Shown in pieces: positions 1 to 64,000 of a DNA stretch of 64,000 nt. This stretch comes from Candidatus Poriferihabitaceae bacterium (GTDB lineage: Bacteria; Pseudomonadota; Gammaproteobacteria; Arenicellales; Poriferihabitantaceae): the NCBI GenBank assembly GCA_965261915.1, contig CBDHDW010000013.1, positions 2,804,561 to 2,868,560 on the forward strand. The letters run 5' to 3'. The notes beneath the pieces were generated by a model. The model was not told the DNA's origin and did no database searches. It worked only from the letters and a program-made list of their open reading frames with translations. Numbering within the stretch: the first letter of the stretch is position 1; the number at the start of each line of letters is the position of its first letter. A program made the translations under genes and the position numbers.

Positions 1-741
1 TTGGCGATGCGCGAAATTCGTCAGCAATACGTTGGGTCAGTGCTCGGTATTTTTTGGCAGTTGATTACCCCCGTCGTTTTGATAGCCGTCTTCTGGGTAG
101 TGTTCAGCGTCGGCTTTCGCGTACAGCCCGCAAGCGGTGTGCCGTTTGCAGTCTGGCTAACCGCGGGAATGGCGGCCTGGTTTGTGTTTTCGGAAATGGT
201 TTCCGGTTGTGTGCACAGCGTTACCGGAAGCCCGCATCTGGTGAAAAAGGTGGTGTTCCCCGTGCATGCATTGCCAATCGTAAAAATTCTGACCGCAATG
301 TCGAATCATGTTTTCTTCCTGCTCATTCTGTTTGTATTGATTTTACTTAACGGTTTGTCGATTAACTGGTTTTACCTGCAGGCTATTTATTACTTTTTCT
401 GCCTCATTGTTTTGGCGCTTGGTATCGGCTGGATCGTTGCGGCGCTCAATGTTTTCACGCGCGATACCGCGAGACTGGTTGGCGTGCTTTTACAGGTCGG
501 AATGTGGGCAACGCCCATTTTATGGGACATTAAAATCCTGCCCGAGCCGTACCGCAGTTTGTTTGCAGCAAACCCGGTCCACTATATTGTTCAGGGCTAT
601 CGGGACTCTTTTCTCTATTCCATTCCGATTACCGATCGATTGGGCGAAACCCTGTTATTCTGGGCCATGGCGTTCATTTTTCTGGGTGTCGGCGTTTTTT
701 GCTTTAAGCGTCTGCAACCGCAGTTTGCGGATCTGGTTTAG
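1..741 (+). CDS. ABC-2 type polysaccharide/O-antigen export permease (Wzm/TagG/KpsM-like); 5' end outside window
   Basis: ORF open to window edge; multi-span hydrophobic 246 aa; 20 nt upstream of a Wzt/TagH-like ATPase gene (classic permease-ATPase pair). Confidence 0.8.
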   Translation: MAMREIRQQYVGSVLGIFWQLITPVVLIAVFWVVFSVGFRVQPASGVPFAVWLTAGMAAWFVFSEMVSGCVHSVTGSPHLVKKVVFPVHALPIVKILTAMSNHVFFLLILFVLILLNGLSINWFYLQAIYYFFCLIVLALGIGWIVAALNVFTRDTARLVGVLLQVGMWATPILWDIKILPEPYRSLFAANPVHYIVQGYRDSFLYSIPITDRLGETLLFWAMAFIFLGVGVFCFKRLQPQFADLV

Positions 742-761
742 ACGCGGGAAGACGAAGCGAA

Positions 762-2018
762 ATGAACCGTCCGAATAAAGCCGCAGTAAAGGTTAACAAC
801 CTGACCAAGGCGTATAAATTATACTCGTCACCGAAAGACCGTCTAAAAGAGTCATTCAGTTTTTCCGGGAAACAGTATCACCAGCGGTTTAACGCGCTCG
901 ACCAAATCAATCTCGATATTCCCAAAGGCAGCACAACAGCAATCATTGGCCGCAACGGCAGCGGTAAATCAACGCTGCTGCAGTGCATTTGCGGAATCGT
1001 AACCCCGACTCTGGGGAGCGTCGAAGTGAGCGGAAAAATTGCGGCACTACTTGAACTTGGTGCGGGCTTCAATCCCGAGTTTACTGGCCGCGACAATCTA
1101 TACATCAACGGGTCGATACTGGGGCTAAACGACGACGAAATCGACGCTCGCCTGGATGCCATTCTGGCCTTCGCGGATATCGGCGACTACATCGACCAGC
1201 CTGTTCGCGTGTATTCCAGCGGGATGTTTGTTCGCCTCGCTTTTTCCATTGCGATTCACGTCGACCCCGACATATTGATTGTCGATGAAGCGTTAGCGGT
1301 CGGCGATATTCATTTCCAGGCGAAATGCTTTGATCGCTTTCATCAGTTCAGGGAGCAAGGGACCACGGTAATATTCGTTACCCATGATCTCAATATGGTA
1401 ACGCGATATTGCGATCATGCATACCTGTTGAACAAAGGCAGTATTGTAGGTCAGGGAAAGCCAAGAGAAGTGGTTGCACATTACCGGAAGCTGGAGGTTG
1501 GATTTGGTGATAACCAAAATGCGTCCGATGAAACCAGCAAAGAAAGCCTTAACCCATTTGACGAAAACCCCTACGAAGTTCGATACGGCGACAATCGGGC
1601 AACGATAACTGAAGGCGGGATCTATGATGCTGAAGGTAATCCGGTACAAACACTCGACAGCGGCGGAGAATACGCAATACGGATGAAAGTCGTGTTCGAA
1701 GACGAAATAGAAAACCCGGTTTTCGCTTTTACAATCAAAGATGCCAAAGGAACAGAAATCGCCGGAACGAATACGGCATTCCTCGAAACTGAAACCGGCA
1801 ATTACAAAAAAGGGGATGAAGCGACCATTGAGTTCAACCAAAAAATTCCACTCAACGCCGGCAGTTTTTTGCTCTCCCTGGGCTGCGTCGATTTATCCGG
1901 CGGCGAACTCAAAATTTACGACCGCCGACACGACTTTCTGTCTTTTCAGGTGGTCACGGAAAAGGCAGCAGTTGGTATCGTTGAAATGAATAGTAAAATG
2001 AAACTCAGTAGGACGTAA
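762..2018 (+). CDS. polysaccharide/O-antigen ABC exporter ATP-binding protein (Wzt/TagH-like) with C-terminal extension
   Basis: Walker A GRNGSGKST, signature YSSGM, Walker B ILIVDEA, H-loop VTHD; about 170 aa beyond the NBD as in Wzt-type proteins. Confidence 0.9.
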   Translation: MNRPNKAAVKVNNLTKAYKLYSSPKDRLKESFSFSGKQYHQRFNALDQINLDIPKGSTTAIIGRNGSGKSTLLQCICGIVTPTLGSVEVSGKIAALLELGAGFNPEFTGRDNLYINGSILGLNDDEIDARLDAILAFADIGDYIDQPVRVYSSGMFVRLAFSIAIHVDPDILIVDEALAVGDIHFQAKCFDRFHQFREQGTTVIFVTHDLNMVTRYCDHAYLLNKGSIVGQGKPREVVAHYRKLEVGFGDNQNASDETSKESLNPFDENPYEVRYGDNRATITEGGIYDAEGNPVQTLDSGGEYAIRMKVVFEDEIENPVFAFTIKDAKGTEIAGTNTAFLETETGNYKKGDEATIEFNQKIPLNAGSFLLSLGCVDLSGGELKIYDRRHDFLSFQVVTEKAAVGIVEMNSKMKLSRT

Positions 2019-2034
2019 ATTCCAGAAAGATTAC

Positions 2035-2340
2035 GTGCGGGCAAATAAAAAAACGTTTTCTGCAGCAGCGACTATTCTGGTTTTACCAATCTACTTACCC
2101 ATTTTTTCTGAAAGTGCATACGGGGTAACCACAGATTTGTCCGCTAAGAATGGAGGCAATGTTTCTAAAACCAAATTAAAAAAGAAGTTGGGCTTGGGAC
2201 GAAAGATCGTTATATCGAATGAGACATACAGTGGTACGCTGAAACAGCGTCTCGAAAATCACCTCAGCAATGCGATGGCTTTTAAACAGTCTCTCGCCTG
2301 GTTTCTCCAGCAGATGTCACAAAGCCAAGCACCATTTTAG
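2035..2340 (+). CDS. hypothetical protein (weak call)
   Basis: 101-aa ORF, non-ATG start, hydrophobic N-terminus, no recognisable motif. Confidence 0.2.
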   Translation: MRANKKTFSAAATILVLPIYLPIFSESAYGVTTDLSAKNGGNVSKTKLKKKLGLGRKIVISNETYSGTLKQRLENHLSNAMAFKQSLAWFLQQMSQSQAPF

Positions 2341-2424
2341 GAACCGACGAAAACGCGGAAATATTTATTTCGATAATTGTTTTCTGTTTGGTTACATCCA
2401 TAACACCAGGCCCGAATAACATTA

Positions 2425-3367
2425 CCTAATTACCACTATAGATAAGTGGCTCTACCCCGTATATAATCACAGTCTATCTATTTAATTCATAAGGGGTATG
2501 TCATGGCGCGTAATAAGGTGCAATTCCAGAAAGGGGTTAGTTTGAACGATTTTATCAAACAGTACGGTAGCGAAGACCAATGCTTCGATGCGCTTTATGC
2601 CTGGCGGTGGCCCAAAGGGTTCCAGTGTCCGGCCTGTGGTCACGACAAGTGCTGCCAGTTAACCAATCGCAAACTTCAGCAGTGCAATCGCTGCAATCGC
2701 CAGACGTCACTGACGGCTGGAACCCTCTTTGAATCCACCAAACTACCGCTCACGCTATGGTTCCAGGGTATCTATCTGATTACACAGGACAAGAAAGGCA
2801 TCTCGGCCATGAAACTGCATCGTCACCTGGGTATTTCTTACAATGCCGCCTGGCGGATGAAGCACAAGCTTATGCAGGTGATGATGGAGCGGGATCACAA
2901 TAACAAACTATCCGGGTTGATTGAATTGGATGATGCCTATCTCGGCGGCGAGCGTAAAAGGTTTCCGCACAGAAGCGATTAAGTCATGGAGTCAGCAACA
3001 TCTGACCGAGGGCAGTACTGTTATCTCCGATGGTTTGGCGTGCTTTAATGCCGTTGTCGAGGCCTGTTGCTTGCATGACAAGATTGTGTGCGGCGGCGGG
3101 AGAGCGTCTGTCGAAAAACCCGAGTTCTTGAGTTCTGTAATCAGGTGGATCAATACGATTCTGGGTAACTTAAAGAGCGCCTTACGCAGTACCTGGCATG
3201 CTATTCGACCTAAATATGCTCAGCGATACTTGTCAGAATTTCAGTATCGTTTCAATCGTCGTTTTGATTTGAGCGACCTCATTCCCAGGCTGGCTTGCGC
3301 GGCACTCAGAACGCCACCGATGCCGGAAAACTTGCTGAAGATAGGCTTATGTTAGATGGTAATTAGG
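2425..3367 (+). mobile_element. IS1595-family insertion sequence, decayed
   Basis: 10-bp perfect terminal inverted repeats CCTAATTACC (2425-2434) / GGTAATTAGG (3358-3367) enclosing an IS1595-type transposase reading frame; no flanking direct duplication seen. Confidence 0.75.
2503..3355 (+). pseudogene. IS1595-family transposase, internal deletion plus frame change
   Basis: N-terminal zinc-ribbon FQCPACGH...CNRCNRQ and LDDAYLGGER (first DDE Asp region) in frame 1. VISDGLACFNAV...YLSEFQYRFNRR follows in frame 2. The roughly 40 aa normally lying between GGER and VKGF are missing. Confidence 0.8.
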
Positions 3368-3520
3368 AAAAATTTTAACACTGACTATCTAAAATAAAAA
3401 AAAGGATCGACTTGCTTGATTCTTTCTAGGCGTTATTCTATTACTTTCCTTTTGATAATCACGTGAAACAATGAAAATAAGCGGCATCGATATCGAGTCC
3501 TCATGAGTACCGAGTTAGCC

Positions 3521-4918
3521 TCATGACACAAGCCTAAATAGCGCCATTCTATCAAGGTCTTGCCGTTGCGTGATGAATTTCGCGAAGTTTGTACGAGAAT
3601 CCGTATCCAGGAGAAAATGCGGGAGGCTGCTGCGTAGCGCAGTGGCAACCACCAACTCGGACGGAGCTAGACCGGGCCGGATCGTTCGAAGCCAGGAGCC
3701 AAAAGAGTTCCAGACTAGCCGAGTGTGGCAAGATGCCAGGTAATGAAGTAGCCCTTGAGCAACAATCCCCGCGTGTACAAAGACGTGATAAGCCTTCAGT
3801 TTTCGCTTGACGCCATCGCGATATTTTTTTGATTCCCGGTGAAGGTGCTGATTACCATTGCGTCGCTCCAATGGCTTCATTACGCTCATCCAGAAATGGT
3901 ATGAAAAAGAACCGATAACATGAACCGCCTGCTTGAAGGCATGCTCTATTTTAAATCGCAGACCGTAGAGGTGAATGATATCGAGGGCCGATAATGACGT
4001 ATCAGTAGACATGAGTATACAGCGTCCCCTCGTTGGGTGAACGACAATGACAAACCGAACAATACTGCCGGTCGGTCTCCATAATAAATCATGGACTGCG
4101 TATCGGATAGCTACGTTTTTTTCGCCATAGACAGGGCTTTGAGCCTCCTCCATCAATGCGACCAACCCAAACAGTGATCTTGGTTTTACCTTGTCACCAT
4201 ACTTACGTGGCCGCCCTCTTTTTTTCGGCTGTTGCTGATGATGCAGCTGGTAGGCAACCGCATTTGATCTGGCGCGGGTGACCAAATGATTCCCCTCATT
4301 CAAAAGCCCATTAACGACTTTCTGGCTGGCATAATAGGCGTCGGCGACAAAATAATACGGCTCCTGAATACTGACTATCGCCAGTAGACTGATCATTTTG
4401 TCGAGCAGGGTACGCCGGTCACGATTCGATAACACGGTCCCCTCATGAATCCTCGCGGCAAGCGGCACAGCGAACACGCTATTGGCGGCACGAGAAAGAA
4501 TAGAGACGGCCTGAAAGGAGTGTCCCATGATGTACTCCGCTTTGGTATTTGACTCGGATTCCTGATGTAGCAGCTTCACAGCAGGCATCTTTTTGCCCTG
4601 TTTGGAGACCTTAATGCCGTCCCCCACCAACACGAGTCGGCCATTCACTCGAACCAGACCAGGGAACAGTCGAAGTACAAGTTGAGACCACAATACCGTC
4701 ATTGAGTCCAACTTAATGCCGGTGCTGTGGAAGTTATCCAGCAAGTTGTCATAAAACCGCCCCTGTAACCCCAGCGCCCGGACAATACTCGTCACCCCCA
4801 TTCGTTCGGTACGAACCGTCAATCCCGCCACACAGACGGCGAACCACATAAATGTCCGGGTACGAGCGCAAGCCGGGCGAAGATAAATGATTGCATCCCA
4901 CCAATAGATCCACAGCAT
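3521..4918 (-). CDS. DDE transposase (IS4/IS701-superfamily-like)
   Basis: 465 aa; VADAYYAS (DDE Asp region), FKIEHAFKQ (Glu...Lys region), basic GRPRKYG; second copy elsewhere in window split by another IS. Confidence 0.85.
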   Translation of the reverse strand: MLWIYWWDAIIYLRPACARTRTFMWFAVCVAGLTVRTERMGVTSIVRALGLQGRFYDNLLDNFHSTGIKLDSMTVLWSQLVLRLFPGLVRVNGRLVLVGDGIKVSKQGKKMPAVKLLHQESESNTKAEYIMGHSFQAVSILSRAANSVFAVPLAARIHEGTVLSNRDRRTLLDKMISLLAIVSIQEPYYFVADAYYASQKVVNGLLNEGNHLVTRARSNAVAYQLHHQQQPKKRGRPRKYGDKVKPRSLFGLVALMEEAQSPVYGEKNVAIRYAVHDLLWRPTGSIVRFVIVVHPTRGRCILMSTDTSLSALDIIHLYGLRFKIEHAFKQAVHVIGSFSYHFWMSVMKPLERRNGNQHLHRESKKYRDGVKRKLKAYHVFVHAGIVAQGLLHYLASCHTRLVWNSFGSWLRTIRPGLAPSELVVATALRSSLPHFLLDTDSRTNFAKFITQRQDLDRMALFRLVS

Positions 4919-4966
4919 AGACAGTGTCCTTTTGACAAACTAACATACCATGTATATGCTATATCA

Positions 4967-5278
4967 ATGACAAAGAAAAGGCTCGCACAAATTGAACGGC
5001 GTATGACAAAGATCAAAGGTGACATAGCATTACTGGGCGCTATGCGCCCTGGATCGTTGACGAAGCAATACAAGGACCGGGAGAGTCAGACTGGGCCTTA
5101 TTATCAGGTCAGCTATACACTGGATATGAAGAGCCGGACGGAGTATATTCGCAAGGAATTTGTGGGCGATATACGCGGCCAGATAAGTAACTATAAACGG
5201 TTCAAGAAGCTCAATGCACAATGGGTGGCGCTGAGTATTGAGCACTCAAAGTTATCAATGAAACTCAAGCAAGCGTAG
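4967..5278 (+). CDS. IS-borne hypothetical protein (103 aa, basic)
   Basis: Divergent from the transposase, inside the IS boundaries, conserved in both IS copies with one substitution (G/W). Confidence 0.55.
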   Translation: MTKKRLAQIERRMTKIKGDIALLGAMRPGSLTKQYKDRESQTGPYYQVSYTLDMKSRTEYIRKEFVGDIRGQISNYKRFKKLNAQWVALSIEHSKLSMKLKQA

Positions 5279-5306
5279 TGATTACAACGGGAAGCAAGCA
5301 AAAATC

Positions 5307-5570
5307 GTGGCCAAACTGGGCAGTAAAAAGAACCCATTGATTTTAAGAGTTGCCGATGACTCAAAAGTCGATATGATCGCCAATACCTGTCATGAAAACG
5401 GCTGGCATTTTATTTTGGGGTTTGAACCGGACAAGGAAGAGGATCTAACGGACCTGGAAAGAAAGCTATCGCCTCCCATCCATCATGAAGCCGCAAAGAT
5501 CGGGCGAAATGAACGGTGTGTCTGCGGAAGCGGGAAGAAATACAAGAAATGTTGCGGAGCTGCCGCTTGA
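5307..5570 (+). CDS. IS-borne SEC-C motif protein (87 aa)
   Basis: C-terminal CVCGSGKKYKKCCG = SecA-C-terminus-type zinc-binding motif; identical in both IS copies; GTG start. Confidence 0.7.
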   Translation: MAKLGSKKNPLILRVADDSKVDMIANTCHENGWHFILGFEPDKEEDLTDLERKLSPPIHHEAAKIGRNERCVCGSGKKYKKCCGAAA

Positions 5571-5750
5571 CTGGTTTCGCTAAACAGCAAATAAAACAGA
5601 GCGCAGAACTCGGTACTCTCATGTCATCTAATATAAATAGGAAAAACAGATAAATAAGATTGAATATATCGACTTTTCATATATTAACAAAACGTATTAC
5701 CCTACGCTTGCAAATTCCGGGTCACTCTATCCAATTGACGAGATACGATT

Positions 5751-6875
5751 ATGAACGAATCCGAAATCACTAACCCTTATTTATTGTTGACCCCAGGGCC
5801 ATTGTCCACTAGCGGTTCGGTCAGAAAATCCATGCTCCGAGATTGGTGTACCTGGGATAATGATTACAACGAAATCGTTCAATCCATTCGAGAGAAACTG
5901 GTTGAAATGTGTGGTGTCACCACCAAACATAGCTGTGTTCTCATGCAAGGCAGTGGTACGTTTAGTGTTGAATCTGTGATTGGCTCGGTGATCCCGGCAC
6001 AGGGTAAGCTGTTGGTCCTGGCCAATGGCGCATATGGAAAGCGAATGGCTGAGATTGCGACTTACCTGAATATACCGGTTATGGTGTCTGACAGCGGTGA
6101 GACAAACCCGCCTGATCTGAAACAGTTATCAGATACGCTGGAAGGCAATCCGGATATTTCTCATGTGGCAGTGGTTCATTGTGAGACAACCACCGGGATG
6201 TTAAATCCTGTAAAGGAAATTGGCGACATAGCAAAAGGCCATGGTAAGCAATATATTGTCGACGCGATGAGTAGTTTTGGCGGGATTCCCATTGCGCTTG
6301 ATGATATCAAAGCGGATTTTCTCGTCAGTAGTGCAAACAAGTGTATTCAAGGTGTCCCCGGATTCGGATTTATCATCGCGACACGGGACGCTTTGCAAGC
6401 GTCTGCAGGGTGTGCGCGTTCATTGAGCCTGGATCTGTACAGCCAATGGAAAACCATGCAAGAGGGCAAAGGCAAGTGGCGCTTTACGTCGCCAACCCAC
6501 ACGGTTAGAGCATTCGCCCAGGCTTTATCGGAACTCGACGCTGAGGGAGGCGTAATGGCAAGAAATGCACGATATATCAAAAATCAGAAGAGTTTGGTGG
6601 AAGGAATGCAAGCTTTGGGCTTTCAAACCCTGCTCGATGAAAAATATCAGTCGCCGATCATCACAAGCTTCCTCAGCCCGGATTGTCAGGACTACAAATT
6701 TGAAGCGTTTTACGAAAGCCTGAAGAAAAAGGGTTTTGTTATTTATCCTGGGAAAGTCACCGGCGCAGATACATTTCGAATAGGCAATATTGGCGATGTG
6801 CATCCTGAAGACATCGATAAGTTAATTAAAGCGGTGGGTGGATCAATATTCTGGAAAGCAGATCATGCAGCATAG
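5751..6875 (+). CDS. phnW: 2-aminoethylphosphonate:pyruvate aminotransferase
   Basis: 374 aa class V aminotransferase fold; N-terminal [13 protein letters not shown] and [15 protein letters not shown] (PLP-Lys) as remembered for PhnW; sits next to phnA remnant and phnY. Confidence 0.88.
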
Positions 6876-6885
6876 CGAAGCCAAA

Positions 6886-7087
6886 TAACCTTTCCATTGT
6901 GACCGGCGTTCCACCCGAGGTTCACGGCATTTGCGGGGACTTTTACTATGACCGAATAAACAATTGTGAAGACATGATGAATGCGCCGGATTTATTAAGA
7001 GCGCCGACTATTTTCAGTGCATTTCAAGACGCTGGAGCCAAAATTGCAGTCATAACAGCGAAAGATAAAGAAGAGACAAGACAATGA
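6886..7087 (+). pseudogene. phnA: phosphonoacetate hydrolase remnant (internal fragment only)
   Basis: NLSIVTGVPPEVHGICGDFYYD...LLRAPTIF...IAVITAKDK matches an internal stretch of the roughly 400-aa alkaline-phosphatase-family PhnA as I remember it; a stop lies just upstream, and the frame ends at the phnY start. Confidence 0.6.
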
Positions 7088-8535
7088 ACAAACCGACAGA
7101 AATCAAAAAACCCTCAAACGATCAATTAATGCGTATCGCAGGCGAAGCTGTTGATGGTCATTCCGCTGGTCGTGTGGAAGTTTTTAACCCTTATGACAAT
7201 TCATTGGTTGGTACGGTGCCAAGAGCAAGCCGTGACCAGGTGGCAAAAGCGTTTGAGGTGGCTGCGGCATACAAGCCCAAATTAACCCGCTATGAACGAC
7301 AGCAAATTCTGACCAGAATTGGCCACGCACTGGTTCAGCGAAAGGAGGAGATTTCCGACCTGATTACCGCTGAATGCGGTATTTCGAAAAAGGATTCAAT
7401 TTATGAAGTCGGTCGTGCTTTCGATGTGTATAGCCTTGCCGGTCAATTGTGTATTCTTGATGATGGTGAAGTGTTTTCATGTGACTTAACACCGCACGGT
7501 AAACAAAGGAAAATTTTCACGCAGCGAGAGCCGTTAAACGCAATTTCGGCAATTACCCCATTCAACCACCCGTTGAATATGATTTCCCACAAAATTGCCC
7601 CGGCGATTGCCACTAACAATTGTATGGTAGCAAAGCCAACTGAATTGACGCCGCTAACGGCGATCTTATTGGCAGATATCATTTATGACTGTGGGCTGCC
7701 GCCCGAAATGCTATCCATCGTCACGGGATATCCAGAAGATATCGGCGATGAGATGATTACAAACCCAAACATCGACCTCATTACGTTCACTGGTGGCGTA
7801 GCGGTCGGAAAATACATAGCCAATACCGCCGGATATCGAAGGACTGTGCTTGAACTTGGTGGCAATGCGCCGCTCATCGTAATGGAGGATGCTGATTTAG
7901 ACAAAGCGGCTGAGTTGGCAGTCGCTGGAGGCACAAAAAATTCGGGTCAAAGGTGCACTGCTGTAAAGCGGGTTCTTTGCGTAGACAGTGTTGCAGATGA
8001 GTTTTCTGGACGCGTGGCTGAAAAGACGGCAAAGCTCAAATATGGAAATCCAATGGATCCTGAAACAGATGTAGGAACGGTCATTCATGAAGCAGCAGCG
8101 AAGTTGTTTGAAGCCAGAGTCAGCGATGCCATAGAGAAGGGGGCGAAGCTGTTGTATGGTCATCACAGGGAAGGGGCAGTGTATTCACCGACCGTGCTGG
8201 ATCATGTGCCTGCAGATTGTGAGTTGGTTGTCGAAGAAACTTTTGGCCCGCCAATACCGATTATTCGGGTTAAGGATATTGATCATGCAATACAGGTATC
8301 AAATTCAACCGCATTTGGTTTGTCGTCAGGTGTTTGTACGAATCGCATGGACTACATTACCCGATTTATCAAAGAGCTGGAAACGGGCACGGTTAATATT
8401 TGGGAAGTGCCGGGATATAGAATCGAAATGTCGCCGTTTGGTGGGATAAAGGATTCTGGATTGGGTTACAAAGAAGGCGTAATAGAAGCCATGAAAAGTT
8501 ATACAAACGTTAAGACATTTTCATTGCCGTGGTAG
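7084..8535 (+). CDS. phnY: phosphonoacetaldehyde dehydrogenase (aldehyde dehydrogenase family)
   Basis: 483 aa ALDH fold: ELGGNAP, catalytic Cys in GQRCTAV, EETFGP; genomic context phnW-phnA-phnY. Confidence 0.8.
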
Positions 8536-8543
8536 AAACAAAG

Positions 8544-8570
8544 CAGCGGCAATACGCTGCCGCTGTTTAT
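8544..8570 (+). terminator. rho-independent terminator candidate after phnY
   Basis: 8-bp stem CAGCGGCA / TGCCGCTG with 6-nt loop followed by TTTAT. Confidence 0.5.
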
Positions 8571-8670
8571 ATTGCGAGCGGGTTCTGGTTCTACAGAGGA
8601 TCGGATATGAGGCGCTTGCCGAGAACAAACCTCTATTCGTAATTGCAGTCCAGGAGGTTCTCAATTAACA

Positions 8671-9576
8671 TTGGAAAATTCACTCCACTTAATAGCTGTA
8701 TTGCCTGTTTTAGCATCACAATTAAGATCATTTCACGCGGTTGCGACCCACGGTAGTTTTACGCGGGCGGCGAAAGTGCTGCACATATCCCAACCCACGA
8801 TCTCTGAGCAGGTTAAAGAGTTAGAGGAGAGGTACGGTACGGTATTGTTTATACGGCGCTATAGAAAGCTGGAGCTGACGGAAATTGGTAAAAAAATATT
8901 TGAGAAAACCCAGCGACTCAATAATGCACAACATGAAATAGAGCAAATATTAAAATCTGCACAAGGGCTATCTTCTGGTGAGTTGCGTATCGCAGCTGAT
9001 TCTCCCTATATCGTTAGCCCCATCATGGCAGATTTTCAATTGTTGTATCCCAATATACAGTTGTTAGTTAAATACGGAAATTCAAAACAGCTGACTAAAT
9101 GGCTGAAATCCAAAGAGTGCGAGGTTGCATTTTTGCCCAATGTTATTCCGAACGATAACAAGCTGTATTCAATACGACTCGAACCTCAGAAGCTGGTGAC
9201 CTTTGTTAATAAACACCATCACTGGGCTTCAAGACAATCTGTAAAATTAGAGGAAGTTGTCAAAGAGAGATTAATTCTGCGAGAAAAAGGCTCACGAACC
9301 AGATCAATATTCGAAGACGCGGCCGCTAAAGCGAATATAGAAATAAAAAACTATATGGAAATCGAAGGAAGAGAGGGAGTTCGAGAAGCGGTTGCGTCTG
9401 GTCTTGGAATTGGTATTGTCGCCGAACTGGAACTGATGATTGATTCGCGATTAAAGACTTTACCGGTGAGCAATGCACGGTTAATTCACGAAGACTATGT
9501 TGTTTGCCTGCAGTCATCAAAATCCACCAGCCTGGTCGAAGCGTTCTTTGAAATTGTAAAATCCAAGCGAAAATAG
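8671..9576 (+). CDS. LysR-family transcriptional regulator (probable phosphonate cluster regulator)
   Basis: HTH FTRAAKVLHISQPTISEQVKELEE near N-terminus; about 300 aa; TTG start in track, true start uncertain. Confidence 0.85.
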   Translation: MENSLHLIAVLPVLASQLRSFHAVATHGSFTRAAKVLHISQPTISEQVKELEERYGTVLFIRRYRKLELTEIGKKIFEKTQRLNNAQHEIEQILKSAQGLSSGELRIAADSPYIVSPIMADFQLLYPNIQLLVKYGNSKQLTKWLKSKECEVAFLPNVIPNDNKLYSIRLEPQKLVTFVNKHHHWASRQSVKLEEVVKERLILREKGSRTRSIFEDAAAKANIEIKNYMEIEGREGVREAVASGLGIGIVAELELMIDSRLKTLPVSNARLIHEDYVVCLQSSKSTSLVEAFFEIVKSKRK

Positions 9577-9669
9577 AGCAAGCAAACATTATTCTTTCAA
9601 GACCTGCCAGGTTCCCACTATGGCCGTTCCCACCGTCGTTCCCCCCTGTTTGAATATGTTGCCGATTGT

Positions 9670-10235
9670 TTGGCGCAGGGGCAACAGCCGCAACAGCAAC
9701 AGATTGATGAAGAGCAAAAAGTTTCCGCTGCAATCGGGTATATCGAAAATGCTTATGCTTATGCTTGGGCATTGGCATTCGATTATGCCGATAAATCTCA
9801 GTGCGCCCGATTTTGGTATGTATCAGAAATAAAATCCGCCCGCCGTGAAGCGGCTCAACGCTTGCAAACCATCGAACAACATATCGAACAGGGCAAACAG
9901 ATTCTGCAGAAAACGCCAGTTTGGGGTACAACATTGCTTTGGCGGAGTCATCCAAAAGCGTAAACATTGCCGAGCAGGTTTTTGAAAAATCCTGGCGGTC
10001 GGTGGTTATGGTCGTGAGCGAAGACAGACAGGGTAGCGGGGTGATTGTGCGCCCTAATGTGGTTGCCACCAACTGCCATGTGGTTGAGGATGGCGATATT
10101 ACCGTGTATAAAGCCAATAATCGTCGAGTCGATACGACAATAGTCTTTACGGCAGTCATCCGCCCGGTTACTCTGGCTTCTCGTGTGCTATATGAACATC
10201 ATTGCAACTTGCAGCCACATCATTCCGTTCGATAA
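9670..10235 (+). pseudogene. trypsin-like (S1/DegP-type) serine peptidase remnant, frameshifted and truncated
   Basis: GSGVIVRPNVVATNCHVV = His active-site region; reading frame broken between ORFs 9670-9963 and 9921-10235; Asp/Ser catalytic parts not found. Confidence 0.45.
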
Positions 10236-10266
10236 AATGGCGCTTTAAAACCACTCGGCGCACACA

Positions 10267-10959
10267 ATGATCCAGACCAACCTGGGCACGACTACCGACG
10301 TTAAAGCGTTGAGAAAAATTTTCGATCCTGATGGGTTGCGTCTGGTGGATGTGGGTTGTGGTAGTGGTGATCTGGCACGAAAGCTCGCTTACGTTGGCGC
10401 GACGGTTGTTGGTGTTGAACCTGATGCAGTTCAAGCGGCAAAAAATGCCCAGGCTGATCCGGTTACCAATGTCAGCTTTCATGCGTCGCGGGCCAGTAAA
10501 TTGCCTCTGGAAGACCGCTCGGTCGATGGTGTGATGTTTAGCTTATCACTCCACCATATACCCCAGAGTGAAATGCAGTCGTCCATTGATGAGGCGTTTC
10601 GGGTAGTTACATCTAATGGGTTTTTCGCAGCAATCGAGCCGATGCTCGAAGGTTCTTACAACGATGCCATTGAACTGTTTCATGATGAAACCGAGGTGCG
10701 TCTACAAGCAATTCAAGCATTAAAAGATTTTGCGCAGCCCCGCTATTCCGGTTGGCAACAATATTATTACACCACTGAAACGACATACCATAACTTCGAA
10801 GACTTCGCGAGCTACCATATCGAAATGTCTCACTCTGCACTGAACCCCGATCTCATTCAATCTGAGGCTGTGCGTAAACGATTCGAATCAACGCGAGAAG
10901 GGGATTCGTACGTATTAAGACAACCGATGCGAATCGATTTTTTTACTGACCCTCGATAA
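10267..10959 (+). CDS. class I SAM-dependent methyltransferase
   Basis: SAM motif I VDVGCGSGDLARKLA, 230 aa. Confidence 0.8.
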   Translation: MIQTNLGTTTDVKALRKIFDPDGLRLVDVGCGSGDLARKLAYVGATVVGVEPDAVQAAKNAQADPVTNVSFHASRASKLPLEDRSVDGVMFSLSLHHIPQSEMQSSIDEAFRVVTSNGFFAAIEPMLEGSYNDAIELFHDETEVRLQAIQALKDFAQPRYSGWQQYYYTTETTYHNFEDFASYHIEMSHSALNPDLIQSEAVRKRFESTREGDSYVLRQPMRIDFFTDPR

Positions 10960-11349
10960 GGTAGCGGTAAAGTGGAGATCAGGTGCTGTCGTATGGTGAT
11001 TTCTTCATCCGGTCACGTCGATCAGACAGGATTGGGTTTATGCATAATTACCCGACATCCCTGTCGCAAGTGCCCCTGTGTTATTGGATGAGACATAACG
11101 TGAATCACCGCTAACGTTTCATCTGTGCAGATTAGCCATGGCGAAAGTCAATCTCGCCCGAGGAGCTATACCCTGAAAAAGTTAATTGAGTATTCGATTA
11201 ATATAGTGGTCACTTTTTTAACTCTTCCTGTACTTTTGTTTCTACTGCCAACGCTTTTATTTTGAGAGGCGCAAAGATCGTTTTTGCAGATTGCTAGATT
11301 GCTAGATTGCTATCGCACCCATCCGAATATCAATCCAGAAGAAATGGGT

Positions 11350-12828
11350 CTAAACGATCGTCTTCATCCCGGTCATATAGCCGCGCAGTTTTTTACCGAC
11401 AATTTCCACGGAGTGATTGCGAAGCGCATCGTTGATTTGTACTAGCTGTCGGTTATCGACACCGCTGTCTTTTGTATCCAGGCCTCTGCCAATCACATCG
11501 GCGCCAACAGAAGGCATAAACGCTTTTTCAAGAAATGGACGAGCGGTGTGATCGAATAAGTAACAACCGTATTCCGCAGTATCCGAAATTACCACGTTCA
11601 TCTCGTAGAGCTTTTTACGCGCAACGAGGTTGGCAATTAACGGTGTTTCATGGAGTGATTCATAGTACGCAGATTGTTCGATGATGCCGGCTTCAACCAT
11701 GGTTTCGTAGGCAAGCTCAACACCGGCACGAACGAATGCCACCATCAAAATACCATTGTCGAAGTATTCCTGCTCCGGGATTTCGTCCGCGCTGCATTCC
11801 TGATTTTCGAATGCGGTTTCTGCCGTAGCGGCACGCCAGCGCAGCAAGTCGGCATCGTCATTATCCCAGTCGGCCATCATTGTGCTGGAAAAATGCCCCG
11901 ACATGATATCGTCCTGGTGTTTTTGAAACAGAGGTCTAAGTAAATCTTTGAGTTGTTCCGAAAGTTCGAAAGCACGTACTTTCGCGGGATTGCTGAGCCG
12001 GTCCATCATATTGGTTACACCGCCGTGTTTCAGGGCTTCGGTAACCGTTTCCCAACCGAACTGAACCAGCTTTGCAGCGTATGCAGGATCAACGCCTTCT
12101 TCAATCATCTTGTTAAAACACAAAATGGATCCAGTTTGTAATGTGCCACACAAGATAGTCTGTTCGCCCATTAAATCTGATTTTACTTCGGCGATTGGTG
12201 ACGATTGTAAAACACCGGCTCGATGCCCGCCGGTTCCCACGGCGAGTGCCTTGGCGATTTTCAAACCATCTGAATTAGGATCGTTTTCGCGGTGTACTGC
12301 GATCAGTGTAGGCACACCAAATCCACGAACGTATTCTGCTCGTACTTCAGAACCCGGGCATTTCGGACACATCATTACAACGCTAATTTCCGGATTCACT
12401 TTCATGCCTTCTTCAACCAGATTGAAACCGTGCGCGTAGTCTAACGTGGACCCGGCCTTCATCATTGGCATGATGGCGCTCACCACTGCGGTGTGTTGCT
12501 TGTCTGGTGTGAGATTCATAACAATATCTGCGTCTGGAATCAGCTCCTCATAGGTGCCGACGTTAAAGCCATTTTCGGTCGCATTTTTCCACGACTGACG
12601 TTTCTCAGCGATGGCTTCTGCGCGAAGCGTGTAGCTCACGTTCAAACCGGAATCGCGTAGGTTCAAGCCCTGGTTTAATCCCTGAGCGCCGCAACCGACA
12701 ATGACGATTTTTTTCTGCCGGATATAGTCAACACCTTCAGAGAATTCACCGGGCTCCATGAATCGGCATTTAGCCAGCTCTTCCAGCTGGACTCGGAGTG
12801 GCAGGGTATTAAAATAGTTTTCACGCAT
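11350..12828 (-). CDS. ilvC: ketol-acid reductoisomerase, class II
   Basis: MRENYFNTL..., NADP site [21 protein letters not shown], about 490 aa; start moved from track start (12939) to Met at 12828. Confidence 0.95.
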
Positions 12829-12944
12829 TGTATTGCTCCAATGAAGGCAGATTTCGGTAGGGTGTGAATGATAAAGGTTTTCTTTGTTGCGTATATTGAT
12901 ATATTTGATATACTGTATTGCGTAAATCGCAACAACCAACCGAA
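12829..12944. promoter_or_regulatory. divergent ilvY-ilvC promoter/operator region
   Basis: 116-bp AT-rich spacer between divergent ilvC and ilvY starts; arrangement is the classic IlvY-controlled one; operators not individually identified. Confidence 0.45.
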
Positions 12945-13856
12945 ATGGAAATCAGAGATTGCGAGGTATTCTTAAAACTCAGCGAAACCCTGCATTTTGG
13001 GCAAACCGCGGCGGCCTGCAATCTTAGTCCATCAGCGGTGAGTCGTTTGGTTCAGCGCCTGGAGCAATTCGTCGGTCAGAAATTACTGCAACGCGATAAT
13101 CGACAAGTACATTTAACTCCAGCCGGCCGACACTTTCAGAATTATGCCCGCAAGACGGTAGACGACTGGCAGCAGCTGCGGACAGATTTGTCACAAAATG
13201 AAGCGACTTTGAGTGGCGAAGTCAGTGTATTTGGTTCGGTGACTGCGAGTTACAGTATATTGACGCAGATATTGCCAACTATGCGGGAAAATCATCCGGG
13301 TATTGAGATTAAGCTGCGCACCGGTGATCAGGCTGACGGTGTTGAACGCGTTCTCGATGGGAAGGAGGATAGCGCTATTATTGCGATACCGGATAATTTT
13401 CCGGACAAATTGTCTTTTCTGCCTTTGCAATCAACGCCGCTGAAACTGATTGCTCCGAATATGCCAAGTGCCTCAACTCGAATTCTGGATCGGATACTAT
13501 CAAAAGAATCCGAACCAGACTGGAGCAAAATCCCGTTTGTCCTTGCCGAGCGCGGTTTGGCACGGGAGCGCTTGCTTCAACGCTTGCAGAAGCTTGACAG
13601 CAAACCGACAATATATGCGCAGGTTGCGGGTCACGAAGCGGTTGTTTCCATGGTTAGTCTTGGTTTCGGAATTGCTTTGGTGCCTGAGTTAGTCATCGAA
13701 CACAGCCCTCAGCGAAAAAATGTCCGGGTTTTGCCCTGGTTTACGGATTTGCCTGCATTTCAACTCGGCCTATGTGCGATGTACGAAAGGCTTGATGATC
13801 CGCTGTTGAATGCCCTGTGGCAATGTGTTCAACAGTCTCAATCTCCAACCCAGTAA
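12945..13856 (+). CDS. ilvY: LysR-family regulator of ilvC
   Basis: [26 protein letters not shown]; divergent from ilvC; ATG at 12945 preferred to upstream TTG. Confidence 0.85.
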
Positions 13857-13891
13857 AGTTTCCCGGTTACTGTGGTAAATTTTGTTCACCT

Positions 13892-15319
13892 GTGACAAAC
13901 ATAAAACTTAATCATTTAACCGTTCAGTTTGAGCAGCACTTTCAGTTGCTGGAGATCAATTGGACAATTCAACCCAATCAGCATTGGGCTGTTTGTGGTG
14001 CTAATGGTTCGGGTAAATCTGCTCTTGGTGCGGCATTAATGGGAGACGGCGAAGTGGTGTCCGGGACGTTAGATGGTTTACCTGATCGAATTGCGATTGC
14101 TTCATTCGAAGCTCAGGCGGTATTAATTGAAGCCGAACGGAAAAAAGATGACGCCGACATTCTTGATGTTATATCCGAAGGCACACCGGTACAGGAGTTG
14201 TTGGACGAAAAGTGTAAAAATGCCGCTTTGCAGCAGCAGCTAATCGGCGCGTTTAATTTTGCTCCATTACTGGATCAGGGTTTTCGCAAGCTTTCGTCAG
14301 GGGAGTCTCGAAAGCTCATGTTGATTCGGGCGCTGACACAGAACGCGGATCTGCTTATTCTCGACGAACCATTCGAAGGACTCGATGCGGCATCCTGCGA
14401 ATATTTGAAGAATTTCCTGACTAAACTGGCAGAGCACACACAAACCGTTTTTATCCTCAACCGATTCGATGAAATTCAGCCATTTGTCAGTCATGTTGCT
14501 TACCTAGAAGCCGGCCAGCTTATTCATCAAGTAGCGCGAACCGATGACGAAGCTTTTTCTGGGCTAAATCAATTACTTCATCTTAAAACCACAAGCCTCA
14601 GCATAGCCGACGCCGATGTCGATCACCGTGCCCCTGAATTGGAATCTGATAGCCCACTGGTCAGAATAAAAAATGGTTGTGTTGCTTATGGGGACACAAT
14701 CATATTCAACAATATTGACTGGACTATCGAGCGTGGTCAGCACTGGCAGGTTACCGGCCCAAATGGCAGCGGTAAAACCTGCTTGCTCAATCTCATTACC
14801 GGCGACCATCCGCAATGTTATACCAACGATATTGATGTCTTTGGGATGCGGCGAGGCAATGGTGAAAGTATCTGGGATATAAAGCAATATCTGGGCTACG
14901 TTTCCAGCGCTCTCCAGTGGCAGTACAACGTCAGCGTTTCGGTAAAAAATGCAATCGTTTCAGGTTTTTTTGACAGCATTGGTATTTACCAGAAATACAG
15001 TGAACAACAATCGAAGATTGCTGATCAATGGCTTTCGTTACTCGGTATGGAAAACCGCGCAAACCAGCCGTTCAGTCAACTATCGTTTGGTGACCAACGT
15101 CTGCTCCTCATTGCTCGCGCGATGGTCAAGCATCCGCCGCTGCTCATCCTGGATGAGCCATGCCTTGGTCTGGATGAGTTAAACCGACAGCGGGTATTGG
15201 CTTTAATTGAAAAAATTTGTCTCGGTAGTGAAACCACAGTGCTGTATGTGAATCATCATTCCGAGGACAGGATTCCGGGCATACAAAATCATTTGGCGAT
15301 GACGCTGCGCCCCAATTAG
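13892..15319 (+). CDS. modF: ModF-like double-NBD ABC ATPase (no membrane domain)
   Basis: Two NBDs: Walker A GANGSGKS and GPNGSGKT, signatures LSSGE / LSFGD, LILDEP twice; collinear with E. coli ModF as remembered; GTG 13892 chosen to avoid overlap with ilvY. Confidence 0.75.
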   Translation: MTNIKLNHLTVQFEQHFQLLEINWTIQPNQHWAVCGANGSGKSALGAALMGDGEVVSGTLDGLPDRIAIASFEAQAVLIEAERKKDDADILDVISEGTPVQELLDEKCKNAALQQQLIGAFNFAPLLDQGFRKLSSGESRKLMLIRALTQNADLLILDEPFEGLDAASCEYLKNFLTKLAEHTQTVFILNRFDEIQPFVSHVAYLEAGQLIHQVARTDDEAFSGLNQLLHLKTTSLSIADADVDHRAPELESDSPLVRIKNGCVAYGDTIIFNNIDWTIERGQHWQVTGPNGSGKTCLLNLITGDHPQCYTNDIDVFGMRRGNGESIWDIKQYLGYVSSALQWQYNVSVSVKNAIVSGFFDSIGIYQKYSEQQSKIADQWLSLLGMENRANQPFSQLSFGDQRLLLIARAMVKHPPLLILDEPCLGLDELNRQRVLALIEKICLGSETTVLYVNHHSEDRIPGIQNHLAMTLRPN

Positions 15320-16158
15320 AAATTCCGCTCCAACATCGACACTGCATAGTCAGCGAACACCTGATACGCATCTACAAGCTGCGGTGCTTCGTCGGACAAT
15401 GCGCTGATGTGGCGCTTCATCGTTGCCAGATCGCCTCGCGTAATAGGTCCGCTCAATGCTGCCACCGGAGGGTGATGATCAAGATTTTCAAGCGTTGCCC
15501 TGATAATTGGCTGACAGGCTTGCCAGAATTCCCGCTCATCGATGCCGCCAGCCCTGGCAGTCTGTAAGCTCATGTCCATCAATACGGTCAAATAGTTGGA
15601 TGCAAACACGCATGCTGCGTGGTACAAAACCTTGTTTTTGGCTTCGATCGTTCTGATGCCAAATCCGGCTGGTTCAAACATGTCTCGTAAAGCGGGTAGC
15701 GCTTGAGCATCCCCTTCGCAATAGAGATAACTGCCATGTCCGTCAGACAAGACATCCAGCGAGGCCTCAAGGTTGGGAAAGGTGTTGAGCGGGTGCGCAG
15801 ATGCCGTTAGACAGCCAGTTTGTTTTGCGCTGTTCAGGGCGCAGTGATCAAGAGAGCCCGAACAATGCACAACGATTTCGCGACCAGAAAGTCTGTCGGC
15901 CAGAAGTTCGCAGGTTGATTCAATTGCAAAATCCGGCACGCAAAGTAACAGTAGATCGGTATTATCAAAACGCGTCGGATATTCGCGGACCGTGAGGTTG
16001 GGTGGTTGATCTATTCCTCTGGTTGCCAGCGCACCTGATAATCGCTTCGCTGCTTGTTCAGAGTCTCGGGAAATCAATTCTACCGAATGCCCCTGGCGTG
16101 AAAGACATAGCGCCAACGCAGAGCCAAGTTGACCAACCCCGCAGATACTCACTTTCAT
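15316..16158 (-). CDS. Rossmann-fold NAD(P)-binding protein, DUF2520-type
   Basis: N-terminal ICGVGQLGSALA dinucleotide fold; 280 aa; 4-nt convergent overlap with modF stop. Confidence 0.65.
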   Translation of the reverse strand: MKVSICGVGQLGSALALCLSRQGHSVELISRDSEQAAKRLSGALATRGIDQPPNLTVREYPTRFDNTDLLLLCVPDFAIESTCELLADRLSGREIVVHCSGSLDHCALNSAKQTGCLTASAHPLNTFPNLEASLDVLSDGHGSYLYCEGDAQALPALRDMFEPAGFGIRTIEAKNKVLYHAACVFASNYLTVLMDMSLQTARAGGIDEREFWQACQPIIRATLENLDHHPPVAALSGPITRGDLATMKRHISALSDEAPQLVDAYQVFADYAVSMLERNF

Positions 16159-16216
16159 TCTATAACCTGCCGTTGCGCTTATGATGTGAATTTAAGAAAA
16201 ATGAAAACCGAATTCA

Positions 16217-16690
16217 CTAACATATCGCAATGCTGCCGCGCCTCCCCTCGGTAACGTAGCCCACTATCGATGCTGAATGCTCCCCTGCGTTTTGCAGCAG
16301 CTCAACCACCTTTGGCGATTTTTGGCTAGCCACACCCAACAGAAATCCACCTGAAGTCTGCGGATCAAACATGATATCTGTTGCTTTGGAACGATCATGT
16401 TCGTCGATGTATTTGCTCGCATAAGATTTGTTTTCCAGTTCTAGGGAGCGCACAATATTTCGATCAAAAACGGATTGAACACGATCATACATTGGCAGGG
16501 ACTCAGCATGCAATTCAATATGAACGCCGGATGCTGCCGCCATTTCCCCAGGATGACCAAGCAAACCAAAACCGGTTACATCTGTACATGCACTGACATT
16601 CTGGCTTCTCAGAATAGCTGACGACACTTCATTTGTTGGTTTCATTTCTGTGAGCATGACCCGAATGGAAATGCCAATGACTCGCATTAA
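16217..16690 (-). pseudogene. selD: selenide, water dikinase, C-terminal half only
   Basis: CTDVTGFGLLGH...DPQTSGGFLL...IVGYV match SelD C-terminal domain; N-terminal part of track ORF (to 16915) is unrelated; catalytic N-terminus absent. Confidence 0.7.
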
Positions 16691-17160
16691 CTGCAAGAAC
16701 GCAAGGATTGCGAAAGGGTTGAATGAATGACTCATTCGGGAATTATATCTTGGGGCTGACCCAGATAACCACCTTAGGTGACGTCTAACCCACTGCCTTA
16801 GCGGTAGTAATTGGATATTATTTTTATTTGCGTGTGCTATGTTTTTATACACAGAATATTCTGTCATTATTTGGTTGTTTGACTTGATTTTTGAGAAATC
16901 ATGAACGAAGCCCAAACCAAACTCGATTTAATATATCCAGCCTTAAAAGCATCAGGTTGGATGTGGCAGGAGGTAGCCGTTTATGTTTGGAATTTCCTGT
17001 AATTATGAACAAAAAACACGAATACCTAAAGAAAGACCATCCAAAAAACGGAAGTTTGTTGTCATCTTTGACACAATAGATACAAACTCCTATACTTTGT
17101 TGTCATCTTGACAAATCAAGACGTAACCCATGAAAACTACAGGTAACGATGCAAGAAATC

Positions 17161-17260
17161 CTCGCTAGGTCGAATTGTTGGTGGAAACCCTTTCGGGTTT
17201 GGCTGTTTTGCTGGATTCCTGCTCCCCGCCTACACGGGGACAGGCTGCGCGGGAATGACG
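17161..17260. repeat. about 100-bp intergenic repeat ending in a dRS3-like palindrome (degenerate copy)
   Basis: CTCGCTAGGTCG...GGTGGAAACCCTTTCGGGTTTGGCTGTTTTGCTGGATTCCTGC...GCGGGAATGACG; related copies at 43941-43996 and 48096-48174. Confidence 0.8.
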
Positions 17261-17392
17261 TTCTTGCGCAGGGGCCGCAGAAAGTTATCGACCGATTCGT
17301 TAAAATGGGCATTCTACAGCTTAAAACAGCAAGATAAAATATCGACAATGTTATGTTTATAGCGATTACATTAACATTTTTATAGACGAATA

Positions 17393-17542
17393 ATGATGAA
17401 CGAAGCCGACACCAGGGTGGAATTGATTGAACCCAAGCTCAAAGGCGCAGGTCGTCGCCCCATAGGTATTGAGCGCATGCGGCGCATTTACTTTCTTCAG
17501 CGCTGGTTTAATTTATCTGATCCTGCCCGCCAGCGTACATGA
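17393..17542 (+). pseudogene. chimeric remnant: type I restriction HsdR N-terminus fused in frame to an IS5-family transposase fragment
   Basis: MMNEADTRVELIEPKLKGAG (HsdR-type N-terminus) continues as RRPIGIERMRRIYFLQRWFNLSDPA (IS5/IS903-group transposase motif) then stop. Confidence 0.6.
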
Positions 17543-18420
17543 CTCGGTAGTCATTGGTGATTGACTGCACGGTGAAGAGACCCGTGTCTGGGGTGATTGG
17601 ACTTATGCGGGGAAAAAGGCGACCATTCACTCGATGGCTCCCAATGCGAAAGACTTCACCCAGAGGAAGGGCAGCCGCTATCACAAACTGACCGATGAGC
17701 CATGAATAAATTTCAAACAAGCATATTATTGAGCGCAATTATTGTGGTGGCTATTGTTGTTGCTGCGTCCCTGAAAAACGAGTGGTTTGCGACTGTTAAG
17801 CAGGATGAGCTTACCTATGTTGATGTGATATTGGCGCAATATGGGTGTACTGTTAGCGAAGCCAACAAAATTGATGATGAAGAATCCGATCATTATATAT
17901 CCTATCGTTGCCATGAAGGGACGGATAATTATGCGGAAATATCTATTATTACGTCCGTTTTTAAAGATTTTAACGCAGACGGCAAAAAAGAAATATTCAT
18001 TGCCTGGGGTGAGAATTTTGGCGGTACTTATGTGGGCGCAATGTATGGGGTATTTGATGGCACTGATACGATAAAGAGCAGGACAACTGTCGGCGACCGG
18101 GTGGGCATTAAGCAGGTTTATTTTGAAAACGGACTTATTGTTGTGGATTTAAAAACCCATGGGCAGGACGATGCGCGATGTTGTCCGACAGTAGCAATGA
18201 CAAAGAAATTTCAATGGGATGGACAAGTGCTCATTCCATATCCCCAACAACGCGCACATGAGTAGGGCGCTTATTTGGAAAAATGAAAGGTCGGTTTGAA
18301 TTTGTGCGTTATAAGGGGCTGGCTAAAAATGCTCACCACCTGTTTGTTATCAGTGTATTGACCAATTTGCTGGTAGCACAGCAGCATTTATTCAAACAAA
18401 GCGAGCTATTGGTGTAGTGC
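17453..18420 (+). mobile_element. IS5-family (IS903-group-like) transposase gene remnants, interior replaced by an unrelated ORF
   Basis: VWGDWTYAGKKA...MAPNAKDFTQRKGSRYHKLTDE (17585-17700) and LFGKMKGRFEFVRYKGLAKNAHHLFVISVLTNL (18268-18417) are collinear transposase pieces. Confidence 0.6.
17702..18265 (+). CDS. hypothetical N-terminally membrane-anchored protein (187 aa)
   Basis: ATG start, one N-terminal hydrophobic helix (ILLSAIIVVAIVVAA), no known motif recognised; occupies the gap in the IS5 remnant. Confidence 0.5.
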   Translation: MNKFQTSILLSAIIVVAIVVAASLKNEWFATVKQDELTYVDVILAQYGCTVSEANKIDDEESDHYISYRCHEGTDNYAEISIITSVFKDFNADGKKEIFIAWGENFGGTYVGAMYGVFDGTDTIKSRTTVGDRVGIKQVYFENGLIVVDLKTHGQDDARCCPTVAMTKKFQWDGQVLIPYPQQRAHE

Positions 18421-18769
18421 GCCCTAAAAACAGGAAATAGCTGCCATCGCACAAAATACGGTGCAAATAACGGCTTTTTTATAAATTTGAAGAATTTGAA
18501 CATCTGTATTTAAAAAGCTGAAACGAATTTGTCCGTAGCGTTAATTGATCAGACGTTCCCTAGGTTGTGTCTCCACCGAAACCTCCCGCCTTGCTGTCGC
18601 AGGAGCGGGCTTAACCGATAATGATTAGGGCGTAGTATCGTGTTGCGGGTTTTGCCTTGTCGCGTCAAGGCGCAATTTGCACAGACCGACACAGCGTTTC
18701 CGTTTCTAATCGCTTTGTTTGAAAAGCGGTATAATCGGTTATTCTGTCATTATTTATTTTCGATATGAC

Positions 18770-19669
18770 CCAATGCCGACACTGGACTTCAAAGGTAAAC
18801 CACTTATTTATGCTCACCACCTGAGCGTTTCGTCAAGGACGTTTGATATGGATGTTAAAAAATCGCTTGCAGAGAAAGGCAAGTCGTCTCTGGACGACAA
18901 TCTGATTATTCATGGCGATAACCTGGCCGCACTCAAGGCGTTACTGCCGCGTTATGCCGGGCGGATAAACTGCATTTACATTGACCCGCCATACAACACC
19001 GGCAATGAAAAATGGCTGTATAACAACAATGTCAACAGCCCGATGATGAAAGAGTGGCTGAAAGGTAAGAGTCCGGTGGACGGCGAAGATCTGGAACGGC
19101 ACGACAAATGGCTGTGCATGATGTGGCCACGCTTGCAGTTGTTACGCGAATTACTGAGCGATGACGGGGTGATTTTTATCTCCATTGACGACAACGAACA
19201 ACACCGCTTGCGGATGGTGATGGATGAGATTTTTGGCGAGGAGAATTTTGTTGCTTGCTTGCCAACCGTCATGAATCTCAAGGGAAACAACTGCACATTA
19301 GGCGATGAAATCAGCATCGAAAAAATGCTCAGCGGCAAGAACCTGCCGGACTACGACACCTTTGCCCGCCATCTGGTTTATACCGCAAGCGGACAATCGC
19401 CGAACAAAATCCGCAAAGCCATAGGTAAAGACGGCTTCTTTTATGAAACGCCTGACAGACTGTTTTATCTCATCTATGAGCCAAACCGCACGTTTTTATT
19501 GAGTGTCGAATCCGCCCTGAACAGCACCCGCGCCGAACGCATTGCCAAACAAGTAAAGACAAAAAACAAAACCGCCGTAGTGTTTGCCGCGCATAAATTT
19601 ATCGGGCAGAAAGAATTGACGGCAATGGGCATCGTCTTTTGCGGTTTGCCGTATGGCAGGCTTGACTAA
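18770..19669 (+). pseudogene. type III restriction-modification methyltransferase (Mod), large internal deletion
   Basis: N-terminus MPTLDFKGKPLIYAHHL, IIHGDNLAALKAL, motif IV IYIDPPYNTG; only about 300 aa where Mod proteins are roughly twice that, so the SAM motif I / TRD part is absent. Confidence 0.65.
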
Positions 19670-19705
19670 TCAGGTGGTTTTTATTTTGGGGGCATAAGCA
19701 ATGAA
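19653..19705. repeat. 53-bp direct repeat, copy 1
   Basis: ATGGCAGGCTTGACTAATCAGGTGGTT..TTATTTTG...GCATAAGCAATGAA repeated at 20223-20275 with about 4 mismatches. Confidence 0.9.
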
Positions 19706-20069
19706 TTTTTATACTATCTTTACTATTGTGGCTATCTTAATTGGCCCTTGCCTGGCTGTCTATGTCAACGGTTATCTTGACCGGCGGCGCGAAAAAAGAG
19801 CGCGGAAGATGGATATATTCAGAACGTTAATGCGTACACGAAATGCGCGTTTATCACCCGATCATGTCGGTGCCCTTAATCTGGTTGAGATAGAATTTGT
19901 TAATCATCCAGAAGTTGTAAAAAATTGGAAAGCACTCCACGATCATCTTGGAACACCACACCCTAAACACCATAATGAAGAAGAAAACGCTAATTTGTAC
20001 GATGAACGACTCACTGATGAACGATTTAAATTGCTTACGAATATGCTTAACTCAATGGCTAAGGTGTAA
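19701..20069 (+). CDS. hypothetical protein with N-terminal TM helix (122 aa)
   Basis: ATG inside repeat copy 1; a further 51 codons readable in another frame (20087-20240) end in the same ...HGRLD* tail as the mod remnant. Confidence 0.4.
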   Translation: MNFYTIFTIVAILIGPCLAVYVNGYLDRRREKRARKMDIFRTLMRTRNARLSPDHVGALNLVEIEFVNHPEVVKNWKALHDHLGTPHPKHHNEEENANLYDERLTDERFKLLTNMLNSMAKV

Positions 20070-20222
20070 AGTTTAAGGTAGAACAAATGGAAATTTTAAA
20101 GGGTGGGTATCATCCACAAAGATATGAGGATATAGAATTGGAGCAATTGATTGCGCGTCGTTACATTGTTGATCTTGCAGAGGGTCGAGCAAATGTACCT
20201 GTTAAAATTACCAGTGCGCCAC

Positions 20223-20275
20223 ATGGCAGGCTTGACTAATCAGGTGGTTCTTATTTTGAGAGCATAAGCAATGAA
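20223..20275. repeat. 53-bp direct repeat, copy 2
   Basis: See 19653-19705; contains the hicB start. Confidence 0.9.
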
Positions 20276-20477
20276 ATTCAATATAACAATGGTACAAGAT
20301 GAAGACGGCGTATGGATTACCGAATGCCCTGCTATACCGGGTTGCGTCAGCCAGGGAGAGACACGACAACGGGCACTGGACAATATTCAGGAAGCCATTG
20401 CACTTTGTCTTGAGGTGCGCGCCGAAAAAGGACTTCCGCTGACTGTAGAAACGCGGCAAGTCGAGGTCGCGATGTAA
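20271..20477 (+). CDS. hicB: HicB-family antitoxin (short, UPF0150-type)
   Basis: 68 aa, DEDGVWITECPAIPGCVSQGETRQRALDNIQEAI typical of HicB N-domain; 1-nt overlap with hicA. Confidence 0.8.
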   Translation: MKFNITMVQDEDGVWITECPAIPGCVSQGETRQRALDNIQEAIALCLEVRAEKGLPLTVETRQVEVAM

Positions 20478-20698
20478 TGCCGGTCTTACCCGCTTTGAGC
20501 GGCAAGGAAGTAACACGGGGTTTCGTAAAATTGGGTTGGATTGTGGTACGCCGAAAAGGCAGTCACATTATTCTGACAAAGGAGGGTGAGATGGCTACGC
20601 TCTCCGTGCCGAATCATCAGCAAGTTGCCAAAGGAACGCTGAGAAGTTTAATTCGTTCGGCTGGGTTGACTGTAGATGAGTTTTGCGCAGTGCTATAA
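20477..20698 (+). CDS. hicA: HicA-family mRNA interferase toxin
   Basis: 73 aa, GKEVTRGFVKLGWIVVRRKGSHIIL...VPNH pattern of HicA/YcfA. Confidence 0.8.
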   Translation: MPVLPALSGKEVTRGFVKLGWIVVRRKGSHIILTKEGEMATLSVPNHQQVAKGTLRSLIRSAGLTVDEFCAVL

Positions 20699-20750
20699 GG
20701 CGTAAAATAAAAAACTTGATGCGATACGATGGTTAAATGGAGAAAAGAAC

Positions 20751-20990
20751 ATGGCAACCACGGATAAACTAAATCTATTTGGAGAAGTAGTGCCGCCGAC
20801 GATTACAATTGCGGAATCCGCCAAGTGCGTGGAGGTTTCAACGGCAACAATACGAAATTGGATAAAACTGGTTATTTGGAACAGGCGGGAAAAAGTAAGA
20901 TTACACTTGACTCTTTAGAACGGTTCAAGCGTGAAATTTCCGGAAAGGAGAAGCTCACCAAAAGAGCAAATAAGTCACAAAAAGACCTGC
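20751..20990 (+). pseudogene. N-terminal fragment (HTH) of a restriction/methylase-type protein, frameshifted and truncated
   Basis: MATTDKLNLFGEVVPPTITIAESAKCVEVSTATIRNWIK then a frame slip at an A-run, continuing TGYLEQAGKSKITLDSLERFK; ends where the IS256 fragment begins. Confidence 0.35.
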
Positions 20991-21155
20991 ATGTCCAGCC
21001 TCGGTGCGGCGATCAGCGTACTGCTCAAGCTGCGCATACCGCTCGGCCTCGATCGCTTGGTGGATCAGTTTTTGTGCGCCGGCTTGTAATAGTTCATTCA
21101 ATGGATCTGTACTCGCTTCTCGACCTTCAAATTCAATAACATTATTCTTGCTCAT
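20982..21155 (-). pseudogene. IS256-family transposase, N-terminal about 58 aa only
   Basis: MSKNNVIEFEGREASTDPLNELLQAGAQKLIHQAIEAE...RRTEAG resembles IS256-type transposase N-termini. Confidence 0.5.
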
Positions 21156-21259
21156 GATGGTATATCCTAATTGGTTGCTTGATTGTATGGTAACTTCCAA
21201 TCAACCAGATACGCCGCTTTTTTTCAAACCCTCAAACACCAGATTCGGTTATAACTCAC

Positions 21260-21405
21260 ATTGTCGCCCAGTGTGTCGGAGCCTTAATTGCTGGCGGCGT
21301 GTTGTATGTGATTGCCAGTGGTGCGGCAGGCTTCGATTTGGCAGGAGGGTTTGCATCGAACGGCTATGGTGATCATTCGCCTGGAGGCTATTCGATGACG
21401 GCGGT
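21260..21405 (+). pseudogene. aqpZ: aquaporin Z internal fragment
   Basis: [46 protein letters not shown] matches the AqpZ loop region; no start and no NPA boxes. Confidence 0.6.
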
Positions 21406-21544
21406 AAACAGCAGCATCTCATCACTGGCATTTTTTGTCAGCAGTTATGCTGGAATTTCACCTTCTTTATATCGCATGGTTTTATAAGATTCTTGAGAGT
21501 ACCGAGTTCTGCGCTCTGTTTTATTTGCTGTTTAGCGAAACCAG

Positions 21545-21808
21545 TCAAGCGGCAGCTCCGCAACATTTCTTGTATTTCTTCCCGCTTCCGCAGACACACC
21601 GTTCATTTCGCCCGATCTTTGCGGCTTCATGATGGATGGGAGGCGATAGCTTTCTTTCCAGGTCCGTTAGATCCTCTTCCTTGTCCGGTTCAAACCCCAA
21701 AATAAAATGCCAGCCGTTTTCATGACAGGTATTGGCGATCATATCGACTTTTGAGTCATCGGCAACTCTTAAAATCAATGGGTTCTTTTTACTGCCCAGT
21801 TTGGCCAC
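21545..21808 (-). CDS. IS-borne SEC-C motif protein, copy 2
   Basis: Identical 87-aa product to 5307-5570. Confidence 0.7.
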   Translation of the reverse strand: MAKLGSKKNPLILRVADDSKVDMIANTCHENGWHFILGFEPDKEEDLTDLERKLSPPIHHEAAKIGRNERCVCGSGKKYKKCCGAAA

Positions 21809-21836
21809 GATTTTTGCTTGCTTCCCGTTGTAATCA

Positions 21837-22148
21837 CTACGCTTGCTTGAGTTTCATTGATAACTTTGAGTGCTCAATACTCAGCGCCACCCATTGTGCA
21901 TTGAGCTTCTTGAACCGTTTATAGTTACTTATCTGGCCGCGTATATCGCCCACAAATTCCTTGCGAATATACTCCGTCCGGCTCTTCATATCCAGTGTAT
22001 AGCTGACCTGATAATAAGGCCAAGTCTGACTCTCCCGGTCCTTGTATTGCTTCGTCAACGATCCAGGGCGCATAGCGCCCAGTAATGCTATGTCACCTTT
22101 GATCTTTGTCATACGCCGTTCAATTTGTGCGAGCCTTTTCTTTGTCAT
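21837..22148 (-). CDS. IS-borne hypothetical protein, copy 2
   Basis: 103 aa, one substitution relative to 4967-5278. Confidence 0.55.
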   Translation of the reverse strand: MTKKRLAQIERRMTKIKGDIALLGAMRPGSLTKQYKDRESQTWPYYQVSYTLDMKSRTEYIRKEFVGDIRGQISNYKRFKKLNAQWVALSIEHSKLSMKLKQA

Positions 22149-22912
22149 TGATATAGCATATACATGGTATGTTAGTTTGTCAAAAGGACACTGTCTATGC
22201 TGTGGATCTATTGGTGGGATGCAATCATTTATCTTCGCCCGGCTTGCGCTCGTACCCGGACATTTATGTGGTTCGCCGTCTGTGTGGCGGGATTGACGGT
22301 TCGTACCGAACGAATGGGGGTGACGAGTATTGTCCGGGCGCTGGGGTTACAGGGGCGGTTTTATGACAACTTGCTGGATAACTTCCACAGCACCGGCATT
22401 AAGTTGGACTCAATGACGGTATTGTGGTCTCAACTTGTACTTCGACTGTTCCCTGGTCTGGTTCGAGTGAATGGCCGACTCGTGTTGGTGGGGGACGGCA
22501 TTAAGGTCTCCAAACAGGGCAAAAAGATGCCTGCTGTGAAGCTGCTACATCAGGAATCCGAGTCAAATACCAAAGCGGAGTACATCATGGGACACTCCTT
22601 TCAGGCCGTCTCTATTCTTTCTCGTGCCGCCAATAGCGTGTTCGCTGTGCCGCTTGCCGCGAGGATTCATGAGGGGACCGTGTTATCGAATCGTGACCGG
22701 CGTACCCTGCTCGACAAAATGATCAGTCTACTGGCGATAGTCAGTATTCAGGAGCCGTATTATTTTGTCGCCGACGCCTATTATGCCAGCCAGAAAGTCG
22801 TTAATGGGCTTTTGAATGAGGGGAATCATTTGGTCACCCGCGCCAGATCAAATGCGGTTGCCTACCAGCTGCATCATCAGCAACAGCCGAAAAAAAGAGG
22901 GCGGCCACGTAA

Positions 22913-24458
22913 TTAGTCAGCCCTTAAAAACCGACCTAACAAGTAAAAATATATTTCAAGCGGCAGCTCAGCGAACATGAGTCAACCTTGAATCAAATGG
23001 ACCAAGGGCTTTTTACCAAAAATATGGACAAAACGTGCTTTTTTAAGCCATAAATAGCAGACGTGACAAAAAACCAGCCACTTTCTCAAATTCCAGGCGC
23101 AAGCAGCCATTAAAGCATTGATTTCATCGCCAACTTGTCCTTTAAGCCTGTTTCTGGATAACCTAAAATCGGATTTCAAATGCCCAATAATGGGTTCTAT
23201 GGCAGCCCGTCGCTTACACAATTTGCGTTTCTTATCTCTTTGATAACGATTGTCTTTTTTCAGGGCTTTGCTGGGCAGGATAATGTCCGTATCGCCCACT
23301 TGTTTAACCCCACAATAGCCTCTGTCGCAGACCGCTTGTTTGATGGGTTTTGTTCTGTTGCTATTGGCTTGTTTTATCGCATCGGGTAGGGTTTTTGCAT
23401 CATGCTGGTTTTTCTTATGGCTGACAACGCCGACAATGATGTTACTGTCTTTGCCCGAGACGATGGATACTTTGTTGCCGTATTCATAGCGTTTGTGGTC
23501 TTTGCCTTTAGAAATCACATAAGCATGGGGTTCGTGCAGGGAATAAATTTTGTTTTTGTCTTTGGGTTGTTGTGCCAACACCCGTTGATAGAGCAAGAAG
23601 TCTGGTTGATAGGTTTCAAGCAGTCCGTGTTGGGGTAGTTTTCTTTGTAGTTCTCGGATTAAAATATGAGCAATGGTTCGCAATCGTTTCAATGCCTTTT
23701 TAGCGGATGCGCGCTTTTTAACATGGCGGAAGTGGCGAATGCGTAAGCGGCAGTTTTTAACTTCTTTTACGAAGGTTCTGCGTTGTTTGATGCCCTGTTT
23801 TTTCGCCAATTTGTTGAGACGGTTGATAATTTTGATGGCTAGTTTAGAATCAGTCGGATAGGTGATGTTTTTTTCCTGTTTTTCCCTTCTCTACAGGGGT
23901 GTCAATCAAAACAGTGTTTTCATTGGCTTTTTTGCCGTGCAACATCACACTCATCTTAAAAATGAGTTCAAAACCGGCGACACCGATTCTGTTTCTAAAA
24001 TGCACCAGTTCGGTTGCATTGCAAGGCACGTTTGGGGTGTAGGTTGGATAACCGCAGAAGTATTGATAATACGGATTACGCTTGAACTGTAAGACCACAT
24101 TCTCATCGGACAGGTTTTCCAGTTGTTTGAGCATCAGTAACCCGACCATTAAGCGTATTGGTTTTGAGGGTCTGCCGTTATCGTGGCAATAGTGTTTGCT
24201 AAATGCATCCTCGAAGACCTTCCAGTCGATGACGTTGGCTAATTGGATTAAAGGGTCTCGTGGGTCTAATTGAGAGAACAGCTCGGTATGAAACAGATTT
24301 TGTTGCCCTGTGTTTGGGGTAGATGGAGTCAGCATAATTTTTTAACTAAAACGACCAGAAAACAACGGTTATTCTAACATAAAGCGGTTGATTTGGTTAA
24401 TGGTTTTGTTTGTTTTATTGATATAAATCAAACTGTTTAGATGTTTTTAAGGGCTGAC
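22913..24458 (-). mobile_element. IS5/IS1182-type insertion sequence nested in the transposase gene
   Basis: 16-bp perfect terminal IR GTCAGCCCTTAAAAAC; junctions fit either a 3-bp TAA duplication (22910-12 / 24459-61) or 19-bp IRs with no duplication. Confidence 0.85.
22982..24335 (-). pseudogene. IS5-family transposase with a frame break at an A-rich run
   Basis: ORF 23850-24335 (N-terminal DUF772-like LFSQLDPRDPL...) ends VLIDTPVEKGKTGKKHHLSD*. Shifting one frame reads QEKNITYPTDSKLAIKIINRLNKLAKKQGIKQRR and joins ORF 22982-23809, which carries CDRGY...EPIIGHLK. Confidence 0.8.
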
Positions 24459-25391
24459 TAAGTATGGTGACAAGGTAAAACCAAGATCACTGTTTGGGTT
24501 GGTCGCATTGATGGAGGAGGCTCAAAGCCCTGTCTATGGCGAAAAAAACGTAGCTATCCGATACGCAGTCCATGATTTATTATGGAGACCGACCGGCAGT
24601 ATTGTTCGGTTTGTCATTGTCGTTCACCCAACGAGGGGACGCTGTATACTCATGTCTACTGATACGTCATTATCGGCCCTCGATATCATTCACCTCTACG
24701 GTCTGCGATTTAAAATAGAGCATGCCTTCAAGCAGGCGGTTCATGTTATCGGTTCTTTTTCATACCATTTCTGGATGAGCGTAATGAAGCCATTGGAGCG
24801 ACGCAATGGTAATCAGCACCTTCACCGGGAATCAAAAAAATATCGCGATGGCGTCAAGCGAAAACTGAAGGCTTATCACGTCTTTGTACACGCGGGGATT
24901 GTTGCTCAAGGGCTACTTCATTACCTGGCATCTTGCCACACTCGGCTAGTCTGGAACTCTTTTGGCTCTTGGCTTCGAACGATCCGGCCCGGTCTAGCTC
25001 CGTCCGAGTTGGTGGTTGCCACTGCGCTACGCAGCAGCCTCCCGCATTTTCTCCTGGATACGGATTCTCGTACAAACTTCGCGAAATTCATCACGCAACG
25101 GCAAGACCTTGATAGAATGGCGCTATTTAGGCTTGTGTCATGAGACTAACTCGGTACTCATGAGTAAGATTGATCAGGTTAAAAATAAAGAATCCGGTTT
25201 CATAGGGAGGCGAGCTCGCCACCTTTTATAGCAGATATAACGGTTAATTGGTCTCAATCATTGGCGATTTGCTCATAGCATCGATCTTCTGGCACGACAA
25301 TTTCATGGTATAACCAGCGGGATGTAATCGAATGTATGTGACGCAATGGACGTGTTTTTCTCCATGTTAGATGTCAGTTGAGGTGACGAAG

Positions 25392-26552
25392 ATGAGCAGG
25401 TTATTACATTTTAGCGAAGAAGAACTCAAAGCACGGCAGAGTGAAACCTGTCGAAGGATGATGGCCGAAGGGCTGGATGGGTTGTTGTTATTTCGACAGG
25501 AGAGTATGTACTACCTGACGGGTTACGATACCAGTGGATATACCCTGTTTCAGGCTGGCTATATCGGTGCCGATGGTAAAACAGCATTACTGACCAGAAC
25601 AGCTGACCGGCTTCAATCCCGGATGACGTCTATTTTTGATGAAATTCGAATCTGGGTGGACGGTGACGGAGTTGACCCCTCAACTGATTTGCGCATGATG
25701 TTGCAGGACCTGGGTTGTGCGGGTAAACAACTCGGTGTCGAGTATCACGCCTACGGATTAACTGGACAAAGGGCAAAAATGGTGGATGCCGGACTGGAAG
25801 GGCTTTGTGAATTAAGGGATGCTTCCGATCTGGTTGGTATACAACGACTGGTTAAAAGCCCGGCAGAACTCGCGTATGTTCGAAAGGCGGGCGAGTTGTG
25901 TGATCGTATTCTGGACGTCAGCATTGAAAAGACCAAGCCCGGTGTCAATGTGAAATCGGTGTATGGTGCAATGATGCAGGCCGCTATGGAGGGTGGTGGT
26001 GATCCGTCTGCTTCGAGATGGCCCATGGGATCGGGGGAATCAGCAATGTTTGCACGTTATCACACTGGTGACGAAACAATTAAAGAAACGGATCAGATTA
26101 TTTTCGAACCTGCGGCAGCTTTTCGGCATTACCATGCCTGCACGATGTATAACATTGTTACTGGAAAACCTGATACTACCCAGATTGCGATGAATCATGC
26201 TGCCGGGGCGGCAATCGATGCCTGTCAGGATGCGCTGAGACCAGGGAAAACCGTCGGTGAAATTTTTCATATCCACAAAAAAACCATCGAAGAATGCGGC
26301 TATGGCAATGCTGCACTTGCTGCCTGCGGCTATACGCTGGGTGCGACTTACCCTCCAACCTGGATGGACTGGCCAATGATGTGGGCCGGGAATCCGCAAG
26401 TGCTGGAAGCGGGCATGGTGTTTTTTCTGCACATGATATTACTGGATCAGGATTCGGGTCGTAGTATGTGTATTGGTGAAACCGCAATGGTTACGGAAGA
26501 CGCATGTGAGCGGGTAAACCACATCCCGCGGGAAGTGATCGTTGTTGAGTGA
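25392..26552 (+). CDS. M24-family metallopeptidase (Xaa-Pro peptidase/creatinase-like)
   Basis: Creatinase/prolidase-type N-domain (GLDGLLLFRQESMYYLTGYD) plus pita-bread C-domain; ATG 25392 has a GAGGTG SD-like sequence, track start is 25371. Confidence 0.75.
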   Translation: MSRLLHFSEEELKARQSETCRRMMAEGLDGLLLFRQESMYYLTGYDTSGYTLFQAGYIGADGKTALLTRTADRLQSRMTSIFDEIRIWVDGDGVDPSTDLRMMLQDLGCAGKQLGVEYHAYGLTGQRAKMVDAGLEGLCELRDASDLVGIQRLVKSPAELAYVRKAGELCDRILDVSIEKTKPGVNVKSVYGAMMQAAMEGGGDPSASRWPMGSGESAMFARYHTGDETIKETDQIIFEPAAAFRHYHACTMYNIVTGKPDTTQIAMNHAAGAAIDACQDALRPGKTVGEIFHIHKKTIEECGYGNAALAACGYTLGATYPPTWMDWPMMWAGNPQVLEAGMVFFLHMILLDQDSGRSMCIGETAMVTEDACERVNHIPREVIVVE

Positions 26553-26559
26553 CCGTATT

Positions 26560-26820
26560 GTTGGTTTGGACTATTTGACGATTTGAACCGGGTGTACGGC
26601 GGGATGTTTACGCTCGGGATTCAGCGCATTCGCCAGGCGTTAACCGTTTTAGGGTCATCAATCATTGACTTATCTGAAACACCGCATCACCAATGCGACC
26701 GCAGAAGGATTTAATTCAAAGATTCAATCCATAAAATCGGCTGCCAGAGAATTTAGAAACTTCGAAAACTATCGCGTTTCAATTCTGTTTCATTGTGGAA
26801 AACTTAATCTATACTCATAG
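26560..26820 (+). pseudogene. ISL3-family transposase C-terminal fragment
   Basis: HRITNATAEGFNSKIQSIKSAAREFRNFENYRVSILFHCGKLNLYS* is the conserved ISL3 C-terminus; upstream part is broken. Confidence 0.6.
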
Positions 26821-26901
26821 GGTTGCCGGTAGAACCAAATGATCTGAAAAACGGTGTCTTGCAGGTGCAATCGAAACCGAAAAGCAGACCTAAAACTCGA
26901 C

Positions 26902-27159
26902 TTAATGGCTGATTTGGCGCAATGATTTTTCCAGAATATCCAGTCCTTCATGGATGATGTTATCCGATGCGGTCAGCGGGACTAATATGCGAATGGTATG
27001 GGCGAATATGCCGCATGATAACAACACCAAACCATTTTTCTCCGCCGCCTTAATTAAGCCTGCGGTCATTGCCGCATCCGGCTTGTTGGTTGTGCGATCT
27101 TGGATTAGTTCAAGCGCCACCATTGCGCCGAGTCCGCCAAACCCGCTGTATGAGTCCAC
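26902..27159 (-). pseudogene. class III (GabT-like) aminotransferase, C-terminal 85 aa only
   Basis: GLGAMVALELI...LLSCGIFAHTIRILVPLTASDNIIHEGLDILEKSL is the typical C-terminal segment; no N-terminal/PLP part. Confidence 0.55.
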
Positions 27160-27202
27160 CCTGATGGCTCTTTTTGTGATTTTCGTCTTTTTCGTGGTCA
27201 GG

Positions 27203-27775
27203 TTAATTGTGCTTTGCGAATGGTTTTGCTACGGCATTCATGTGCTTGACGGTTGACGGCGCAATGCCAAAATGTTCGGCCACGGCGATGCCGTGATTCT
27301 GTAATATCATCTTGATTAAGGCGAAATGATGTAGCGCATGACTGTGCAGAAAAACAAGCTCTCGTTGCAAAGTGGAATCGACTTCAATGGCGGTGGATTG
27401 CGCCACGGAAGTGCTACAACTCACCTTGACTTTTCGGTTCGACAAGTCCCCATTCGTGGTTGATTCAAGGTTTTTCAACTGCAGGCAAACTTGGTCAATT
27501 TTTTGGCGGGCGATGGGCAAATTTGATTCATACTGTTGCTCCCGACTACGGTTATCGTAAGCGATTTTATTGCCGGTCACGCCGTTTGTTATGTCGCTCT
27601 TCATGCCATTGATAAGACAGAGATAATGATCGATGATATGGCGAATATGCTTGCCGATGGAAGCAGAGTGCGTACCAATAGGGCGGCGGTATTGTTCCGC
27701 CGTAATATAATCCAACACCGCACAACCCTGTTTCAAGGTATGGATATTGTGTGCAACCAATTCAGTAGTGGACAA
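27203..27775 (-). CDS. DinB-family (four-helix, His-triad) protein
   Basis: IGKHIRHIIDHY and FLHSHALHHFALI histidine motifs; 190 aa. Confidence 0.45.
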   Translation of the reverse strand: MSTTELVAHNIHTLKQGCAVLDYITAEQYRRPIGTHSASIGKHIRHIIDHYLCLINGMKSDITNGVTGNKIAYDNRSREQQYESNLPIARQKIDQVCLQLKNLESTTNGDLSNRKVKVSCSTSVAQSTAIEVDSTLQRELVFLHSHALHHFALIKMILQNHGIAVAEHFGIAPSTVKHMNAVAKPFAKHN

Positions 27776-27857
27776 CGGTTTTATTTGAACTTGATTGGAG
27801 TTTGCAATGAACGGGCGGTATTATAACCGGACGTGAAATAATTTTCGTGTAAAAGGC

Positions 27858-28400
27858 TCACTTTGTAATATCTTCATCACCAATTTTATGCTCCCAATTT
27901 TGCTTTGCCGACAGATGCTTTTTGTTCCATTTCGATACCCCGACAACAGGCTTCTCAAACGTCATTTTGGTCAGTCCTGCCACATGTAAATCTTCAATTT
28001 TCTTTGGGTTATTGGTTAATAATCGCATCGGTCGGTTGCCGAGGAAATATGAAATCAAGGCGGCTGCATCAGTGAAATCTCGCGAGTCGGCAGGAAGCCC
28101 CAAAGACTCATTCGTCTGCTAGGTGTTTTCTCCCGCATCCTGTACAGACAGGTTGCTGCCTTTGCCCATAAACCGATGCCACGCCCTTCATGTCCCGCCA
28201 TAATAGACAATCATCCCGCCGCTCGGTTCCGCGCCAATGTGACTGATGGCAGATTCGAGTTGCGGGCCACATTCGCAACGTTCAGAGCCGAATACATCAC
28301 CAGTTAAGCAGCTTGAATGAACCCGCACCAAAGGCGCGTCTGAATTAGCAGGATCGCCAATCATTTGAACACTATTGACCGCCATAGAGGGGGCTTGCAC
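27858..28400 (-). pseudogene. ribA: GTP cyclohydrolase II, 5'-truncated and frameshifted
   Basis: [25 protein letters not shown] (zinc site) in ORF 28188-28400 and LLTNNPKKIEDL in ORF 27858-28103, in different frames; the N-terminus is cut at the island edge. Confidence 0.65.
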
Positions 28401-28486
28401 GGTCTCTTCCGCAGGAATGACGAGGGGTTAGCCGTGGCGTTATTTTCGTCATCCTTAATAATGTTGCTCCGCACCGGTAAGATTAT

Positions 28487-28514
28487 AAAGCCGACCAGCC
28501 ATCTGGTCGGCTTT
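28487..28514 (-). terminator. hairpin downstream of the ATPase-Toprim gene
   Basis: Perfect 12-bp stem AAAGCCGACCAG / CTGGTCGGCTTT with loop CCAT, followed on the minus strand by TTTATAAT. Confidence 0.5.
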
Positions 28515-28519
28515 ATAAT

Positions 28520-30205
28520 TTATCTTAGATGAGAAAATATACTATCAAGCGTTTCTTTCATCTCATCATTTAACTGCTTATTGTCAAGATATTCAACTAA
28601 TAGATAAAATTTTGATTTATCCATTGTGTTTCTCGGTTGATTGGTTTCGTCTAAAAATTGCTCGAAAATTTTGCTGAGAAAATCGCTCATTTTATTGTCT
28701 ATCCAAAAATTATCTGCTGGATTCTCATAAGCAACAGGCGGTATATTGCCTTTTAGAATACGCTCTAATTCTGCTGGATGAGTGTGCGAAATTAAATCAT
28801 TGGCATTAGATTGATTGTTGATGTAGTTCATCAATGTGCTGGGCATGGGAATGTAGTTTTCTATTTCATTACGCTGCCATTGATACATTTTAAGGTCATT
28901 TGGAACATCTTGAAAATCCTTATCCAATTTATCAAATAAAGCAAACCCTTTTAGGTGCGGCAGGTATTGCTTCAAGGCAGAAAAGTGTTTTTTTGCTTTG
29001 CCTATATCATTACCATCAAGCGGAAAAGGATAGAGAGTTGTATTTAATTGTTCAAGGTATTCCTGCTTGTCTAATTTTTGACAAAATGCGCGTATAAATG
29101 CTAAATCAGTCGAGCCTTCATAATATAAGATGAAGGGTCTTTGTTTGGCTAACAAGTATTGTTCATAAGGATATTCCGATAAAAAGGCTTTAATAGATCT
29201 CGTGGTTTCTTTTTCAAACCGGCCCGACATAGAGGAAACAATCAGATCATCTTTAGCGGCATTAAGCACACTTTCTGAATGGCTGGCGATAATTAACTGG
29301 CTGTTATTGCATTTAGCAAAATCGCTTAAACTGTGATAGATGTTGGCTTGCTTAATCACTTCAAGGTGAGCGTCAGGCTCATCGAGTAAGTTAATGGTAT
29401 TTTTGAATGCGCCTAAATAGGCAAACAGTAAAATGGTTTGTTTCGCTCCGCTACCAAGGGCAGAAAGCGACATTTTTTTATTGGCCGCTTCATTATAACT
29501 AAGCTCCAACAAACCACTATTTGGATGATACTTGGGCGTATTTAACTCAATGGCAAATAAATCCTGAACCCTTTTGACCAATTCATCCCAGCCTAGTTTG
29601 TTATTTTCATACAAGTGATAACAAATATTTCGCAACACAGTGGCAGTTTGCCCCTCACTAATACGGCGAAGAATAGAGCCGGTCTCTAACTTGTCTTCTT
29701 TCGGACTAAGCCCAGATATAGAAGGTAAAAAACCAATATTTTCGTTGTGTAAAACAGGCTCAAACTCATAACCATCGATGAGTTTGGTATAAATGAGGCT
29801 ATCGCGCTGATAACTAAATTCAAAACCCACTTGCCATCGCTTTGTTTCCTGCGTTTGGCTATAAGTTTCACCGGCAGCATGGATTTCTATCTTGATGGGT
29901 TTGGTACCTTTTTTCTTTGCTTCACCTTGCCTGGTTTTAGTATTTTGCCATAATTCCTTAAACTCGGCGGCGGGTATGTTTATATCGCTCAAATTTATAG
30001 CAACACCCGTGCGTAGATTTTTTTTAGTAGGATTATCAAGACGTTTTTCAGCCCATACCTTGATTGCCATTGCCAATAGTGAAAATGCCTGCAACAAACT
30101 GGTCTTACCGCTATTATTAGGACCCACCAAAACTACTACTGGTTCAAGGTCTATGGTTTCATCAGCAATTTGTTTATAACCTTTAATCCTAATTTGGGTA
30201 ATCAT
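28520..30205 (-). CDS. ABC/AAA ATPase fused to a Toprim-like (DUF4435/OLD-type) domain; OLD- or PARIS-like single-protein candidate
   Basis: Walker A GPNNSGKTS, signature LSALGSGAKQ, Walker B INLLDEPDAHLE, ASHS; C-terminal FILYYEGSTDLAFIRAF and ALFDKLDKD resemble a Toprim Glu and DxD. Confidence 0.65.
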   Translation of the reverse strand: MITQIRIKGYKQIADETIDLEPVVVLVGPNNSGKTSLLQAFSLLAMAIKVWAEKRLDNPTKKNLRTGVAINLSDINIPAAEFKELWQNTKTRQGEAKKKGTKPIKIEIHAAGETYSQTQETKRWQVGFEFSYQRDSLIYTKLIDGYEFEPVLHNENIGFLPSISGLSPKEDKLETGSILRRISEGQTATVLRNICYHLYENNKLGWDELVKRVQDLFAIELNTPKYHPNSGLLELSYNEAANKKMSLSALGSGAKQTILLFAYLGAFKNTINLLDEPDAHLEVIKQANIYHSLSDFAKCNNSQLIIASHSESVLNAAKDDLIVSSMSGRFEKETTRSIKAFLSEYPYEQYLLAKQRPFILYYEGSTDLAFIRAFCQKLDKQEYLEQLNTTLYPFPLDGNDIGKAKKHFSALKQYLPHLKGFALFDKLDKDFQDVPNDLKMYQWQRNEIENYIPMPSTLMNYINNQSNANDLISHTHPAELERILKGNIPPVAYENPADNFWIDNKMSDFLSKIFEQFLDETNQPRNTMDKSKFYLLVEYLDNKQLNDEMKETLDSIFSHLR

Positions 30206-30265
30206 TTTAATCTTTCCATCCTGTTTATCTAATCATCGGTAAGGGCGTAGAGTTTATAACCTGGC

Positions 30266-30487
30266 TCATCTATTTGGGTTTTCGGTTGGCTTTTCGGTTT
30301 TGTCGTTCGGCTTGGGCATATCATCTGGCAGGATACGCACTACTTTTTCGCCGTCCCAAACAACGGCATATTGTCCTAGCCTGCGCTTTTTTTCTAAAGC
30401 CGCCGCCACGCTTCTATTAAGGGCTTCTGCTATTTGTTGCGCCTTTTTTTCCATGTCTTTGATGGTTGGTTTATCTGATGGCTTCAT
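30266..30487 (-). CDS. small charged protein coupled to the zeta-like kinase (possible cognate antitoxin)
   Basis: 73 aa; ATGA start/stop overlap with the upstream gene (30484-30487). Confidence 0.45.
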   Translation of the reverse strand: MKPSDKPTIKDMEKKAQQIAEALNRSVAAALEKKRRLGQYAVVWDGEKVVRILPDDMPKPNDKTEKPTENPNR

Positions 30488-31062
30488 GTGCGGGCACGCT
30501 CTATAATGGTTTGATAAATGATTTTATTCTGAATGATTATACCCTGCTGTGTTTGAGTGAAAATAACCTTCTCCTGCTTTTGCGAATTATCCAAACACAA
30601 TACGCTATCACATAGTGGCGCATAGTGATGGACAAGATTATTGATGCTTCTGGGATAGCGTCTGGCAATAGAGGTTAGCGCAATATCATGTCCACCATGC
30701 TTAACTCTTTCTGCAACCCGCTCAATAGATAATTGCACGCTCGGCAAGTAGAGATAAATCAGATCAACAAACCAGCCATCTGCCTGTAATTGACGAATGA
30801 GCTTCAAATAACTCCTGCCCGATAAAGTAGTTTCAAAGGCGAAATTTCGCTTACGCGCAACGGCTTGTTTAATTTGCTGTAGAAACAGGCGGTTGGCGGT
30901 TATTTGTTGCTGGGTTGGATCCAGGGGCGACAAACCAACAGCGATTAAGTCGGCGTTAATAAAATACTTGCAAGCTACATTGTTCGCCAGATAATCGAGT
31001 GCAAAAGTTGTTTTACCCGAGCCATTGACCCCGCCAATAATGGTGCAAATGGGCTTGATCAT
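30484..31062 (-). CDS. zeta-toxin-like P-loop kinase
   Basis: 192 aa, Walker A GGVNGSGKTT near the N-terminus, FINADL..., FETTLSG, RVKHGGHDI pattern typical of zeta/AAA_33-type kinases. Confidence 0.7.
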   Translation of the reverse strand: MIKPICTIIGGVNGSGKTTFALDYLANNVACKYFINADLIAVGLSPLDPTQQQITANRLFLQQIKQAVARKRNFAFETTLSGRSYLKLIRQLQADGWFVDLIYLYLPSVQLSIERVAERVKHGGHDIALTSIARRYPRSINNLVHHYAPLCDSVLCLDNSQKQEKVIFTQTQQGIIIQNKIIYQTIIERART

Positions 31063-31207
31063 GTCGAATCCTTAATAACACCAATCTCATCGGTAAGGTC
31101 ATAAAGCTGATAAATCATTTGGTCGATGTGGGTTTTCAGTGTGTGCGTGTATTAGGTTTGTATGAGCCGTAATAATTAGAATATTAAATGGTAATAATCC
31201 TGTTGGT

Positions 31208-31732
31208 CTATTCATCAAAAAGTTCATTTGAAGAAAATTCTTCACCATGAAATATATAAACATCATCATCCCTTTCAGCTTGGTTCTTAATAGGTGTTTT
31301 TTGAGACATATCATTAATAATCAATACTTTTTTGTGTTTTATTTTTAAGTCTTCCAGTTCACTTCCGCAATGCGTAATTAATAATTGCCTTAAATAGTGC
31401 ATTAAAGGAACACTGCATTTTAATTGTTTAGAGGCTCTTTTTATGCCACTGTTTGATTTCTTTAATTCACACAGGATGAAGCTAACATTATCGCTATTTT
31501 TTTGTATAAAAATATAATCGCAATTATGATTATACCGAGATGCAACAAAGGAAGCGTGAGAATTGTCGCCAACATCAAATACGATTATATTGTCATTGTT
31601 TTTCGATAGAATAGTGGTCTTGTATTTATTCGGTTTTTGACCACCCTTTAAGACAAACACCTCATCTTTACAAAATTGAAGTTTATTTTTTTGGACAACT
31701 TCAGCGAAGCAATTCCACAAATTAGTCATCAT
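31208..31732 (-). CDS. small protein with a putative PD-(D/E)xK nuclease core
   Basis: 174 aa; NCDYIFI ... SFILCELKKS gives D-x17-E-x-K in alternating beta-like segments; 11-nt overlap with the upstream ATPase gene. Confidence 0.5.
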   Translation of the reverse strand: MMTNLWNCFAEVVQKNKLQFCKDEVFVLKGGQKPNKYKTTILSKNNDNIIVFDVGDNSHASFVASRYNHNCDYIFIQKNSDNVSFILCELKKSNSGIKRASKQLKCSVPLMHYLRQLLITHCGSELEDLKIKHKKVLIINDMSQKTPIKNQAERDDDVYIFHGEEFSSNELFDE

Positions 31733-33101
31733 TTTCGTTGCTCAATTCTGCTGTTAGATGGCGAGATATTTTGTTCATTTTAATAATAGTATCGTCAAAA
31801 CTGGACATCGCCAAACCAAATTTATCTATATCACATTTTGTCGCACCTCCGTTTTCACAAATATAACCACTTACTTTATCTTCCGACAAAAGCATTTCTT
31901 TTTTGTAGTCTTTATGCTGTGCTAGGAAATTTTCTGTATCGGAAATGTTAGACAACATAATTAAATTGTTTATCTCTTTAATAAAATAATCACTGTGCGT
32001 TGTTACCAATACTTTCAAACCAGCCGATACACACATCGCTAAAAGCCGTGCCATGTGTATCTGGTTTTCAGGATTTAAGTGGCTTTCTGGTTCGTCAATA
32101 ATTAATAATTGATCTTTTTTAGCGATACATTTTAGGAAAAAGTATAAATTGGTAAAACCTCTGGCAGAGGATGATGCTAAATGCAGGGGAATATCAAATT
32201 TATTATCTTTTGTACGTTGTTTAGATATTAGTTTAATTTCATTTTCATCAACCCGATAATACGCATCCATCATATCTTTAATGTAGTCAAAAAGTTTATC
32301 GGTGTTGATTTCTGATGTTTCTTTTGAATGAATGCTTAAATCTCTGACATAGTCTATATTATCCTGAATAGCGACGGCATAACGAGAGGAAAACCTATTT
32401 AGCACATCAAATGGAGCAAATTTACGCCCTTTTTCCCCTTCCATTTTTTGCAACATTTCAACAACACGATTTTTAGCCACATCCAACTCCTTATAAAATA
32501 GCGATATGCCAAATCGTTCGGCAGAAATAATAAATGCTGTCTTTTTAGCCAGCAACAGACCGACAAAAGTATCATTGACGATAGAGTCCATAATATAATC
32601 TGGAATCTTTTCTTTGGTGTTTAAGTTAAAAATCAATTCGCTGCCTTGACGATTAGCATGAATGGCACTCACATTATTATCACCCTTTCCATCAACTTTT
32701 ACTCTCATTCCAAATTCAGTTTTATTGTCATCAATCTCAAAATCAATAGAAGTGTTTTTGAAATGCGGTTTATTAGAACGGAAAAACAAATGTAAATCAT
32801 CAGAGTATTTGCTAGATAACTCCTTTATCATATTTTCTTTTAACACTTTAAATTGTGCATCTGTCATTGAAATAGTTGCAACACCTTGAGTTGATAATTG
32901 TTGTGTAATATCTTGTGTATAAGGGTGCATTGAAATAGTATCCACATGATTATGATCAGACAGGTTATTTAAAAACCCATATATCGCATAAGAAATATAA
33001 GTTTTACCCGAATTATTTTTGCCCGCAATAATCGTTAGATCATTTAGCTCTATTTCTGCGTTTTTGATTGGGCCTAAATTTTTAAATGTTGCTTTTAACA
33101 T
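31722..33101 (-). CDS. AAA_15/AAA_21-type ABC-like ATPase
   Basis: Walker A GKNNSGKTY, Walker B LLIIDEPESHLNPENQ, TTHSDYF; 459 aa. Confidence 0.8.
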   Translation of the reverse strand: MLKATFKNLGPIKNAEIELNDLTIIAGKNNSGKTYISYAIYGFLNNLSDHNHVDTISMHPYTQDITQQLSTQGVATISMTDAQFKVLKENMIKELSSKYSDDLHLFFRSNKPHFKNTSIDFEIDDNKTEFGMRVKVDGKGDNNVSAIHANRQGSELIFNLNTKEKIPDYIMDSIVNDTFVGLLLAKKTAFIISAERFGISLFYKELDVAKNRVVEMLQKMEGEKGRKFAPFDVLNRFSSRYAVAIQDNIDYVRDLSIHSKETSEINTDKLFDYIKDMMDAYYRVDENEIKLISKQRTKDNKFDIPLHLASSSARGFTNLYFFLKCIAKKDQLLIIDEPESHLNPENQIHMARLLAMCVSAGLKVLVTTHSDYFIKEINNLIMLSNISDTENFLAQHKDYKKEMLLSEDKVSGYICENGGATKCDIDKFGLAMSSFDDTIIKMNKISRHLTAELSNENDD

Positions 33102-33330
33102 GTTGTTTTACCTAAATAATCTATATTTTATAGTCATAAATCTACAAATATTTCCTGTTTCCTATTATATGCCATTCTCAATAATGTTTATTTCATCATC
33201 GGTGAGGTCATAAAATTTATAGACCATCTTGTCTATTTGGCTTTCAATAGGCTTGACTGCTGTTCTATTCGTATCACTTTATTCATCATCCCCGCAAATC
33301 TATATTCGTTATTCCTGAGCCCACCAACCC

Positions 33331-33642
33331 CGTCATTCCTGCACCGTTCCGTCATTCCTGCACCGTTCCGTCATTCCTGTACCGTCCCGTCATTTCTGCA
33401 CCGTTCCGTCATTCCTGCACCGTTCCGTCATTCCTGCACCGTTCCGTCATTCCTGCACCGTTCCGTCATTCCTGCACTCGTTCCGTCATTCCTGCACCGT
33501 TCCGTCATTCCTGCACCGTTCCGTCATTCCTGTACCGTTCCGTCATTCCTGTACCGTCCCGTCATTTCTGCACCGTTCCGTCATTCCTGCACCGTTCCGT
33601 CATTCCTGCACCGTTCCGTCATTCCTGCGAAAGCAGGAATCC
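33331..33642. repeat. about 15 tandem copies of a 19-bp unit ending in a complete palindromic element
   Basis: Unit CGTCATTCCTGCACCGTTC (minor variants, one 20-bp copy) from 33331; array ends with CGTCATTCCTGCGAAAGCAGGAATCC (33617-33642). Confidence 0.95.
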
Positions 33643-33713
33643 AGTCAAGCTAAATCTTTATATAAATCCTTCCAATACGGGTTCTTATCTTCAATCAGCT
33701 TCAGTTTCCATGC

Positions 33714-33950
33714 TCACTTCCATTTCTTGATTTGCTTTTCGCGCGTAATCGCCGCATACCTATCGCCATGCAACTCGAAATAGACCAAAAGGGTCATATT
33801 ATATTTCTCGCTAAATCCTTTGACCAAATGATTTTTATGTTCCCAAATTCGTTTGATTAAATCTGAAGTAACGCCAGTGTATAAGGTGCCATTAGGCTGA
33901 CTTGCCAGAATGTAAACGGCGGGTTGTTTATGGCTCATGGCATTAGTCAT
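33714..33950 (-). CDS. GIY-YIG nuclease family protein (small UPF0213/YhbQ-like), ended early by an in-frame TGA
   Basis: VYILASQPNGTLYTGVTSDLIKRIWEHK...REKQIKKWK. Beyond the TGA the same frame reads AWKLKLIEDKNPYWKDLYKDLA* down to 33645, which is the normal family C-terminus. Confidence 0.75.
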   Translation of the reverse strand: MTNAMSHKQPAVYILASQPNGTLYTGVTSDLIKRIWEHKNHLVKGFSEKYNMTLLVYFELHGDRYAAITREKQIKKWK

Positions 33951-33951
33951 T

Positions 33952-33977
33952 GGATTCCTGCTTTCGCAGGAATGACG
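33952..33977. repeat. palindromic element GGATTCCTGCTTTCGCAGGAATGACG
   Basis: Exact reverse complement of the element at 33617-33642; lies 2 nt upstream of the GIY-YIG start. Confidence 0.9.
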
Positions 33978-34114
33978 GGGTCAAGGGTGGCGTTATTTTC
34001 AATAATACCAATCTCATTATCGGTGAGGTCATAAAATTTATAAACCATCTTGTCTATTTGGCTTTCAATATGCTTGACTGCTGTTTTATTCGTTTATACA
34101 AAACACGCTTTTCT

Positions 34115-34139
34115 TATAAACGTTATCAAAACGTTTATA
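34115..34139 (-). terminator. weak hairpin downstream of the five-gene operon
   Basis: Perfect 10-bp AT-rich stem TATAAACGTT / AACGTTTATA with a 5-nt loop, about 50 nt after the TPR gene stop; no clear U-tract. Confidence 0.25.
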
Positions 34140-34189
34140 AATTTTGTAATATTTTAATCAGCACAACATTTTCTTTCCATTATCTTGGT

Positions 34190-35374
34190 TTATTTTTTTA
34201 TGCGTTTTAGTAGTTCATCAATTGCTGTTATCGATTCTTGTTGATTTTTACGCATTGAGTAGGCGATGCTCTCAATTATTTTGGGTATGAAATTCTGATA
34301 ATGTGGATTATCTTTAGTTTGTTGTATCTTTTCAAACATCTTTGCCATCGCCAATCGGTTGCTGGCTTCAATGCGTAGCTGTTTGGCGTTGGTGTATTGG
34401 CGGATGATAATAAACGTAATGACTGATAGGAAAATATAGAGGGGATACACAATTTTATAGTCTGCTTTAAGACAGAAAATTAAATACAACAAACCACCGA
34501 AAACAACAATGACCATCACAATACTTGCACAAAGCCAAACTGTCTCTCCTTTTTTATATTCATCCCTTAACTCTTTGAAAATCTCTTGGAAATTTTGAAC
34601 TTCTGTAACTTTCTCCTCTGTTTTTTTAACTTGCTCCTTTGGAATAACAGTCGGGTCTAATTCATTGGCATCTTTAAAATCTTGTATAGCCTTTTGTTCT
34701 TTGCCTATGCTTCGATAAGCCACACCACGATTATAAAAAGCTATCGCAAAGTTAAGGTTTAATTCAATGGCTTTATCAAAATCTTGAATGGCAAGGTCAA
34801 ATTCACCTTTGTTATAATAAGCTACCCCACGATTGTTAAAAGCATCGGCAGGCTTGGGGCCTAAGTCAATGGCTTGGTTAAAATCTTTAATAGCCTTGTC
34901 AATTTCGCCTTTCTTTTCATACGCTAAACCACGATTGTTAAAAGCATCAGAATTTTTAGGGTCTAATACGATGGCTTGGTTAAAATCTTGAATGGCTCGG
35001 TCAAATTTGCCTTGCTTGTCATAGGTCAAGCCACGATTGCTAAAAGCCCCTGCAAACTCTGGGTCTAATGCAATGGCTTGGTTAAAATCTTGAATGGCTC
35101 GGTCAAATTCGCCTTTATTGCCATAAGCCGCGCCACGATTGTTAAAAGCAGCAACAAGTTTAGGGTCTAATGCAATGGCTTGGTTAAAATCTTGAATGGC
35201 TCGGTCAAATTTGCCTTGCTTGTCATAGGTCAAGCCACGACTGTTAAAAGCCCCTGCAAACTCTGGGTCTAATGCAATGGCTTTGTCATAATCTTGAATG
35301 GCTTGGTCAAATTCACCTACTTTAAGATGTACATCACCTTTCTCAAAAAATTTTATTGCTTGTTCTTTACTCAT
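34190..35374 (-). CDS. TPR-repeat protein with two C-proximal transmembrane helices
   Basis: About 7 consecutive 34-aa TPR units (AIQDFNQAIALDPxxAxAFNNRGxAYxxxGxFDR), then VWLCASIVMVIVVFGGLLYLIF and IVYPLYIFLSVITFIIIRQY; ATGA overlap with the upstream gene. Confidence 0.85.
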   Translation of the reverse strand: MSKEQAIKFFEKGDVHLKVGEFDQAIQDYDKAIALDPEFAGAFNSRGLTYDKQGKFDRAIQDFNQAIALDPKLVAAFNNRGAAYGNKGEFDRAIQDFNQAIALDPEFAGAFSNRGLTYDKQGKFDRAIQDFNQAIVLDPKNSDAFNNRGLAYEKKGEIDKAIKDFNQAIDLGPKPADAFNNRGVAYYNKGEFDLAIQDFDKAIELNLNFAIAFYNRGVAYRSIGKEQKAIQDFKDANELDPTVIPKEQVKKTEEKVTEVQNFQEIFKELRDEYKKGETVWLCASIVMVIVVFGGLLYLIFCLKADYKIVYPLYIFLSVITFIIIRQYTNAKQLRIEASNRLAMAKMFEKIQQTKDNPHYQNFIPKIIESIAYSMRKNQQESITAIDELLKRIKK

Positions 35375-38300
35375 TTTGTTTCCTCAATAATTTTAATCTC
35401 ATCATCGGTGAGGTCATAAAGTTTATACACCATCTGGTCGATTTGGGTTTCCAGTGTGCTGGTGTCTTGCCCCTGTTGTTTAGCGGTAAGGATTTTATCC
35501 ACTAATGCTATAAACGGTTGTTGTGCTGGTTTTGATATTTTCGGGATGGGAATATTAACTAAAGGTTCCTTATCTATTTGATAGTTATTTCCTTGCATTT
35601 TGCCTTTGTAACGCAACCAGAAGGCAACTAATTTAGAGTTTAAAAGAGCCGTTAAATATTTAAGGTTGAAACGGCTAGTTTTTATCACATAGAATGTTGC
35701 TGATAAATAACTATCAAAATCTACATAAGTAAAAATAGGTTCGGAAGGGCATTTACGCTGAACAGCAATTTTCTCACCAATAAAGAATTTCTCTTTTCTC
35801 GCCCTATGTAAGCCATAAGGTTTATTGTCGGACGTAATAATTCCCTGAAATTTATCTAAATGTTTTTTTAAGTTTGGGAATCTATCAAGAGAACCTGCTT
35901 TGTTATAACTCGAATCGGTATATATTATAAATTTATCATCGCTTTTCTGCGGATAATATTTTTGAAATTTGCTTGTGTCAGAATAGTATCTTTTTAAAAA
36001 TTTCTTTTCCTCTTCGGTTAAATTTAATTCCTGTAATTCACTATGATTTATCCCAAAGATACCGTCCCCGACACTAAAAGTAGAATCAAGATTAAGCAAC
36101 ATTTTTTTTGTTACAAAGTCGTAATGAGGATGAATACCATTAGCTACTTCATTTTCCATCAAATAATCAATATCATTATTCAGAACTGAATTCAGGACAT
36201 TATCAATTCTCGGATTATTAAAAGTTATTAAAGAACCGTAATAAAGAGAACTATCAAAATTCAATGTGTATTTTTCGCCTAGATCATCATCAGCATTAAA
36301 AGATAAAAAATCTGAAAGTTGTTTTTGCTTTATTGAATCATCTTTCAGTAAAGAATATTTCAATGGGTAACACTTGCTCGGCATTTCTTTTTTTAGCAGA
36401 TAAGTCATAGTTTGTATTCCTGCCGATTTGAATACTTTGTAATTTCGAAAATCTGTAAATGACTTTATTTCAGTTTCCCTTAGCACTTTATTTCTAAAAA
36501 TAGAAGCCCCAGCACTTGTTGTCCAATTATTTTGTGCAATAAAACACTCAATACCTTTTTGCTTTAGTAAATCTAAACTTACGCAAGCAAAACCGTACCA
36601 CAAGTCCATTTTTCCTTGATAGTATTTTGAGGTTCTAAACCCATTAAATGCTTCTTTGTTCGTGTATTCTTTAATATAAGGCGGATTACCAATCACAATA
36701 TCAAAGCCATTCACGCCAAATTGCCACTCGGGATTAAACCAATCGGCGATGGCGTTTTGATTGTATAAATCCCAATGAACGATTCTTTTTATGCTGGTTT
36801 CACCGGCTGGTGTGATGGCGCTTTCGTTTAATTCTGCCAGCATGTGCTCACGCAGGGCTTTGTCTTTAGCTCGGTATTTGCGTTTGGTGGTTAAGGTCTT
36901 GGCACTAAAATACTTGTGCCTGACTTGGGCTAATTGTTGTTGTAGTCTCTCGATGCTAACTTCAAATAGGTCGTTTTGCTTTGGCATCTCGCCCAAAGGC
37001 AACAAACTATTCGCAACAATAAACTTGGTTTCTAAATTCGGCAGGGCTTTGATTCCGTAATTATCGACTTTGTTTTTGTTGGGGCTTTGTTCAATGGTCA
37101 GGCTGATAAAAAAGCGCAGCTTGCAGATTTGAATGGCGATGGGTTGAATGTCCACGCCATAAATACAGTTTTCTATCAACATTAATTTCTTGCCATAGGC
37201 GTTATGCTGATTTTGTTGAGAAAAAACCTGCTCTATCGCCGCTATGGCACTGGCGCAACTGGCTTCATCGGGGATTTGTTCTGCCTTGTCGATTTGCTGT
37301 TGTTTGAAATGAGTGTTTTCTGCATCCACTTTTTCTAAAATCAGCACCAGCCGTTGCAATATGCCCATCGGATACGCACCACTGCCCACCGCTGGGTCAA
37401 GGATTTTTAGCCCATCTATGGCATAAATCAGGGCTTTTGTTTGTTGCTTATCGAGGGCGTTTTCTTGTTCGGTGAATTCAGCGTCAACAAACAGGGCATT
37501 GATTTGCTCGTCTGTTAGGTCGGTGTGCTGGTGAAAATGCTGTTTCAGGCTTTCATCGACCATATAATTGACAATTTCACGCGGGGTGTAAAAACTGCCG
37601 GTGGCTTTGCGCGCCTGCTGTCCGGTTTCCGGGTTATAACTGGCGAGCAGGTTTTCAAACACCTTGCCCAATAGCTCGGGGTCAAGGGCGACTTCAACAT
37701 CCAACGGCGTGCTTTCCTCAACGGTGAATTGGTATTGATTGAACAAGTCAATCAAGCCTAAATCCTGCTTATCGTCCTGCTTATTGTCATTGAAAATAGT
37801 GTCCTTGAAAAATAGGTGATTATGAAAAACCAATTCATTATCAGCCCTATCGGAAAAGCCATCAATGCGAATGGCACTGCCTATCGGGCGAATCGTTTTA
37901 TCATTATCGTAAGCCTGTTTTTCCTCATCGCTTGCCTCTCGGTCTAAGCATTCAAACAAGCCGCCGTTTAGGAACGGTGCTTGGTCAAATAAAGCGATAA
38001 TTTTGTCTTTATCCGAATCGATGAAATAATCTTGATAGCGGTAGATATTGGTGACCAGATAATTGGTGCTATTTGCCGCTCCGTTGGTTGTGTTGCGAAA
38101 ACTACGCTCGGTGACCGGACGGTTGAGGGTGGCAAAAAACAGATTTTGCAGAATCGCCTTGTAAAAACTGCTGGGCTGTTCGTAATCGATCAGCGTTTGT
38201 AATTTATCTTTATCAAATAAATCCGCCTTGATTAGCCCCTTCTCTTTGATAAACCAGATGAATAACAACCGCGTCAACAGGCGAATCAGGCTGGTTTGGC

Positions 38301-38883
38301 TGTGGTTTTCGGCTTGCTCGTCATTGGGAAATACGACTTGGCATTGTGCTTTTTCATACCAGCGATACAGTTTGTCGTAAAATTCCTTGTTCAGCTCTTC
38401 AACAGAAAAAGCGGTTTTTAAGTCTTCTAGCGTGGATTGCTTGTGAAGTTGTTCAAAACGCTCTATTGCGGTTCTGGTTTTGGCGTTCTCACCTAACAGA
38501 TAGGTAAAGCGTTTGCTGGCGGTTTTCTCTGTAGTTACGCCAGTATCGGTGAAACGATATTCAATGGCAACAAAACTAAATCGCCATTGTTTGTTTTCAT
38601 CATCCACATAAACCGCTAAAGCACCGTCTTCGCTGCCAATTTGCTTGGCAACCAGATTGCGTAATTGCACACGGTTTCTGCTTAATTGGGTGTTGGGCTT
38701 GATATGAATTTCAAAGACGGGCAACGATTTCCCGTCTTGGCTGGTAACGGTACCGAGTTGTTGGAGGGATTCAACATCGTTATTGTCTATAACGATAGGC
38801 ACAAGGTGCTTGGCAAAATTGAATTTATCTGCCAGAAAATCAAGGTAATTTCCTCGGTCATAGGCTTGGTTGAGGAAGTTCAT
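35371..38883 (-). CDS. 1170-aa Eco57I/MmeI/PglX-like N6-adenine DNA methyltransferase (type IIG-like architecture)
   Basis: FLNGGLFECLD, TGSFYTPREIVNYMV, motif I ILDPAVGSGAYP, motif IV VIGNPPY (36676-36687), C-terminal TRD and the typical tail QIDQMVYKLYDLTDDEIKIIE. Confidence 0.9.
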   Translation of the reverse strand: MNFLNQAYDRGNYLDFLADKFNFAKHLVPIVIDNNDVESLQQLGTVTSQDGKSLPVFEIHIKPNTQLSRNRVQLRNLVAKQIGSEDGALAVYVDDENKQWRFSFVAIEYRFTDTGVTTEKTASKRFTYLLGENAKTRTAIERFEQLHKQSTLEDLKTAFSVEELNKEFYDKLYRWYEKAQCQVVFPNDEQAENHSQTSLIRLLTRLLFIWFIKEKGLIKADLFDKDKLQTLIDYEQPSSFYKAILQNLFFATLNRPVTERSFRNTTNGAANSTNYLVTNIYRYQDYFIDSDKDKIIALFDQAPFLNGGLFECLDREASDEEKQAYDNDKTIRPIGSAIRIDGFSDRADNELVFHNHLFFKDTIFNDNKQDDKQDLGLIDLFNQYQFTVEESTPLDVEVALDPELLGKVFENLLASYNPETGQQARKATGSFYTPREIVNYMVDESLKQHFHQHTDLTDEQINALFVDAEFTEQENALDKQQTKALIYAIDGLKILDPAVGSGAYPMGILQRLVLILEKVDAENTHFKQQQIDKAEQIPDEASCASAIAAIEQVFSQQNQHNAYGKKLMLIENCIYGVDIQPIAIQICKLRFFISLTIEQSPNKNKVDNYGIKALPNLETKFIVANSLLPLGEMPKQNDLFEVSIERLQQQLAQVRHKYFSAKTLTTKRKYRAKDKALREHMLAELNESAITPAGETSIKRIVHWDLYNQNAIADWFNPEWQFGVNGFDIVIGNPPYIKEYTNKEAFNGFRTSKYYQGKMDLWYGFACVSLDLLKQKGIECFIAQNNWTTSAGASIFRNKVLRETEIKSFTDFRNYKVFKSAGIQTMTYLLKKEMPSKCYPLKYSLLKDDSIKQKQLSDFLSFNADDDLGEKYTLNFDSSLYYGSLITFNNPRIDNVLNSVLNNDIDYLMENEVANGIHPHYDFVTKKMLLNLDSTFSVGDGIFGINHSELQELNLTEEEKKFLKRYYSDTSKFQKYYPQKSDDKFIIYTDSSYNKAGSLDRFPNLKKHLDKFQGIITSDNKPYGLHRARKEKFFIGEKIAVQRKCPSEPIFTYVDFDSYLSATFYVIKTSRFNLKYLTALLNSKLVAFWLRYKGKMQGNNYQIDKEPLVNIPIPKISKPAQQPFIALVDKILTAKQQGQDTSTLETQIDQMVYKLYDLTDDEIKIIEETK

Positions 38884-39728
38884 TACCTTCTCTGTGCATT
38901 TTTAATGGCGATAATAAGATGGTCAATTTCCTCTATGTAAGAGGTCAAATCCGAAAAACATTTCAATTTCTTCAGGGTCGAGTTGCCTTGCAAATCGACA
39001 AATGCATTTATTTCAGTGTGAGCGATATGATTTCTTGATTCATTAAACTTGGATATTTTGGTATTATTTTCGTTCAAATTAAACGTCTTTTTTACTATTT
39101 TATGTTTTGAACTAAAGGCTAATTCTTTTAGTACCTCCTCTTTCACGTCATCTTCTATGCCAATTTTTTCACCAAAAGCGTACTCCACTTCCAGATGCTT
39201 TTTAATGATTTGTTCTTTGATATGGCTTAACAAGGACACACCTACTAGCTCTTGTTTTTGTTCTGGTGTGATAACATTTTTTTCAGAGAATACTGCAACG
39301 GTATATTTGTTTGGATAGCTTCTATCCAACATTTGTTGCAAGCCATCTTTTATACTAGAATGTTGATCGATATATTTGCTATTGATTAAGAAAGAAATAC
39401 TGTTTTCACTCAAGTTTTTATCCAATTTATCCAAAATACCGGCTATTTTTCCAATGATATTTTTAACATCACTGTTATCATTTATGCCTGTAAGGTGCAA
39501 ATCACAAATAACATGTTTTACCTTTGAAATTTGATGATTCTCTAATTTTTCTAAATCATCTATCTCACCAGTTGACCAGATTACTTTTAAGTTTTCTCTG
39601 GTCAACTCAAAATAAAGTGGCATTATGGTTTTATGCCAAGAAGAGTGATTTTCAGATCCTACCACCAAACCATCAAACAAAGACTCCCCGGAAAAATCAT
39701 CATCAATTATCAAAATGTCATATAGCAT
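38883..39728 (-). CDS. receiver-like N-domain plus C-terminal HEPN-like (Rx4H) domain protein
   Basis: YDILIIDDD, HVICDLHLTG (Asp76), FLINS; C-terminal SRNHIAHT (39018-39035); 1-nt gap/overlap to both neighbours. Confidence 0.5.
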   Translation of the reverse strand: MLYDILIIDDDFSGESLFDGLVVGSENHSSWHKTIMPLYFELTRENLKVIWSTGEIDDLEKLENHQISKVKHVICDLHLTGINDNSDVKNIIGKIAGILDKLDKNLSENSISFLINSKYIDQHSSIKDGLQQMLDRSYPNKYTVAVFSEKNVITPEQKQELVGVSLLSHIKEQIIKKHLEVEYAFGEKIGIEDDVKEEVLKELAFSSKHKIVKKTFNLNENNTKISKFNESRNHIAHTEINAFVDLQGNSTLKKLKCFSDLTSYIEEIDHLIIAIKNAQRR

Positions 39729-39729
39729 G

Positions 39730-41790
39730 CTACATCTCCGTATTAAAAACGAGCTTCAGTATTGCGCCATGACTGAACTCAGCTGGCAACGCCTCGGCTT
39801 CTGAACTGCTATGGGTCAGCCTGCCATAATGGGCTTGCATTATTTGCTCGACTAAATGCAAGCCAATACCCATACTGCTTTCATCGAACCTGCCTGAAAT
39901 AAAAGGACTCTTGGCAGATTCAAAACTCATATTAAAGCCATTACCGTTATCAGCAATAATCACATTTAACTCATTACTTTCCTGATAAGCCTTGATGTAA
40001 ATTTTCCTGGATTTAATCTTGTATTCTTTTAGCCAATACACCGCATTGTCCAAAATATTGGTGAACGCGCCGACAATCAAATTCTTTTTGGCTACGATGT
40101 GAAGATCTTCGGCTACCTCTGTGATTATTTCAATGCTATGGCTATCAAACCTATACTGAAAATTAAATACCGATTGATTGACGATTTTAAGGAGTTGATG
40201 TGAGCTGGTTTTTTTATCTATTTTTATCGCCTGTTTGTAGGTTAAGACAACATTCTTTAGATGTAAAAATATACTTTCAGCAAAGTCATATTTCTTTTCT
40301 TTTAACGCTTTCTCCAGCCCGTCGATTATTTTATCAATTTCGTGAATAACAAAAGTTAAATTTAGACCGGCGTTTGAAGCATGAAGGAAAACATCTTTGA
40401 TATGCTTAAATTCCTTTGAGAAGATTTGTAATTGCGTAATTATTTTTTCTTTTTTCTTGTCTTCAATTTCAAAACTTTTTACCGTGCTGATAATGTTTTC
40501 TACCCTGACAGAAATTTCCCCCTTGTCATATTCTTTGCCAATGTAGGCAAGTTTTAATTGTTCTTTATCATCTTGCCTTAATTTATTGACTATTTCTAAT
40601 GACTTGTTGAGTGCGTTTCTAAAATATGCGAAAGCCTCATTATGTATAAAACCTTCTCGGTTGGTTTTTTCGGTTAACCCTGAACTTCCGTCTCTGCTTA
40701 GCTCAACACTGGCTAAAATCTGATTAAATCCAATATGATCGCCTAGTTTTTTTGCTCTGGTTTTATCCAAATTCAAAATGTCATTATCTTTCCCTTCCTC
40801 GCCATAGTTATAAACTCGCATCCTGTCCCTATAGACCCTAATGCCACCATTTACTTTCAAATAATCCTTGATGTCTTTATCAATTTTCTCTCCCAACACG
40901 GTCGCCAATTTATACTCATAGATATAGCCTCTAAAACATATAGCCCCTAAATCTACAGTAGATTCTATGTTTTCAAAATTATGGATTACTTTTTCCAAGT
41001 CACATTTTGTTATAATCCTAGGCTTAACTTTATGATTATTGTTTGTTAGTAACTTATATTCAAAATTGATGATTCTATTTTTTCTAAACTCAATGTTAAA
41101 TTCGAATAGTGCTCTATGCTTAATATCATCAATAGTAATTTCTTCCTGATTAACAAATAATCCATTGTGATGATAAAGCTGAATTATGAAGTCATCGATA
41201 GATTGAAAAGGGGACTGTAATTTTTGCAAATCACTGCTAATATTTTGAATATCCGCATCTGTAAACTGTTCCTTTAAATCTTTTATAATGATTTTCGTAC
41301 CAGTCGCATTCATCACTTCTGGCACATCATTTTCTATTACTTTTATCGGCTCAATATCATTTAGGCTGTCGCACTCTTCAAACAATTTCCAATCAACATT
41401 AAAATGAACTTCTGGCTTATTTTCAGATTTAGAATAAATCTCTATTTTATTACCCAAGCGATGCACACCTAGACGACCAATGCCTTTTTCACCAAGCGGG
41501 TGCCTATGATACTTTTTTGTTCTTTGCGGGTTTGACTTGTTTTTGCTACTTACGCCGGGTTTTAACCAAACATTTTTTATAATATCAATGCCCATACCTA
41601 TACCATCGTCTTCTATGATAATGCTGTGCGGTGTAATTTTTATCTTGACGGTATTAGCATCTGCATCGTAGGCATTTTTTACTAGCTCTGATATGGCAAT
41701 TTTATGATCGTGAATTAATTCTTCGCCCAGCAGCACAATAATTTTAGGCGAAAATTCAAATTTGAATGTATGTCTCATTGTTTCTTCCAT
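39730..41790 (-). CDS. double-GHKL protein: MORC/MutL-type ATPase module plus C-terminal histidine-kinase-like core
   Basis: N-terminal ELVKNAYDADA, IEDDGIGM, GEKGIGRLG. C-terminal candidate H-box LTFVIHEIDKII, then NILDNAVYW, IADNGNGF, MGIGLHLV. Met5 (41778) gives an ATGA overlap with the upstream stop. Confidence 0.7.
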   Translation of the reverse strand: MEETMRHTFKFEFSPKIIVLLGEELIHDHKIAISELVKNAYDADANTVKIKITPHSIIIEDDGIGMGIDIIKNVWLKPGVSSKNKSNPQRTKKYHRHPLGEKGIGRLGVHRLGNKIEIYSKSENKPEVHFNVDWKLFEECDSLNDIEPIKVIENDVPEVMNATGTKIIIKDLKEQFTDADIQNISSDLQKLQSPFQSIDDFIIQLYHHNGLFVNQEEITIDDIKHRALFEFNIEFRKNRIINFEYKLLTNNNHKVKPRIITKCDLEKVIHNFENIESTVDLGAICFRGYIYEYKLATVLGEKIDKDIKDYLKVNGGIRVYRDRMRVYNYGEEGKDNDILNLDKTRAKKLGDHIGFNQILASVELSRDGSSGLTEKTNREGFIHNEAFAYFRNALNKSLEIVNKLRQDDKEQLKLAYIGKEYDKGEISVRVENIISTVKSFEIEDKKKEKIITQLQIFSKEFKHIKDVFLHASNAGLNLTFVIHEIDKIIDGLEKALKEKKYDFAESIFLHLKNVVLTYKQAIKIDKKTSSHQLLKIVNQSVFNFQYRFDSHSIEIITEVAEDLHIVAKKNLIVGAFTNILDNAVYWLKEYKIKSRKIYIKAYQESNELNVIIADNGNGFNMSFESAKSPFISGRFDESSMGIGLHLVEQIMQAHYGRLTHSSSEAEALPAEFSHGAILKLVFNTEM

Positions 41791-43049
41791 CCGATAACCA
41801 CGAATTCTTCTGCATAAATTTTTCTACTGCTTTTATTGCTAGCAAACCTGCCGTTTTTGGTTCTATAAGGCGTTAAAAACTTGTTGGATATTTTTCTTTT
41901 GCAAACTTCTATCTTGGTGTATCCTGCCTCGAACATGCTTTCGGTTAAATGTTTTGCATTATCGATACGGACTTGCTTGTATTCAGTATTACCAATGACG
42001 AATAAAGCATAACCACCAGGATTCAATAATAAATAAGATTTCTGTATAACTTTCTGCATATCCACAAAGTATTTGGCTGCATTCTTAGCCCTGTTTTTGT
42101 CAACCTCCATTAGTTCGTCAACATTGATAAGCCCTGTTTTGTTTAGTTTGTCTCTGTTCTTATTAAAATCAGAGATATGGAATGAACTACCGATTGAACC
42201 TTTTCTAAAAACCCTAAAATCACTTGCAAAATCAAGCCATAATAAACTCATTTGATGTAAATCAGCGTATTCATAAGAAGTTACATAGGGGGGACTTGTT
42301 ACCAACAAATCCACTTTTTTATTGGTAATTCTCTTTTTCATAAAGTTTCGCGTCTCAATAATGACGCTCACATTTTTGGGAATTATATTTTCCAGATTAG
42401 CTTTTTTCATTACCTTGAATTGTTTATAAAAAGCATCCCAAACATTCACTACTTTCTTCTCATGGTCGATAGTTGGCTTTATTGATTTTTGCAACCATCT
42501 GGATGTTGGCTTAAGGATGTTGGAAAAAGCACAAAGGAAAAAATTTCTATACTTGCTTTTTGCCGAAATACTGCAGTATATGGCTGATTTGAGTTTGTCT
42601 AACTCCTCAATTTGTTGAATATCAAACCAATATTTGATTCTCTCATTAATGTTGGAAAGTGACTTTTGTTTTGCCATAGCACGATTAAATTCATCGGCTA
42701 TTTCAATAAAATATTTATCCAGCGTAGCCTGCTTATATGTGCCACTTTTTACTTTTGCAATAAGAGTAGCAACGGGGTTAATGTCACATCCCCAAAAATC
42801 TTTACCATTTCGTGACGCTTCATAGGCGACAGTGCCACAACCGCAGAATATGTCCGCCACGACATTAACTTCAAATTTCCTAGAAGAAGCGATTTGCAAT
42901 GCCTTATTCGTAATAAATGCGGGAAATTTAGCCGGATATGTATGAATTTGATGCATTTTGTTTTCCTGCTGATGCTCATAATTCCATTGTGGATCAATTT
43001 CTAATGCATCAAAATCAACCCATTGTAAATCCTCGTTTTTTATTAACAT
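41775..43049 (-). CDS. DNA methyltransferase, alpha-type motif order, SPPY motif IV (N4-cytosine or N6-adenine)
   Basis: IHTYPAKFP, motif I DIFCGCGT, CDINPVA, about 180 aa spacer, motif IV LLVTSPPY. Confidence 0.8.
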   Translation of the reverse strand: MLIKNEDLQWVDFDALEIDPQWNYEHQQENKMHQIHTYPAKFPAFITNKALQIASSRKFEVNVVADIFCGCGTVAYEASRNGKDFWGCDINPVATLIAKVKSGTYKQATLDKYFIEIADEFNRAMAKQKSLSNINERIKYWFDIQQIEELDKLKSAIYCSISAKSKYRNFFLCAFSNILKPTSRWLQKSIKPTIDHEKKVVNVWDAFYKQFKVMKKANLENIIPKNVSVIIETRNFMKKRITNKKVDLLVTSPPYVTSYEYADLHQMSLLWLDFASDFRVFRKGSIGSSFHISDFNKNRDKLNKTGLINVDELMEVDKNRAKNAAKYFVDMQKVIQKSYLLLNPGGYALFVIGNTEYKQVRIDNAKHLTESMFEAGYTKIEVCKRKISNKFLTPYRTKNGRFASNKSSRKIYAEEFVVIGWKKQ

Positions 43050-43131
43050 GACCCTGTCTTACAACCTCTATTTGTTTGTTTTAGCATAGCGGGATTTCTG
43101 ATTGTGTTATAGGCCTGGTTTAATAGTTTCA

Positions 43132-43536
43132 TCAGTCGCCGATATATTGTTGTTTTAAGGCGGAAATAACCCCGGCCATTTGGACAAAGTCTTTATCGTT
43201 GTGGAGCAGGGTAACCTCATTCTCGATGGCACATTGGGCAATCAGGCAATCGATGGATGAGCGAATGATAATGCCTTTTTTGCGGCAACGGCTATAGATA
43301 AGTGCGGCGTTTTCATAGCTTTGCCAATTATCTTTTAAGGTATAGAAAGTTTGTGCTTGAAGATAGTATTTATAAGTGGCAACTATTTTTTTGTTTCTAG
43401 CCCCTTGCAGGATTTCGGTGTAAATCAATGGCATCAAGGCGCAATCACCACTGGGTAGGGATTTCAAAAATAAGGCGGATGCTGCATCCGCCTTATTGAT
43501 GGCATTAATCCAAACCGACGAGTCCACTAAATACAT
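43132..43536 (-). CDS. vapC: PIN-domain toxin
   Basis: MYLVDSSVWI (first acidic residue), 134 aa, 1-nt overlap with the upstream antitoxin gene. Confidence 0.85.
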   Translation of the reverse strand: MYLVDSSVWINAINKADAASALFLKSLPSGDCALMPLIYTEILQGARNKKIVATYKYYLQAQTFYTLKDNWQSYENAALIYSRCRKKGIIIRSSIDCLIAQCAIENEVTLLHNDKDFVQMAGVISALKQQYIGD

Positions 43537-43775
43537 TATTCTTGATCCGCCAGGCGATTTTTGCGTAAGGCTTTGTAATCATAGCCTTCGTAAAGCCCAC
43601 CAATTCCTTTTAACTCGCGAATATCAGGCTTGTTCTTTGGTTTACGTTTGGCAATGAATTCTCTTAAGGCAGCGTCTATCAAGGCGCGCCTAGTTTTTAG
43701 GTTGCTTAGTTTTAATGCCTCTTGCACGACATTTTCATCTAAAACAATATTGGTTCTATGGGCACTGTTTAGCAT
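43536..43775 (-). CDS. vapB: VapB-family antitoxin
   Basis: RTNIVLDENVVQEALKLSNLKTRRALIDAALREFI pattern of VapB (DUF2191-type) antitoxins. Confidence 0.8.
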   Translation of the reverse strand: MLNSAHRTNIVLDENVVQEALKLSNLKTRRALIDAALREFIAKRKPKNKPDIRELKGIGGLYEGYDYKALRKNRLADQE

Positions 43776-43940
43776 TGGTCGCTCCGGTTAAGTGGGTTAA
43801 TCGTAGTGTTTGATGTGTATTGTCCATGTTATGTGTATGGTTGCAAAATAACAAGAAAAATAACCGCACTGATCGATGTTTTATGGGCGAATGGTTATTG
43901 CTTCTACGATACGGCGCAGGAATTAGATGGCGTTACATGT

Positions 43941-43996
43941 GGAAAACCTGGCGGGTTTGGTTGTTTCACTGGATTCCTGCTTTCGCAGGAATGACG
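43941..43996. repeat. intergenic repeat ending in the palindromic element
   Basis: GGAAAACCTGGCGGGTTTGGTTGTTTCACTGGATTCCTGCTTTCGCAGGAATGACG, then a partial extra GCGGGAATGGCG. Confidence 0.85.
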
Positions 43997-44019
43997 GGGG
44001 TGCGGGAATGGCGGCGGGC

Positions 44020-47000
44020 TTAGGTATATGATTGCGAAATGACGATGGTTGGCTGGATGTTTTTAAGTTTTTTTGCTTGCTCTGGGTTATCTTCTATATG
44101 GCGGTTAAGGTCATATGTTTGAATGATGTCCAAGGTATTTTCCAATACCACAACAGGCTGGATATTTTTACCTCTTATATTGTTATTTAATCTGTTGATA
44201 TTTCTGGTTAGGTTTTGAAAGCGTTTCTGTTTAATTTGTTCGATTGCCAGCTTTATTTTGTCTGGTTCCTCGTCATTGGCGGCATTGATTTCGGAGAGAG
44301 CTAGCATTGCTTTTAGAAAGCGAATCGCATTTTCTTCCACCACCGCTAAGGTGTTATTTTGATTGTCATTGACAATATCTTGTGCTGTTTCAGATTTGAA
44401 TTTATCTAATGCCGATGATACCTGGCTGTGATGCCCATCAGGTAAGTTTACTGCCGGGGTGTCGGGGATGCATTTTAATAATTTGGCGGTTTGGATAAAG
44501 CTGTAGGTTTTAATGAAAGGGGCAATGTTATTTTCATTGCCGACATTTTCTGCTTCAGGTTTCAGCATATAAAACCGACTGCTGCCCTTGCCTTCGGTGC
44601 GAGCAAAAACCAGCGTTCCGCCTTTATGGGTAGCGTTTTTCACTGCATTTCTGACCTTGCTCGGCAACCCCTTGATGCGTTTATAGGCGGCTGGGTCATT
44701 TTTTCTGAACTGCCGTATTTCTTCTAAAAACGGGATGGTTTCATTCACTTCTTCTTTGATATTTTCATCAAATATGCCGAATGTATCGACTTCTTCATCG
44801 GTTGAATAAATTTGCGAATCTTCGCCTAAGGCCGAATGAAAGGCTTGCAGTTTAATCAATGCTTTTTTCCGCAGTTCAATATCATCGTCAATTTGCGCGG
44901 TCGGATAGAAATTATGGACAAAGATATGGTTCGCCGTTTGTCCGATACGGTTGACCCGGCCGATGCGTTGCATCAGTTTGGTGGCATTCCACGGCGTATC
45001 ATAATTGATTACCGTGTTGGCTCGGTGCAGGTTGACACCCTCGGCTAATACATCTGTGGTTAAGAGAATTTGATGTCTATTTAGCTTGTCTGCGGCATCT
45101 ATGTTGGCATCAAAATTATTTTTAATGGTTTGCTTGAGTTGATTGCGGTTTTTAGCATTGACGCTGAGTGTTTTTTCGCTGTATTCGGTTTGTTTTATTT
45201 TCTTTGTTAGATAGTTCATGGTGTCGGTGCTTTCGGTAAACAGCACGATTTTCTGCTTTGGATTGTTTTGTTTGTCTAAAAAATTTGGCAGTCGGGTTAA
45301 AAACTCATGCAGTTTTGGGTCGCCGGTTTCGATTATGCCGTCCCAATCCGATTTTAGTTTTTTTAACATGTCGTAGTCATGTTTGACACCATCAATAAAG
45401 CCCTCTTCAAAATCATCGTGACAACAAACAATAATACTGGGGTCGGTTAGACTTTCAGTGGCAATAAGCTCCATTAATTCGTCTTCTTTGTCGTCCAATA
45501 TAAGACTATTTACATCAATGTTTGGGGCGATAATGATTTTATTTTTAACAATCATTGTTAGCATCACCTCTGATGATTTGATAAAACGCCCTAAGGTTTG
45601 CCCAAAGGCATAAAAACTGCTGTCCATTCTTTTCAGTAACAGTGTTTTCATAATACCAACCAAGCGATCAGCAATAAAATCGGCTCTTTTATATTGTTGT
45701 TTGAATTCTGGTTTTAGATAGTGCAAAGCACGGTAGCGGGTATGAAGTAAGCCGCTTTTATTTTGCTTTTTGTTATCAATTTTTTTGATGGTGCTGTCGT
45801 ATAGTTGCTCCAGTTTCGCTTCCAATTTATAGTAAATTTTTTGTGGTGGAGTTGTGTGTGGAAACACAATGCCATGCTCCAGCAAATCTTGTTTGTAACG
45901 CTTGTTTGCCAATAAATCAGTGCGGGTTCGGCGCACCATAAGCGGCGTGATAACGCTTCCGCGGATTTTTTCATACAGTGCTGCTGTTCGCTGACGAGCT
46001 ATGTGTTTATCCGGCATTCTTAGAATGTCCTTATATTCTTTATTTACCTTAGTAAAAAATTTTGCGAGATGGAAATCAAGCGTTGAATTGTTGCCGTCCT
46101 GGAACAATAAAATCTGGTGGTATAAATCATTCGGGCGGTTATTCAGCGGCGTGGCGGAAATGAGCATCACTTTTTTCTCCTTGCCGCCCTTGTCCTTATC
46201 GTGTTCGGTTTTGGTTTTGCAAATGCGTTGTAATTGGTCGTATGCTTCTGCGCTATCGTTGCGAAATTTATGCGCCTCATCGACAATGACCATATCATAG
46301 TCTTTGGCGTTGGTAATATTGTGCAAACTGCCGTTGGTAATAATCTGAAAGGCATCATCTATCTTAAAACTTGCTAAGGTATCCTCCCAGTTTTGTTTTA
46401 GTGCCGGCGGAATCACCAATAAAATTTTAGAACGATAATCAGGATAGCCATTGTGGTAATAAAACTGACGCGCAATTAAAACAGCAATAACGGTTTTGCC
46501 TAAACCGACCACATCGGCGAGAAAAAAGCCATTGTGTTTTTTTAGCATTTGCCAGCCTTCATTGACCGCATCCATTTGATAGGACAGACGCTTAAAGTCA
46601 TCGGGCAAGTCTTTAATAGAGTTCGGGTCAAATTCAATTTCCGCACCAAAATATTCAATCAGGCATTTCAAATACAGTTCATAGGGCGTGATGTTATCGG
46701 CTAAATAGGTTTTTTTGAGGCTGTCTTCGGCGACTTGTGGCAGTATTTCTATGCCTTCCTGCCATAATTTTTCGAACTCGGCAGTGGCAAATTGAATATC
46801 GTTATAGTCGTTTAACAACACATTAAATTCGTAATTAGGACTGCTTCCTGTGCCCAATCCGGCATCGGTGAGGTTTGACGAGCCGGTAATCACGCTGCCG
46901 CCTTTATGCGGGTTGTAGTCATCGGGGCGAAAAATATATATCTTGGCATGAATGGCGCGGCTCGGATGCGCTTTGATTTGCACTTTTTGGGTTTTTATAT

Positions 47001-47364
47001 CCTCAATAAACTGCACAATGCCCTGCTCGGTTTGGGCATCATAATTGGCTTCTTGAACATCAGTGCTGAATTTCTTCTGCCAGTCTTTGATGGTTTTTTC
47101 GCGGTCTCCATTAAATAAGGCTAATCCATCCGCGTGCATTTCTTTGGTTATTTTATCGACATCGATACCCACCAGAATGCGGATGTGGGCGATATTTTCC
47201 AGCAATGGTCGCAGTTTGAAATACCCTGAAGAGCGGAAATAACCGACCAGAACATCAAAATTATTGATGTTTTGGTTGTGCTGAAAAATGCCTTCAAGTT
47301 TGTTGAATAAGGTGTTTTCCTGGCAGTTGGTAAAGAATTTGCTGTTCATTAGTTTTTCCATCAA
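44020..47364 (-). CDS. PLD-family nuclease domain fused to an SNF2-type helicase
   Basis: Single HKD: AIHAKIYIF...VITGSSNLT; helicase motif I DVVGLGKTVIAV, motif II VIVDEAHKFRN, C-terminal TTDVLAEGVNL...QRIGRVNR. Confidence 0.85.
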   Translation of the reverse strand: MMEKLMNSKFFTNCQENTLFNKLEGIFQHNQNINNFDVLVGYFRSSGYFKLRPLLENIAHIRILVGIDVDKITKEMHADGLALFNGDREKTIKDWQKKFSTDVQEANYDAQTEQGIVQFIEDIKTQKVQIKAHPSRAIHAKIYIFRPDDYNPHKGGSVITGSSNLTDAGLGTGSSPNYEFNVLLNDYNDIQFATAEFEKLWQEGIEILPQVAEDSLKKTYLADNITPYELYLKCLIEYFGAEIEFDPNSIKDLPDDFKRLSYQMDAVNEGWQMLKKHNGFFLADVVGLGKTVIAVLIARQFYYHNGYPDYRSKILLVIPPALKQNWEDTLASFKIDDAFQIITNGSLHNITNAKDYDMVIVDEAHKFRNDSAEAYDQLQRICKTKTEHDKDKGGKEKKVMLISATPLNNRPNDLYHQILLFQDGNNSTLDFHLAKFFTKVNKEYKDILRMPDKHIARQRTAALYEKIRGSVITPLMVRRTRTDLLANKRYKQDLLEHGIVFPHTTPPQKIYYKLEAKLEQLYDSTIKKIDNKKQNKSGLLHTRYRALHYLKPEFKQQYKRADFIADRLVGIMKTLLLKRMDSSFYAFGQTLGRFIKSSEVMLTMIVKNKIIIAPNIDVNSLILDDKEDELMELIATESLTDPSIIVCCHDDFEEGFIDGVKHDYDMLKKLKSDWDGIIETGDPKLHEFLTRLPNFLDKQNNPKQKIVLFTESTDTMNYLTKKIKQTEYSEKTLSVNAKNRNQLKQTIKNNFDANIDAADKLNRHQILLTTDVLAEGVNLHRANTVINYDTPWNATKLMQRIGRVNRIGQTANHIFVHNFYPTAQIDDDIELRKKALIKLQAFHSALGEDSQIYSTDEEVDTFGIFDENIKEEVNETIPFLEEIRQFRKNDPAAYKRIKGLPSKVRNAVKNATHKGGTLVFARTEGKGSSRFYMLKPEAENVGNENNIAPFIKTYSFIQTAKLLKCIPDTPAVNLPDGHHSQVSSALDKFKSETAQDIVNDNQNNTLAVVEENAIRFLKAMLALSEINAANDEEPDKIKLAIEQIKQKRFQNLTRNINRLNNNIRGKNIQPVVVLENTLDIIQTYDLNRHIEDNPEQAKKLKNIQPTIVISQSYT

Positions 47365-47371
47365 TTTACGC

Positions 47372-47904
47372 TCAATGTTGAATCACCACAAGCGCGGCAA
47401 GCGGGGTGTTGGTTTTGAGTGAGACTTGGTTTAACTCAAATCGGGTTGGGAAGTTGTCGGTGCAATCAATCAGCACGTCTATATCCTGACTGTGTTCGAG
47501 AAAATCAGTGTAATCGAGCGAATAATCGGGCGTCTCAATTTCAATCGCTGGGTTGATTGCACGCAAGGAATTGGCCGCGGATTGGGCTTTTAATTCGCCT
47601 ATATCGCACTGGCTGTGGATAATCTGCCGCTGTAAATTCGATTCATCGACTTGGTCAAAATCGGCAATACGCATTCGCCCGACACCGGCGGCCGCTAAAT
47701 ACAATGCCACTGGCGAGCCAAGCCCACACCCATGCCGACAATGAAAATATTAGACTTCGCCAATATCGCCTGCCCTTTTGTACCGATTCTGGGCAAGCGG
47801 ATTTGGCGACTGTAACGGGTCTTAAAATTAGCTGTGTTCATGAGCTTGTCGAAAAATAGAGTTTTTAGCTTGTTGTGAATATTGAAGCCCTTGTTATTAA
47901 ACAT
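47372..47904 (-). pseudogene. ThiF/MoeB-type E1-like adenylyltransferase, frameshifted and 3'-truncated
   Basis: RYSRQIRLPRIGTKGQAIL...IVGMGVG in one frame and ALYLAAAGVGRMRIADFDQVDESNLQRQIIH in another; ends at the island edge. Confidence 0.7.
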
Positions 47905-47946
47905 TTCATTTTCTTAAAACTGGGCTGATTTTGAATTAACCGACAA
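47844..47946. repeat. 103-bp direct repeat, copy A (covers the 5' end and leader of the moeB/thiF remnant)
   Basis: Aligns without gaps, with roughly 10 percent mismatches by eye, to 48337-48439. Confidence 0.85.
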
Positions 47947-48095
47947 GCCCTTCAGGTCATTCACGGGTGTGTATTGTAAACCATAGAGTATCTAGTGACT
48001 GCCTTTTTACATGCTTGCGGGAATGATGTTTCTTGTACGGTTGTGGTTTATGGCATTATTCTCTGGATTCCCGCCGAGAGACTGTGCAAGAAACC

Positions 48096-48174
48096 CTCGT
48101 TAGGTCGCGTTACCGGTGGAAAACCCTTACGGGTTTGGCTGTTTTACTGGGTTCCTGTTTTCGCAGGAATGACG
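48096..48174. repeat. intergenic repeat ending in a palindromic element (variant)
   Basis: CTCGTTAGGTCGCGTTACCGGTGGAAAACCCTTACGGGTTTGGCTGTTTTACTGGGTTCCTGTTTTCGCAGGAATGACG. Confidence 0.85.
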
Positions 48175-48336
48175 AAATATTGGATTTTTGCAGAATCTCC
48201 GACATCGGGTACTCTCCTGTGTATAGATTGAGTCACTGATATAGAGGACAACCCAATTTTTTATAGTGGGCACTTTGCACGATAGTTCTTTTGTATTCGG
48301 TGTCAAAAGCACTCCCATTTGCTCATTGATAAGCGG

Positions 48337-48439
48337 GCTTGTCGGAAAATGGGGTTTTTAGCGTGTTGTGAATATTTAAGTCCTTGTTATTAAACGTTTT
48401 ATTTTCTTAAAATTGGACTGATTTTGAATTAGCCGACAA
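48337..48439. repeat. 103-bp direct repeat, copy B (decayed; ATG equivalent is ACG)
   Basis: See 47844-47946. Confidence 0.85.
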
Positions 48440-48677
48440 ACTCATCATATGCAGCATACCATCGCGCGATAGGCAGCCCTTTGAGCGTTTGTTACGTTGC
48501 GTTTACCGAAGATTTTCAACCTCCGAACCGATCCCCGTTCGAAGAGGCTGATCATGTCTCCGCCAACTACGACGCATGGTGGGTGGATCGCCTGTTCCTA
48601 CTTGTCCAGCTCAAGCAACCGTTTGATAAAGAATCTTGCTGTCTTTGACGACAAACGTATCGGTTGCAAACTTATAA

Positions 48678-48938
48678 CTATTTGTCAGGGGTTTCAGCAT
48701 GCCAGGTAATATACGCAACGTGGTCAACCACCGTGGAGTTTGTCAGTTCAAAGGTAACGCCTTCCTGGCCAGTTTCGGCAACCAAAGCTTCGAACAACCC
48801 GGCAATTTGTGCTTTCCCCTTCAGTGCAGCATTGGGCAAAGCGATTATGGATTCATCTGTATAGTCTTCCATGATGGCGCCAACATTATCCGAATCACGA
48901 TGAACTAACAAAGGTGCGTTAACACCGATCGTTACCAT
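48678..48938 (-). CDS. SnoaL/NTF2-like small protein, possibly frameshifted near its 3' end
   Basis: 86-aa ORF. After its stop another frame reads SYKFATDTFVVKDSKILYQTVA*, which looks like the natural C-terminus. Confidence 0.35.
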   Translation of the reverse strand: MVTIGVNAPLLVHRDSDNVGAIMEDYTDESIIALPNAALKGKAQIAGLFEALVAETGQEGVTFELTNSTVVDHVAYITWHAETPDK

Positions 48939-49442
48939 TCGACAAAGCGTAATGGAAGGTATACAGTAGATTCATATCTGATCAATCAGTGATTTCTTTG
49001 TAGCGTATAGAACGGCGATTAGCCGCGATCATGGTAATGGATATGGTTGGTTTTTCTCGCCAGATGGAACAGGATGAAGCGGGTACGGATTCACTCGTGC
49101 GATTACAAAATTTAATGCCGGGAATATCCGCCCAATATGAGCTTGAGAAGTGGAACACCGAAGCAGGCGATCTGGAGAATATTATGCAAGGATTGGTAAA
49201 GGCTGGTTACAACTAACCCTGGGTTTGTAGGAACTGCTACTACAGCACACTAATTATTCTGTGAATCAGGTATGGATGGTTATTTCGCAGAAGATGTACC
49301 AAATTTTCCAATGAGAAAACCAATTAAATGCTTTATTTTTCGAATCTGATGGTGCAATAACCATATTGTCTACCTATATTAGTGAATATTCACGTAGCAG
49401 TGGAATAACAGAAGTAGCCCAATTATTAATTCAATCCCGTCG

Positions 49443-50975
49443 ATGAAATCCGAAAAAACGTATGACCTGTTTATTATCGGAGGTGGTATAAATGGTTGCG
49501 GAATCGCCCGGGATGCAGTCGGCCGAGGACTAAGCGTTTGCTTATCAGAGCAATCTGATCTTGCTTCCGGAACTTCTTCCGGCTCAACCAAACTGATTCA
49601 TGGTGGTCTGCGATATCTCGAGCATTATGAGTTTGCATTGGTTCGCAAATCGTTGATCGAAAGAGAAACCTTGTGGAAGATCGCACCTCATATCATCCGT
49701 CCACTACGATTTGTTTTACCGCATCATAAAGAGCTACGACCCGCCTGGCTGATACGCTTGGGTTTGTTGCTTTATGATTCTCTGGGAGGGCGAAAATTGC
49801 TCCCCGCGAGTCGATCGGTAGATCTGACTTCCGATCAATCAGGCGTGCCGCTCAAACCGATTTTCAAAAAAGGCTTTGAATATTCAGACTGCTGGGTTGA
49901 TGATGCCAGATTAGTGGTATTGAATGCGCAAGATGCGGCAAACCGTGGAGCTGAGATATTGAGCTATAACCCGGTAGAAACCGCTCATCGGGAAAATGGT
50001 GTTTGGGTTATCACGACTCGAAGCCAGGAAGATGTTGTTCAGACCCACAGCGCAAAAGTCCTGATTAATGCCAGCGGGCCGTGGATTGATTTGGTCCAGG
50101 ATTCAATTGGTACCCCCGATGCACTTCGCATTCGAATGGTCCGGGGAAGTCATATTGTGGTGCCAGGAATTTTCGACAATGACAACTGTTACATTTTCCA
50201 AAACCCGGACAACCGAATTATCTTCGCAATACCGTATGAAGCCGGGTTTACATTGATTGGTACAACTGACAGCGATTATGAGGGTGAACCGGGAAATGTT
50301 TCTATTACCGCCGAAGAAATCCAATATCTATGCACTTCCATTGGTCGCTATTTTGTTAAAGAGGTACAGCCGGAAGATGTGGTTTGGTCGTATTCAGCGG
50401 TACGGCCCTTGCTCGATGACGGCGAGGAAAATGCACAAGCGGCAACCCGCGACTATCGTATTGAAATCGACGAAGATCAAAACCCGCCTTTAATCAATAT
50501 CTACGGCGGGAAAATAACCACTTACCGAAAACTTGCAGAAGATGTTCTGGGCAAAATCAATCAATTTATTCCCCACAGTAATTCATCCTGGACTGCAGAC
50601 GAACCCCTTCCGGGTGGAGATTTTCCAGTCGATAACGACTCTCGATTGGCTGCCAAGTTAGTCGATGATTACCATTTTCTAAGCCAACAGTCTGCCAATC
50701 GTTTAATTCGGTTATATGGAACGGCCGCCTGGAAAATACTGGGCGAAGCCCGAAATCCCGATGATCTTGGAGAGCAGTTCGGCGATAATCTGTCGCAGGC
50801 AGAGGTTGACTATCTGATCGAACACGAATGGGCGATCTGTGTTGACGATATAGTATGGCGACGAACCAAGGAAGGGCTAAGATTATCTTCGCAGCAAATC
50901 GAACAATTAGAAACATACATACAGGAACGAGACTTGAGGGTGGAACCCGAAACAATGCCGGATCGTCTGGTTTGA
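49443..50975 (+). CDS. glpD: aerobic glycerol-3-phosphate dehydrogenase (FAD)
   Basis: YDLFIIGGGINGCGIARDAVGRGL FAD fold, SSGSTKLIHGGLRYLE; 510 aa. Confidence 0.9.
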   Translation: MKSEKTYDLFIIGGGINGCGIARDAVGRGLSVCLSEQSDLASGTSSGSTKLIHGGLRYLEHYEFALVRKSLIERETLWKIAPHIIRPLRFVLPHHKELRPAWLIRLGLLLYDSLGGRKLLPASRSVDLTSDQSGVPLKPIFKKGFEYSDCWVDDARLVVLNAQDAANRGAEILSYNPVETAHRENGVWVITTRSQEDVVQTHSAKVLINASGPWIDLVQDSIGTPDALRIRMVRGSHIVVPGIFDNDNCYIFQNPDNRIIFAIPYEAGFTLIGTTDSDYEGEPGNVSITAEEIQYLCTSIGRYFVKEVQPEDVVWSYSAVRPLLDDGEENAQAATRDYRIEIDEDQNPPLINIYGGKITTYRKLAEDVLGKINQFIPHSNSSWTADEPLPGGDFPVDNDSRLAAKLVDDYHFLSQQSANRLIRLYGTAAWKILGEARNPDDLGEQFGDNLSQAEVDYLIEHEWAICVDDIVWRRTKEGLRLSSQQIEQLETYIQERDLRVEPETMPDRLV

Positions 50976-51546
50976 GTTTTCATGTGCGAGTTCAGATAAT
51001 TATTTGGCAATACCCTGAAATGAGTTCTGGAAAAAATTTAACCCTTGCCGTTTGTCAGACTGATGCCGGTTTGACTGCCTCGCGAAGGTGATTGCAGGAA
51101 TAGAATTTAGCGATGGAATCGAGGTGAAAGACGTTGACCCGGTCGCCGCTTGATTCAGATGCTGAAATACCACTTATTGACAATAACTCTAATATAAACC
51201 CCAGTATTGCACTTATTATGTGAATTCAAGCCCTATAAAAAAGTGCTCCCTTAAAATTTAAGCAAGTTCACAACCGGCAAGCTCAATCTCCACATCCATT
51301 TTATATCTTTGTGCCAGCATCCACGAATGCGATGCAAATCAGAATCGGTAACAGGATTTGACAAGGATTCGTTGATGTGTAGAATGGTCATAAGCCTTAA
51401 GTTATCTAATCTATCAGCGGTTGTTATTTTTAGTATCAGCCATGATGGCAAGGTGAGTTCCCCACCTGCTGTACTGCGGGCGTGGGGCAATTTTATGCCA
51501 TAAATTGAATCGGCATAATGACATCGTGTATCGACGAGGACAAACC

Positions 51547-52551
51547 ATGAAACCTATTCAATCTCTATCTCAGATAATCCGTATAGCAGCACTCTGTATC
51601 GCTATGACATCACAGCTCGCGCTGGCTGATAAGGTCACGATTAACTTGGGCTATGCGGCAGCCGAGACCAGTGCTTATGGCATACTTTCATCCAAATTTG
51701 CGGAATTGGCCGAACAATATTCAGGTGGTAGCATCGATGTAAAAGAGCGCTGCTGTGCGCAATTAATGGGGGAAGACGAGGCCTTCAAGGCAATGCAGTT
51801 GGGTACTGTTGACATGTTTATCATTACGGGCAACAACATATCCCCTCATTTCCCGCTGATGGATGCCTTTGTATTGCCTTATATTTTTCAAAATAAAGAC
51901 CATGCTTATCGGGTTTTGGAGGGTGAGGTCGGGGCTGATTTCGCGAATCAACTGCAAGCTGCCACAGGCGTACATCTGCTGACCTTTGGTTTTGTTGGTG
52001 ATCGTGATTTTTATAACTCGCGCAATCCGATTACTTCTATTAAAGATATGGCAGGACTCAAGGTAAGAGTGCCTAAAAATCAAGTGATGATCGATACTTT
52101 TACCGAATTTGGTGCCGCACCTATTCCGCTGCCGTGGGCAGATACGCCAACCGCATTGCAAACGGGTACGGTTCAGGGTGCGGACAACGGCACTTCTTTC
52201 ATCAAGTCGCAGAAATTCTATGAAATTATGCCGTATTTCACCGTTTTGGAGCATTTTTCCTATTTTGCGCCGCTGTTCGCCAGCTCTCGTATTATGAGTA
52301 AACTGGATGCCGACCAGCGCGATGCCGTTATGCGAGCTGCCCGAGATGCAGGTGCCTACCATAAGCAAGAAATGGGCAGTCAAATTGCTGGCATTCGTGA
52401 GTTCTTAACTACCGAAGGTGGCATGAAAACCGTCGATTTTGAGCGTGCTGGTTTTATTGCTGCTGGGCAGCGGGTGCAGGATCGTTATGCCTCTGAAAAA
52501 GGCGAAAGCTTTACTGCTTTTGTCAATGCGATTCGTGCTGCCGCCAATTAG
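51547..52551 (+). CDS. dctP: TRAP transporter substrate-binding protein
   Basis: Signal peptide MKPIQSLSQIIRIAALCIAMTSQLALA; followed by small and large TRAP permeases; ATG 51547 with a GAGGA SD preferred to the track TTG at 51505. Confidence 0.85.
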   Translation: MKPIQSLSQIIRIAALCIAMTSQLALADKVTINLGYAAAETSAYGILSSKFAELAEQYSGGSIDVKERCCAQLMGEDEAFKAMQLGTVDMFIITGNNISPHFPLMDAFVLPYIFQNKDHAYRVLEGEVGADFANQLQAATGVHLLTFGFVGDRDFYNSRNPITSIKDMAGLKVRVPKNQVMIDTFTEFGAAPIPLPWADTPTALQTGTVQGADNGTSFIKSQKFYEIMPYFTVLEHFSYFAPLFASSRIMSKLDADQRDAVMRAARDAGAYHKQEMGSQIAGIREFLTTEGGMKTVDFERAGFIAAGQRVQDRYASEKGESFTAFVNAIRAAAN

Positions 52552-52627
52552 TCGGGCGTTTTTAGTCTCTGTCAAGGCGCAAGGTCTTTGGCTGAGTGCC
52601 TTTTTTATAGCTTATTGACGGTTAAAG

Positions 52628-53110
52628 ATGCTCGCCAAACTAGACCGCTATTTCGAAGAAGTCATTTGCGCCCTGTGTCTCGGTATGGTCGTAGGTTCAG
52701 TGCTGTTGCAGGTCATATTGCGATTTGTTTTTTCATCAGCGGCTGCTTGGGCAGAAGAAACTGCGGTATATGGTATGATTTTTGCGGTTTATCTGGGGGC
52801 ATCTATGGCGGTGCGTGAGCGGGCTCATATTCGAATTACTCTGCTAGTCCATTGTTTTCCACGCCGCCTGCAAGTGGCATCCATTGTGTTGGCAGATGTG
52901 TTGTGGCTCGGGTTTGTCATTTTTATGATTAAGCAAACCACTGCCTATACACAGCTACTGTTTAACGTCACATATCAAACCCCCGGTCTCGGTATCGAAC
53001 AGCGTTGGGTGCAAATGCTCATACCAATGGTGTTTTGCTTAATGTCGTTCCGAATCTTGCAAGTCTATTGGCGTTGGCGTGCTGATGGATGGCGCGGATT
53101 GCCCTTATGA
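52628..53110 (+). CDS. dctQ: TRAP transporter small permease
   Basis: 160 aa, 4 hydrophobic spans, between dctP and dctM. Confidence 0.85.
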   Translation: MLAKLDRYFEEVICALCLGMVVGSVLLQVILRFVFSSAAAWAEETAVYGMIFAVYLGASMAVRERAHIRITLLVHCFPRRLQVASIVLADVLWLGFVIFMIKQTTAYTQLLFNVTYQTPGLGIEQRWVQMLIPMVFCLMSFRILQVYWRWRADGWRGLPL

Positions 53111-54399
53111 ACGGTCCTGTTGTCATGGCATTGGTGTTCGTTGGTACGATGGCTATTGGGGTTCCCATCCCTTTTGCGGCTGGTCTTGCGACAGTTGCCG
53201 GGTTAATCATCGCAGATATTCCGGCTACCCTTATGGCGCAAACGGCATGGACTGCATTTGAACCCTTTCCATTGGTCACGATTCCGCTATTCATTTTGGC
53301 GGGTCAACTCATGGAACATGGCGGCATGTCTGAAAAGCTGGTCGCTATTGCACACCGATTAGTCGGCACCTATAAGGGTGGACTCGGTTTAGTCACCGTA
53401 GTGGCCTGTCTATTTTTTGCTGCACTGTCTGGCTCGGGCCCTGCGACCACCGCAGCCATCGGCTCAATCACCATACCTGCCATGAAAAAAGAAGGCTACC
53501 GACCAAGGTTTGCCGGTGCTATAGCTGCGGCTGCCGGGGCTTTGGGTAGCATTATTCCCCCCTCCAATTTGCTCATTATCTTTGCATTGGTAACGGATGT
53601 TTCGATTCCCCGATTATTTTTAGCTGGCATTGTGCCCGGTTTATTATTAGGGTTGTTGCTGATGGCGGTGGTGTTCATTGTTTCGGTCGTGAATGGCTAT
53701 GGAGGCGACACTGAAAAATTTCGCTGGAAGCCGTTGCTGTTTGCTTTTTGGGATGGAAAATGGGCTTTATTTGCGCCCATTCTCATACTGGGAGGTATCT
53801 ATGGTGGCATCTTTACGCCATCTGAGGCCGCCGCCGTCGCCGTTGCCTATGGTCTTTTTGTCGGCTTGTTCATCTATCGCGGACTGAATTGGGCTAAATT
53901 ATTTCAATCGCTGAAATTTACCGCTATTATCATTGGCACGGTATTATTTATCTTAGGGTCGACCAAAGCATTCGGTCAATTGGTGACCATTTTTGATGTT
54001 CCGACCACCATTTTGGATTTGTTTCAGGGGCTGACCAAATTCCCTTGGCTGGTTATGTTATTGATTGGACTACTCTACATTATTGTCGGTATGTGGTTAG
54101 AAAGTATTCCGCAAATTATTATTTTTACTGCCGTATTTTTCCCGTTGATTAGCGAATTGGGCATTGACCCGGTGGTCTTCGGCATATTCACCGTAATGAC
54201 TTGCGAAATTGGTTTTCTTACCCCGCCTATTGGAGTCAATCTATTTGTTGCGGCACGCATCAGCAAGGTGTCTATCGAGCAAATATCTATTGGTGTTTTG
54301 CCGCTGATTATTCCTTACATTATGATGATGGTGCTATTGGCATTTTTCTCAGATTGGGTGACCTATTTACCCAATTTAGTCTATGGGAGTTCTCGATAA
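53107..54399 (+). CDS. dctM: TRAP transporter large permease
   Basis: About 430 aa polytopic protein; ATGA overlap with dctQ stop when started at 53107. Confidence 0.88.
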   Translation: MNGPVVMALVFVGTMAIGVPIPFAAGLATVAGLIIADIPATLMAQTAWTAFEPFPLVTIPLFILAGQLMEHGGMSEKLVAIAHRLVGTYKGGLGLVTVVACLFFAALSGSGPATTAAIGSITIPAMKKEGYRPRFAGAIAAAAGALGSIIPPSNLLIIFALVTDVSIPRLFLAGIVPGLLLGLLLMAVVFIVSVVNGYGGDTEKFRWKPLLFAFWDGKWALFAPILILGGIYGGIFTPSEAAAVAVAYGLFVGLFIYRGLNWAKLFQSLKFTAIIIGTVLFILGSTKAFGQLVTIFDVPTTILDLFQGLTKFPWLVMLLIGLLYIIVGMWLESIPQIIIFTAVFFPLISELGIDPVVFGIFTVMTCEIGFLTPPIGVNLFVAARISKVSIEQISIGVLPLIIPYIMMMVLLAFFSDWVTYLPNLVYGSSR

Positions 54400-54586
54400 G
54401 CGCGTGAAAAAAATTCCTTTAATCGGCTACAGTAATCGATTATCTGTCCGTCCGGGCGAAACCATCGACTTCAAGATATCTTCCATTTCGGCATCGTATT
54501 TTTCGGCAAAACTATTCCGTTCAATTTGTGCCGACCCCAATCCATCCGGTCAGGGGATCGTCTGTATCAAAATTTCCATAACTTAA
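54383..54586 (+). pseudogene. N-terminal fragment of an N,N-dimethylformamidase-large-subunit-like protein
   Basis: IPLIGYSNRLSVRPGETIDFKISS...ICADPNPSGQGI resembles that family's N-terminus; only 67 aa. Confidence 0.35.
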
Positions 54587-54784
54587 GAGTTGGTCTACAG
54601 ATTTTCCGCAAACATCCTCGCGTTTGATATTGTTTAAGTCTTCGCATGCACTGTTTATCCAAAGCAGGGTTGGAGTAGAGTCACAAACCCAAACTCCATC
54701 CGCCATCGCCTCAAATATTTGTTCCAATTCAATTGCTTCAAATACACGTTGCATCTTCTCTGGTTGTGGATTTTCCTTACTCAC
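54521..54784 (-). pseudogene. PAS-domain N-terminal fragment of a sensor/regulator
   Basis: IFEAMADGVWVCDSTPTLLWINSACEDLNNIKREDVCGKSVDQLL is PAS-like; the ORF stops after 87 aa. Confidence 0.4.
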
Positions 54785-55051
54785 GGCCCCACTTTCTCTC
54801 GGTTAGTCATCATTGAATATAATAATTTAAAAGCAGCTAAAAGATGTTGTATGTCGAACTTTAGACTATCGATTTCATAAACCCCAAAGTCTGCAATTGA
54901 AAAACCTGTACGCTTTTCATATGTAATAGCCAAAAGCGTGATGTGTCTTGGTCGTCTAAGTGTTGAAGGGGTATTTGGTGACTGGATTGTGAGTCAATCA
55001 ACAATCATCCTCAATTTGCAGTACCGGTAAACTGTGGTCAAACGCTTCAAA

Positions 55052-55366
55052 CTAGTTTACGTATTCATTAAAGGTTACAGCATATAGCGTTTCGCCATCA
55101 AATTCAGCGCTTACCATAACCTGGCTGTCATTGAATTTATGAAGCACAGTCAGTTTTTTGTCAGCACCATAGTCTTTCCAGACACAGTCACCAGACCCAA
55201 GACTTGCATTCAGGGCATCCAAAAAAGCAGCTTTATTTTCATCATAAGCCTGGTAGAGATTTTCTCTGATTTCGGTCGATTTGCAAAAAATATTGGTGAA
55301 GGGTTGGTCATCTGCAAAGGACGGGGTGCCAGTTAGAAGCACCAACAGGAGAAGAAGTCTGTACAT
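55052..55366 (-). CDS. small secreted hypothetical protein
   Basis: Signal peptide MYRLLLLLVLLTGTPSFA; start moved to Met at 55366. Confidence 0.5.
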   Translation of the reverse strand: MYRLLLLLVLLTGTPSFADDQPFTNIFCKSTEIRENLYQAYDENKAAFLDALNASLGSGDCVWKDYGADKKLTVLHKFNDSQVMVSAEFDGETLYAVTFNEYVN

Positions 55367-55609
55367 TGATTTTTGTTCTCTATTTTTGGAGGGGTTCTGA
55401 TTGTTTATCGTGACCATAGCCCAGAAGTAAAAATTTAACTACCACTAACGGGTTGCTGAAATACGTTTTCTTTGAAAAATCGAACCAATATGTGTAAAGA
55501 TAAGCGTTATCCCAAGTTCGATGCAATCCATTTTCGATTGTTTTCCTGAAGCGTAAATGAGAAGCGGTAACCCAGGCATTGATAATTAACAAACCCAGCA
55601 AGGCGGGCG

Positions 55610-56893
55610 ATGAATCGCGATAACAAAACAGCATCTGCAAGTAACGTAGAAACAATAGATACCCTGGTTGTGGGCGGCGGCCAGGCAGGCATCGCCATGA
55701 GTGAGCACCTGAGTCATTGCAATGTGCCGCATGTGGTTGTTGAGCGGCACCGTATCGCAGAACGGTGGAGATCAGAGCGATGGGATTCTCTGGTTGCCAA
55801 CGGGCCGGCCTGGCACGATCGTTTTCCGGGTATGGAGTTCGCCGATTTTGATCCAGAGGCATTTGCTTGCAGGGAACGCGTGGCGGACTATTTTGTTGCT
55901 TATGCGGAAATGATTCAGGCGCCCGTTCGTTGTGGTGTTGAAGTGACGGAAGTCCGTCGAAATGATGGCCGCGCCGGGTTTCGTGCTGAAACCACTTCGG
56001 GTGTGATCGAAACCAGCAACGTTGTCGTGGCCACCGGGCCATTTCAACGCCCCATTGTCCCACAACTGGTACCTCAGTCCTCTGCTGTGGAGCAAATCCA
56101 CTCTAGTGCTTATCATAATCCAGAGCAGTTGCCTGAAGGTGCTGTGCTGGTCGTCGGTGCCGGTTCTTCAGGTGCGCAAATAGCTGATGAACTGCTGCGT
56201 TCCGGCAAAAAGGTATATCTATCCGTTGGCCCCCATGATCTGCCACCGAGACGATACCGCGGGCGTGACTTCGTCTGGTGGCTGGGGGTGTTGGGAAAGT
56301 GGGAAGCGATTGCAATGGAACCCGGCACCGAACATGTCACGATTGCGGTGAGCGGAGCACATGGCGGAGAAACTGTTGATTTCCGGCGTTTAGCGTCTCA
56401 GGGAATGATACTTGTTGGCAGAACGGAGTCTTTTTCAGAAGGGGGTATCCGCTTTGCTTCCGATCTCGCACATAACATCACCAGGGGAAATGCGAATACG
56501 TTGTCGGTTCTCGATGAAGCCGACGCGTATATTATCCGTAATGGTCTCGACTTCCCCGAAGAGCCAGAAGCTCGGGAAGTGGGCGCTGATCCAGAATGTG
56601 TAACCAATCCCATCCTGGATTTGAATTTATCTGAAGCAGGGGTGACATCCATCGTCTGGGCCACCGGATTTGAAGTCGATTACAGCTGGCTCAAAGTCAA
56701 CGCTTTTGATGAAGAGGGTAAGCCCAGACACCAGCGCGGCGTTTCTTCAGAGCCTGGGGTTTATTTTCTTGGCTTGCCTTGGTTGTCGAGAAGAGGTTCG
56801 TCATTTATCTGGGGGGTCTGGCATGATGCCAGATTTCTTGCAGACCAGATTTCCATACAACGCAATTATCTGCACTACGATAGCCCGGAATGA
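55610..56893 (+). CDS. FAD/NAD(P)-dependent flavin monooxygenase-like oxidoreductase
   Basis: Two dinucleotide folds VVGGGQAGIA and VVGAGSSGAQIA; 427 aa. Confidence 0.75.
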   Translation: MNRDNKTASASNVETIDTLVVGGGQAGIAMSEHLSHCNVPHVVVERHRIAERWRSERWDSLVANGPAWHDRFPGMEFADFDPEAFACRERVADYFVAYAEMIQAPVRCGVEVTEVRRNDGRAGFRAETTSGVIETSNVVVATGPFQRPIVPQLVPQSSAVEQIHSSAYHNPEQLPEGAVLVVGAGSSGAQIADELLRSGKKVYLSVGPHDLPPRRYRGRDFVWWLGVLGKWEAIAMEPGTEHVTIAVSGAHGGETVDFRRLASQGMILVGRTESFSEGGIRFASDLAHNITRGNANTLSVLDEADAYIIRNGLDFPEEPEAREVGADPECVTNPILDLNLSEAGVTSIVWATGFEVDYSWLKVNAFDEEGKPRHQRGVSSEPGVYFLGLPWLSRRGSSFIWGVWHDARFLADQISIQRNYLHYDSPE

Positions 56894-56913
56894 CGCAGAA
56901 AATTTAGTGACGT

Positions 56914-57360
56914 TTAATCCTGGCCCTGAGTAACGTATTGCAGAATTTCAACCACTTGTCCGGGTGTTTGAGCCCAGGCCATTGCCGCTGCGTCAACTTC
57001 CTTAAGCGGATGAATAATATCTTCATCATGCAGCGTGATATAGGGTTTACCGTGGGCGGTTAACAATCCGGCGTCAAATGCCGCATTCCACTGTTTGTAC
57101 TTATCACCAAACCGGACCACTGCGATGTCGCAGTGCTCGATCATGGTCCGGGTACGAATACTATTTACCTTCGATGACTGGTGGTCGCGCCAGAACCCTG
57201 ATTCCGGTTTGCCCAGTAAATCACCGGCAGCGTCGCTTGATTCGTGATCAGTTACCGCAGACATGAATGAAACCGGGAGTCCCATATTTTCTGCGCCAGC
57301 GCTAATTTGTTCGCGCCAGTCGGTATGAATTTCTCCTGATAAATAAACAGCCCAATGCAT
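56914..57360 (-). CDS. YtoQ-family protein
   Basis: 148 aa, VYLSGEIHTDWREQI N-terminus as remembered for YtoQ. Confidence 0.65.
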   Translation of the reverse strand: MHWAVYLSGEIHTDWREQISAGAENMGLPVSFMSAVTDHESSDAAGDLLGKPESGFWRDHQSSKVNSIRTRTMIEHCDIAVVRFGDKYKQWNAAFDAGLLTAHGKPYITLHDEDIIHPLKEVDAAAMAWAQTPGQVVEILQYVTQGQD

Positions 57361-57418
57361 AATTTTCTCCTAAATTTAAACGCTGGATTGTAACCAATTT
57401 ATTGTTCTGCCGGACTTA

Positions 57419-57751
57419 TTATTCAGCGGAACTCGAAAGCGCATCGATCAGATCGCTTACAAGCTTTTGTTTGCTCTTTGGCAGCGCAGCGAACCGCTCA
57501 GTAATGCTGGATTCGTATTGGGGTGTTTCGATTTGTATTGCGGCAAGTTCAGGAACTCGGTCCAGAAAACCTGCTGGCTTTTCCAGTAGCTGTTCGATAA
57601 GCCGTGCATCCTCATCACTAATCAGTCCCACGCCATCGATCATCATCTGCAGCATTTCGACAGATTGATTGGCGCTCCTTGCCAACAGTTCCAGTTGATC
57701 GAGGCTGAAATTTTGTGCCTGTAAAATTTCGCTTCTGATATTGCTGGCCAT
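57419..57751 (-). CDS. hypothetical protein (110 aa)
   Basis: Clean ATG ORF, acidic/helical, no motif recognised. Confidence 0.4.
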   Translation of the reverse strand: MASNIRSEILQAQNFSLDQLELLARSANQSVEMLQMMIDGVGLISDEDARLIEQLLEKPAGFLDRVPELAAIQIETPQYESSITERFAALPKSKQKLVSDLIDALSSSAE

Positions 57752-58025
57752 GGATTGATATTGTTGAGCTATTCAGGAATTCGGCCAAAAACATGGCTGA
57801 TTAGCGGAATGACTCTGGCAGACCACAAGTACCGTATCCCGGCTGGCGCAACCCAATAGCGACAGGCATTGTCGAATCTGTCTTTTGAAAGAAGTTTCGG
57901 ATCGTGCCCATGAATCAAATTTTAGTCTATTGGTCGAAAAAAAGTACTGAAAAAGACGAATAAAGTCAGATATAGGGGTAATATAATTGGCAGATTAGCT
58001 ATTGCTCAACCTTTGACTAAAACAC

Positions 58026-59165
58026 ATGCACATAAAACTGAATCAAACTGAGTACGATGAAATTAGCCATGGGTTTGACCCAGATCCATTTAGTTCCTGG
58101 TCTGTGAATGCGCGTTGTTATCAGGAACCAGGATTTTTGCAGTTGGATAGGGAACAAATATTTCATCGCTCATGGCAGTTTTTGTGCCATGAAGCAAAAC
58201 TTGCAGAACCAGGCAGTTACGTTACCGCGGATGTGCAGGGGCAAAGCGTATTTGCATCTCGCGGCCAGAATGGAGAGTTGCGCGGCTTTTATAATGTTTG
58301 TAAGCATCGTGGGCACGAACTGTTATCCGGTGAAGGGAAGAAGAATTTGATTGTTTGTCCGTACCATGCCTGGTGCTACAACCTGGATGGCTCGCTGCAG
58401 CTGGCAAGGCGATCGGAATTTCTCAAAAATTTTGATACTTCAACGATTCGATTGGATCAGGTTCGTGTTGAAGTTTTCTGCCACCTGGTTTTCGTTAATC
58501 TCGATATAGATGCAGTGCCGTTAGCTGAGCAGTCAGGTGAGCTCGCCAGCGAGATCCTGCGTTATGCGCCAGATATGGCTGATTTGAAATTCGCGCATCG
58601 TCTCACTTACAACATTAATGCCAACTGGAAATCAGTGGTGGATAATTTCCTCGAGTGTTACCACTGTCCAGTGGCCCACAAAGACTTTTGCACGCTGGTG
58701 GATATGGATACATACAAGGTTAAAACCCACGGCATTTACTCCAGTCATATGGCCAAGGCAGGGGTGTCGGATAACAATGCTTACGGCGTGGAAAATGCAA
58801 CGGTTACCGATCATGCGGTGTGGTATTTGTGGCCTAATACGACGTTGATGCGCTATCCGGGTCGAGGCAATTTTATGGTGTGGCGTTTTATTCCAACCGG
58901 GCCTGAAACGACCTACGAAGAATTTGATTTTTTCTTTGAAACGGAGACCCCAAACGAAGACGAAATGGAGGCGATAAAATTCATCGACGATGTATTACAG
59001 CCAGAAGATATCGGATTGGTAGAAAGCGTACAAAGGGGAATGCGGACACCTGCGTTTAACCAGGGTCGTTTTCTGGTTGACCCCGAAGAGAGCGGAATGA
59101 GCGAGCATGCCGTTCATCACTTCCACAGTTTGGTTCTTGATGCTTACAAAGGAGCATGCGTTTAA
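58026..59165 (+). CDS. Rieske [2Fe-2S] oxygenase alpha subunit, CntA/YeaW/GbcA-like
   Basis: Rieske CKHRGHELL...CPYHAW; NWKSVVDNFLECYHCPVAH (mononuclear iron region); LQPEDIGLVESVQRG; collinear with carnitine monooxygenase CntA as remembered. Confidence 0.75.
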   Translation: MHIKLNQTEYDEISHGFDPDPFSSWSVNARCYQEPGFLQLDREQIFHRSWQFLCHEAKLAEPGSYVTADVQGQSVFASRGQNGELRGFYNVCKHRGHELLSGEGKKNLIVCPYHAWCYNLDGSLQLARRSEFLKNFDTSTIRLDQVRVEVFCHLVFVNLDIDAVPLAEQSGELASEILRYAPDMADLKFAHRLTYNINANWKSVVDNFLECYHCPVAHKDFCTLVDMDTYKVKTHGIYSSHMAKAGVSDNNAYGVENATVTDHAVWYLWPNTTLMRYPGRGNFMVWRFIPTGPETTYEEFDFFFETETPNEDEMEAIKFIDDVLQPEDIGLVESVQRGMRTPAFNQGRFLVDPEESGMSEHAVHHFHSLVLDAYKGACV

Positions 59166-59291
59166 ATGAACGCGGTTAAAAATAACTACCTTGAAGGCAA
59201 AACATCTGTGGTTACTGGCGGTTGCGGCGGCATCGGTTCAGCTATTTGCGAGCGGTTGGCGTTAAAAGGTGCGGACAACGTAAACTTCTAG
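59166..59291 (+). pseudogene. SDR N-terminal fragment (41 codons)
   Basis: MNAVKNNYLEGKTSVVTGGCGGIGSAICERLALKGA then stop. Confidence 0.5.
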
Positions 59292-59298
59292 TCAGAAT

Positions 59299-60081
59299 AT
59301 GATGCCATCAAATGAACAAGCCCGTGGTCACCGTCTGGCAGGAAAAACTGCTTTAATTACCGGTGGACGCCAAGGCATCGGCAGAGCCATTGTCGATCGA
59401 TTTATGCTTGAAGGTTCCACTGTTATGACTTGTGGACGAGGGCCAAGACCAGAAGATTTACCCGATGAAGTGGCATGGGAGACCACCGACATATCCAGTT
59501 TGAATGATGTGAAAGCACTCAAAAGTCAGTTCGAGGCGAAGATTGGCCAGATGACCACGCTCGTTAATAATGCCGGAATTCAAATCGAAAAGACAATCAC
59601 TGACACCACTGACGAAGACTGGGATGCGTTGATGGGTACCAATGCGAAGGGGGTATTTTTAACTTGCCGGGAGTGTATTCCCGAAATGGTGCAGGGTGGG
59701 TCGATCATAAATATTGGTTCCATCTCCGGCAATACTGCTGACCCCGGCCTGGCGCTCTATAACGCCTCTAAAGCGTTTGTTCATGGCCTGACCCGCTCCA
59801 TTGCTGTAGATCACGGCCCTGGTGTTCGCTGTAATGCGATTTCCCCGGGATGGATTATGACGGCGATGGCTGATGCTGCATTTGCCGTGGCAGACGATGC
59901 CGAGCGTGCGAAAGAAGATGCTATGGCCAGACATCCAGTGGGGCGATTTGGTGAGCCAGGTGACATCGCTTCGTTGGCGGTATGGCTGGCTTCAGATGAG
60001 GCAAGTTTCGCGACCGGCCAATGTTATACCCTGGATGGTGGCATGACTTCAGCATCACCGCTGAATCCGGGTTTGTTTTAA
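59299..60081 (+). CDS. short-chain dehydrogenase/reductase
   Basis: TALITGGRQGIGRAI, NNAG, YNASK catalytic motif; 260 aa. Confidence 0.88.
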   Translation: MMPSNEQARGHRLAGKTALITGGRQGIGRAIVDRFMLEGSTVMTCGRGPRPEDLPDEVAWETTDISSLNDVKALKSQFEAKIGQMTTLVNNAGIQIEKTITDTTDEDWDALMGTNAKGVFLTCRECIPEMVQGGSIINIGSISGNTADPGLALYNASKAFVHGLTRSIAVDHGPGVRCNAISPGWIMTAMADAAFAVADDAERAKEDAMARHPVGRFGEPGDIASLAVWLASDEASFATGQCYTLDGGMTSASPLNPGLF

Positions 60082-60210
60082 CGGTTTAAGCATTTCACCA
60101 GGGTAACTTTATGAATAACATCAAGCGCGTCGGGATACTTGTCTTAAGATAGAAATTTGATATCCCAGTCGAAGGTGGCGAATCAGTTTGTATCGAGTTG
60201 CCGCTTGAAT

Positions 60211-60495
60211 TCAGCTAAAAAGATTTTTTTGTGTTTCATTGAACACCATTGGTGGGCGGATTTTCACAACGTTGTAGTGCATCCCGTCTATTCCTGCCAG
60301 GATGCGATTGTTTCGCAGTCCGTTAACAATGGGTTTTGTTTTTTCGGCCGCTGGTTTCTTATTGTCTTTACTTTCGACTATTTCCACGCCGACAAACAAA
60401 CCGCTCCCGCGTATGTCGCCGAGTATTGGAGATTGATCAGCCAGAATTGATAACCCCCCTTTTAACATACCGCCTATATGTTTGGCATTGTCCAT
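60211..60495 (-). pseudogene. class III aminotransferase C-terminal fragment
   Basis: ILGDIRGSGLFVGVEIV...NVVKIRPPMVF is the conserved C-terminal segment; 94 aa only. Confidence 0.55.
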
Positions 60496-60639
60496 GAGGT
60501 TTTCCTTATTCGCGGTGTTCCTGTTACTGGATCAAACATACTGGTTTCTGGTGGTGCTGGCGGTAACACTGCCAATATTGTGGACAATGCTGTTATGGAT
60601 GCTGTATCAGCGATATCGATAAAAAAAACTGAAGAGCAG

Positions 60640-61638
60640 TCATCCAGCAACCCGATCCAGTGTCGAAGCGATTTTCCTGCTCGGAAACACCTCCTTAAGC
60701 GGGGGGGGGCCTGCGTGCCATTCACTCAGAGCATGCTTCTGAACGAAGCTGTTCATTACAGGAAGCTCCAGTTCTGACAGTACCGCATTCTTGCCAATGC
60801 CATCATGTCGTTCTGTTTTGAGTCGTGCGATCAGGCACGGCAGTCCCATGCAGGCAGCCTCTTCCTGGTTGCTGCCACCATCGGTAACCAGAAAGCGCGA
60901 GGATTTCAGCAGGGCAATAAAGGGGATGTAGCTCATCCTGTCCATCAGTTTCACGCCTTGGTTTTCCAAGCGGTTGGTCCAAGCGGTTGGTCCAACCGGT
61001 TTGATGTAATTTTCGACGGGTCACCGGATGCATTACGAACTTGACATGAATGGTAGCGGATAGTGAAAAAACGAATTCCATGAGCAAATCGAATCGTTTG
61101 CGACTGGATAGATTTTCATGCCTGTGTAGCGAAACAACACAATAAGGCTCTCCGCTCAACGGATTTGAATTCGCACTTGAAATCGCAATTCGCAGGGAAT
61201 CCAGAATGGTATTCTCTCCTGTGTCGATTATCGACGCGGCTGGAACGCGGTTGTTGGTAAGATTTTTTACCGCATTTTCACCCGGGGCATAAAAAGTGGT
61301 TGAGAGTTTTGAAACCAGGATTCGGATAATTTCTTCTGGAAAGGGATTCAGAATATCAAACGAGCGGAGGCCGGCCTCGATATGAACAACAGGAATTTTT
61401 CTCTTCCTGCCGAGCAGTGCGCCCAGCAAAGCAGCTTTTGCTTCGAGTCCGCCTCGTGGTTGGGAACCAGGATGTCATCCGGACTGGAAAGGCAAAACCC
61501 AGTTATCAGGTCATCCACGGTTTCGCTGTGTTGCCCTGTCAGGACAAACTTGTGAGCGATCTCCCTGTTCCTCAGTTCAATCAGGACAGGCGCCATTTTA
61601 ACCAGTTGTGCCTTCGTACCAACCAGTATGATATGCAT
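60640..61638 (-). pseudogene. UDP-N-acetylglucosamine 2-epimerase (WecB-like), at least two frame breaks
   Basis: Three consecutive ORFs in different frames: MHIILVGTKAQLVKMAPV..., IPVVHIEAGLRSFDILNPFPEE..., FLVTDGGSNQEEAACMGLPCL. Confidence 0.75.
60966..60991. repeat. 13-bp tandem duplication CCAAGCGGTTGGT x2 inside the wecB-like pseudogene
   Basis: Read directly; lies exactly at the junction of ORFs 60803-61429 and 60640-60969. Confidence 0.9.
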
Positions 61639-62101
61639 GGGTAACCGGCCAGCAGTTATTCAGAAGTCTTCTTTGTCAAACCGCTACGAATTTCCGAACG
61701 ATCAACCGACTGGTGATGAAAGGCGGAAATCTGCTCGGCGATAATTCCAATGAGAAAAATTAGCAGTGAGGCAAGAAACAGGATTGCGCTCATATTTGTC
61801 AGGTGGTGGGCGGTATAGTATCCCATGACGAACATGAAATTGTCTGAGGAAATCCAGCGCAGATGACCCGAATGTAGCTGATACGTCAGTGTCTAGATCG
61901 TCGCCGATCATGCAGACCTGGTTGCTGGATTCCCGAGTCAAAGGGTGCAAAGGGTGTATTCGGTTTTCATCGGGTTATTTTAACATTAAACTACAAAAAT
62001 CAAAGAAATTGCGTTGTTTGATCTTGAGCTTTGGAACCGTAATAATTGAATTCGTTCCAATAATTACTCTGAAATTGCTATGTGGTGGCAACAGGTGGAT
62101 T

Positions 62102-63349
62102 TCAGGAAATGATATTTTCCATGGAACTCAGGAAACTTTTAATTTCTTCAATTGAATTGTAGTGACACATGGAAACGCGAACACAGGTTTCCATGTCTAG
62201 TGGAGTTAAAATATTGCCTGAAAAATAGTCATTTTTTCTAACATGTGTGCGAATGCCATCGTCGTTGAGCTTGCTGACCACATCTGCCGACGGTACGTTG
62301 TCCACTGCCAGTGAAACCAGTCCTTGCCGATGTGGGTTGTCTGCACCACCGACGATATAGACACGAGGCATGTCACGCAATCCGCGCTGTCCTTCGACAC
62401 CGTTGATCATTGCATCGACCAATCCTGCTTCATGTTCGGCCATGGCATGTCCTGCGGCGATGAGCCTGGTGCGCCGATCGGCACTGTCTGTACACTGACT
62501 TCCCAGCCAGTCCAGATAATTAACGACTTCAGAAAAAGTGGCGTATGCAGAGGTATCTCGGGTGCCGAGTTCCCAAAAATCTGCAGCGGTGCCATCCAGA
62601 TGATCATGCTCTAGCGTACTCATTCGCGGAGAAACCCAGGCGACACCATAGTTATGCCTGGAGAAAACTTTATAAGCGGAAACTGCACAGGCATCGATAT
62701 CGTAATCCGAAACATCAAGCGCGCCGTGTGCGGCATGCTGGATACAGTCTGCGATGATGAAACAGTCTGGCGACACCGCTCGAATGACGTTCACCACCGC
62801 TTTGACATCCACTGCCATGCCGCTCACCGGACTGGTTTGAATAATGGTCGCTACTCTAGTTTCAGAATTGACGTGTCGTTTATAATCCTCTGCGCTAATC
62901 ACCGTAGTATCACGATCATGTGGAATGGCAATATAGTGTTTGCTGGCAATACCTGCCCATCGCTTACACGCACTAACTGTTGCGGGGTGTTCAAGTGTGC
63001 TGCCGACAACATTGCCACCGGATTCTGCACCGAGTACGGCGGCACTGACCAGACGAAACAATAATTCAGTTCCGCTTTCTCCAACGAATACCAGTCCATC
63101 TTCAGCACCCAGAAAACACATCATATCCTGACGTGCTTTAGAAATTATCCGAACCAATTCGTGAGAAGCGGCATTGTCTCGCCCTTGATTGTCCGGGATT
63201 GCTGACAGATGCGTATTTACGTCGACAACCGATTTGAGCGTTAGTGAGCCGCCGGCATTTTCAAAAAATGCTCGCGGACCATGATATGGACAGGAATCTG
63301 CATGGTGAAACCGGTCTCGTATTTGTTTCAGCAGGTCGGCAGTAAACAT
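62102..63349 (-). CDS. class V-fold PLP-dependent aminotransferase / cysteine desulfurase-like enzyme
   Basis: 415 aa; SAYKVF (PLP-Lys context), HH...FENAGG N-terminal pattern. Confidence 0.7.
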   Translation of the reverse strand: MFTADLLKQIRDRFHHADSCPYHGPRAFFENAGGSLTLKSVVDVNTHLSAIPDNQGRDNAASHELVRIISKARQDMMCFLGAEDGLVFVGESGTELLFRLVSAAVLGAESGGNVVGSTLEHPATVSACKRWAGIASKHYIAIPHDRDTTVISAEDYKRHVNSETRVATIIQTSPVSGMAVDVKAVVNVIRAVSPDCFIIADCIQHAAHGALDVSDYDIDACAVSAYKVFSRHNYGVAWVSPRMSTLEHDHLDGTAADFWELGTRDTSAYATFSEVVNYLDWLGSQCTDSADRRTRLIAAGHAMAEHEAGLVDAMINGVEGQRGLRDMPRVYIVGGADNPHRQGLVSLAVDNVPSADVVSKLNDDGIRTHVRKNDYFSGNILTPLDMETCVRVSMCHYNSIEEIKSFLSSMENIIS

Positions 63350-63477
63350 GGGTTTTATTTCGCTTCTTCAATAGGTGCTTTTAGCAGATGATTTGCCTGC
63401 GGAGAAAGACCAATCACCGATTGTATCTTGATCCGGTAATGGTTGATTGGAAGATACATCGGCTTTAGCCCGTTGTT

Positions 63478-64000
63478 CTATCCAAACATACCCTTCAGGG
63501 TGAAGAAGAACAATGCAGCCAGAATTCCGCCTACCGGTAAAGTAATCAGCCAGGAAAGGAATACACCGCCGACAACACGCAAGTCTATGGCGCCAACGCC
63601 GCGAGCCATACCAACACCGATGACCCCGCCCACAGCGATTTGTGTGGTTGAAACCGGTAACCCGGTTCGTGACGCGATAACAACAGTAGCGGCTGCCGCG
63701 AGTGTGGCGCAAAAGCCATTGGTTGGGGTGAGTGGTGTGATTTTTGATCCGATGGTTTGCATAACCCGGTAGCCCATGGTGGCCAGTCCCAAAATAATGC
63801 CTCCTCCACCGAGAAATAAAATCCACAGCGGCAGCACTGATTTTTGCGCCAATTCTCCTCCTGAACTTACAATACTCACCACCGCAGCCAGCGGTCCGAT
63901 GCCATTGGCGACGTCGTTTGAGCCATGAGCAAAAGCCATTGCACTCGCGGTGAACAACATCATTGGTGTAAACACTTTTTCGACACTGGCGAAATGAAAA
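63478..64000 (-). CDS. PiT-family inorganic phosphate transporter, 5' end outside window
   Basis: AFAHGSNDVANGIGP signature, polytopic; ORF open to the window end. Confidence 0.85.
   Translation of the reverse strand, partial: FHFASVEKVFTPMMLFTASAMAFAHGSNDVANGIGPLAAVVSIVSSGGELAQKSVLPLWILFLGGGGIILGLATMGYRVMQTIGSKITPLTPTNGFCATLAAAATVVIASRTGLPVSTTQIAVGGVIGVGMARGVGAIDLRVVGGVFLSWLITLPVGGILAALFFFTLKGMFG

Follow-up and report, generated by a model that had tools for sequence, protein, structure and literature searches.

Copies of a methylase gene end bracket the downstream cassettes of a putative composite defence locus in a Candidatus Poriferihabitaceae bacterium

A precedent for defence genes inserted inside a helicase-methylase-ATPase operon is the Hma locus (HmaA-HmaB-HmaC), which was called a 'defence gene insertion hotspot' (Liu et al. 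2024, PMC11232893). According to the parts of that account used here, insertions occurred in 66.5% of the loci and included Septu, PARIS, AAA_21 pairs and GmrSD; HmaA has a C-terminal DUF3883/NOV_C PD-(D/E)xK nuclease, HmaB is a DUF1156 methylase and HmaC a DUF499 ATPase (PMC11232893). The locus described here is similar to Hma in that an SNF2 helicase-nuclease and a methylase make up an operon, in marine host-associated gammaproteobacteria, with defence systems between the genes. It differs in its N-terminal PLD nuclease, in its Eco57I/TaqI_C-type methylase and in having no dedicated ATPase; also, the same parts of the Hma account mention no gene-terminus repeats around the inserts (PMC11232893). 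The best profile match to the PLD-SNF2 protein was the C3a139 'HKD+Snf2' accessory family (PADLOC PDLC01075), a family defined solely by its position next to type III CRISPR-cas cassettes in 4 genomes, with neither a function nor a methylase partner described in the sections consulted (Shah et al. 2018, PMC6546367).

Class 1 DISARM (DrmA, DrmB, DrmC-PLD, DrmD-SNF2 and the Eco57I-type methylase DrmMI) shares three domain types with the locus, namely PLD nuclease, SNF2 helicase and large N6-adenine methylase, and, presumably, a defence dependent on methylation marking. However, PLD and SNF2 are fused here, and the matches to DISARM profiles (NCBIfam DrmD, E = 4.5e-45; PADLOC DrmMI, E = 1e-19) are accompanied by scores far under the NCBIfam cutoffs (154 vs 610). 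DrmA (DUF1998-associated helicase) and DrmB were absent from the window, as we call the whole 64-kb stretch analysed, and from all related loci. As in type III (Mod/Res) and type I R-M systems, the methylase holds a target-recognition region and the ATP-dependent helicase-nuclease is separate, and alleles are exchanged between conserved flanking segments as in the shuffling of R-M specificity domains. Unlike in those systems, the nuclease is PLD rather than PD-(D/E)xK, the helicase is of the SNF2 type and the methylase resembles the gamma-class TaqI/Eco57I/PglX enzymes; no HsdS or Res homologues are present.

In integron arrays (IntI, attI, attC) co-oriented promoter-less cassettes, bounded by repeats, lie downstream of a fixed point. 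The locus shares with them an excess of one repeat over the number of cassettes and a content that varies between close relatives. Unlike integrons, it is without an integrase, and its repeats are pieces of coding sequence with ragged limits and no conserved hairpin.

The preliminary description had placed an AT-rich defence island of ~19 kb at 28405-47371. We observed that homology with relatives runs to ~48334; therefore, the unit is better delimited as ~28396-48334, roughly 20 kb (Table 1). The minus strand carries all 14 substantial ORFs called from 28520 to 47364, as had been stated. No tRNA or integrase was found in the 64-kb window, in agreement with the earlier reading, and no tmRNA or Rfam family either. 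The defence character was borne out by family scans, which gave PD-T4-4, VapBC, methylases, PLD-SNF2 and an OLD-like ATPase. That the content is entirely defence-like or toxin-like held for the most part only, given the GIY-YIG/palindrome element and a 19-nt tandem array.

The G+C content of 28405-47371 was 0.380, compared to 0.467 for 1-21490 and 0.472 for 48448-64000 (1-kb windows inside vs outside the island, Mann-Whitney p = 4e-17). The dip is patchy: values are low in PD-T4-4 (0.32), the methylase specificity region (0.305) and the methylase/GHKL/HEPN triad (0.32-0.35), and reach 0.41-0.44 in PLD-SNF2, VapBC, the methylase N-terminal part and the zeta module. Thus the island does lie below its flanks, and the earlier estimate of about one third G+C or less fits some modules (0.305-0.35) but not others.

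Table 1. Features of the locus in window coordinates; R denotes copies of the 3' end of the core methylase gene.
Feature	Position	Strand	Evidence
ribA (GTP cyclohydrolase II) pseudogene, chromosomal flank	27858..28395	-	Pfam GTP_cyclohydro2 on two fragments
Truncated half of dispersed palindromic element (..GTCATTCCTGCGGAAG), left island junction	28406..28426	-	Repeat family D7
R5, terminal remnant	28448..28512	-	nhmmer E = 2.6e-7, model positions 108-174
Cassette 5, predicted class-1 OLD-like nuclease, 561 aa	28520..30205	-	Pfam AAA_15/AAA_21; PADLOC Old/GajA/AriA-type matches
R4 (..YKLYALTDD, stop)	30203..30286	-	nhmmer E = 7.6e-7; tblastn E = 0.15; regex match
Cassette 4, zeta-toxin-like P-loop kinase (30484-31062, 192 aa) and overlapping 73-aa ORF (30266-30487)	30266..31062	-	Pfam Zeta_toxin, AAA_33
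R3 (..IDQMIYQLYDLTDEIGVIKDST, stop)	31060..31161	-	nhmmer E = 3.3e-16; tblastn E = 1.2e-4
Cassette 3, PD-T4-4: A ATPase (31722-33101, 459 aa), B protein (31208-31732, 174 aa)	31208..33101	-	PADLOC PD-T4-4_A E = 1e-109, full length; PD-T4-4_B E = 2.4e-5, weak
R2 (..IESQIDKMVYKFYDLTDDEINIIENGI, stop)	33170..33247	-	nhmmer E = 7.6e-15; tblastn E = 0.002
Cassette 2, small GIY-YIG nuclease gene, palindromes and tandem array	33254..33978	-	Pfam GIY-YIG E = 1e-12
R1, reading into palindrome (..IIENNATLDPVIP)	33994..34073	-	nhmmer E = 3.1e-13; tblastn E = 2e-5
Cassette 1, 7 TPR repeats and C-terminal two-transmembrane region (TPR-2TM), 394 aa	34190..35374	-	Pfam TPR_1 E = 1e-75
Core gene 2, Eco57I/PglX-like N6-adenine DNA methyltransferase, 1170 aa	35371..38883	-	Pfam Eco57I, N6_Mtase, TaqI_C
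Embedded triad: beta-class N6/N4 methylase (41775-43049, 424 aa), double-GHKL ATPase (39730-41790, 686 aa), HEPN-motif protein (38883-39728, 281 aa)	38883..43049	-	Pfam and PADLOC
27-nt remnant of core methylase 5' end (ATGAAACTATTAAACCAGGCCTATAAC, MKLLNQAYN)	43106..43132	-	Junctions compared with L056, L057, L061
VapBC type II toxin-antitoxin pair: VapC PIN (43132-43536), VapB (43536-43775)	43132..43775	-	Pfam PIN E = 4e-12; VapB_antitoxin E = 3e-15
Core gene 1, PLD(HKD) nuclease fused to SNF2 helicase, 1109 aa, ATG at 47349	44020..47349	-	Pfam PLDc_2, RE_NgoFVII, SNF2-rel_dom, Helicase_C
ThiF/MoeB-like pseudogene	47372..47842	-	Pfam ThiF; aligned to intact gene in L061
Right border zone, two ~110-nt MITE-like copies around a 380-nt segment	47844..48447	.	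Repeat family D5, 87%

PLD-SNF2 and the large methylase probably make up a restriction-like two-gene scaffold of the locus, a partnership predicted from their domains and neighbourhood. The PLD-SNF2 protein matched the PADLOC profiles C3a139 'HKD+Snf2' (E = 1.8e-52, residues 35-870) and DrmD (E = 3e-37), and the motifs HAKIYIF...GSSNLT, GLGKT and DEAH are read in its translation. PDB sequence matches of the methylase were CamA, BseCI and PglX/BrxX, and no nuclease domain was found in it. Of 80 distant metagenomic loci, 62 have a PLD-SNF2 homologue in the same orientation as the methylase (60 upstream, 2 downstream); in 17 of the other 18, the upstream sequence is shorter than 1.6 kb. A cultured Prevotella also has the pair, and there Septu-like genes come immediately after the methylase.

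In the methylase gene, the N-terminal part (36673-38883) and a 3' block (R0, 35372-35550) are conserved, and the specificity region between them (35551-36672) is variable. An alignment of five loci showed conservation of the N-terminal ~736 aa and the C-terminal ~55 aa, with 3 specificity alleles between them, and 35551-36672 had no nucleotide homology to the related loci L056, L057 or L060. The specificity region would be swapped between strains via recombination in the conserved N-terminal part and the conserved ~170-nt 3' block. The methylase would mark host DNA at a sequence set by this region, and the ATP-driven PLD-SNF2 would attack unmarked DNA, similarly to type III Mod/Res or to the DrmMI/DrmD/DrmC part of class-1 DISARM.

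Two modules lie between the core genes. VapBC has the same location in L057 and L061-L063 and is upstream of the methylase in L056. The triad, also present at the distant locus L152, is missing from L056 and L057; there, vapC lies immediately next to the methylase. It matched the NCBIfam BbrUII/HgiDII family in the N-terminal part only (114 bits vs a cutoff of 550); the RNxxAH motif of its HEPN protein is invariant among 24 homologues, and the matches to HEPN-family profiles are weak. The 27-nt remnant of the methylase 5' end overlaps the vapC stop and forms, together with the real methylase start (38883), a direct repeat flanking the triad.

The TPR-2TM gene, whose start overlaps the methylase stop (ATGA), showed a weak C-terminal match to SLATT_4 (E = 0.01) and has a homologue after the methylase in L060 and L075. 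The second cassette is probably a selfish element: its GIY-YIG gene (33714-33950) lies between palindromic elements at 33616-33648 and 33951-33978 (inverted repeat I3, 100%), next to a tandem array of 15.7 copies of a 19-nt unit (33330-33628, TRF). The zeta-like kinase scored 36.6 bits against the Pfam Zeta_toxin cutoff of 22.3 and is, with the 73-aa ORF, a candidate toxin/partner pair conserved in at least 9 related contigs. The OLD-like protein combines an ABC-type ATPase with a Toprim-like C-terminal domain, the latter with no significant Pfam match; its AF2 model (pLDDT 85) had OLD nuclease 6p74, GajA and the retron Eco8 effector as top Foldseek matches. We take PD-T4-4, VapBC and the class-1 OLD nucleases (P2 Old) to be the counterparts of the respective cargo, with functions predicted from the full-length PD-T4-4_A match, the PIN/VapB pair and the OLD-like fold.

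A feature newly seen here is that each of the five downstream cassettes is bracketed by copies of the methylase 3' end. An nhmmer profile detected six R copies (R0-R5) in the window, all on the minus strand and all within the island, made of the last 60-100 nt of the methylase gene; regex and tblastn searches independently gave the same picture. The 5' limits of the copies are ragged (model positions 71-123), as expected with decay or illegitimate joins, and divergence is wide (63-90%). All copies keep the 3' end, including the spacing of 7-9 nt from the GAGGA/AAGGA motif to the ATG, and remnants are retained in all relatives. For example, the R3 stop overlaps the zeta start (ATGA), where AAGGA may serve as the ribosome-binding site, and the ATG of the OLD-like gene is at the 3' edge of R4. 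PD-T4-4 and GIY-YIG do not start at an R end; therefore, such a role is not universal. No special secondary structure was found in R0, R1 or R3, the copies tested besides R5, and an attC-like site is thus absent. The 17-bp hairpin that overlaps R5 (28482-28519) extends 7 nt beyond it to the stop codon of the OLD-like gene (RNA fold -29.5 kcal/mol, z = -6.1) and is likely the operon terminator. Promoter/terminator scans gave counts near chance.

Related loci have 4-8 R copies with other cassettes between them, such as a reverse transcriptase, a 278-aa + SLOG pair and a 188-aa + 71-aa pair. Downstream sequence of 500 nt or more was available for 39 distant loci, and only 5 of them (~13%) had a further copy of the 3' end of their own methylase gene on the same strand; the cargo adjoining these copies comprised an AAA_15/21 ATPase, Y1 transposase-like genes and a DUF1016-like nuclease.

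Judged by sequence comparison, the island is a mosaic. Five related genomes have this scaffold with other modules, per-block identity is 86-99.8%, module presence varies across L056, L057, L060 and L063, and homology blocks begin and end inside R copies. The close relatives all come from two metagenome assemblies of one community and are therefore not independent lineages. Window positions 36673-42067 share 97.3% identity with a genome in which the ribA-DinB backbone reaches only 82%; the island was therefore exchanged horizontally, in line with the acquisition proposed earlier. A sister genome, 99.8% identical in the shared part, has neither the 4.2-kb triad nor the TPR gene; its methylase specificity region is a different one, and there is an IS-mediated rearrangement between PLD-SNF2 and VapBC.

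At the left edge, window positions 27222-28395 align with positions 294 onwards of an intact 276-aa ribA orthologue. The first 293 nt are therefore missing, in keeping with the truncation reported before; frameshifts and one stop were also seen in three-frame translation. The region is 82% identical in nucleotides to L065 (10294-11436, intact ribA at 10001-10831). The half palindrome noted at this edge, GCAGGAATGACG (28411-28422), is indeed present, as a truncated half of a dispersed palindromic element with 21 pattern matches in the window vs 0.25 expected. The layout of R, ENNAT.. and palindrome recurs at R1. The truncation of ribA may have occurred when, or after, the cassette array joined the chromosome at this element.

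At the right edge the moeB/thiF-like gene had been described as cut at its 3' end. We found instead that its last ~40 nt and the junction with PLD-SNF2 are intact, and that the damage, compared with L061, is an internal ~280-nt deletion and a 2-nt insertion. Intact 253-aa ThiF orthologues lie directly upstream of PLD-SNF2 in L061-L063, in two relatives at a distance of 11 nt and with another upstream flank (AraC/DJ-1). Therefore, ThiF travels with the island and is not its target; it would be old island cargo in decay. The MITE-like copies of the border zone (47844-47954 and 48337-48447; a third is in L057) enclose the point, ~48334, where the alignment with L061 stops. Intact paralogues of both pseudogenes exist elsewhere in the same 3.39-Mb genome (P0055, P0224).

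We think it probable that the region is a composite defence locus, in which an integrase-free cassette array grows and exchanges members by recombination at gene-terminus repeats, an account in part observed and in part inferred. Modules, which would have entered one by one, are placed exactly at gene boundaries, on the same strand and often with overlapping stop and start codons. The scaffold as a landing pad is seen in the sequence, with VapBC and the triad between the core genes and five cassettes downstream of the methylase. R copies would provide portable homology for RecA-type or homology-facilitated illegitimate recombination, by which related genomes would gain, lose or exchange promoter-less cassettes. 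The ribosome-binding site for a cassette's first gene may come from the 3' end of R (ATTATTGAGGA), and transcription would read through from upstream and end at the R5 hairpin.

Since recombination at R copies is deduced from sequence, the copies could be passive scars. It is conceivable, though rather doubtful, that they are functionless leftovers of serial methylase-allele replacement, in which one-sided homologous recombination with an illegitimate second join left the old 3' end behind each time. Such scars would fit the ragged limits, wide divergence and lack of structure of R. They would also fit the overlap of the zeta start with the R3 stop, by which the zeta gene once stood directly behind a full methylase, and the OLD-like ATPase found in that position in L080. 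Scars explain the origin of R but not its retention: remnants persist in every relative, all of them with the 3' end and the GAGGA-ATG spacing. In addition, the boundaries of homology blocks between genomes fall at R. This mechanism and the recombination that we favour overlap, and the main difference is whether R is reused.

A selfish element targeting the methylase 3' end, which would drive the duplications and drag cassettes along, seems unlikely. Here such an element could be the small GIY-YIG nuclease together with its palindromes; in other lineages, Y1 (IS200/RAYT-like) transposases are candidates. The five island GIY-YIG genes each follow an R copy reading into a palindrome (..IIENNATLDPVIPA), while the L065 GIY-YIG gene, which lies upstream of intact ribA and outside any island, has no R copy; three of the tandem R units in L063 are followed by a GIY-YIG gene; R1 and R2 around the window's own gene are 90% identical over 99 nt (repeat family D4); and Y1_Tnp-like genes are flanked by R copies in L080, L081 and L104. 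On the other hand, PD-T4-4, zeta and the OLD-like gene, all with R copies, come without a nuclease or transposase, the GIY-YIG protein is a bare catalytic domain of just 78-101 aa, and the palindromic element also occurs away from R copies (17249, 43985, 48163).

The view of the preliminary description, a single insertion of one horizontally acquired ~19-kb island between ribA and moeB that destroyed both adjacent ends, is largely refuted and now quite improbable. The lower overall G+C (0.38 vs 0.47), the co-oriented genes, the loss of 293 nt of ribA at the junction and the two flanking pseudogenes speak for it. However, ThiF retains its 3' end and its junction and is intact beside the same neighbour in another context, G+C is not uniform across modules (0.305-0.44), identity to different relatives is 86-97% depending on the block and the sister genome differs by whole modules. 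An empty ribA...moeB site was not seen in the related genomes compared, and the intact ribA of a 2.92-Mb relative is not beside moeB.

We rejected as highly improbable a single Hma-like system with the 561-aa ATPase as third subunit split off by later insertions: although helicase and ATPase are the first and last island genes, the ATPase homologue directly follows the methylase in L080 (E = 1e-108) and PLD-SNF2 matches PADLOC HmaA (E = 7e-33), this homologue is found in just 1 of 80 distant loci, the family stands alone amid housekeeping genes in three other phyla (Rhodoflexus, Elusimicrobiota, Saprospiraceae), L060 is without the ATPase, the protein is predicted to fold like OLD nuclease and the Hma components (DUF3883, DUF1156, DUF499) are of different families.

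The copied scrap of the methylase gene end beside each module suggests, tentatively, that immune genes can be stacked and exchanged by simple recombination.

All 14 sizeable ORFs of the island were called on the minus strand, in agreement with the preliminary description. Along this strand, a ThiF pseudogene is followed by a PLD(HKD)-SNF2 helicase-nuclease (1109 aa), VapB and VapC, and then by three genes that we call the triad, which encode a beta-class N6/N4 methylase (424 aa), a 686-aa protein carrying two GHKL ATPase domains, and a 281-aa protein. Next come the core N6-adenine methylase of Eco57I/TaqI_C type (1170 aa), a TPR protein (TPR-2TM) whose C-terminal part is a two-transmembrane region, a 78-aa GIY-YIG nuclease flanked by palindromes, the two PD-T4-4 genes (A and B), a zeta-like kinase and its 73-aa partner, and a 561-aa AAA_15/AAA_21 ATPase, referred to below as OLD-like.

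A repeat search (families D3 and D4) showed that the last ~100 nt of the core methylase gene recur downstream of it. A nucleotide profile built on the conserved 179-nt 3' block matched the window six times, always on the minus strand and always inside the island; tblastn and a peptide regular expression (..QMVYKLYDLTDDEI..) agreed independently on these copies, R0 to R5. Given their positions, the six repeats delimit five cassettes. All cassettes share one strand, sit at boundaries between genes and have a gene-terminus repeat on either side.

Coordinates of the methylase 3'-end copies (R0-R5) and of the MITE-like element copies
Feature	Sequence	Coordinates	Strand	Position
R0	window	35372-35550	-	methylase gene end
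R1	window	33994-34073	-	after TPR gene
R2	window	33170-33247	-	before PD-T4-4
R3	window	31060-31161	-	before zeta
R4	window	30203-30286	-	before OLD-like gene
R5	window	28448-28512	-	after OLD-like gene
MITE-like element	window	47844-47954		
MITE-like element	window	48337-48447		
MITE-like element	relative's locus L057	14026-14137		

The distance from the R 3' end (ATTATTGAGGA / AAGGA) to the ATG was 7-9 nt for the TPR gene, the zeta gene and several of the relatives' first cassette genes; the zeta and TPR starts also overlapped the preceding stop codon as ATGA. Such spacing of the R-end motif, taken with the ATGA overlaps, marks R as a putative translation-initiation region as well. Upstream of the OLD-like gene the motif was degenerate and ~13 nt from the start. 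R5 overlapped a 17-bp hairpin (-29.5 kcal/mol, z = -6.1) directly after the last stop codon.

In the relatives, 4-8 R copies were found around different cargo, and the between-genome homology blocks started or stopped inside R copies. The sister genome had 25165-33379 in common with the window at 99.78% identity. It carried a 120-aa ORF in place of the TPR gene, a methylase specificity region unrelated to that of the window, and IS elements with an inversion between PLD-SNF2 and VapBC; the triad was absent, with vapC abutting the methylase. Other genomes of the same community showed the same scaffold with different cargo (including a reverse transcriptase, a 278-aa + SLOG pair and a 188-aa + 71-aa pair) and different flanks (MFS/lipase genes, DAO/TRAP-transporter genes, AraC/DJ-1). 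Content varies between near-identical genomes, and the block boundaries coincide with the repeats. Block identity to the window ranged from 86% (PLD-SNF2) up to 97.3-97.5% (the triad and the N-terminal part of the methylase), while the ribA-DinB backbone of one such genome was only 82% identical. Since block identity varied to this extent over an 82% backbone, it indicates that single modules were exchanged recently between species; shared blocks at ~97% versus backbones at ~82% in one community suggest that this exchange is active.

The methylase start is also duplicated. The triad is bracketed by the real start of the core methylase gene (ATGAACTTCCTCAACCAAGCCTATGAC, at 38883) and by a 27-nt copy, ATGAAACTATTAAACCAGGCCTATAAC, that overlaps the vapC stop. 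The methylase start of the sister genome, which lacks the triad, was 26/27 identical to this copy.

A metagenome scan with the methylase alignment produced 80 distant loci (33-47% identity), and each locus was then searched for matches to the final 150 nt of the methylase gene that it carries. An extra same-strand 3'-end copy was present in 5 of the 39 distant loci that had at least 500 nt downstream, adjoining an OLD-like ATPase, Y1 transposase-like genes or a DUF1016-like nuclease. Duplication of the methylase end recurs but is not the rule; its presence in ~13% of these loci suggests that it was not a one-off. In three distant metagenomic loci (L080, L081 and L104; 33-46% identity) IS200/RAYT-like Y1 transposase genes lie exactly behind the methylase, each preceded by a methylase 3'-end copy ending ..KIIESS*, which suggests that Y1 elements target the methylase-end site or are carried along with it. 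A relative (L063, 16138-20065) has eight methylase 3'-end copies, four of which are ~340-nt tandem units, together with three GIY-YIG genes and a 508-aa reverse transcriptase directly behind the methylase.

The island had been described as a single ~19-kb AT-rich insert (28405-47371) that cut both ribA and a moeB/thiF gene. On the left this was correct: the window aligns only from position 294 of the intact ribA orthologue (28395 downwards, 82% identity), and the first 293 nt are therefore missing. The break adjoins a half palindrome (GCAGGAATGACG, at 28411) that proved genuine and part of a dispersed palindromic element matching the window 21 times (0.25 expected). The intact 276-aa ribA orthologue is found in a 2.92-Mb related genome, in the backbone order GIY-YIG - ribA - DinB - ... 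- aminotransferase, with the island absent. The left flank of the window is decayed (26901-27140, 27203-27775), with the class-III aminotransferase reduced to its last 240 nt and with two genes missing that the 2.92-Mb relative has between DinB and the aminotransferase.

On the right the 3' end of the ThiF gene is not cut, as its last ~40 nt and the ThiF/PLD-SNF2 junction are kept in the window; alignment to a relative showed that ~280 nt were lost internally and 2 nt gained. An intact 253-aa ThiF, 92-93% identical, lies 11 nt upstream of PLD-SNF2 in two relatives, whose flank upstream of ThiF differs from that of the window. The right-edge homology to relatives runs to ~48334, the site of a MITE-like element. 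From the intact ThiF beside PLD-SNF2 in relatives, the kept junction and the homology beyond it, it follows that ThiF belongs to the island. In the contexts of intact orthologues, obtained by exact-protein look-ups, ThiF was part of the island and ribA was backbone, and these contexts contained no empty ribA...moeB site. When contigs were scanned with the GlpD neighbour, no close relative was recovered (best, 78% on a 1.9-kb contig). The same 3.39-Mb genome has, at other sites, intact paralogues of both the ThiF and the ribA pseudogene. The idea of one insertion between two broken genes had to be abandoned, because ThiF belongs to the island and the modules vary between genomes.

The MITE-like element is ~110 nt long with terminal inverted repeats of ~10 nt (GCTTGTCG / CGACAAGC). 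Its two copies in the window bracket a segment upstream of ThiF; both are missing from the corresponding sites of a relative's locus, L061. A 3.7-kb block of IS transposase fragments (21491-25165; DDE_5, DDE_Tnp_1, DUF772) that the sister genome lacks represents a distinct indel, 3 kb to the left of the island. Further left (~17000-21500) we observed a second small defence/TA cluster with an orphan N6_N4 methylase at 18719-19669, beside which the sister-genome annotation lists DUF6680, HicB and HicA, and with a copy of the palindromic element at 17249. Another strain-specific defence insertion nearby is the GmrSD-like gene (type IV restriction) that adjoins glpD in the sister genome (L066, 2524-4317), at a site where the window has intact TRAP transporter genes dctPQM.

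With respect to composition, the reported dip stood, with G+C of 0.380 over 28405-47371 versus 0.467 in the left and 0.472 in the right flank (p = 4e-17 for 1-kb windows inside versus outside the island). The dip was uneven: values varied from module to module, from 0.305 in the methylase specificity region and 0.32 in PD-T4-4 and orf281 to 0.41-0.44 in PLD-SNF2, VapBC, the methylase N-terminal part and zeta. The lack of an integrase or tRNA was also confirmed: no tRNA/tmRNA was found in the 64 kb, and none of the ORFs scanned in the island or next to it (only the 14 genes called on the minus strand and flanking fragments) matched an integrase, tyrosine recombinase or serine recombinase family. 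Only IS transposase fragments were present, at 22197-24335. The repeat search returned no direct repeat pairing the two island ends as attachment sites. We rejected an integrase-type genomic island integrated at a tRNA or at the 3' end of a gene, as there was no recombinase among the ORFs scanned, no tRNA/tmRNA and no att repeats. An Rfam scan of the window gave 0 matches, and a promoter/terminator scan gave counts near the shuffle expectation. The locus is a real defence island without an integrase, as first described, and it is an RM-like operon to which cargo accreted stepwise.

A PLD-SNF2 homologue was encoded on the strand of the methylase in 62 of the 80 distant loci, and nearly all of the others have too little upstream sequence to judge. 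A cultured Prevotella has the same pair, followed directly by Septu-like ATPase and HNH genes. In the translations the PLD (HAKIYIF...GSSNLT), Walker A (GLGKT), DEAH, DPAVGSG and NPPY motifs are intact. A methylase alignment (n=5) showed conservation of ~736 N-terminal residues through NPPY and of ~55 C-terminal residues, while the ~380 residues between these arms fell into three alleles, a signature of likely specificity swapping by recombination between the conserved arms. Because of the domains and the specificity swapping, we infer that PLD-SNF2 and the methylase would constitute a methylation-guided restriction system.

The pair has the domain types of DrmD, DrmC and DrmMI of class 1 DISARM, but the island is without DrmA and DrmB; neither DUF1998 nor a separate DrmA gene was found in the window or in the close relatives' loci (L056-L063). 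PLD-SNF2 matched DrmA only partially (E = 1e-19) and scored 154 bits against DrmD (cutoff 610), and the match of the methylase to DrmMI was also partial (E = 1e-19). BREX was rejected, since the island has no PglZ or BrxC and the methylase scored 83.6 bits against the BREX-1 PglX model (cutoff 500). The PADLOC model REase_MTase_IIG matched the methylase at E = 5e-69, mostly over the methylase and TaqI_C parts; residues 1-428 matched no nuclease family, and PDB matches were confined to residues 659-1159. On these sequence comparisons, the methylase is a candidate type IIG enzyme rather than a proven one.

The nearest precedent for the island is Hma, whose proteins come from other families. In the accessible part of PMC11232893, HmaA is defined as an SNF2 protein with a DUF3883/NOV_C nuclease, HmaB by DUF1156 and HmaC by DUF499, and the Hma locus of Halomonas is presented as a hotspot with defence genes inserted inside the helicase-methylase-ATPase operon. 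Bracketing repeats, present in our island, are not described for Hma in that part of the paper. Membership in Hma was rejected, as Pfam gave PLDc_2 at the PLD-SNF2 N-terminus and no NOV_C, an Eco57I/TaqI_C methylase and no DUF499. An Hma-like three-subunit model with a terminal ATPase failed too: the 561-aa ATPase occurred in 1 of the 80 distant loci and elsewhere stood alone among housekeeping genes, which makes it cargo rather than a third subunit. The best match of PLD-SNF2 was 'C3a139 HKD+Snf2', a family known, from the accessible part of PMC6546367, only as a type III CRISPR locus neighbour. A literature search for a named system of PLD-SNF2 with a methylase, or for defence islands with repeats of gene ends, returned only this label and the Hma hotspot paper; as far as it showed, the gene-terminus repeat pattern is previously undescribed. 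The likeness to an integron is limited to the array layout. Integron identity was rejected, as no IntI was present among the scanned ORFs and the copies tested, R0, R1 and R3, showed no significant folding (z = -1.25 to +0.63), which gives no support to structured attC-like sites.

The cargo modules are of several kinds. VapB and VapC, whose genes overlap by 1 nt, are a predicted type II toxin-antitoxin pair (PF01850, 47.2 bits, cutoff 23.6; PF09957, 56.2 bits, cutoff 23.4). PD-T4-4_A is a predicted ATPase of that system (PADLOC PDLC04033, E = 1e-109, residues 3-450 versus profile positions 2-455 of 460), and the overlapping 174-aa ORF matched PD-T4-4_B (E = 2.4e-5) and PDC-M47B (E = 8e-6) weakly. 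The zeta-like kinase has a Zeta_toxin domain (36.6 versus cutoff 22.3); its small partner ORF matched no family and lies downstream of the kinase, whereas an epsilon-type antitoxin would be upstream. Pfam gave nothing significant for the OLD-like C-terminus, PD-T4-4_B or orf73, and the TPR protein's C-terminal region matched SLATT_4 weakly (E = 0.01). A model of the 561-aa protein, built from 35 homologues (pLDDT 85), had as best full-length Foldseek matches the OLD nuclease 6p74 (E = 7.5e-13), Gabija GajA and the retron Eco8 effector, and the Toprim-type residues E363-G364 and D425 were invariant in the 35 homologues. Because of these fold matches and invariant residues, we place this protein, which occurs in stand-alone gene contexts, in the class 1 OLD-family ATPases as a predicted nuclease. 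The palindromic element next to the GIY-YIG gene gave rise, from one of its arms, to a 19-nt tandem array (33330-33628, 15.7 copies, unit CCGTCATTCCTGCACCGTT), whose length in the sister genome differs from that in the window.

The triad (38883-43049) recurs in a distant metagenomic locus (L152, 4633-8864), beside a type I HsdR. The 281-aa family is rare, with 31 representatives among 1.8 billion proteins. Its RNxxAH (HEPN) motif is invariant, matches to HEPN families were weak, and the conserved D4, D9, D76, S117 and K150 form a receiver-like pattern. A receiver-domain assignment was rejected (hhalign versus CheY, 0.8% probability, not significant), a PDB profile search gave no match, and single-sequence structure prediction gave no usable model (pLDDT 40). 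The 686-aa protein combines an N-terminal MORC/BbrUII-like GHKL domain with a C-terminal histidine-kinase-type HATPase_c domain. We rejected it as a BbrUII/HgiDII-type restriction enzyme: NF050001 scored 114 bits versus a cutoff of 550, with the match confined to residues 17-240 (profile positions 9-225 of 659). Judged by its domains, the triad may be an undescribed methylation-linked, two-component-style signalling/abortive-infection system.

How could the repeats have assembled the island? Tentatively, and as a reading that we regard as plausible though short of probable, the ends of the methylase gene (the last ~60-170 nt and the first 27 nt) would act as portable recombination anchors and translation-initiation linkers, in an integrase-free, integron-like array where co-resident species exchange unrelated defence genes that are stacked one behind another and expressed by read-through. 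The R repeats would supply homology for adding, swapping and deleting promoter-less cassettes, and operon read-through would express them; the first R copies would probably have arisen through one-sided homologous recombination in which the second join was illegitimate. On the other hand, the repeats may be mere scars, with which the ragged 5' limits of the R copies agree. The duplications may also be driven by a selfish element, given that each in-island GIY-YIG gene is preceded by R and a palindrome and that R1 and R2, around the GIY-YIG gene of the window, are 90% identical; PD-T4-4, zeta and the OLD-like gene, however, are without such an element.

Defence islands are common and, like embedded defence genes, already known; the entry of new systems without integrases is poorly understood. 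What is noteworthy here is the repeat-bracketed, integrase-free cassette architecture. With the methylase ends as anchors, this locus offers a concrete route, in which the RM-like operon gives transcription and the methylase pieces give homology and a ribosome-binding site, and a promoter-less defence gene behind a methylase piece could stack, or move to any genome with a related methylase. Should the repeats prove to be scars only, the locus would nevertheless document clearly how a defence island was assembled step by step. If the proposed route is true, orphan methylase 3' ends would be a cheap search handle for new cargo genes, such as the uncharacterised TPR-2TM protein, HEPN triad and 278-aa/SLOG pair.

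Follow-up and report, generated by a model that had tools for sequence, protein, structure and literature searches.

Remnants of the 3' end of a DNA methyltransferase (MTase) gene, about its final 25 codons, mark the junctions of an array of anti-phage cassettes, and comparisons among related genomes suggest that these leftover tails are sites of cassette swapping between bacteria, including bacteria of different phyla. The array was found in a 64,000-nt stretch of DNA (hereafter the window), which covers a low-GC defence island on a sponge-symbiont chromosome whose nearest relative is Candidatus Spongiihabitans. The GC content is 34-41% in the island and 44-49% in its flanks, and the island looks acquired. 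Homologous recombination between the tails, through a "3'-end displacement" like that of Rhs systems, is in our judgement the probable way in which the defence cassettes were stacked and exchanged.

Six MTase 3' tails, one live and five orphan, were identified in the window, all on the minus strand (Table 1), and the MTase remnants that were found are 3' ends only. Every tail directly precedes a cassette (TPR protein, GIY-YIG element, PD-T4-4, zeta-like kinase, OLD/AbiL-like ATPase), and the array reads MTase-tail1-TPR-tail2-(GIY-YIG)-tail3-PD-T4-4-tail4-zeta-tail5-OLD-tail6. Self-comparison of the window (blastn, tblastn), which the original prediction had proposed as a check, confirmed the repeat family and the similarity of the tails. 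Specifically, a repeat search returned one direct-repeat family, D3, in five copies (30233, 31087, 33196, 34017 and 35402), and the live tail as query matched four orphans within the window, both in tblastn (E = 1.5e-9, 1.4e-8, 9e-8 and 7e-5) and in blastn (88, 87, 85 and 78% over 69, 68, 65 and 60 nt, respectively). All five MTase 3' ends (one live, four orphan) of that prediction are real, and its count falls short by tail 6, detected by nhmmer with a profile built from live MTase 3' ends; this copy lies immediately after the OLD-like gene and is followed by a ribA gene fragment (28188-28400). The four orphan translations were reproduced exactly, except that the peptide at 31059-31145 begins with HTLKTH and not with TLKTH. 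The term "near-identical" for the shared DNA was overstated: tails 2 and 3 are 90% identical across 99 nt, and either one is 87-88% identical to the live tail.

Single tails carry further traces of their history. The 24 nt that separate tail 5 from the ATG of the OLD-like gene are no spacer; they are the decayed remainder of the tail, as homology extends past the premature TAG up to the ATGA at which this gene starts, the same junction as at tails 1 and 4; the overlap of the tail 4 stop with the zeta-like start, also claimed before, was confirmed. The reading frame of tail 2 continues into a hairpin up to 33947, since the hairpin/GIY-YIG element is inserted at its end. Tail 2 is the ortholog of the orphans in loci L004 and L005, with a conversion patch of ~20 nt that is identical to tail 3 and was copied from it. 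The tail 3 peptide recurs at 15458-15547 of L008, the same over 30 matched residues. Chance similarity, or errors of assembly or binning, could be suspected where comparison loci come mostly from MAGs, but we find this scarcely credible: E-values go down to 1e-9 (protein) and 3e-19 (DNA) within the 64-kb window, the same architecture is present in independent assemblies, including records titled complete chromosomes, and the repeats are short compared with long reads.

Table 1. Features of the defence island in the window.
Feature	Position	Strand	Remarks
SNF2 helicase with N-terminal PLD nuclease domain	44020-47364	-	family F4
Genes between helicase and MTase	38883-43775	-	
VapBC	43132-43775	-	
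BbrUII/HgiDII-like restriction-modification unit		-	N6_N4 MTase 41775-43049; HATPase enzyme 39730-41790; 281-aa ORF 38883-39728
Live 1170-aa Eco57I-family (type IIG-like) N6-adenine MTase	35371-38883	-	array anchor; TaqI_C specificity domain
Tail 1, live MTase 3' end (QIDQMVYKLYDLTDDEIKIIEETK*)	35375-35460	-	TGA stop overlaps TPR gene ATG
Cassette 1, 394-aa TPR protein with hydrophobic C-terminal part	34190-35374	-	Pfam TPR_1 1e-75
Tail 2, "TAVKHIE"-class orphan	33985-34084	-	~35-nt non-coding leader
GIY-YIG element at tail 2 end	33616-33978	-	GIY-YIG domain 1.2e-12
19-nt tandem repeat (CCGTCATTCCTGCACCGTT), 15.7 copies	33330-33628	.	built from hairpin half-site
Tail 3, orphan (TAVKPIESQIDKMVYKFYDLTDDEINIIENGI*)	33165-33263	-	
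Cassette 3, PD-T4-4 defence system	31208-33101	-	gene A 31722-33101; gene B 31208-31732
Tail 4, orphan with 3-nt deletion	31059-31161	-	TGA overlaps zeta-like gene ATG
Cassette 4, zeta-toxin-like kinase (30484-31062) and 73-aa ORF (30266-30487)	30266-31062	-	Pfam Zeta_toxin 4e-9
Tail 5, decayed orphan	30201-30282	-	in-frame TAG at 30229-30231
Cassette 5, 561-aa OLD/AbiL/Gabija-A-like ABC-type ATPase	28520-30205	-	Pfam AAA_15, AAA_21
Tail 6, most decayed orphan, array end	28446-28509	-	nhmmer E = 2e-5

The anchor of the array matches Eco57I (1.7e-31), N6_Mtase and TaqI_C in Pfam and REase_MTase_IIG (5e-69) in PADLOC, and its relatives in the PDB are CamA, BseCI and PglX. The MTase gene is horizontally mobile and usually paired with the SNF2-PLD helicase-nuclease, whose gene lies upstream of it in 15 of 18 related loci; L003, L006 and L008 lack the BbrUII/HgiDII-like unit. 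The 5' two-thirds of the gene are 90-97% identical to L003-L009, the specificity-domain (TRD) segment is unalignable with these loci and 86-89% identical to L001/L002, and over the final ~170 nt identity to L003-L009 is high again (91-94%). The gene is a mosaic, in which the 5' part and a 3' block are conserved and the specificity domain between them has been swapped, and the tail is thus already the downstream homology arm for specificity switching.

Among the loci with close MTase relatives (60-90% identical), 14 of 18 carry orphan tails downstream of the live gene. These 14 all come from sponge-symbiont MAGs, assigned to five phyla (Gammaproteobacteria, Spirochaetota, Verrucomicrobiota, Bacteroidota and Nitrospinota). 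Orphan tails were also present on 16 of 80 more distant metagenome contigs, and in only 3 of the 37 distant genome loci for which 3 kb or more lay downstream. Comparison with the related loci, also among the checks proposed, showed that homology blocks end at or inside tails. The same cassettes, in families defined by simple ORF calls on comparison genomes that are mostly MAGs, were found in other arrays, other orders and other positions, so that a cassette placed after the live tail in one genome may elsewhere come after an orphan tail. For example, PDC-M19 stands behind the live tail in L021 and behind orphan tails in L006, L010 and L014, and the OLD-like gene, fifth in the window, is behind the live tail in L010. 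The zeta cassette directly follows the live tail in L038 and is part of a larger cassette in L004 and L006. The TPR cassette adjoins the live tail also in L004, L005, L011 and L012, and in five loci it is followed by the same TAVKHIE-type class of tail. In addition, the window and L008 differ by an insertion/deletion of ~3.7 kb bounded by direct repeats containing a tail.

The cassettes comprise known and candidate defence systems. In the window, cassette 3 matched PD-T4-4_A (1e-109) and PD-T4-4_B (2.4e-5) in PADLOC, and the matches of cassette 5 include NsnB, AriA, AbiLi, GajA and Old. Over all arrays, the matches include PD-T4-4, SoFic, PDC-M19, PDC-M30, PDC-S21, GajA, PDC-S02 and PDC-S19, as well as a C5-MTase restriction-modification unit. 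Nearly all array ORFs of at least 150 aa (41 of 42) point the same way as the MTase, no excess of terminator-like sites was observed in the arrays, and the arrays look operon-like.

An array of this kind might also have decayed in place, from five more complete tandem type IIG genes with their own partners, each independently deleted to its last 20-45 codons; the original prediction had offered such a deletion of four genes as its alternative. Occasional longer remnants (170 aa in L038, 105 aa in L001 and ~60 aa in L008) and the two full MTase copies per locus in L001 and L038 agree with this origin, yet we consider it improbable. No fragment of MTase residues 1-1110 was found in the window array, and the sequences downstream of the MTase in 17 related loci contained a single one, of 38 aa. 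The 3' ends of the orphans are constant and always complete (profile positions 224-242). Their 5' ends are variable (47-175) and cluster at positions ~153-161, and identical 5' ends are often common to several genomes, including genomes of different phyla with different neighbouring genes. Furthermore, simple deletion would not predict mosaic tails.

Such mosaics were observed. Between tails of the same locus, identity is in excess by +0.09-0.10 over the 5'/middle part and by +0.02 at the 3' end; tails of different loci with the same downstream cassette show ~0 excess across most of the 5'/middle part, with one small peak at the extreme 5' edge, and reach +0.10-0.135 in the final ~25 nt. The linkage was significant by permutation (p = 0.002), with tail pairs that are phylogenetically non-independent. 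The tails are mosaics, in which the 5'/middle part tracks the host locus and the last ~25 nt track the downstream cassette. At the same end, 25 of 58 tails finish in an ATGA overlap with the next ORF, involving at least 10 unrelated gene families, and in 19 of 27 cases the tail itself contains an SD-like motif; the TPR gene of the window is probably coupled translationally to the MTase by such an overlap. The sixth tail, the assignment of the last ~25 nt to the translation initiation of the cassette and the widespread occurrence of the arrangement go beyond the original prediction.

Under the mechanism we propose, the final ~60-100 nt of the MTase gene would have two roles. First, the last ~25 nt, with the SD-like GAGG and the ATGA stop/start overlap, may act as the translation-initiation region of the following gene. 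Second, the entire tail may serve as portable homology, so that general homologous recombination between tails would allow cassettes to be gained, stacked, lost and exchanged. Either a looped-out [tail-cassette] circle would enter a resident tail by a single crossover, or a double crossover would replace a cassette flanked by two tails, and every event by either route would leave a 5'-truncated orphan tail ahead of the displaced cassette. We infer RecA-type recombination, circular intermediates, co-transcription of the array and a stimulating role of the GIY-YIG nuclease as parts of this model, which presupposes that an unrelated gene was first joined to the tail with the junction right at the start codon of that gene. 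Stacking or swapping at the conserved tail, as originally predicted, is supported by cassettes in other orders behind live or orphan tails, by the mosaic tails, by the tail 2/tail 3 conversion patch and by the ~3.7-kb L008 indel. Several points weigh on the other side. The tails are a poor substrate for RecA-type recombination, because they are only 60-100 nt long and 70-94% identical. Orphan decay with rank is monotonic in the window and weak overall (within-locus Spearman -0.34, p = 0.06), which counts against the model, because constant entry at the live tail predicts decay with rank. No tails were matched in the phage and viral collections searched, the plasmid search returned single live tails only, and no circular intermediate or transfer vehicle was seen.

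The tail could instead be the target site of a dedicated enzyme, for which the small GIY-YIG nuclease is the candidate: a double-strand break in one tail would be repaired with another tail as template, and the flanking cassettes would be co-converted in a homing-like manner. At either end of the window element lies a perfect inverted repeat of 28 nt that contains a hairpin (I1, at 33951-33978 and 33616-33643), homology blocks to L010, L011, L014 and L020 stop at its hairpins, and the tandem repeat beside it is also found in L008. In tail-bearing loci, 9 of 13 copies start no more than 160 nt beyond the end of a tail and on its strand (~2% expected by position alone). Two subtypes that differ in their hairpins cease to match the tail at the same point, right after ...ATYATTGA, and in L003 and L008 the element adjoins the live tail, so that the MTase ORF is longer by a few codons. 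This recurrence at tail ends suggests that the element may contribute to cassette movement. Exchange driven by the enzyme as a whole is nevertheless rather unlikely in our view: many arrays have no copy (e.g., L004, L005, L006, L009, L012, L013 and L038), the window ORF (33714-33950) has a premature TGA that leaves 78 aa of the 101 aa intact in L008, and the protein is a ~100-aa catalytic domain alone, for which a domain search found no DNA-binding domain. Moreover, some common junctions may reflect inheritance and not independent insertion, the linkage shift is gradual across at least 30 nt of the tail with no single point, and the island ORFs tested include no tyrosine or serine recombinase. 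A related reading, that the tails are attC-type folded sites served by an integrase encoded elsewhere in the genome, draws on a similar layout of co-oriented, promoter-less-looking cassettes, each bounded by a repeat of ~60-100 nt, behind one expressed anchor. We hold it to be very improbable, as the tails form no stable single-strand structure on either strand (fold z-scores -1.3 to +1.6), the island ORFs tested yielded no integrase, and the repeat belongs to the coding sequence of the anchor gene and has heterogeneous 5' boundaries.

Recombination between tails has its closest counterparts in other systems, and no description of the present arrangement was found in the searchable literature. 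The orphan arrays of Rhs, CdiA and T6SS effectors likewise have an intact anchor gene followed by co-oriented 5'-truncated fragments, each a conserved piece of variable length with a different module, and the same modules are joined to the intact gene in other strains (PMC2935791; PMC3967940; PMC5361080). In the Rhs model, a looped-out circle undergoes homologous recombination within the conserved piece, and the former module is thereby displaced downstream (Jackson et al., PMC2935791), and the array described here fits what that model would predict. In contrast to these systems, the conserved piece is here the extreme 3' end of a DNA MTase gene and provides the cassette with its ribosome-binding site and start codon; the variable module is at least one separate anti-phage gene outside the anchor protein, which is unchanged by the exchange; and the exchange crosses phylum boundaries. 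Chromosomal integrons can carry defence cassettes, and they resemble the array in their co-oriented cassettes with ~60-100-nt repeats behind one expressed anchor and in a cassette unit that behaves as if circularly permuted around the repeat. Unlike integrons, the island has no IntI integrase, attI site or folded attC (island ORFs and tail folds were examined), its repeat is coding DNA of the anchor gene, and the crossover positions are spread along the repeat.

In "domain movement" (Furuta/Kobayashi), target-recognition domains of Type I hsdS and Type IIG genes move by recombination in conserved flanks. The MTase here is likewise a mosaic with a swapped specificity domain; whereas domain movement swaps parts of enzymes, here complete defence systems downstream travel by the same homology as well, and orphan copies stay behind. 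Free-standing GIY-YIG homing endonuclease genes, the dRS3/NIME repeats of Neisseria and "minimal mobile elements" offer a further comparison. Shared features are a small GIY-YIG gene, hairpins of the ATTCCN-N8-NGGAAT type, a conserved position at a conserved gene and accompanying repeat arrays made from the hairpin half-site, although, unlike homing genes, the element here has no detected DNA-binding domain and its role in cassette movement is conjecture. Finally, as in defence islands and in restriction-modification operons with defence genes, known and candidate defence systems cluster here beside a restriction-modification-type system. The usual explanation for defence islands invokes mobile-element hotspots or integrases, whereas here a specific repeated sequence marks each junction, which suggests how a defence island is assembled.

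The 3' end of the methyltransferase (MTase) gene, referred to here as the tail, is repeated along the island, and the original prediction proved correct on this point. A repeat search of the window recovered a direct-repeat family (D3) of five copies and a 99-nt sub-family (D4) joining three, the first two of which are 90% identical. Searching the window with the last 60 MTase residues returned four orphan tails, or leftover copies (E = 1.5e-9, 1.4e-8, 9e-8, and 7e-5), with 88, 87, 85, and 78% DNA identity to the live tail, and the translations predicted for these four were reproduced. The predicted total was too low: a profile made from the 3' ends of 18 live genes detected a sixth tail in the window, badly decayed and immediately behind the OLD-like gene (E = 2e-5), and this is a fifth orphan. 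All six tails lie on one strand, an upstream ORF is present at the first only, and identity to the live tail drops with rank in the window (0.81, 0.79, 0.78, 0.70, and 0.71). Tails 1, 4, and 5, counted from the live tail, share one end column of the multiple alignment, in ...AAATGA, the TGA stop of which overlaps the ATG of the next gene. Since tail 5 ends at this same column, the 24 nt previously taken to separate it from the OLD-like gene are not a gap and represent the remainder of the tail past a premature TAG.

The product of the live MTase gene, or anchor, combines in a single polypeptide a gamma-class N6-adenine MTase and, C-terminally, a specificity domain (Eco57I 1.7e-31, TaqI_C 2e-9; Pfam), which is the type IIG arrangement. 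The enzyme is named only type IIG-like, because Pfam detected no domain, and so no N-terminal endonuclease, in residues 1 to ~370, and the SNF2-PLD nuclease-helicase is encoded separately upstream. Each tail up to the fifth is followed by a cassette, that is, one or a few genes directly behind it. In the PD-T4-4 cassette, A and B are both present and adjacent, with an 11-nt overlap of their ORFs; A matches over its full length and B weakly (2.4e-5; PDC-M47B, 8e-6). Exact look-ups gave no record for the MTase, GlpD, or PD-T4-4 A proteins of the window. GC content is 34-41% inside the island vs. 44-49% outside, and both island borders are gene fragments. The ThiF-like gene at one border is broken into ORFs of 69 and 112 aa and is intact (253 aa) in L005, a Spongiihabitans chromosome. 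No recombinase domain was found among the island ORFs scanned, and the transposases present are all of DDE type and lie outside it.

Features of the island and its surroundings (window positions unless a related locus is named)
Feature	Position	Description
Island	28.4-47.4 kb	relevant genes all on minus strand
Island border	47372-47904	ThiF-like gene fragment
Upstream of anchor		SNF2 helicase with PLD nuclease domain; VapBC pair; BbrUII/HgiDII-like restriction-modification unit
BbrUII/HgiDII-like unit	38883-43049	N6_N4 MTase, HATPase enzyme, 281-aa ORF; between VapBC and anchor MTase
Anchor		Eco57I-family MTase with TaqI_C specificity domain (Pfam); PADLOC REase_MTase_IIG 5e-69; PDB relatives CamA, BseCI, PglX
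Anchor, 5' two-thirds	36673-38871	
Anchor, specificity-domain segment	35556-36672	
D3 copies	30233, 31087, 33196, 34017, 35402	direct repeats
D4 copies	33174, 33995, 35380	99-nt sub-family
Cassette 1	34715-35318	TPR protein (Pfam); position is that of its 102-nt DNA repeats, 5.9 copies, 79% identity
Cassette 2		GIY-YIG element between hairpins + 19-nt tandem repeat
GIY-YIG element	33616-33978	363 bp; ORF 33714-33950, minus; bounded by 28-nt perfect inverted repeats
19-nt tandem repeat	33330-33628	15.7 copies, built from hairpin half-site CCGTCATTCCTGC; same array in L008
Cassette 3		PD-T4-4 (PADLOC), A 1e-109, B weak
Cassette 4		zeta-like kinase + 73-aa ORF (Pfam)
Cassette 5		OLD/AbiL/GajA-like ATPase (Pfam, PADLOC)
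Tail 6	28446-28509	badly decayed
Island border	28188-28400	ribA; 70-aa GTP cyclohydrolase II fragment
Ends of homology blocks	31063; 33617, 33978; 33992; 28529	zeta start codon; GIY-YIG hairpins; inside tail 2; OLD-like stop beside tail 6
Solo hairpins	43970-43995, 48151-48173	no GIY-YIG gene
DDE transposase genes	3521-4918, 22197-22916, 22982-24335	outside island; DDE_5, DDE_Tnp_1, DUF772
Peptide matches	4513-4548 / 22567-22602; 5442-5468 / 21647-21673	suggest repeated IS copies
N6_N4 DNA methylase gene	18719-19669	outside island
Unmatched tail-preceded genes	L008 18493-19059, L013 22471-22815, L105 1608-3005, L116 1735-5064	related loci; no Pfam/PADLOC family

Some parts of the island vary among related loci with a homologous MTase (handles beginning with L). 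The TPR protein has 360 aa in L004, 394 aa in the window, and 530 aa in L005, as its repeat number varies. The BbrUII/HgiDII-like unit is present in the window, L005, and L021 and missing in L003, L006, and L008, and a related HATPase restriction-modification unit is a tail-preceded cassette in L004 and L006.

Arrays of this kind recur in other genomes. A scan of one genome per species yielded 80 loci, and the 18 closest, namely the window and 17 others, have MTases 54-90% identical and are all MAGs from sponges or their relatives; among them are Ca. Spongiihabitans, Pseudohongiella, and Halieaceae (Gammaproteobacteria), Leptospiria (Spirochaetota), Rubritalea, Ekhidna (Bacteroidota), and Nitrospinales. 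Orphan tails lie downstream of the live gene in 14 of these 18 loci, one to five in each, with 58 tails in total. More than one direct tail was found in 14/18 close relatives, in 3/37 distant homologues from genomes with ≥3 kb of sequence behind the gene, and in 16/80 metagenome contigs retrieved by the tail peptide, many of which are short; since the distant loci and the metagenome contigs also carry arrays, the phenomenon is not limited to sponge symbionts. Nearly all array ORFs (41 of 42) are co-oriented with the MTase. Tail-preceded genes belong in the great majority to defence systems, known or candidate, including PDC-M19 (1e-101, 1e-115), SoFic (1e-110), GajA (8e-183), PDC-M30, PDC-S21, PDC-S02, PDC-S19, and a C5-MTase/HATPase restriction-modification unit. 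In addition, the genes directly behind tails that match no Pfam or PADLOC family are, by their position, candidate new defence genes.

The same cassettes occupy different places in different loci. The OLD-like gene, fifth in the window, stands behind an orphan tail in L008 and behind the live tail in L010. For zeta, the preceding tail is the live one in L038 and an orphan in the window, L005, and L008, and in L004 and L006 zeta closes a cassette of four genes. PDC-M19 is preceded by the live tail in L021 and by orphans in L006, L010, and L014, and the C5-MTase restriction-modification unit is directly behind the live tail in L006. DNA comparison with related loci showed that homology blocks stop at the tails, hairpins, and gene ends listed in the table. 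Between the window and L008, the stretch from GIY-YIG through the 73-aa ORF is 94% identical and the OLD-like cassette 87%, and between these two blocks L008 has ~3.7 kb extra, flanked by two direct copies of the 3' end of the 73-aa gene plus a tail. The tails themselves are mosaic. When the last 84 nt of 53 tails were aligned, the excess identity of same-locus pairs was +0.09-0.10 over the 5' and middle portions and only +0.02 at the 3' end. For pairs from different loci with the same downstream cassette family, it was ~0 across most of the 5' and middle portions, apart from a single small peak (+0.09) at the extreme 5' edge, and rose to +0.10-0.135 in the last ~25 nt. Shuffling of family labels gave p = 0.002 when the last 30 nt were considered and p = 0.12 for the remainder, from pairs that are not phylogenetically independent. 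Because excess identity moves from locus to cassette along the tail, linkage switches gradually within it, a pattern better matched by homologous crossovers than by one fixed cut site. Tail 2 of the window has flanks matching its L004 and L005 orthologues and a ~20-nt central patch identical to tail 3.

The original prediction had offered two explanations, recombination at the tails or the deletion of whole type IIG-like genes down to their last 20-45 codons. Whole MTase genes can indeed also belong to an array, as L001 and L038 each contain two full-length paralogues with tail-bounded cassettes between them, together with longer 3' remnants of 105 and 170 aa. Orphan tails nevertheless start at profile positions 47 to 175 (mode ~153-161) and almost always reach the natural end at positions 224-242, and downstream in 17 related loci the arrays hold no other MTase piece save one 38-aa fragment, so that simple decay of whole genes is ruled out. 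The original reading of a recombination hotspot at the tails was supported by the reordered cassettes, the breakpoints at tails, and the mosaic tails. One orphan class, which reads TAVKHIESQID... and has a non-coding leader of ~35 nt, is represented by tail 2 of the window and in L004, L005, L009, and L038 beside different neighbours, and tail 3 and its L008 counterpart belong to this class from ACGAATA onwards. The TPR cassette is followed by a tail of this class in five loci, as expected for a unit circularly permuted around the tail. An age gradient along the arrays was weak and not significant (rho -0.34, p = 0.06), and strict insertion at the proximal end is not claimed.

The anchor gene has a mosaic history of its own. 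The window is 97.4% identical to L005 over 10.7 kb, a match that stops inside the MTase gene. Over its 5' two-thirds, this gene shows 90-97% DNA identity to L003-L009, MAGs assigned to Gammaproteobacteria, Verrucomicrobiota, and Bacteroidota, and lower but clear identity to Spirochaetota; such identity across phyla implies a recent inter-phylum transfer of this locus. The specificity-domain segment cannot be aligned with that of the nearest relatives (L005 is 97% identical upstream of it) and is 86-89% identical to L001 and L002, which are Leptospiria and Halieaceae loci, and the last ~170 nt of the gene are conserved again. With a swapped segment next to a conserved end, the tail is thus already a crossover zone for specificity swapping. 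The exact tail DNA pattern had no match in viral contigs or JGI metagenome contigs, the tail peptide had none in phage collections, and plasmids gave four single live tails only, all cyanobacterial; a transfer vehicle was thus not identified in the phage, viral, and plasmid collections searched.

Besides its place at the breakpoints, the tail coincides with translation starts. An ORF of ≥60 aa starts with an ATG that overlaps the TGA stop in 25 of the 58 tails, covering at least 10 unrelated families, and an SD-like motif, usually the GAGG of ...ATTGAGG..., lies 5-17 nt upstream in 19/27. Among live tails, the overlap is present in 11/18 of this clade vs. 4/47 distant relatives. The start codons of zeta and PDC-M30 are unchanged in contexts without a tail, so the junction lies at the native start. 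Terminators or promoters between cassettes showed no excess over shuffles and were uninformative.

The second cassette contains a possible source of DNA breaks. Each 28-nt inverted repeat of the GIY-YIG element holds a hairpin, ATTCCTGC-GAAA-GCAGGAAT, and the ORF carries a GIY-YIG catalytic domain (1.2e-12, Pfam), shortened by a premature TGA to 78 aa vs. the intact 101 aa in L008. In tail-bearing loci, 9 of 13 GIY-YIG copies are on the strand of the tail and start no more than 160 nt past its end. Two subtypes, which differ in their hairpins, diverge from the tail at the same point, right after ATYATTGA, and L003 and L008 have the hairpin at the live tail. The predicted nuclease thus combines a catalytic domain with insertion at a conserved target, as in a homing element, and the element plausibly targets the tail; that it drives cassette exchange is our conjecture. 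Repeats similar to the 19-nt array stand beside GIY-YIG copies in L010, L011, L014, and L020. One of the two solo hairpins is directly 3' of the helicase gene, at a site common to L003, L005, and L008.

Taken together, we tentatively propose, as a possibility rather than the probable case, a recombinase-free, integron-like cassette system in which the MTase tail would be both a recombination site and a ribosome-binding/start module; genes behind a tail would be captured, expressed, stacked, and passed between phyla sharing a host, and the tail-homing GIY-YIG element may supply the breaks that drive exchange. The assembly of defence islands is an open question, and usually only integrases or mobile-element hotspots are invoked. 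Here, each junction bears a recognisable scar common to at least five phyla of sponge symbionts and other environmental bacteria, and a scar so widely shared makes the history of gain, loss, and exchange directly readable, offering a readable and general mechanism for defence-island building. If the tail is truly a portable recombination-plus-expression module, orphan tails would be a simple signature for finding new defence genes, several tail-preceded cassettes being without a known family. The proposal, if true, would also describe a route for sharing immunity among co-resident bacteria of different phyla and a natural design to stack genes behind an anchor without a recombinase.

Several known systems were considered and rejected. 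An integron was discarded since no island ORF scanned encodes an IntI-type tyrosine recombinase and attC-like folding of five tails and two reverse strands was no better than shuffled (z-scores -1.3 to +1.6). An hsdS-type shufflon was set aside as the copies are all direct repeats without specificity-domain sequence, and no recombinase was found among the ORFs scanned. An integrative element restoring the 3' end of its target was likewise rejected, as the cassettes consist of one or two defence genes and no integrase. Full-text searches, with incomplete coverage of the literature, on tail motifs, truncated MTases beside defence cassettes, and restriction-modification in sponge symbionts turned up no earlier account of defence-cassette arrays bounded by MTase tails. 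Among described processes, the closest is C-terminal displacement in rhs loci, where strings of core fragment plus tip lie downstream of an intact gene (Jackson et al.; PMC2935791). In the model of Jackson et al., homologous recombination loops out a circle, which re-enters by a single crossover and pushes the resident tip further downstream (PMC2935791). Related cases include orphan Rhs toxins (PMC3967940) and T6SS effectors displaced one after another (PMC5361080). Rhs/CDI orphan arrays share with the present ones an intact anchor followed by co-oriented, 5'-truncated pieces bearing different modules, and the same modules joined to the intact gene in other genomes. In Rhs/CDI, however, what varies is the anchor protein's C-terminal toxin domain together with its cognate immunity gene. 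Here the modules are separate, independent defence systems behind an Eco57I-family DNA methyltransferase as anchor, and the conserved piece, taken from the very 3' end of the anchor gene, doubles as a translation-initiation region.
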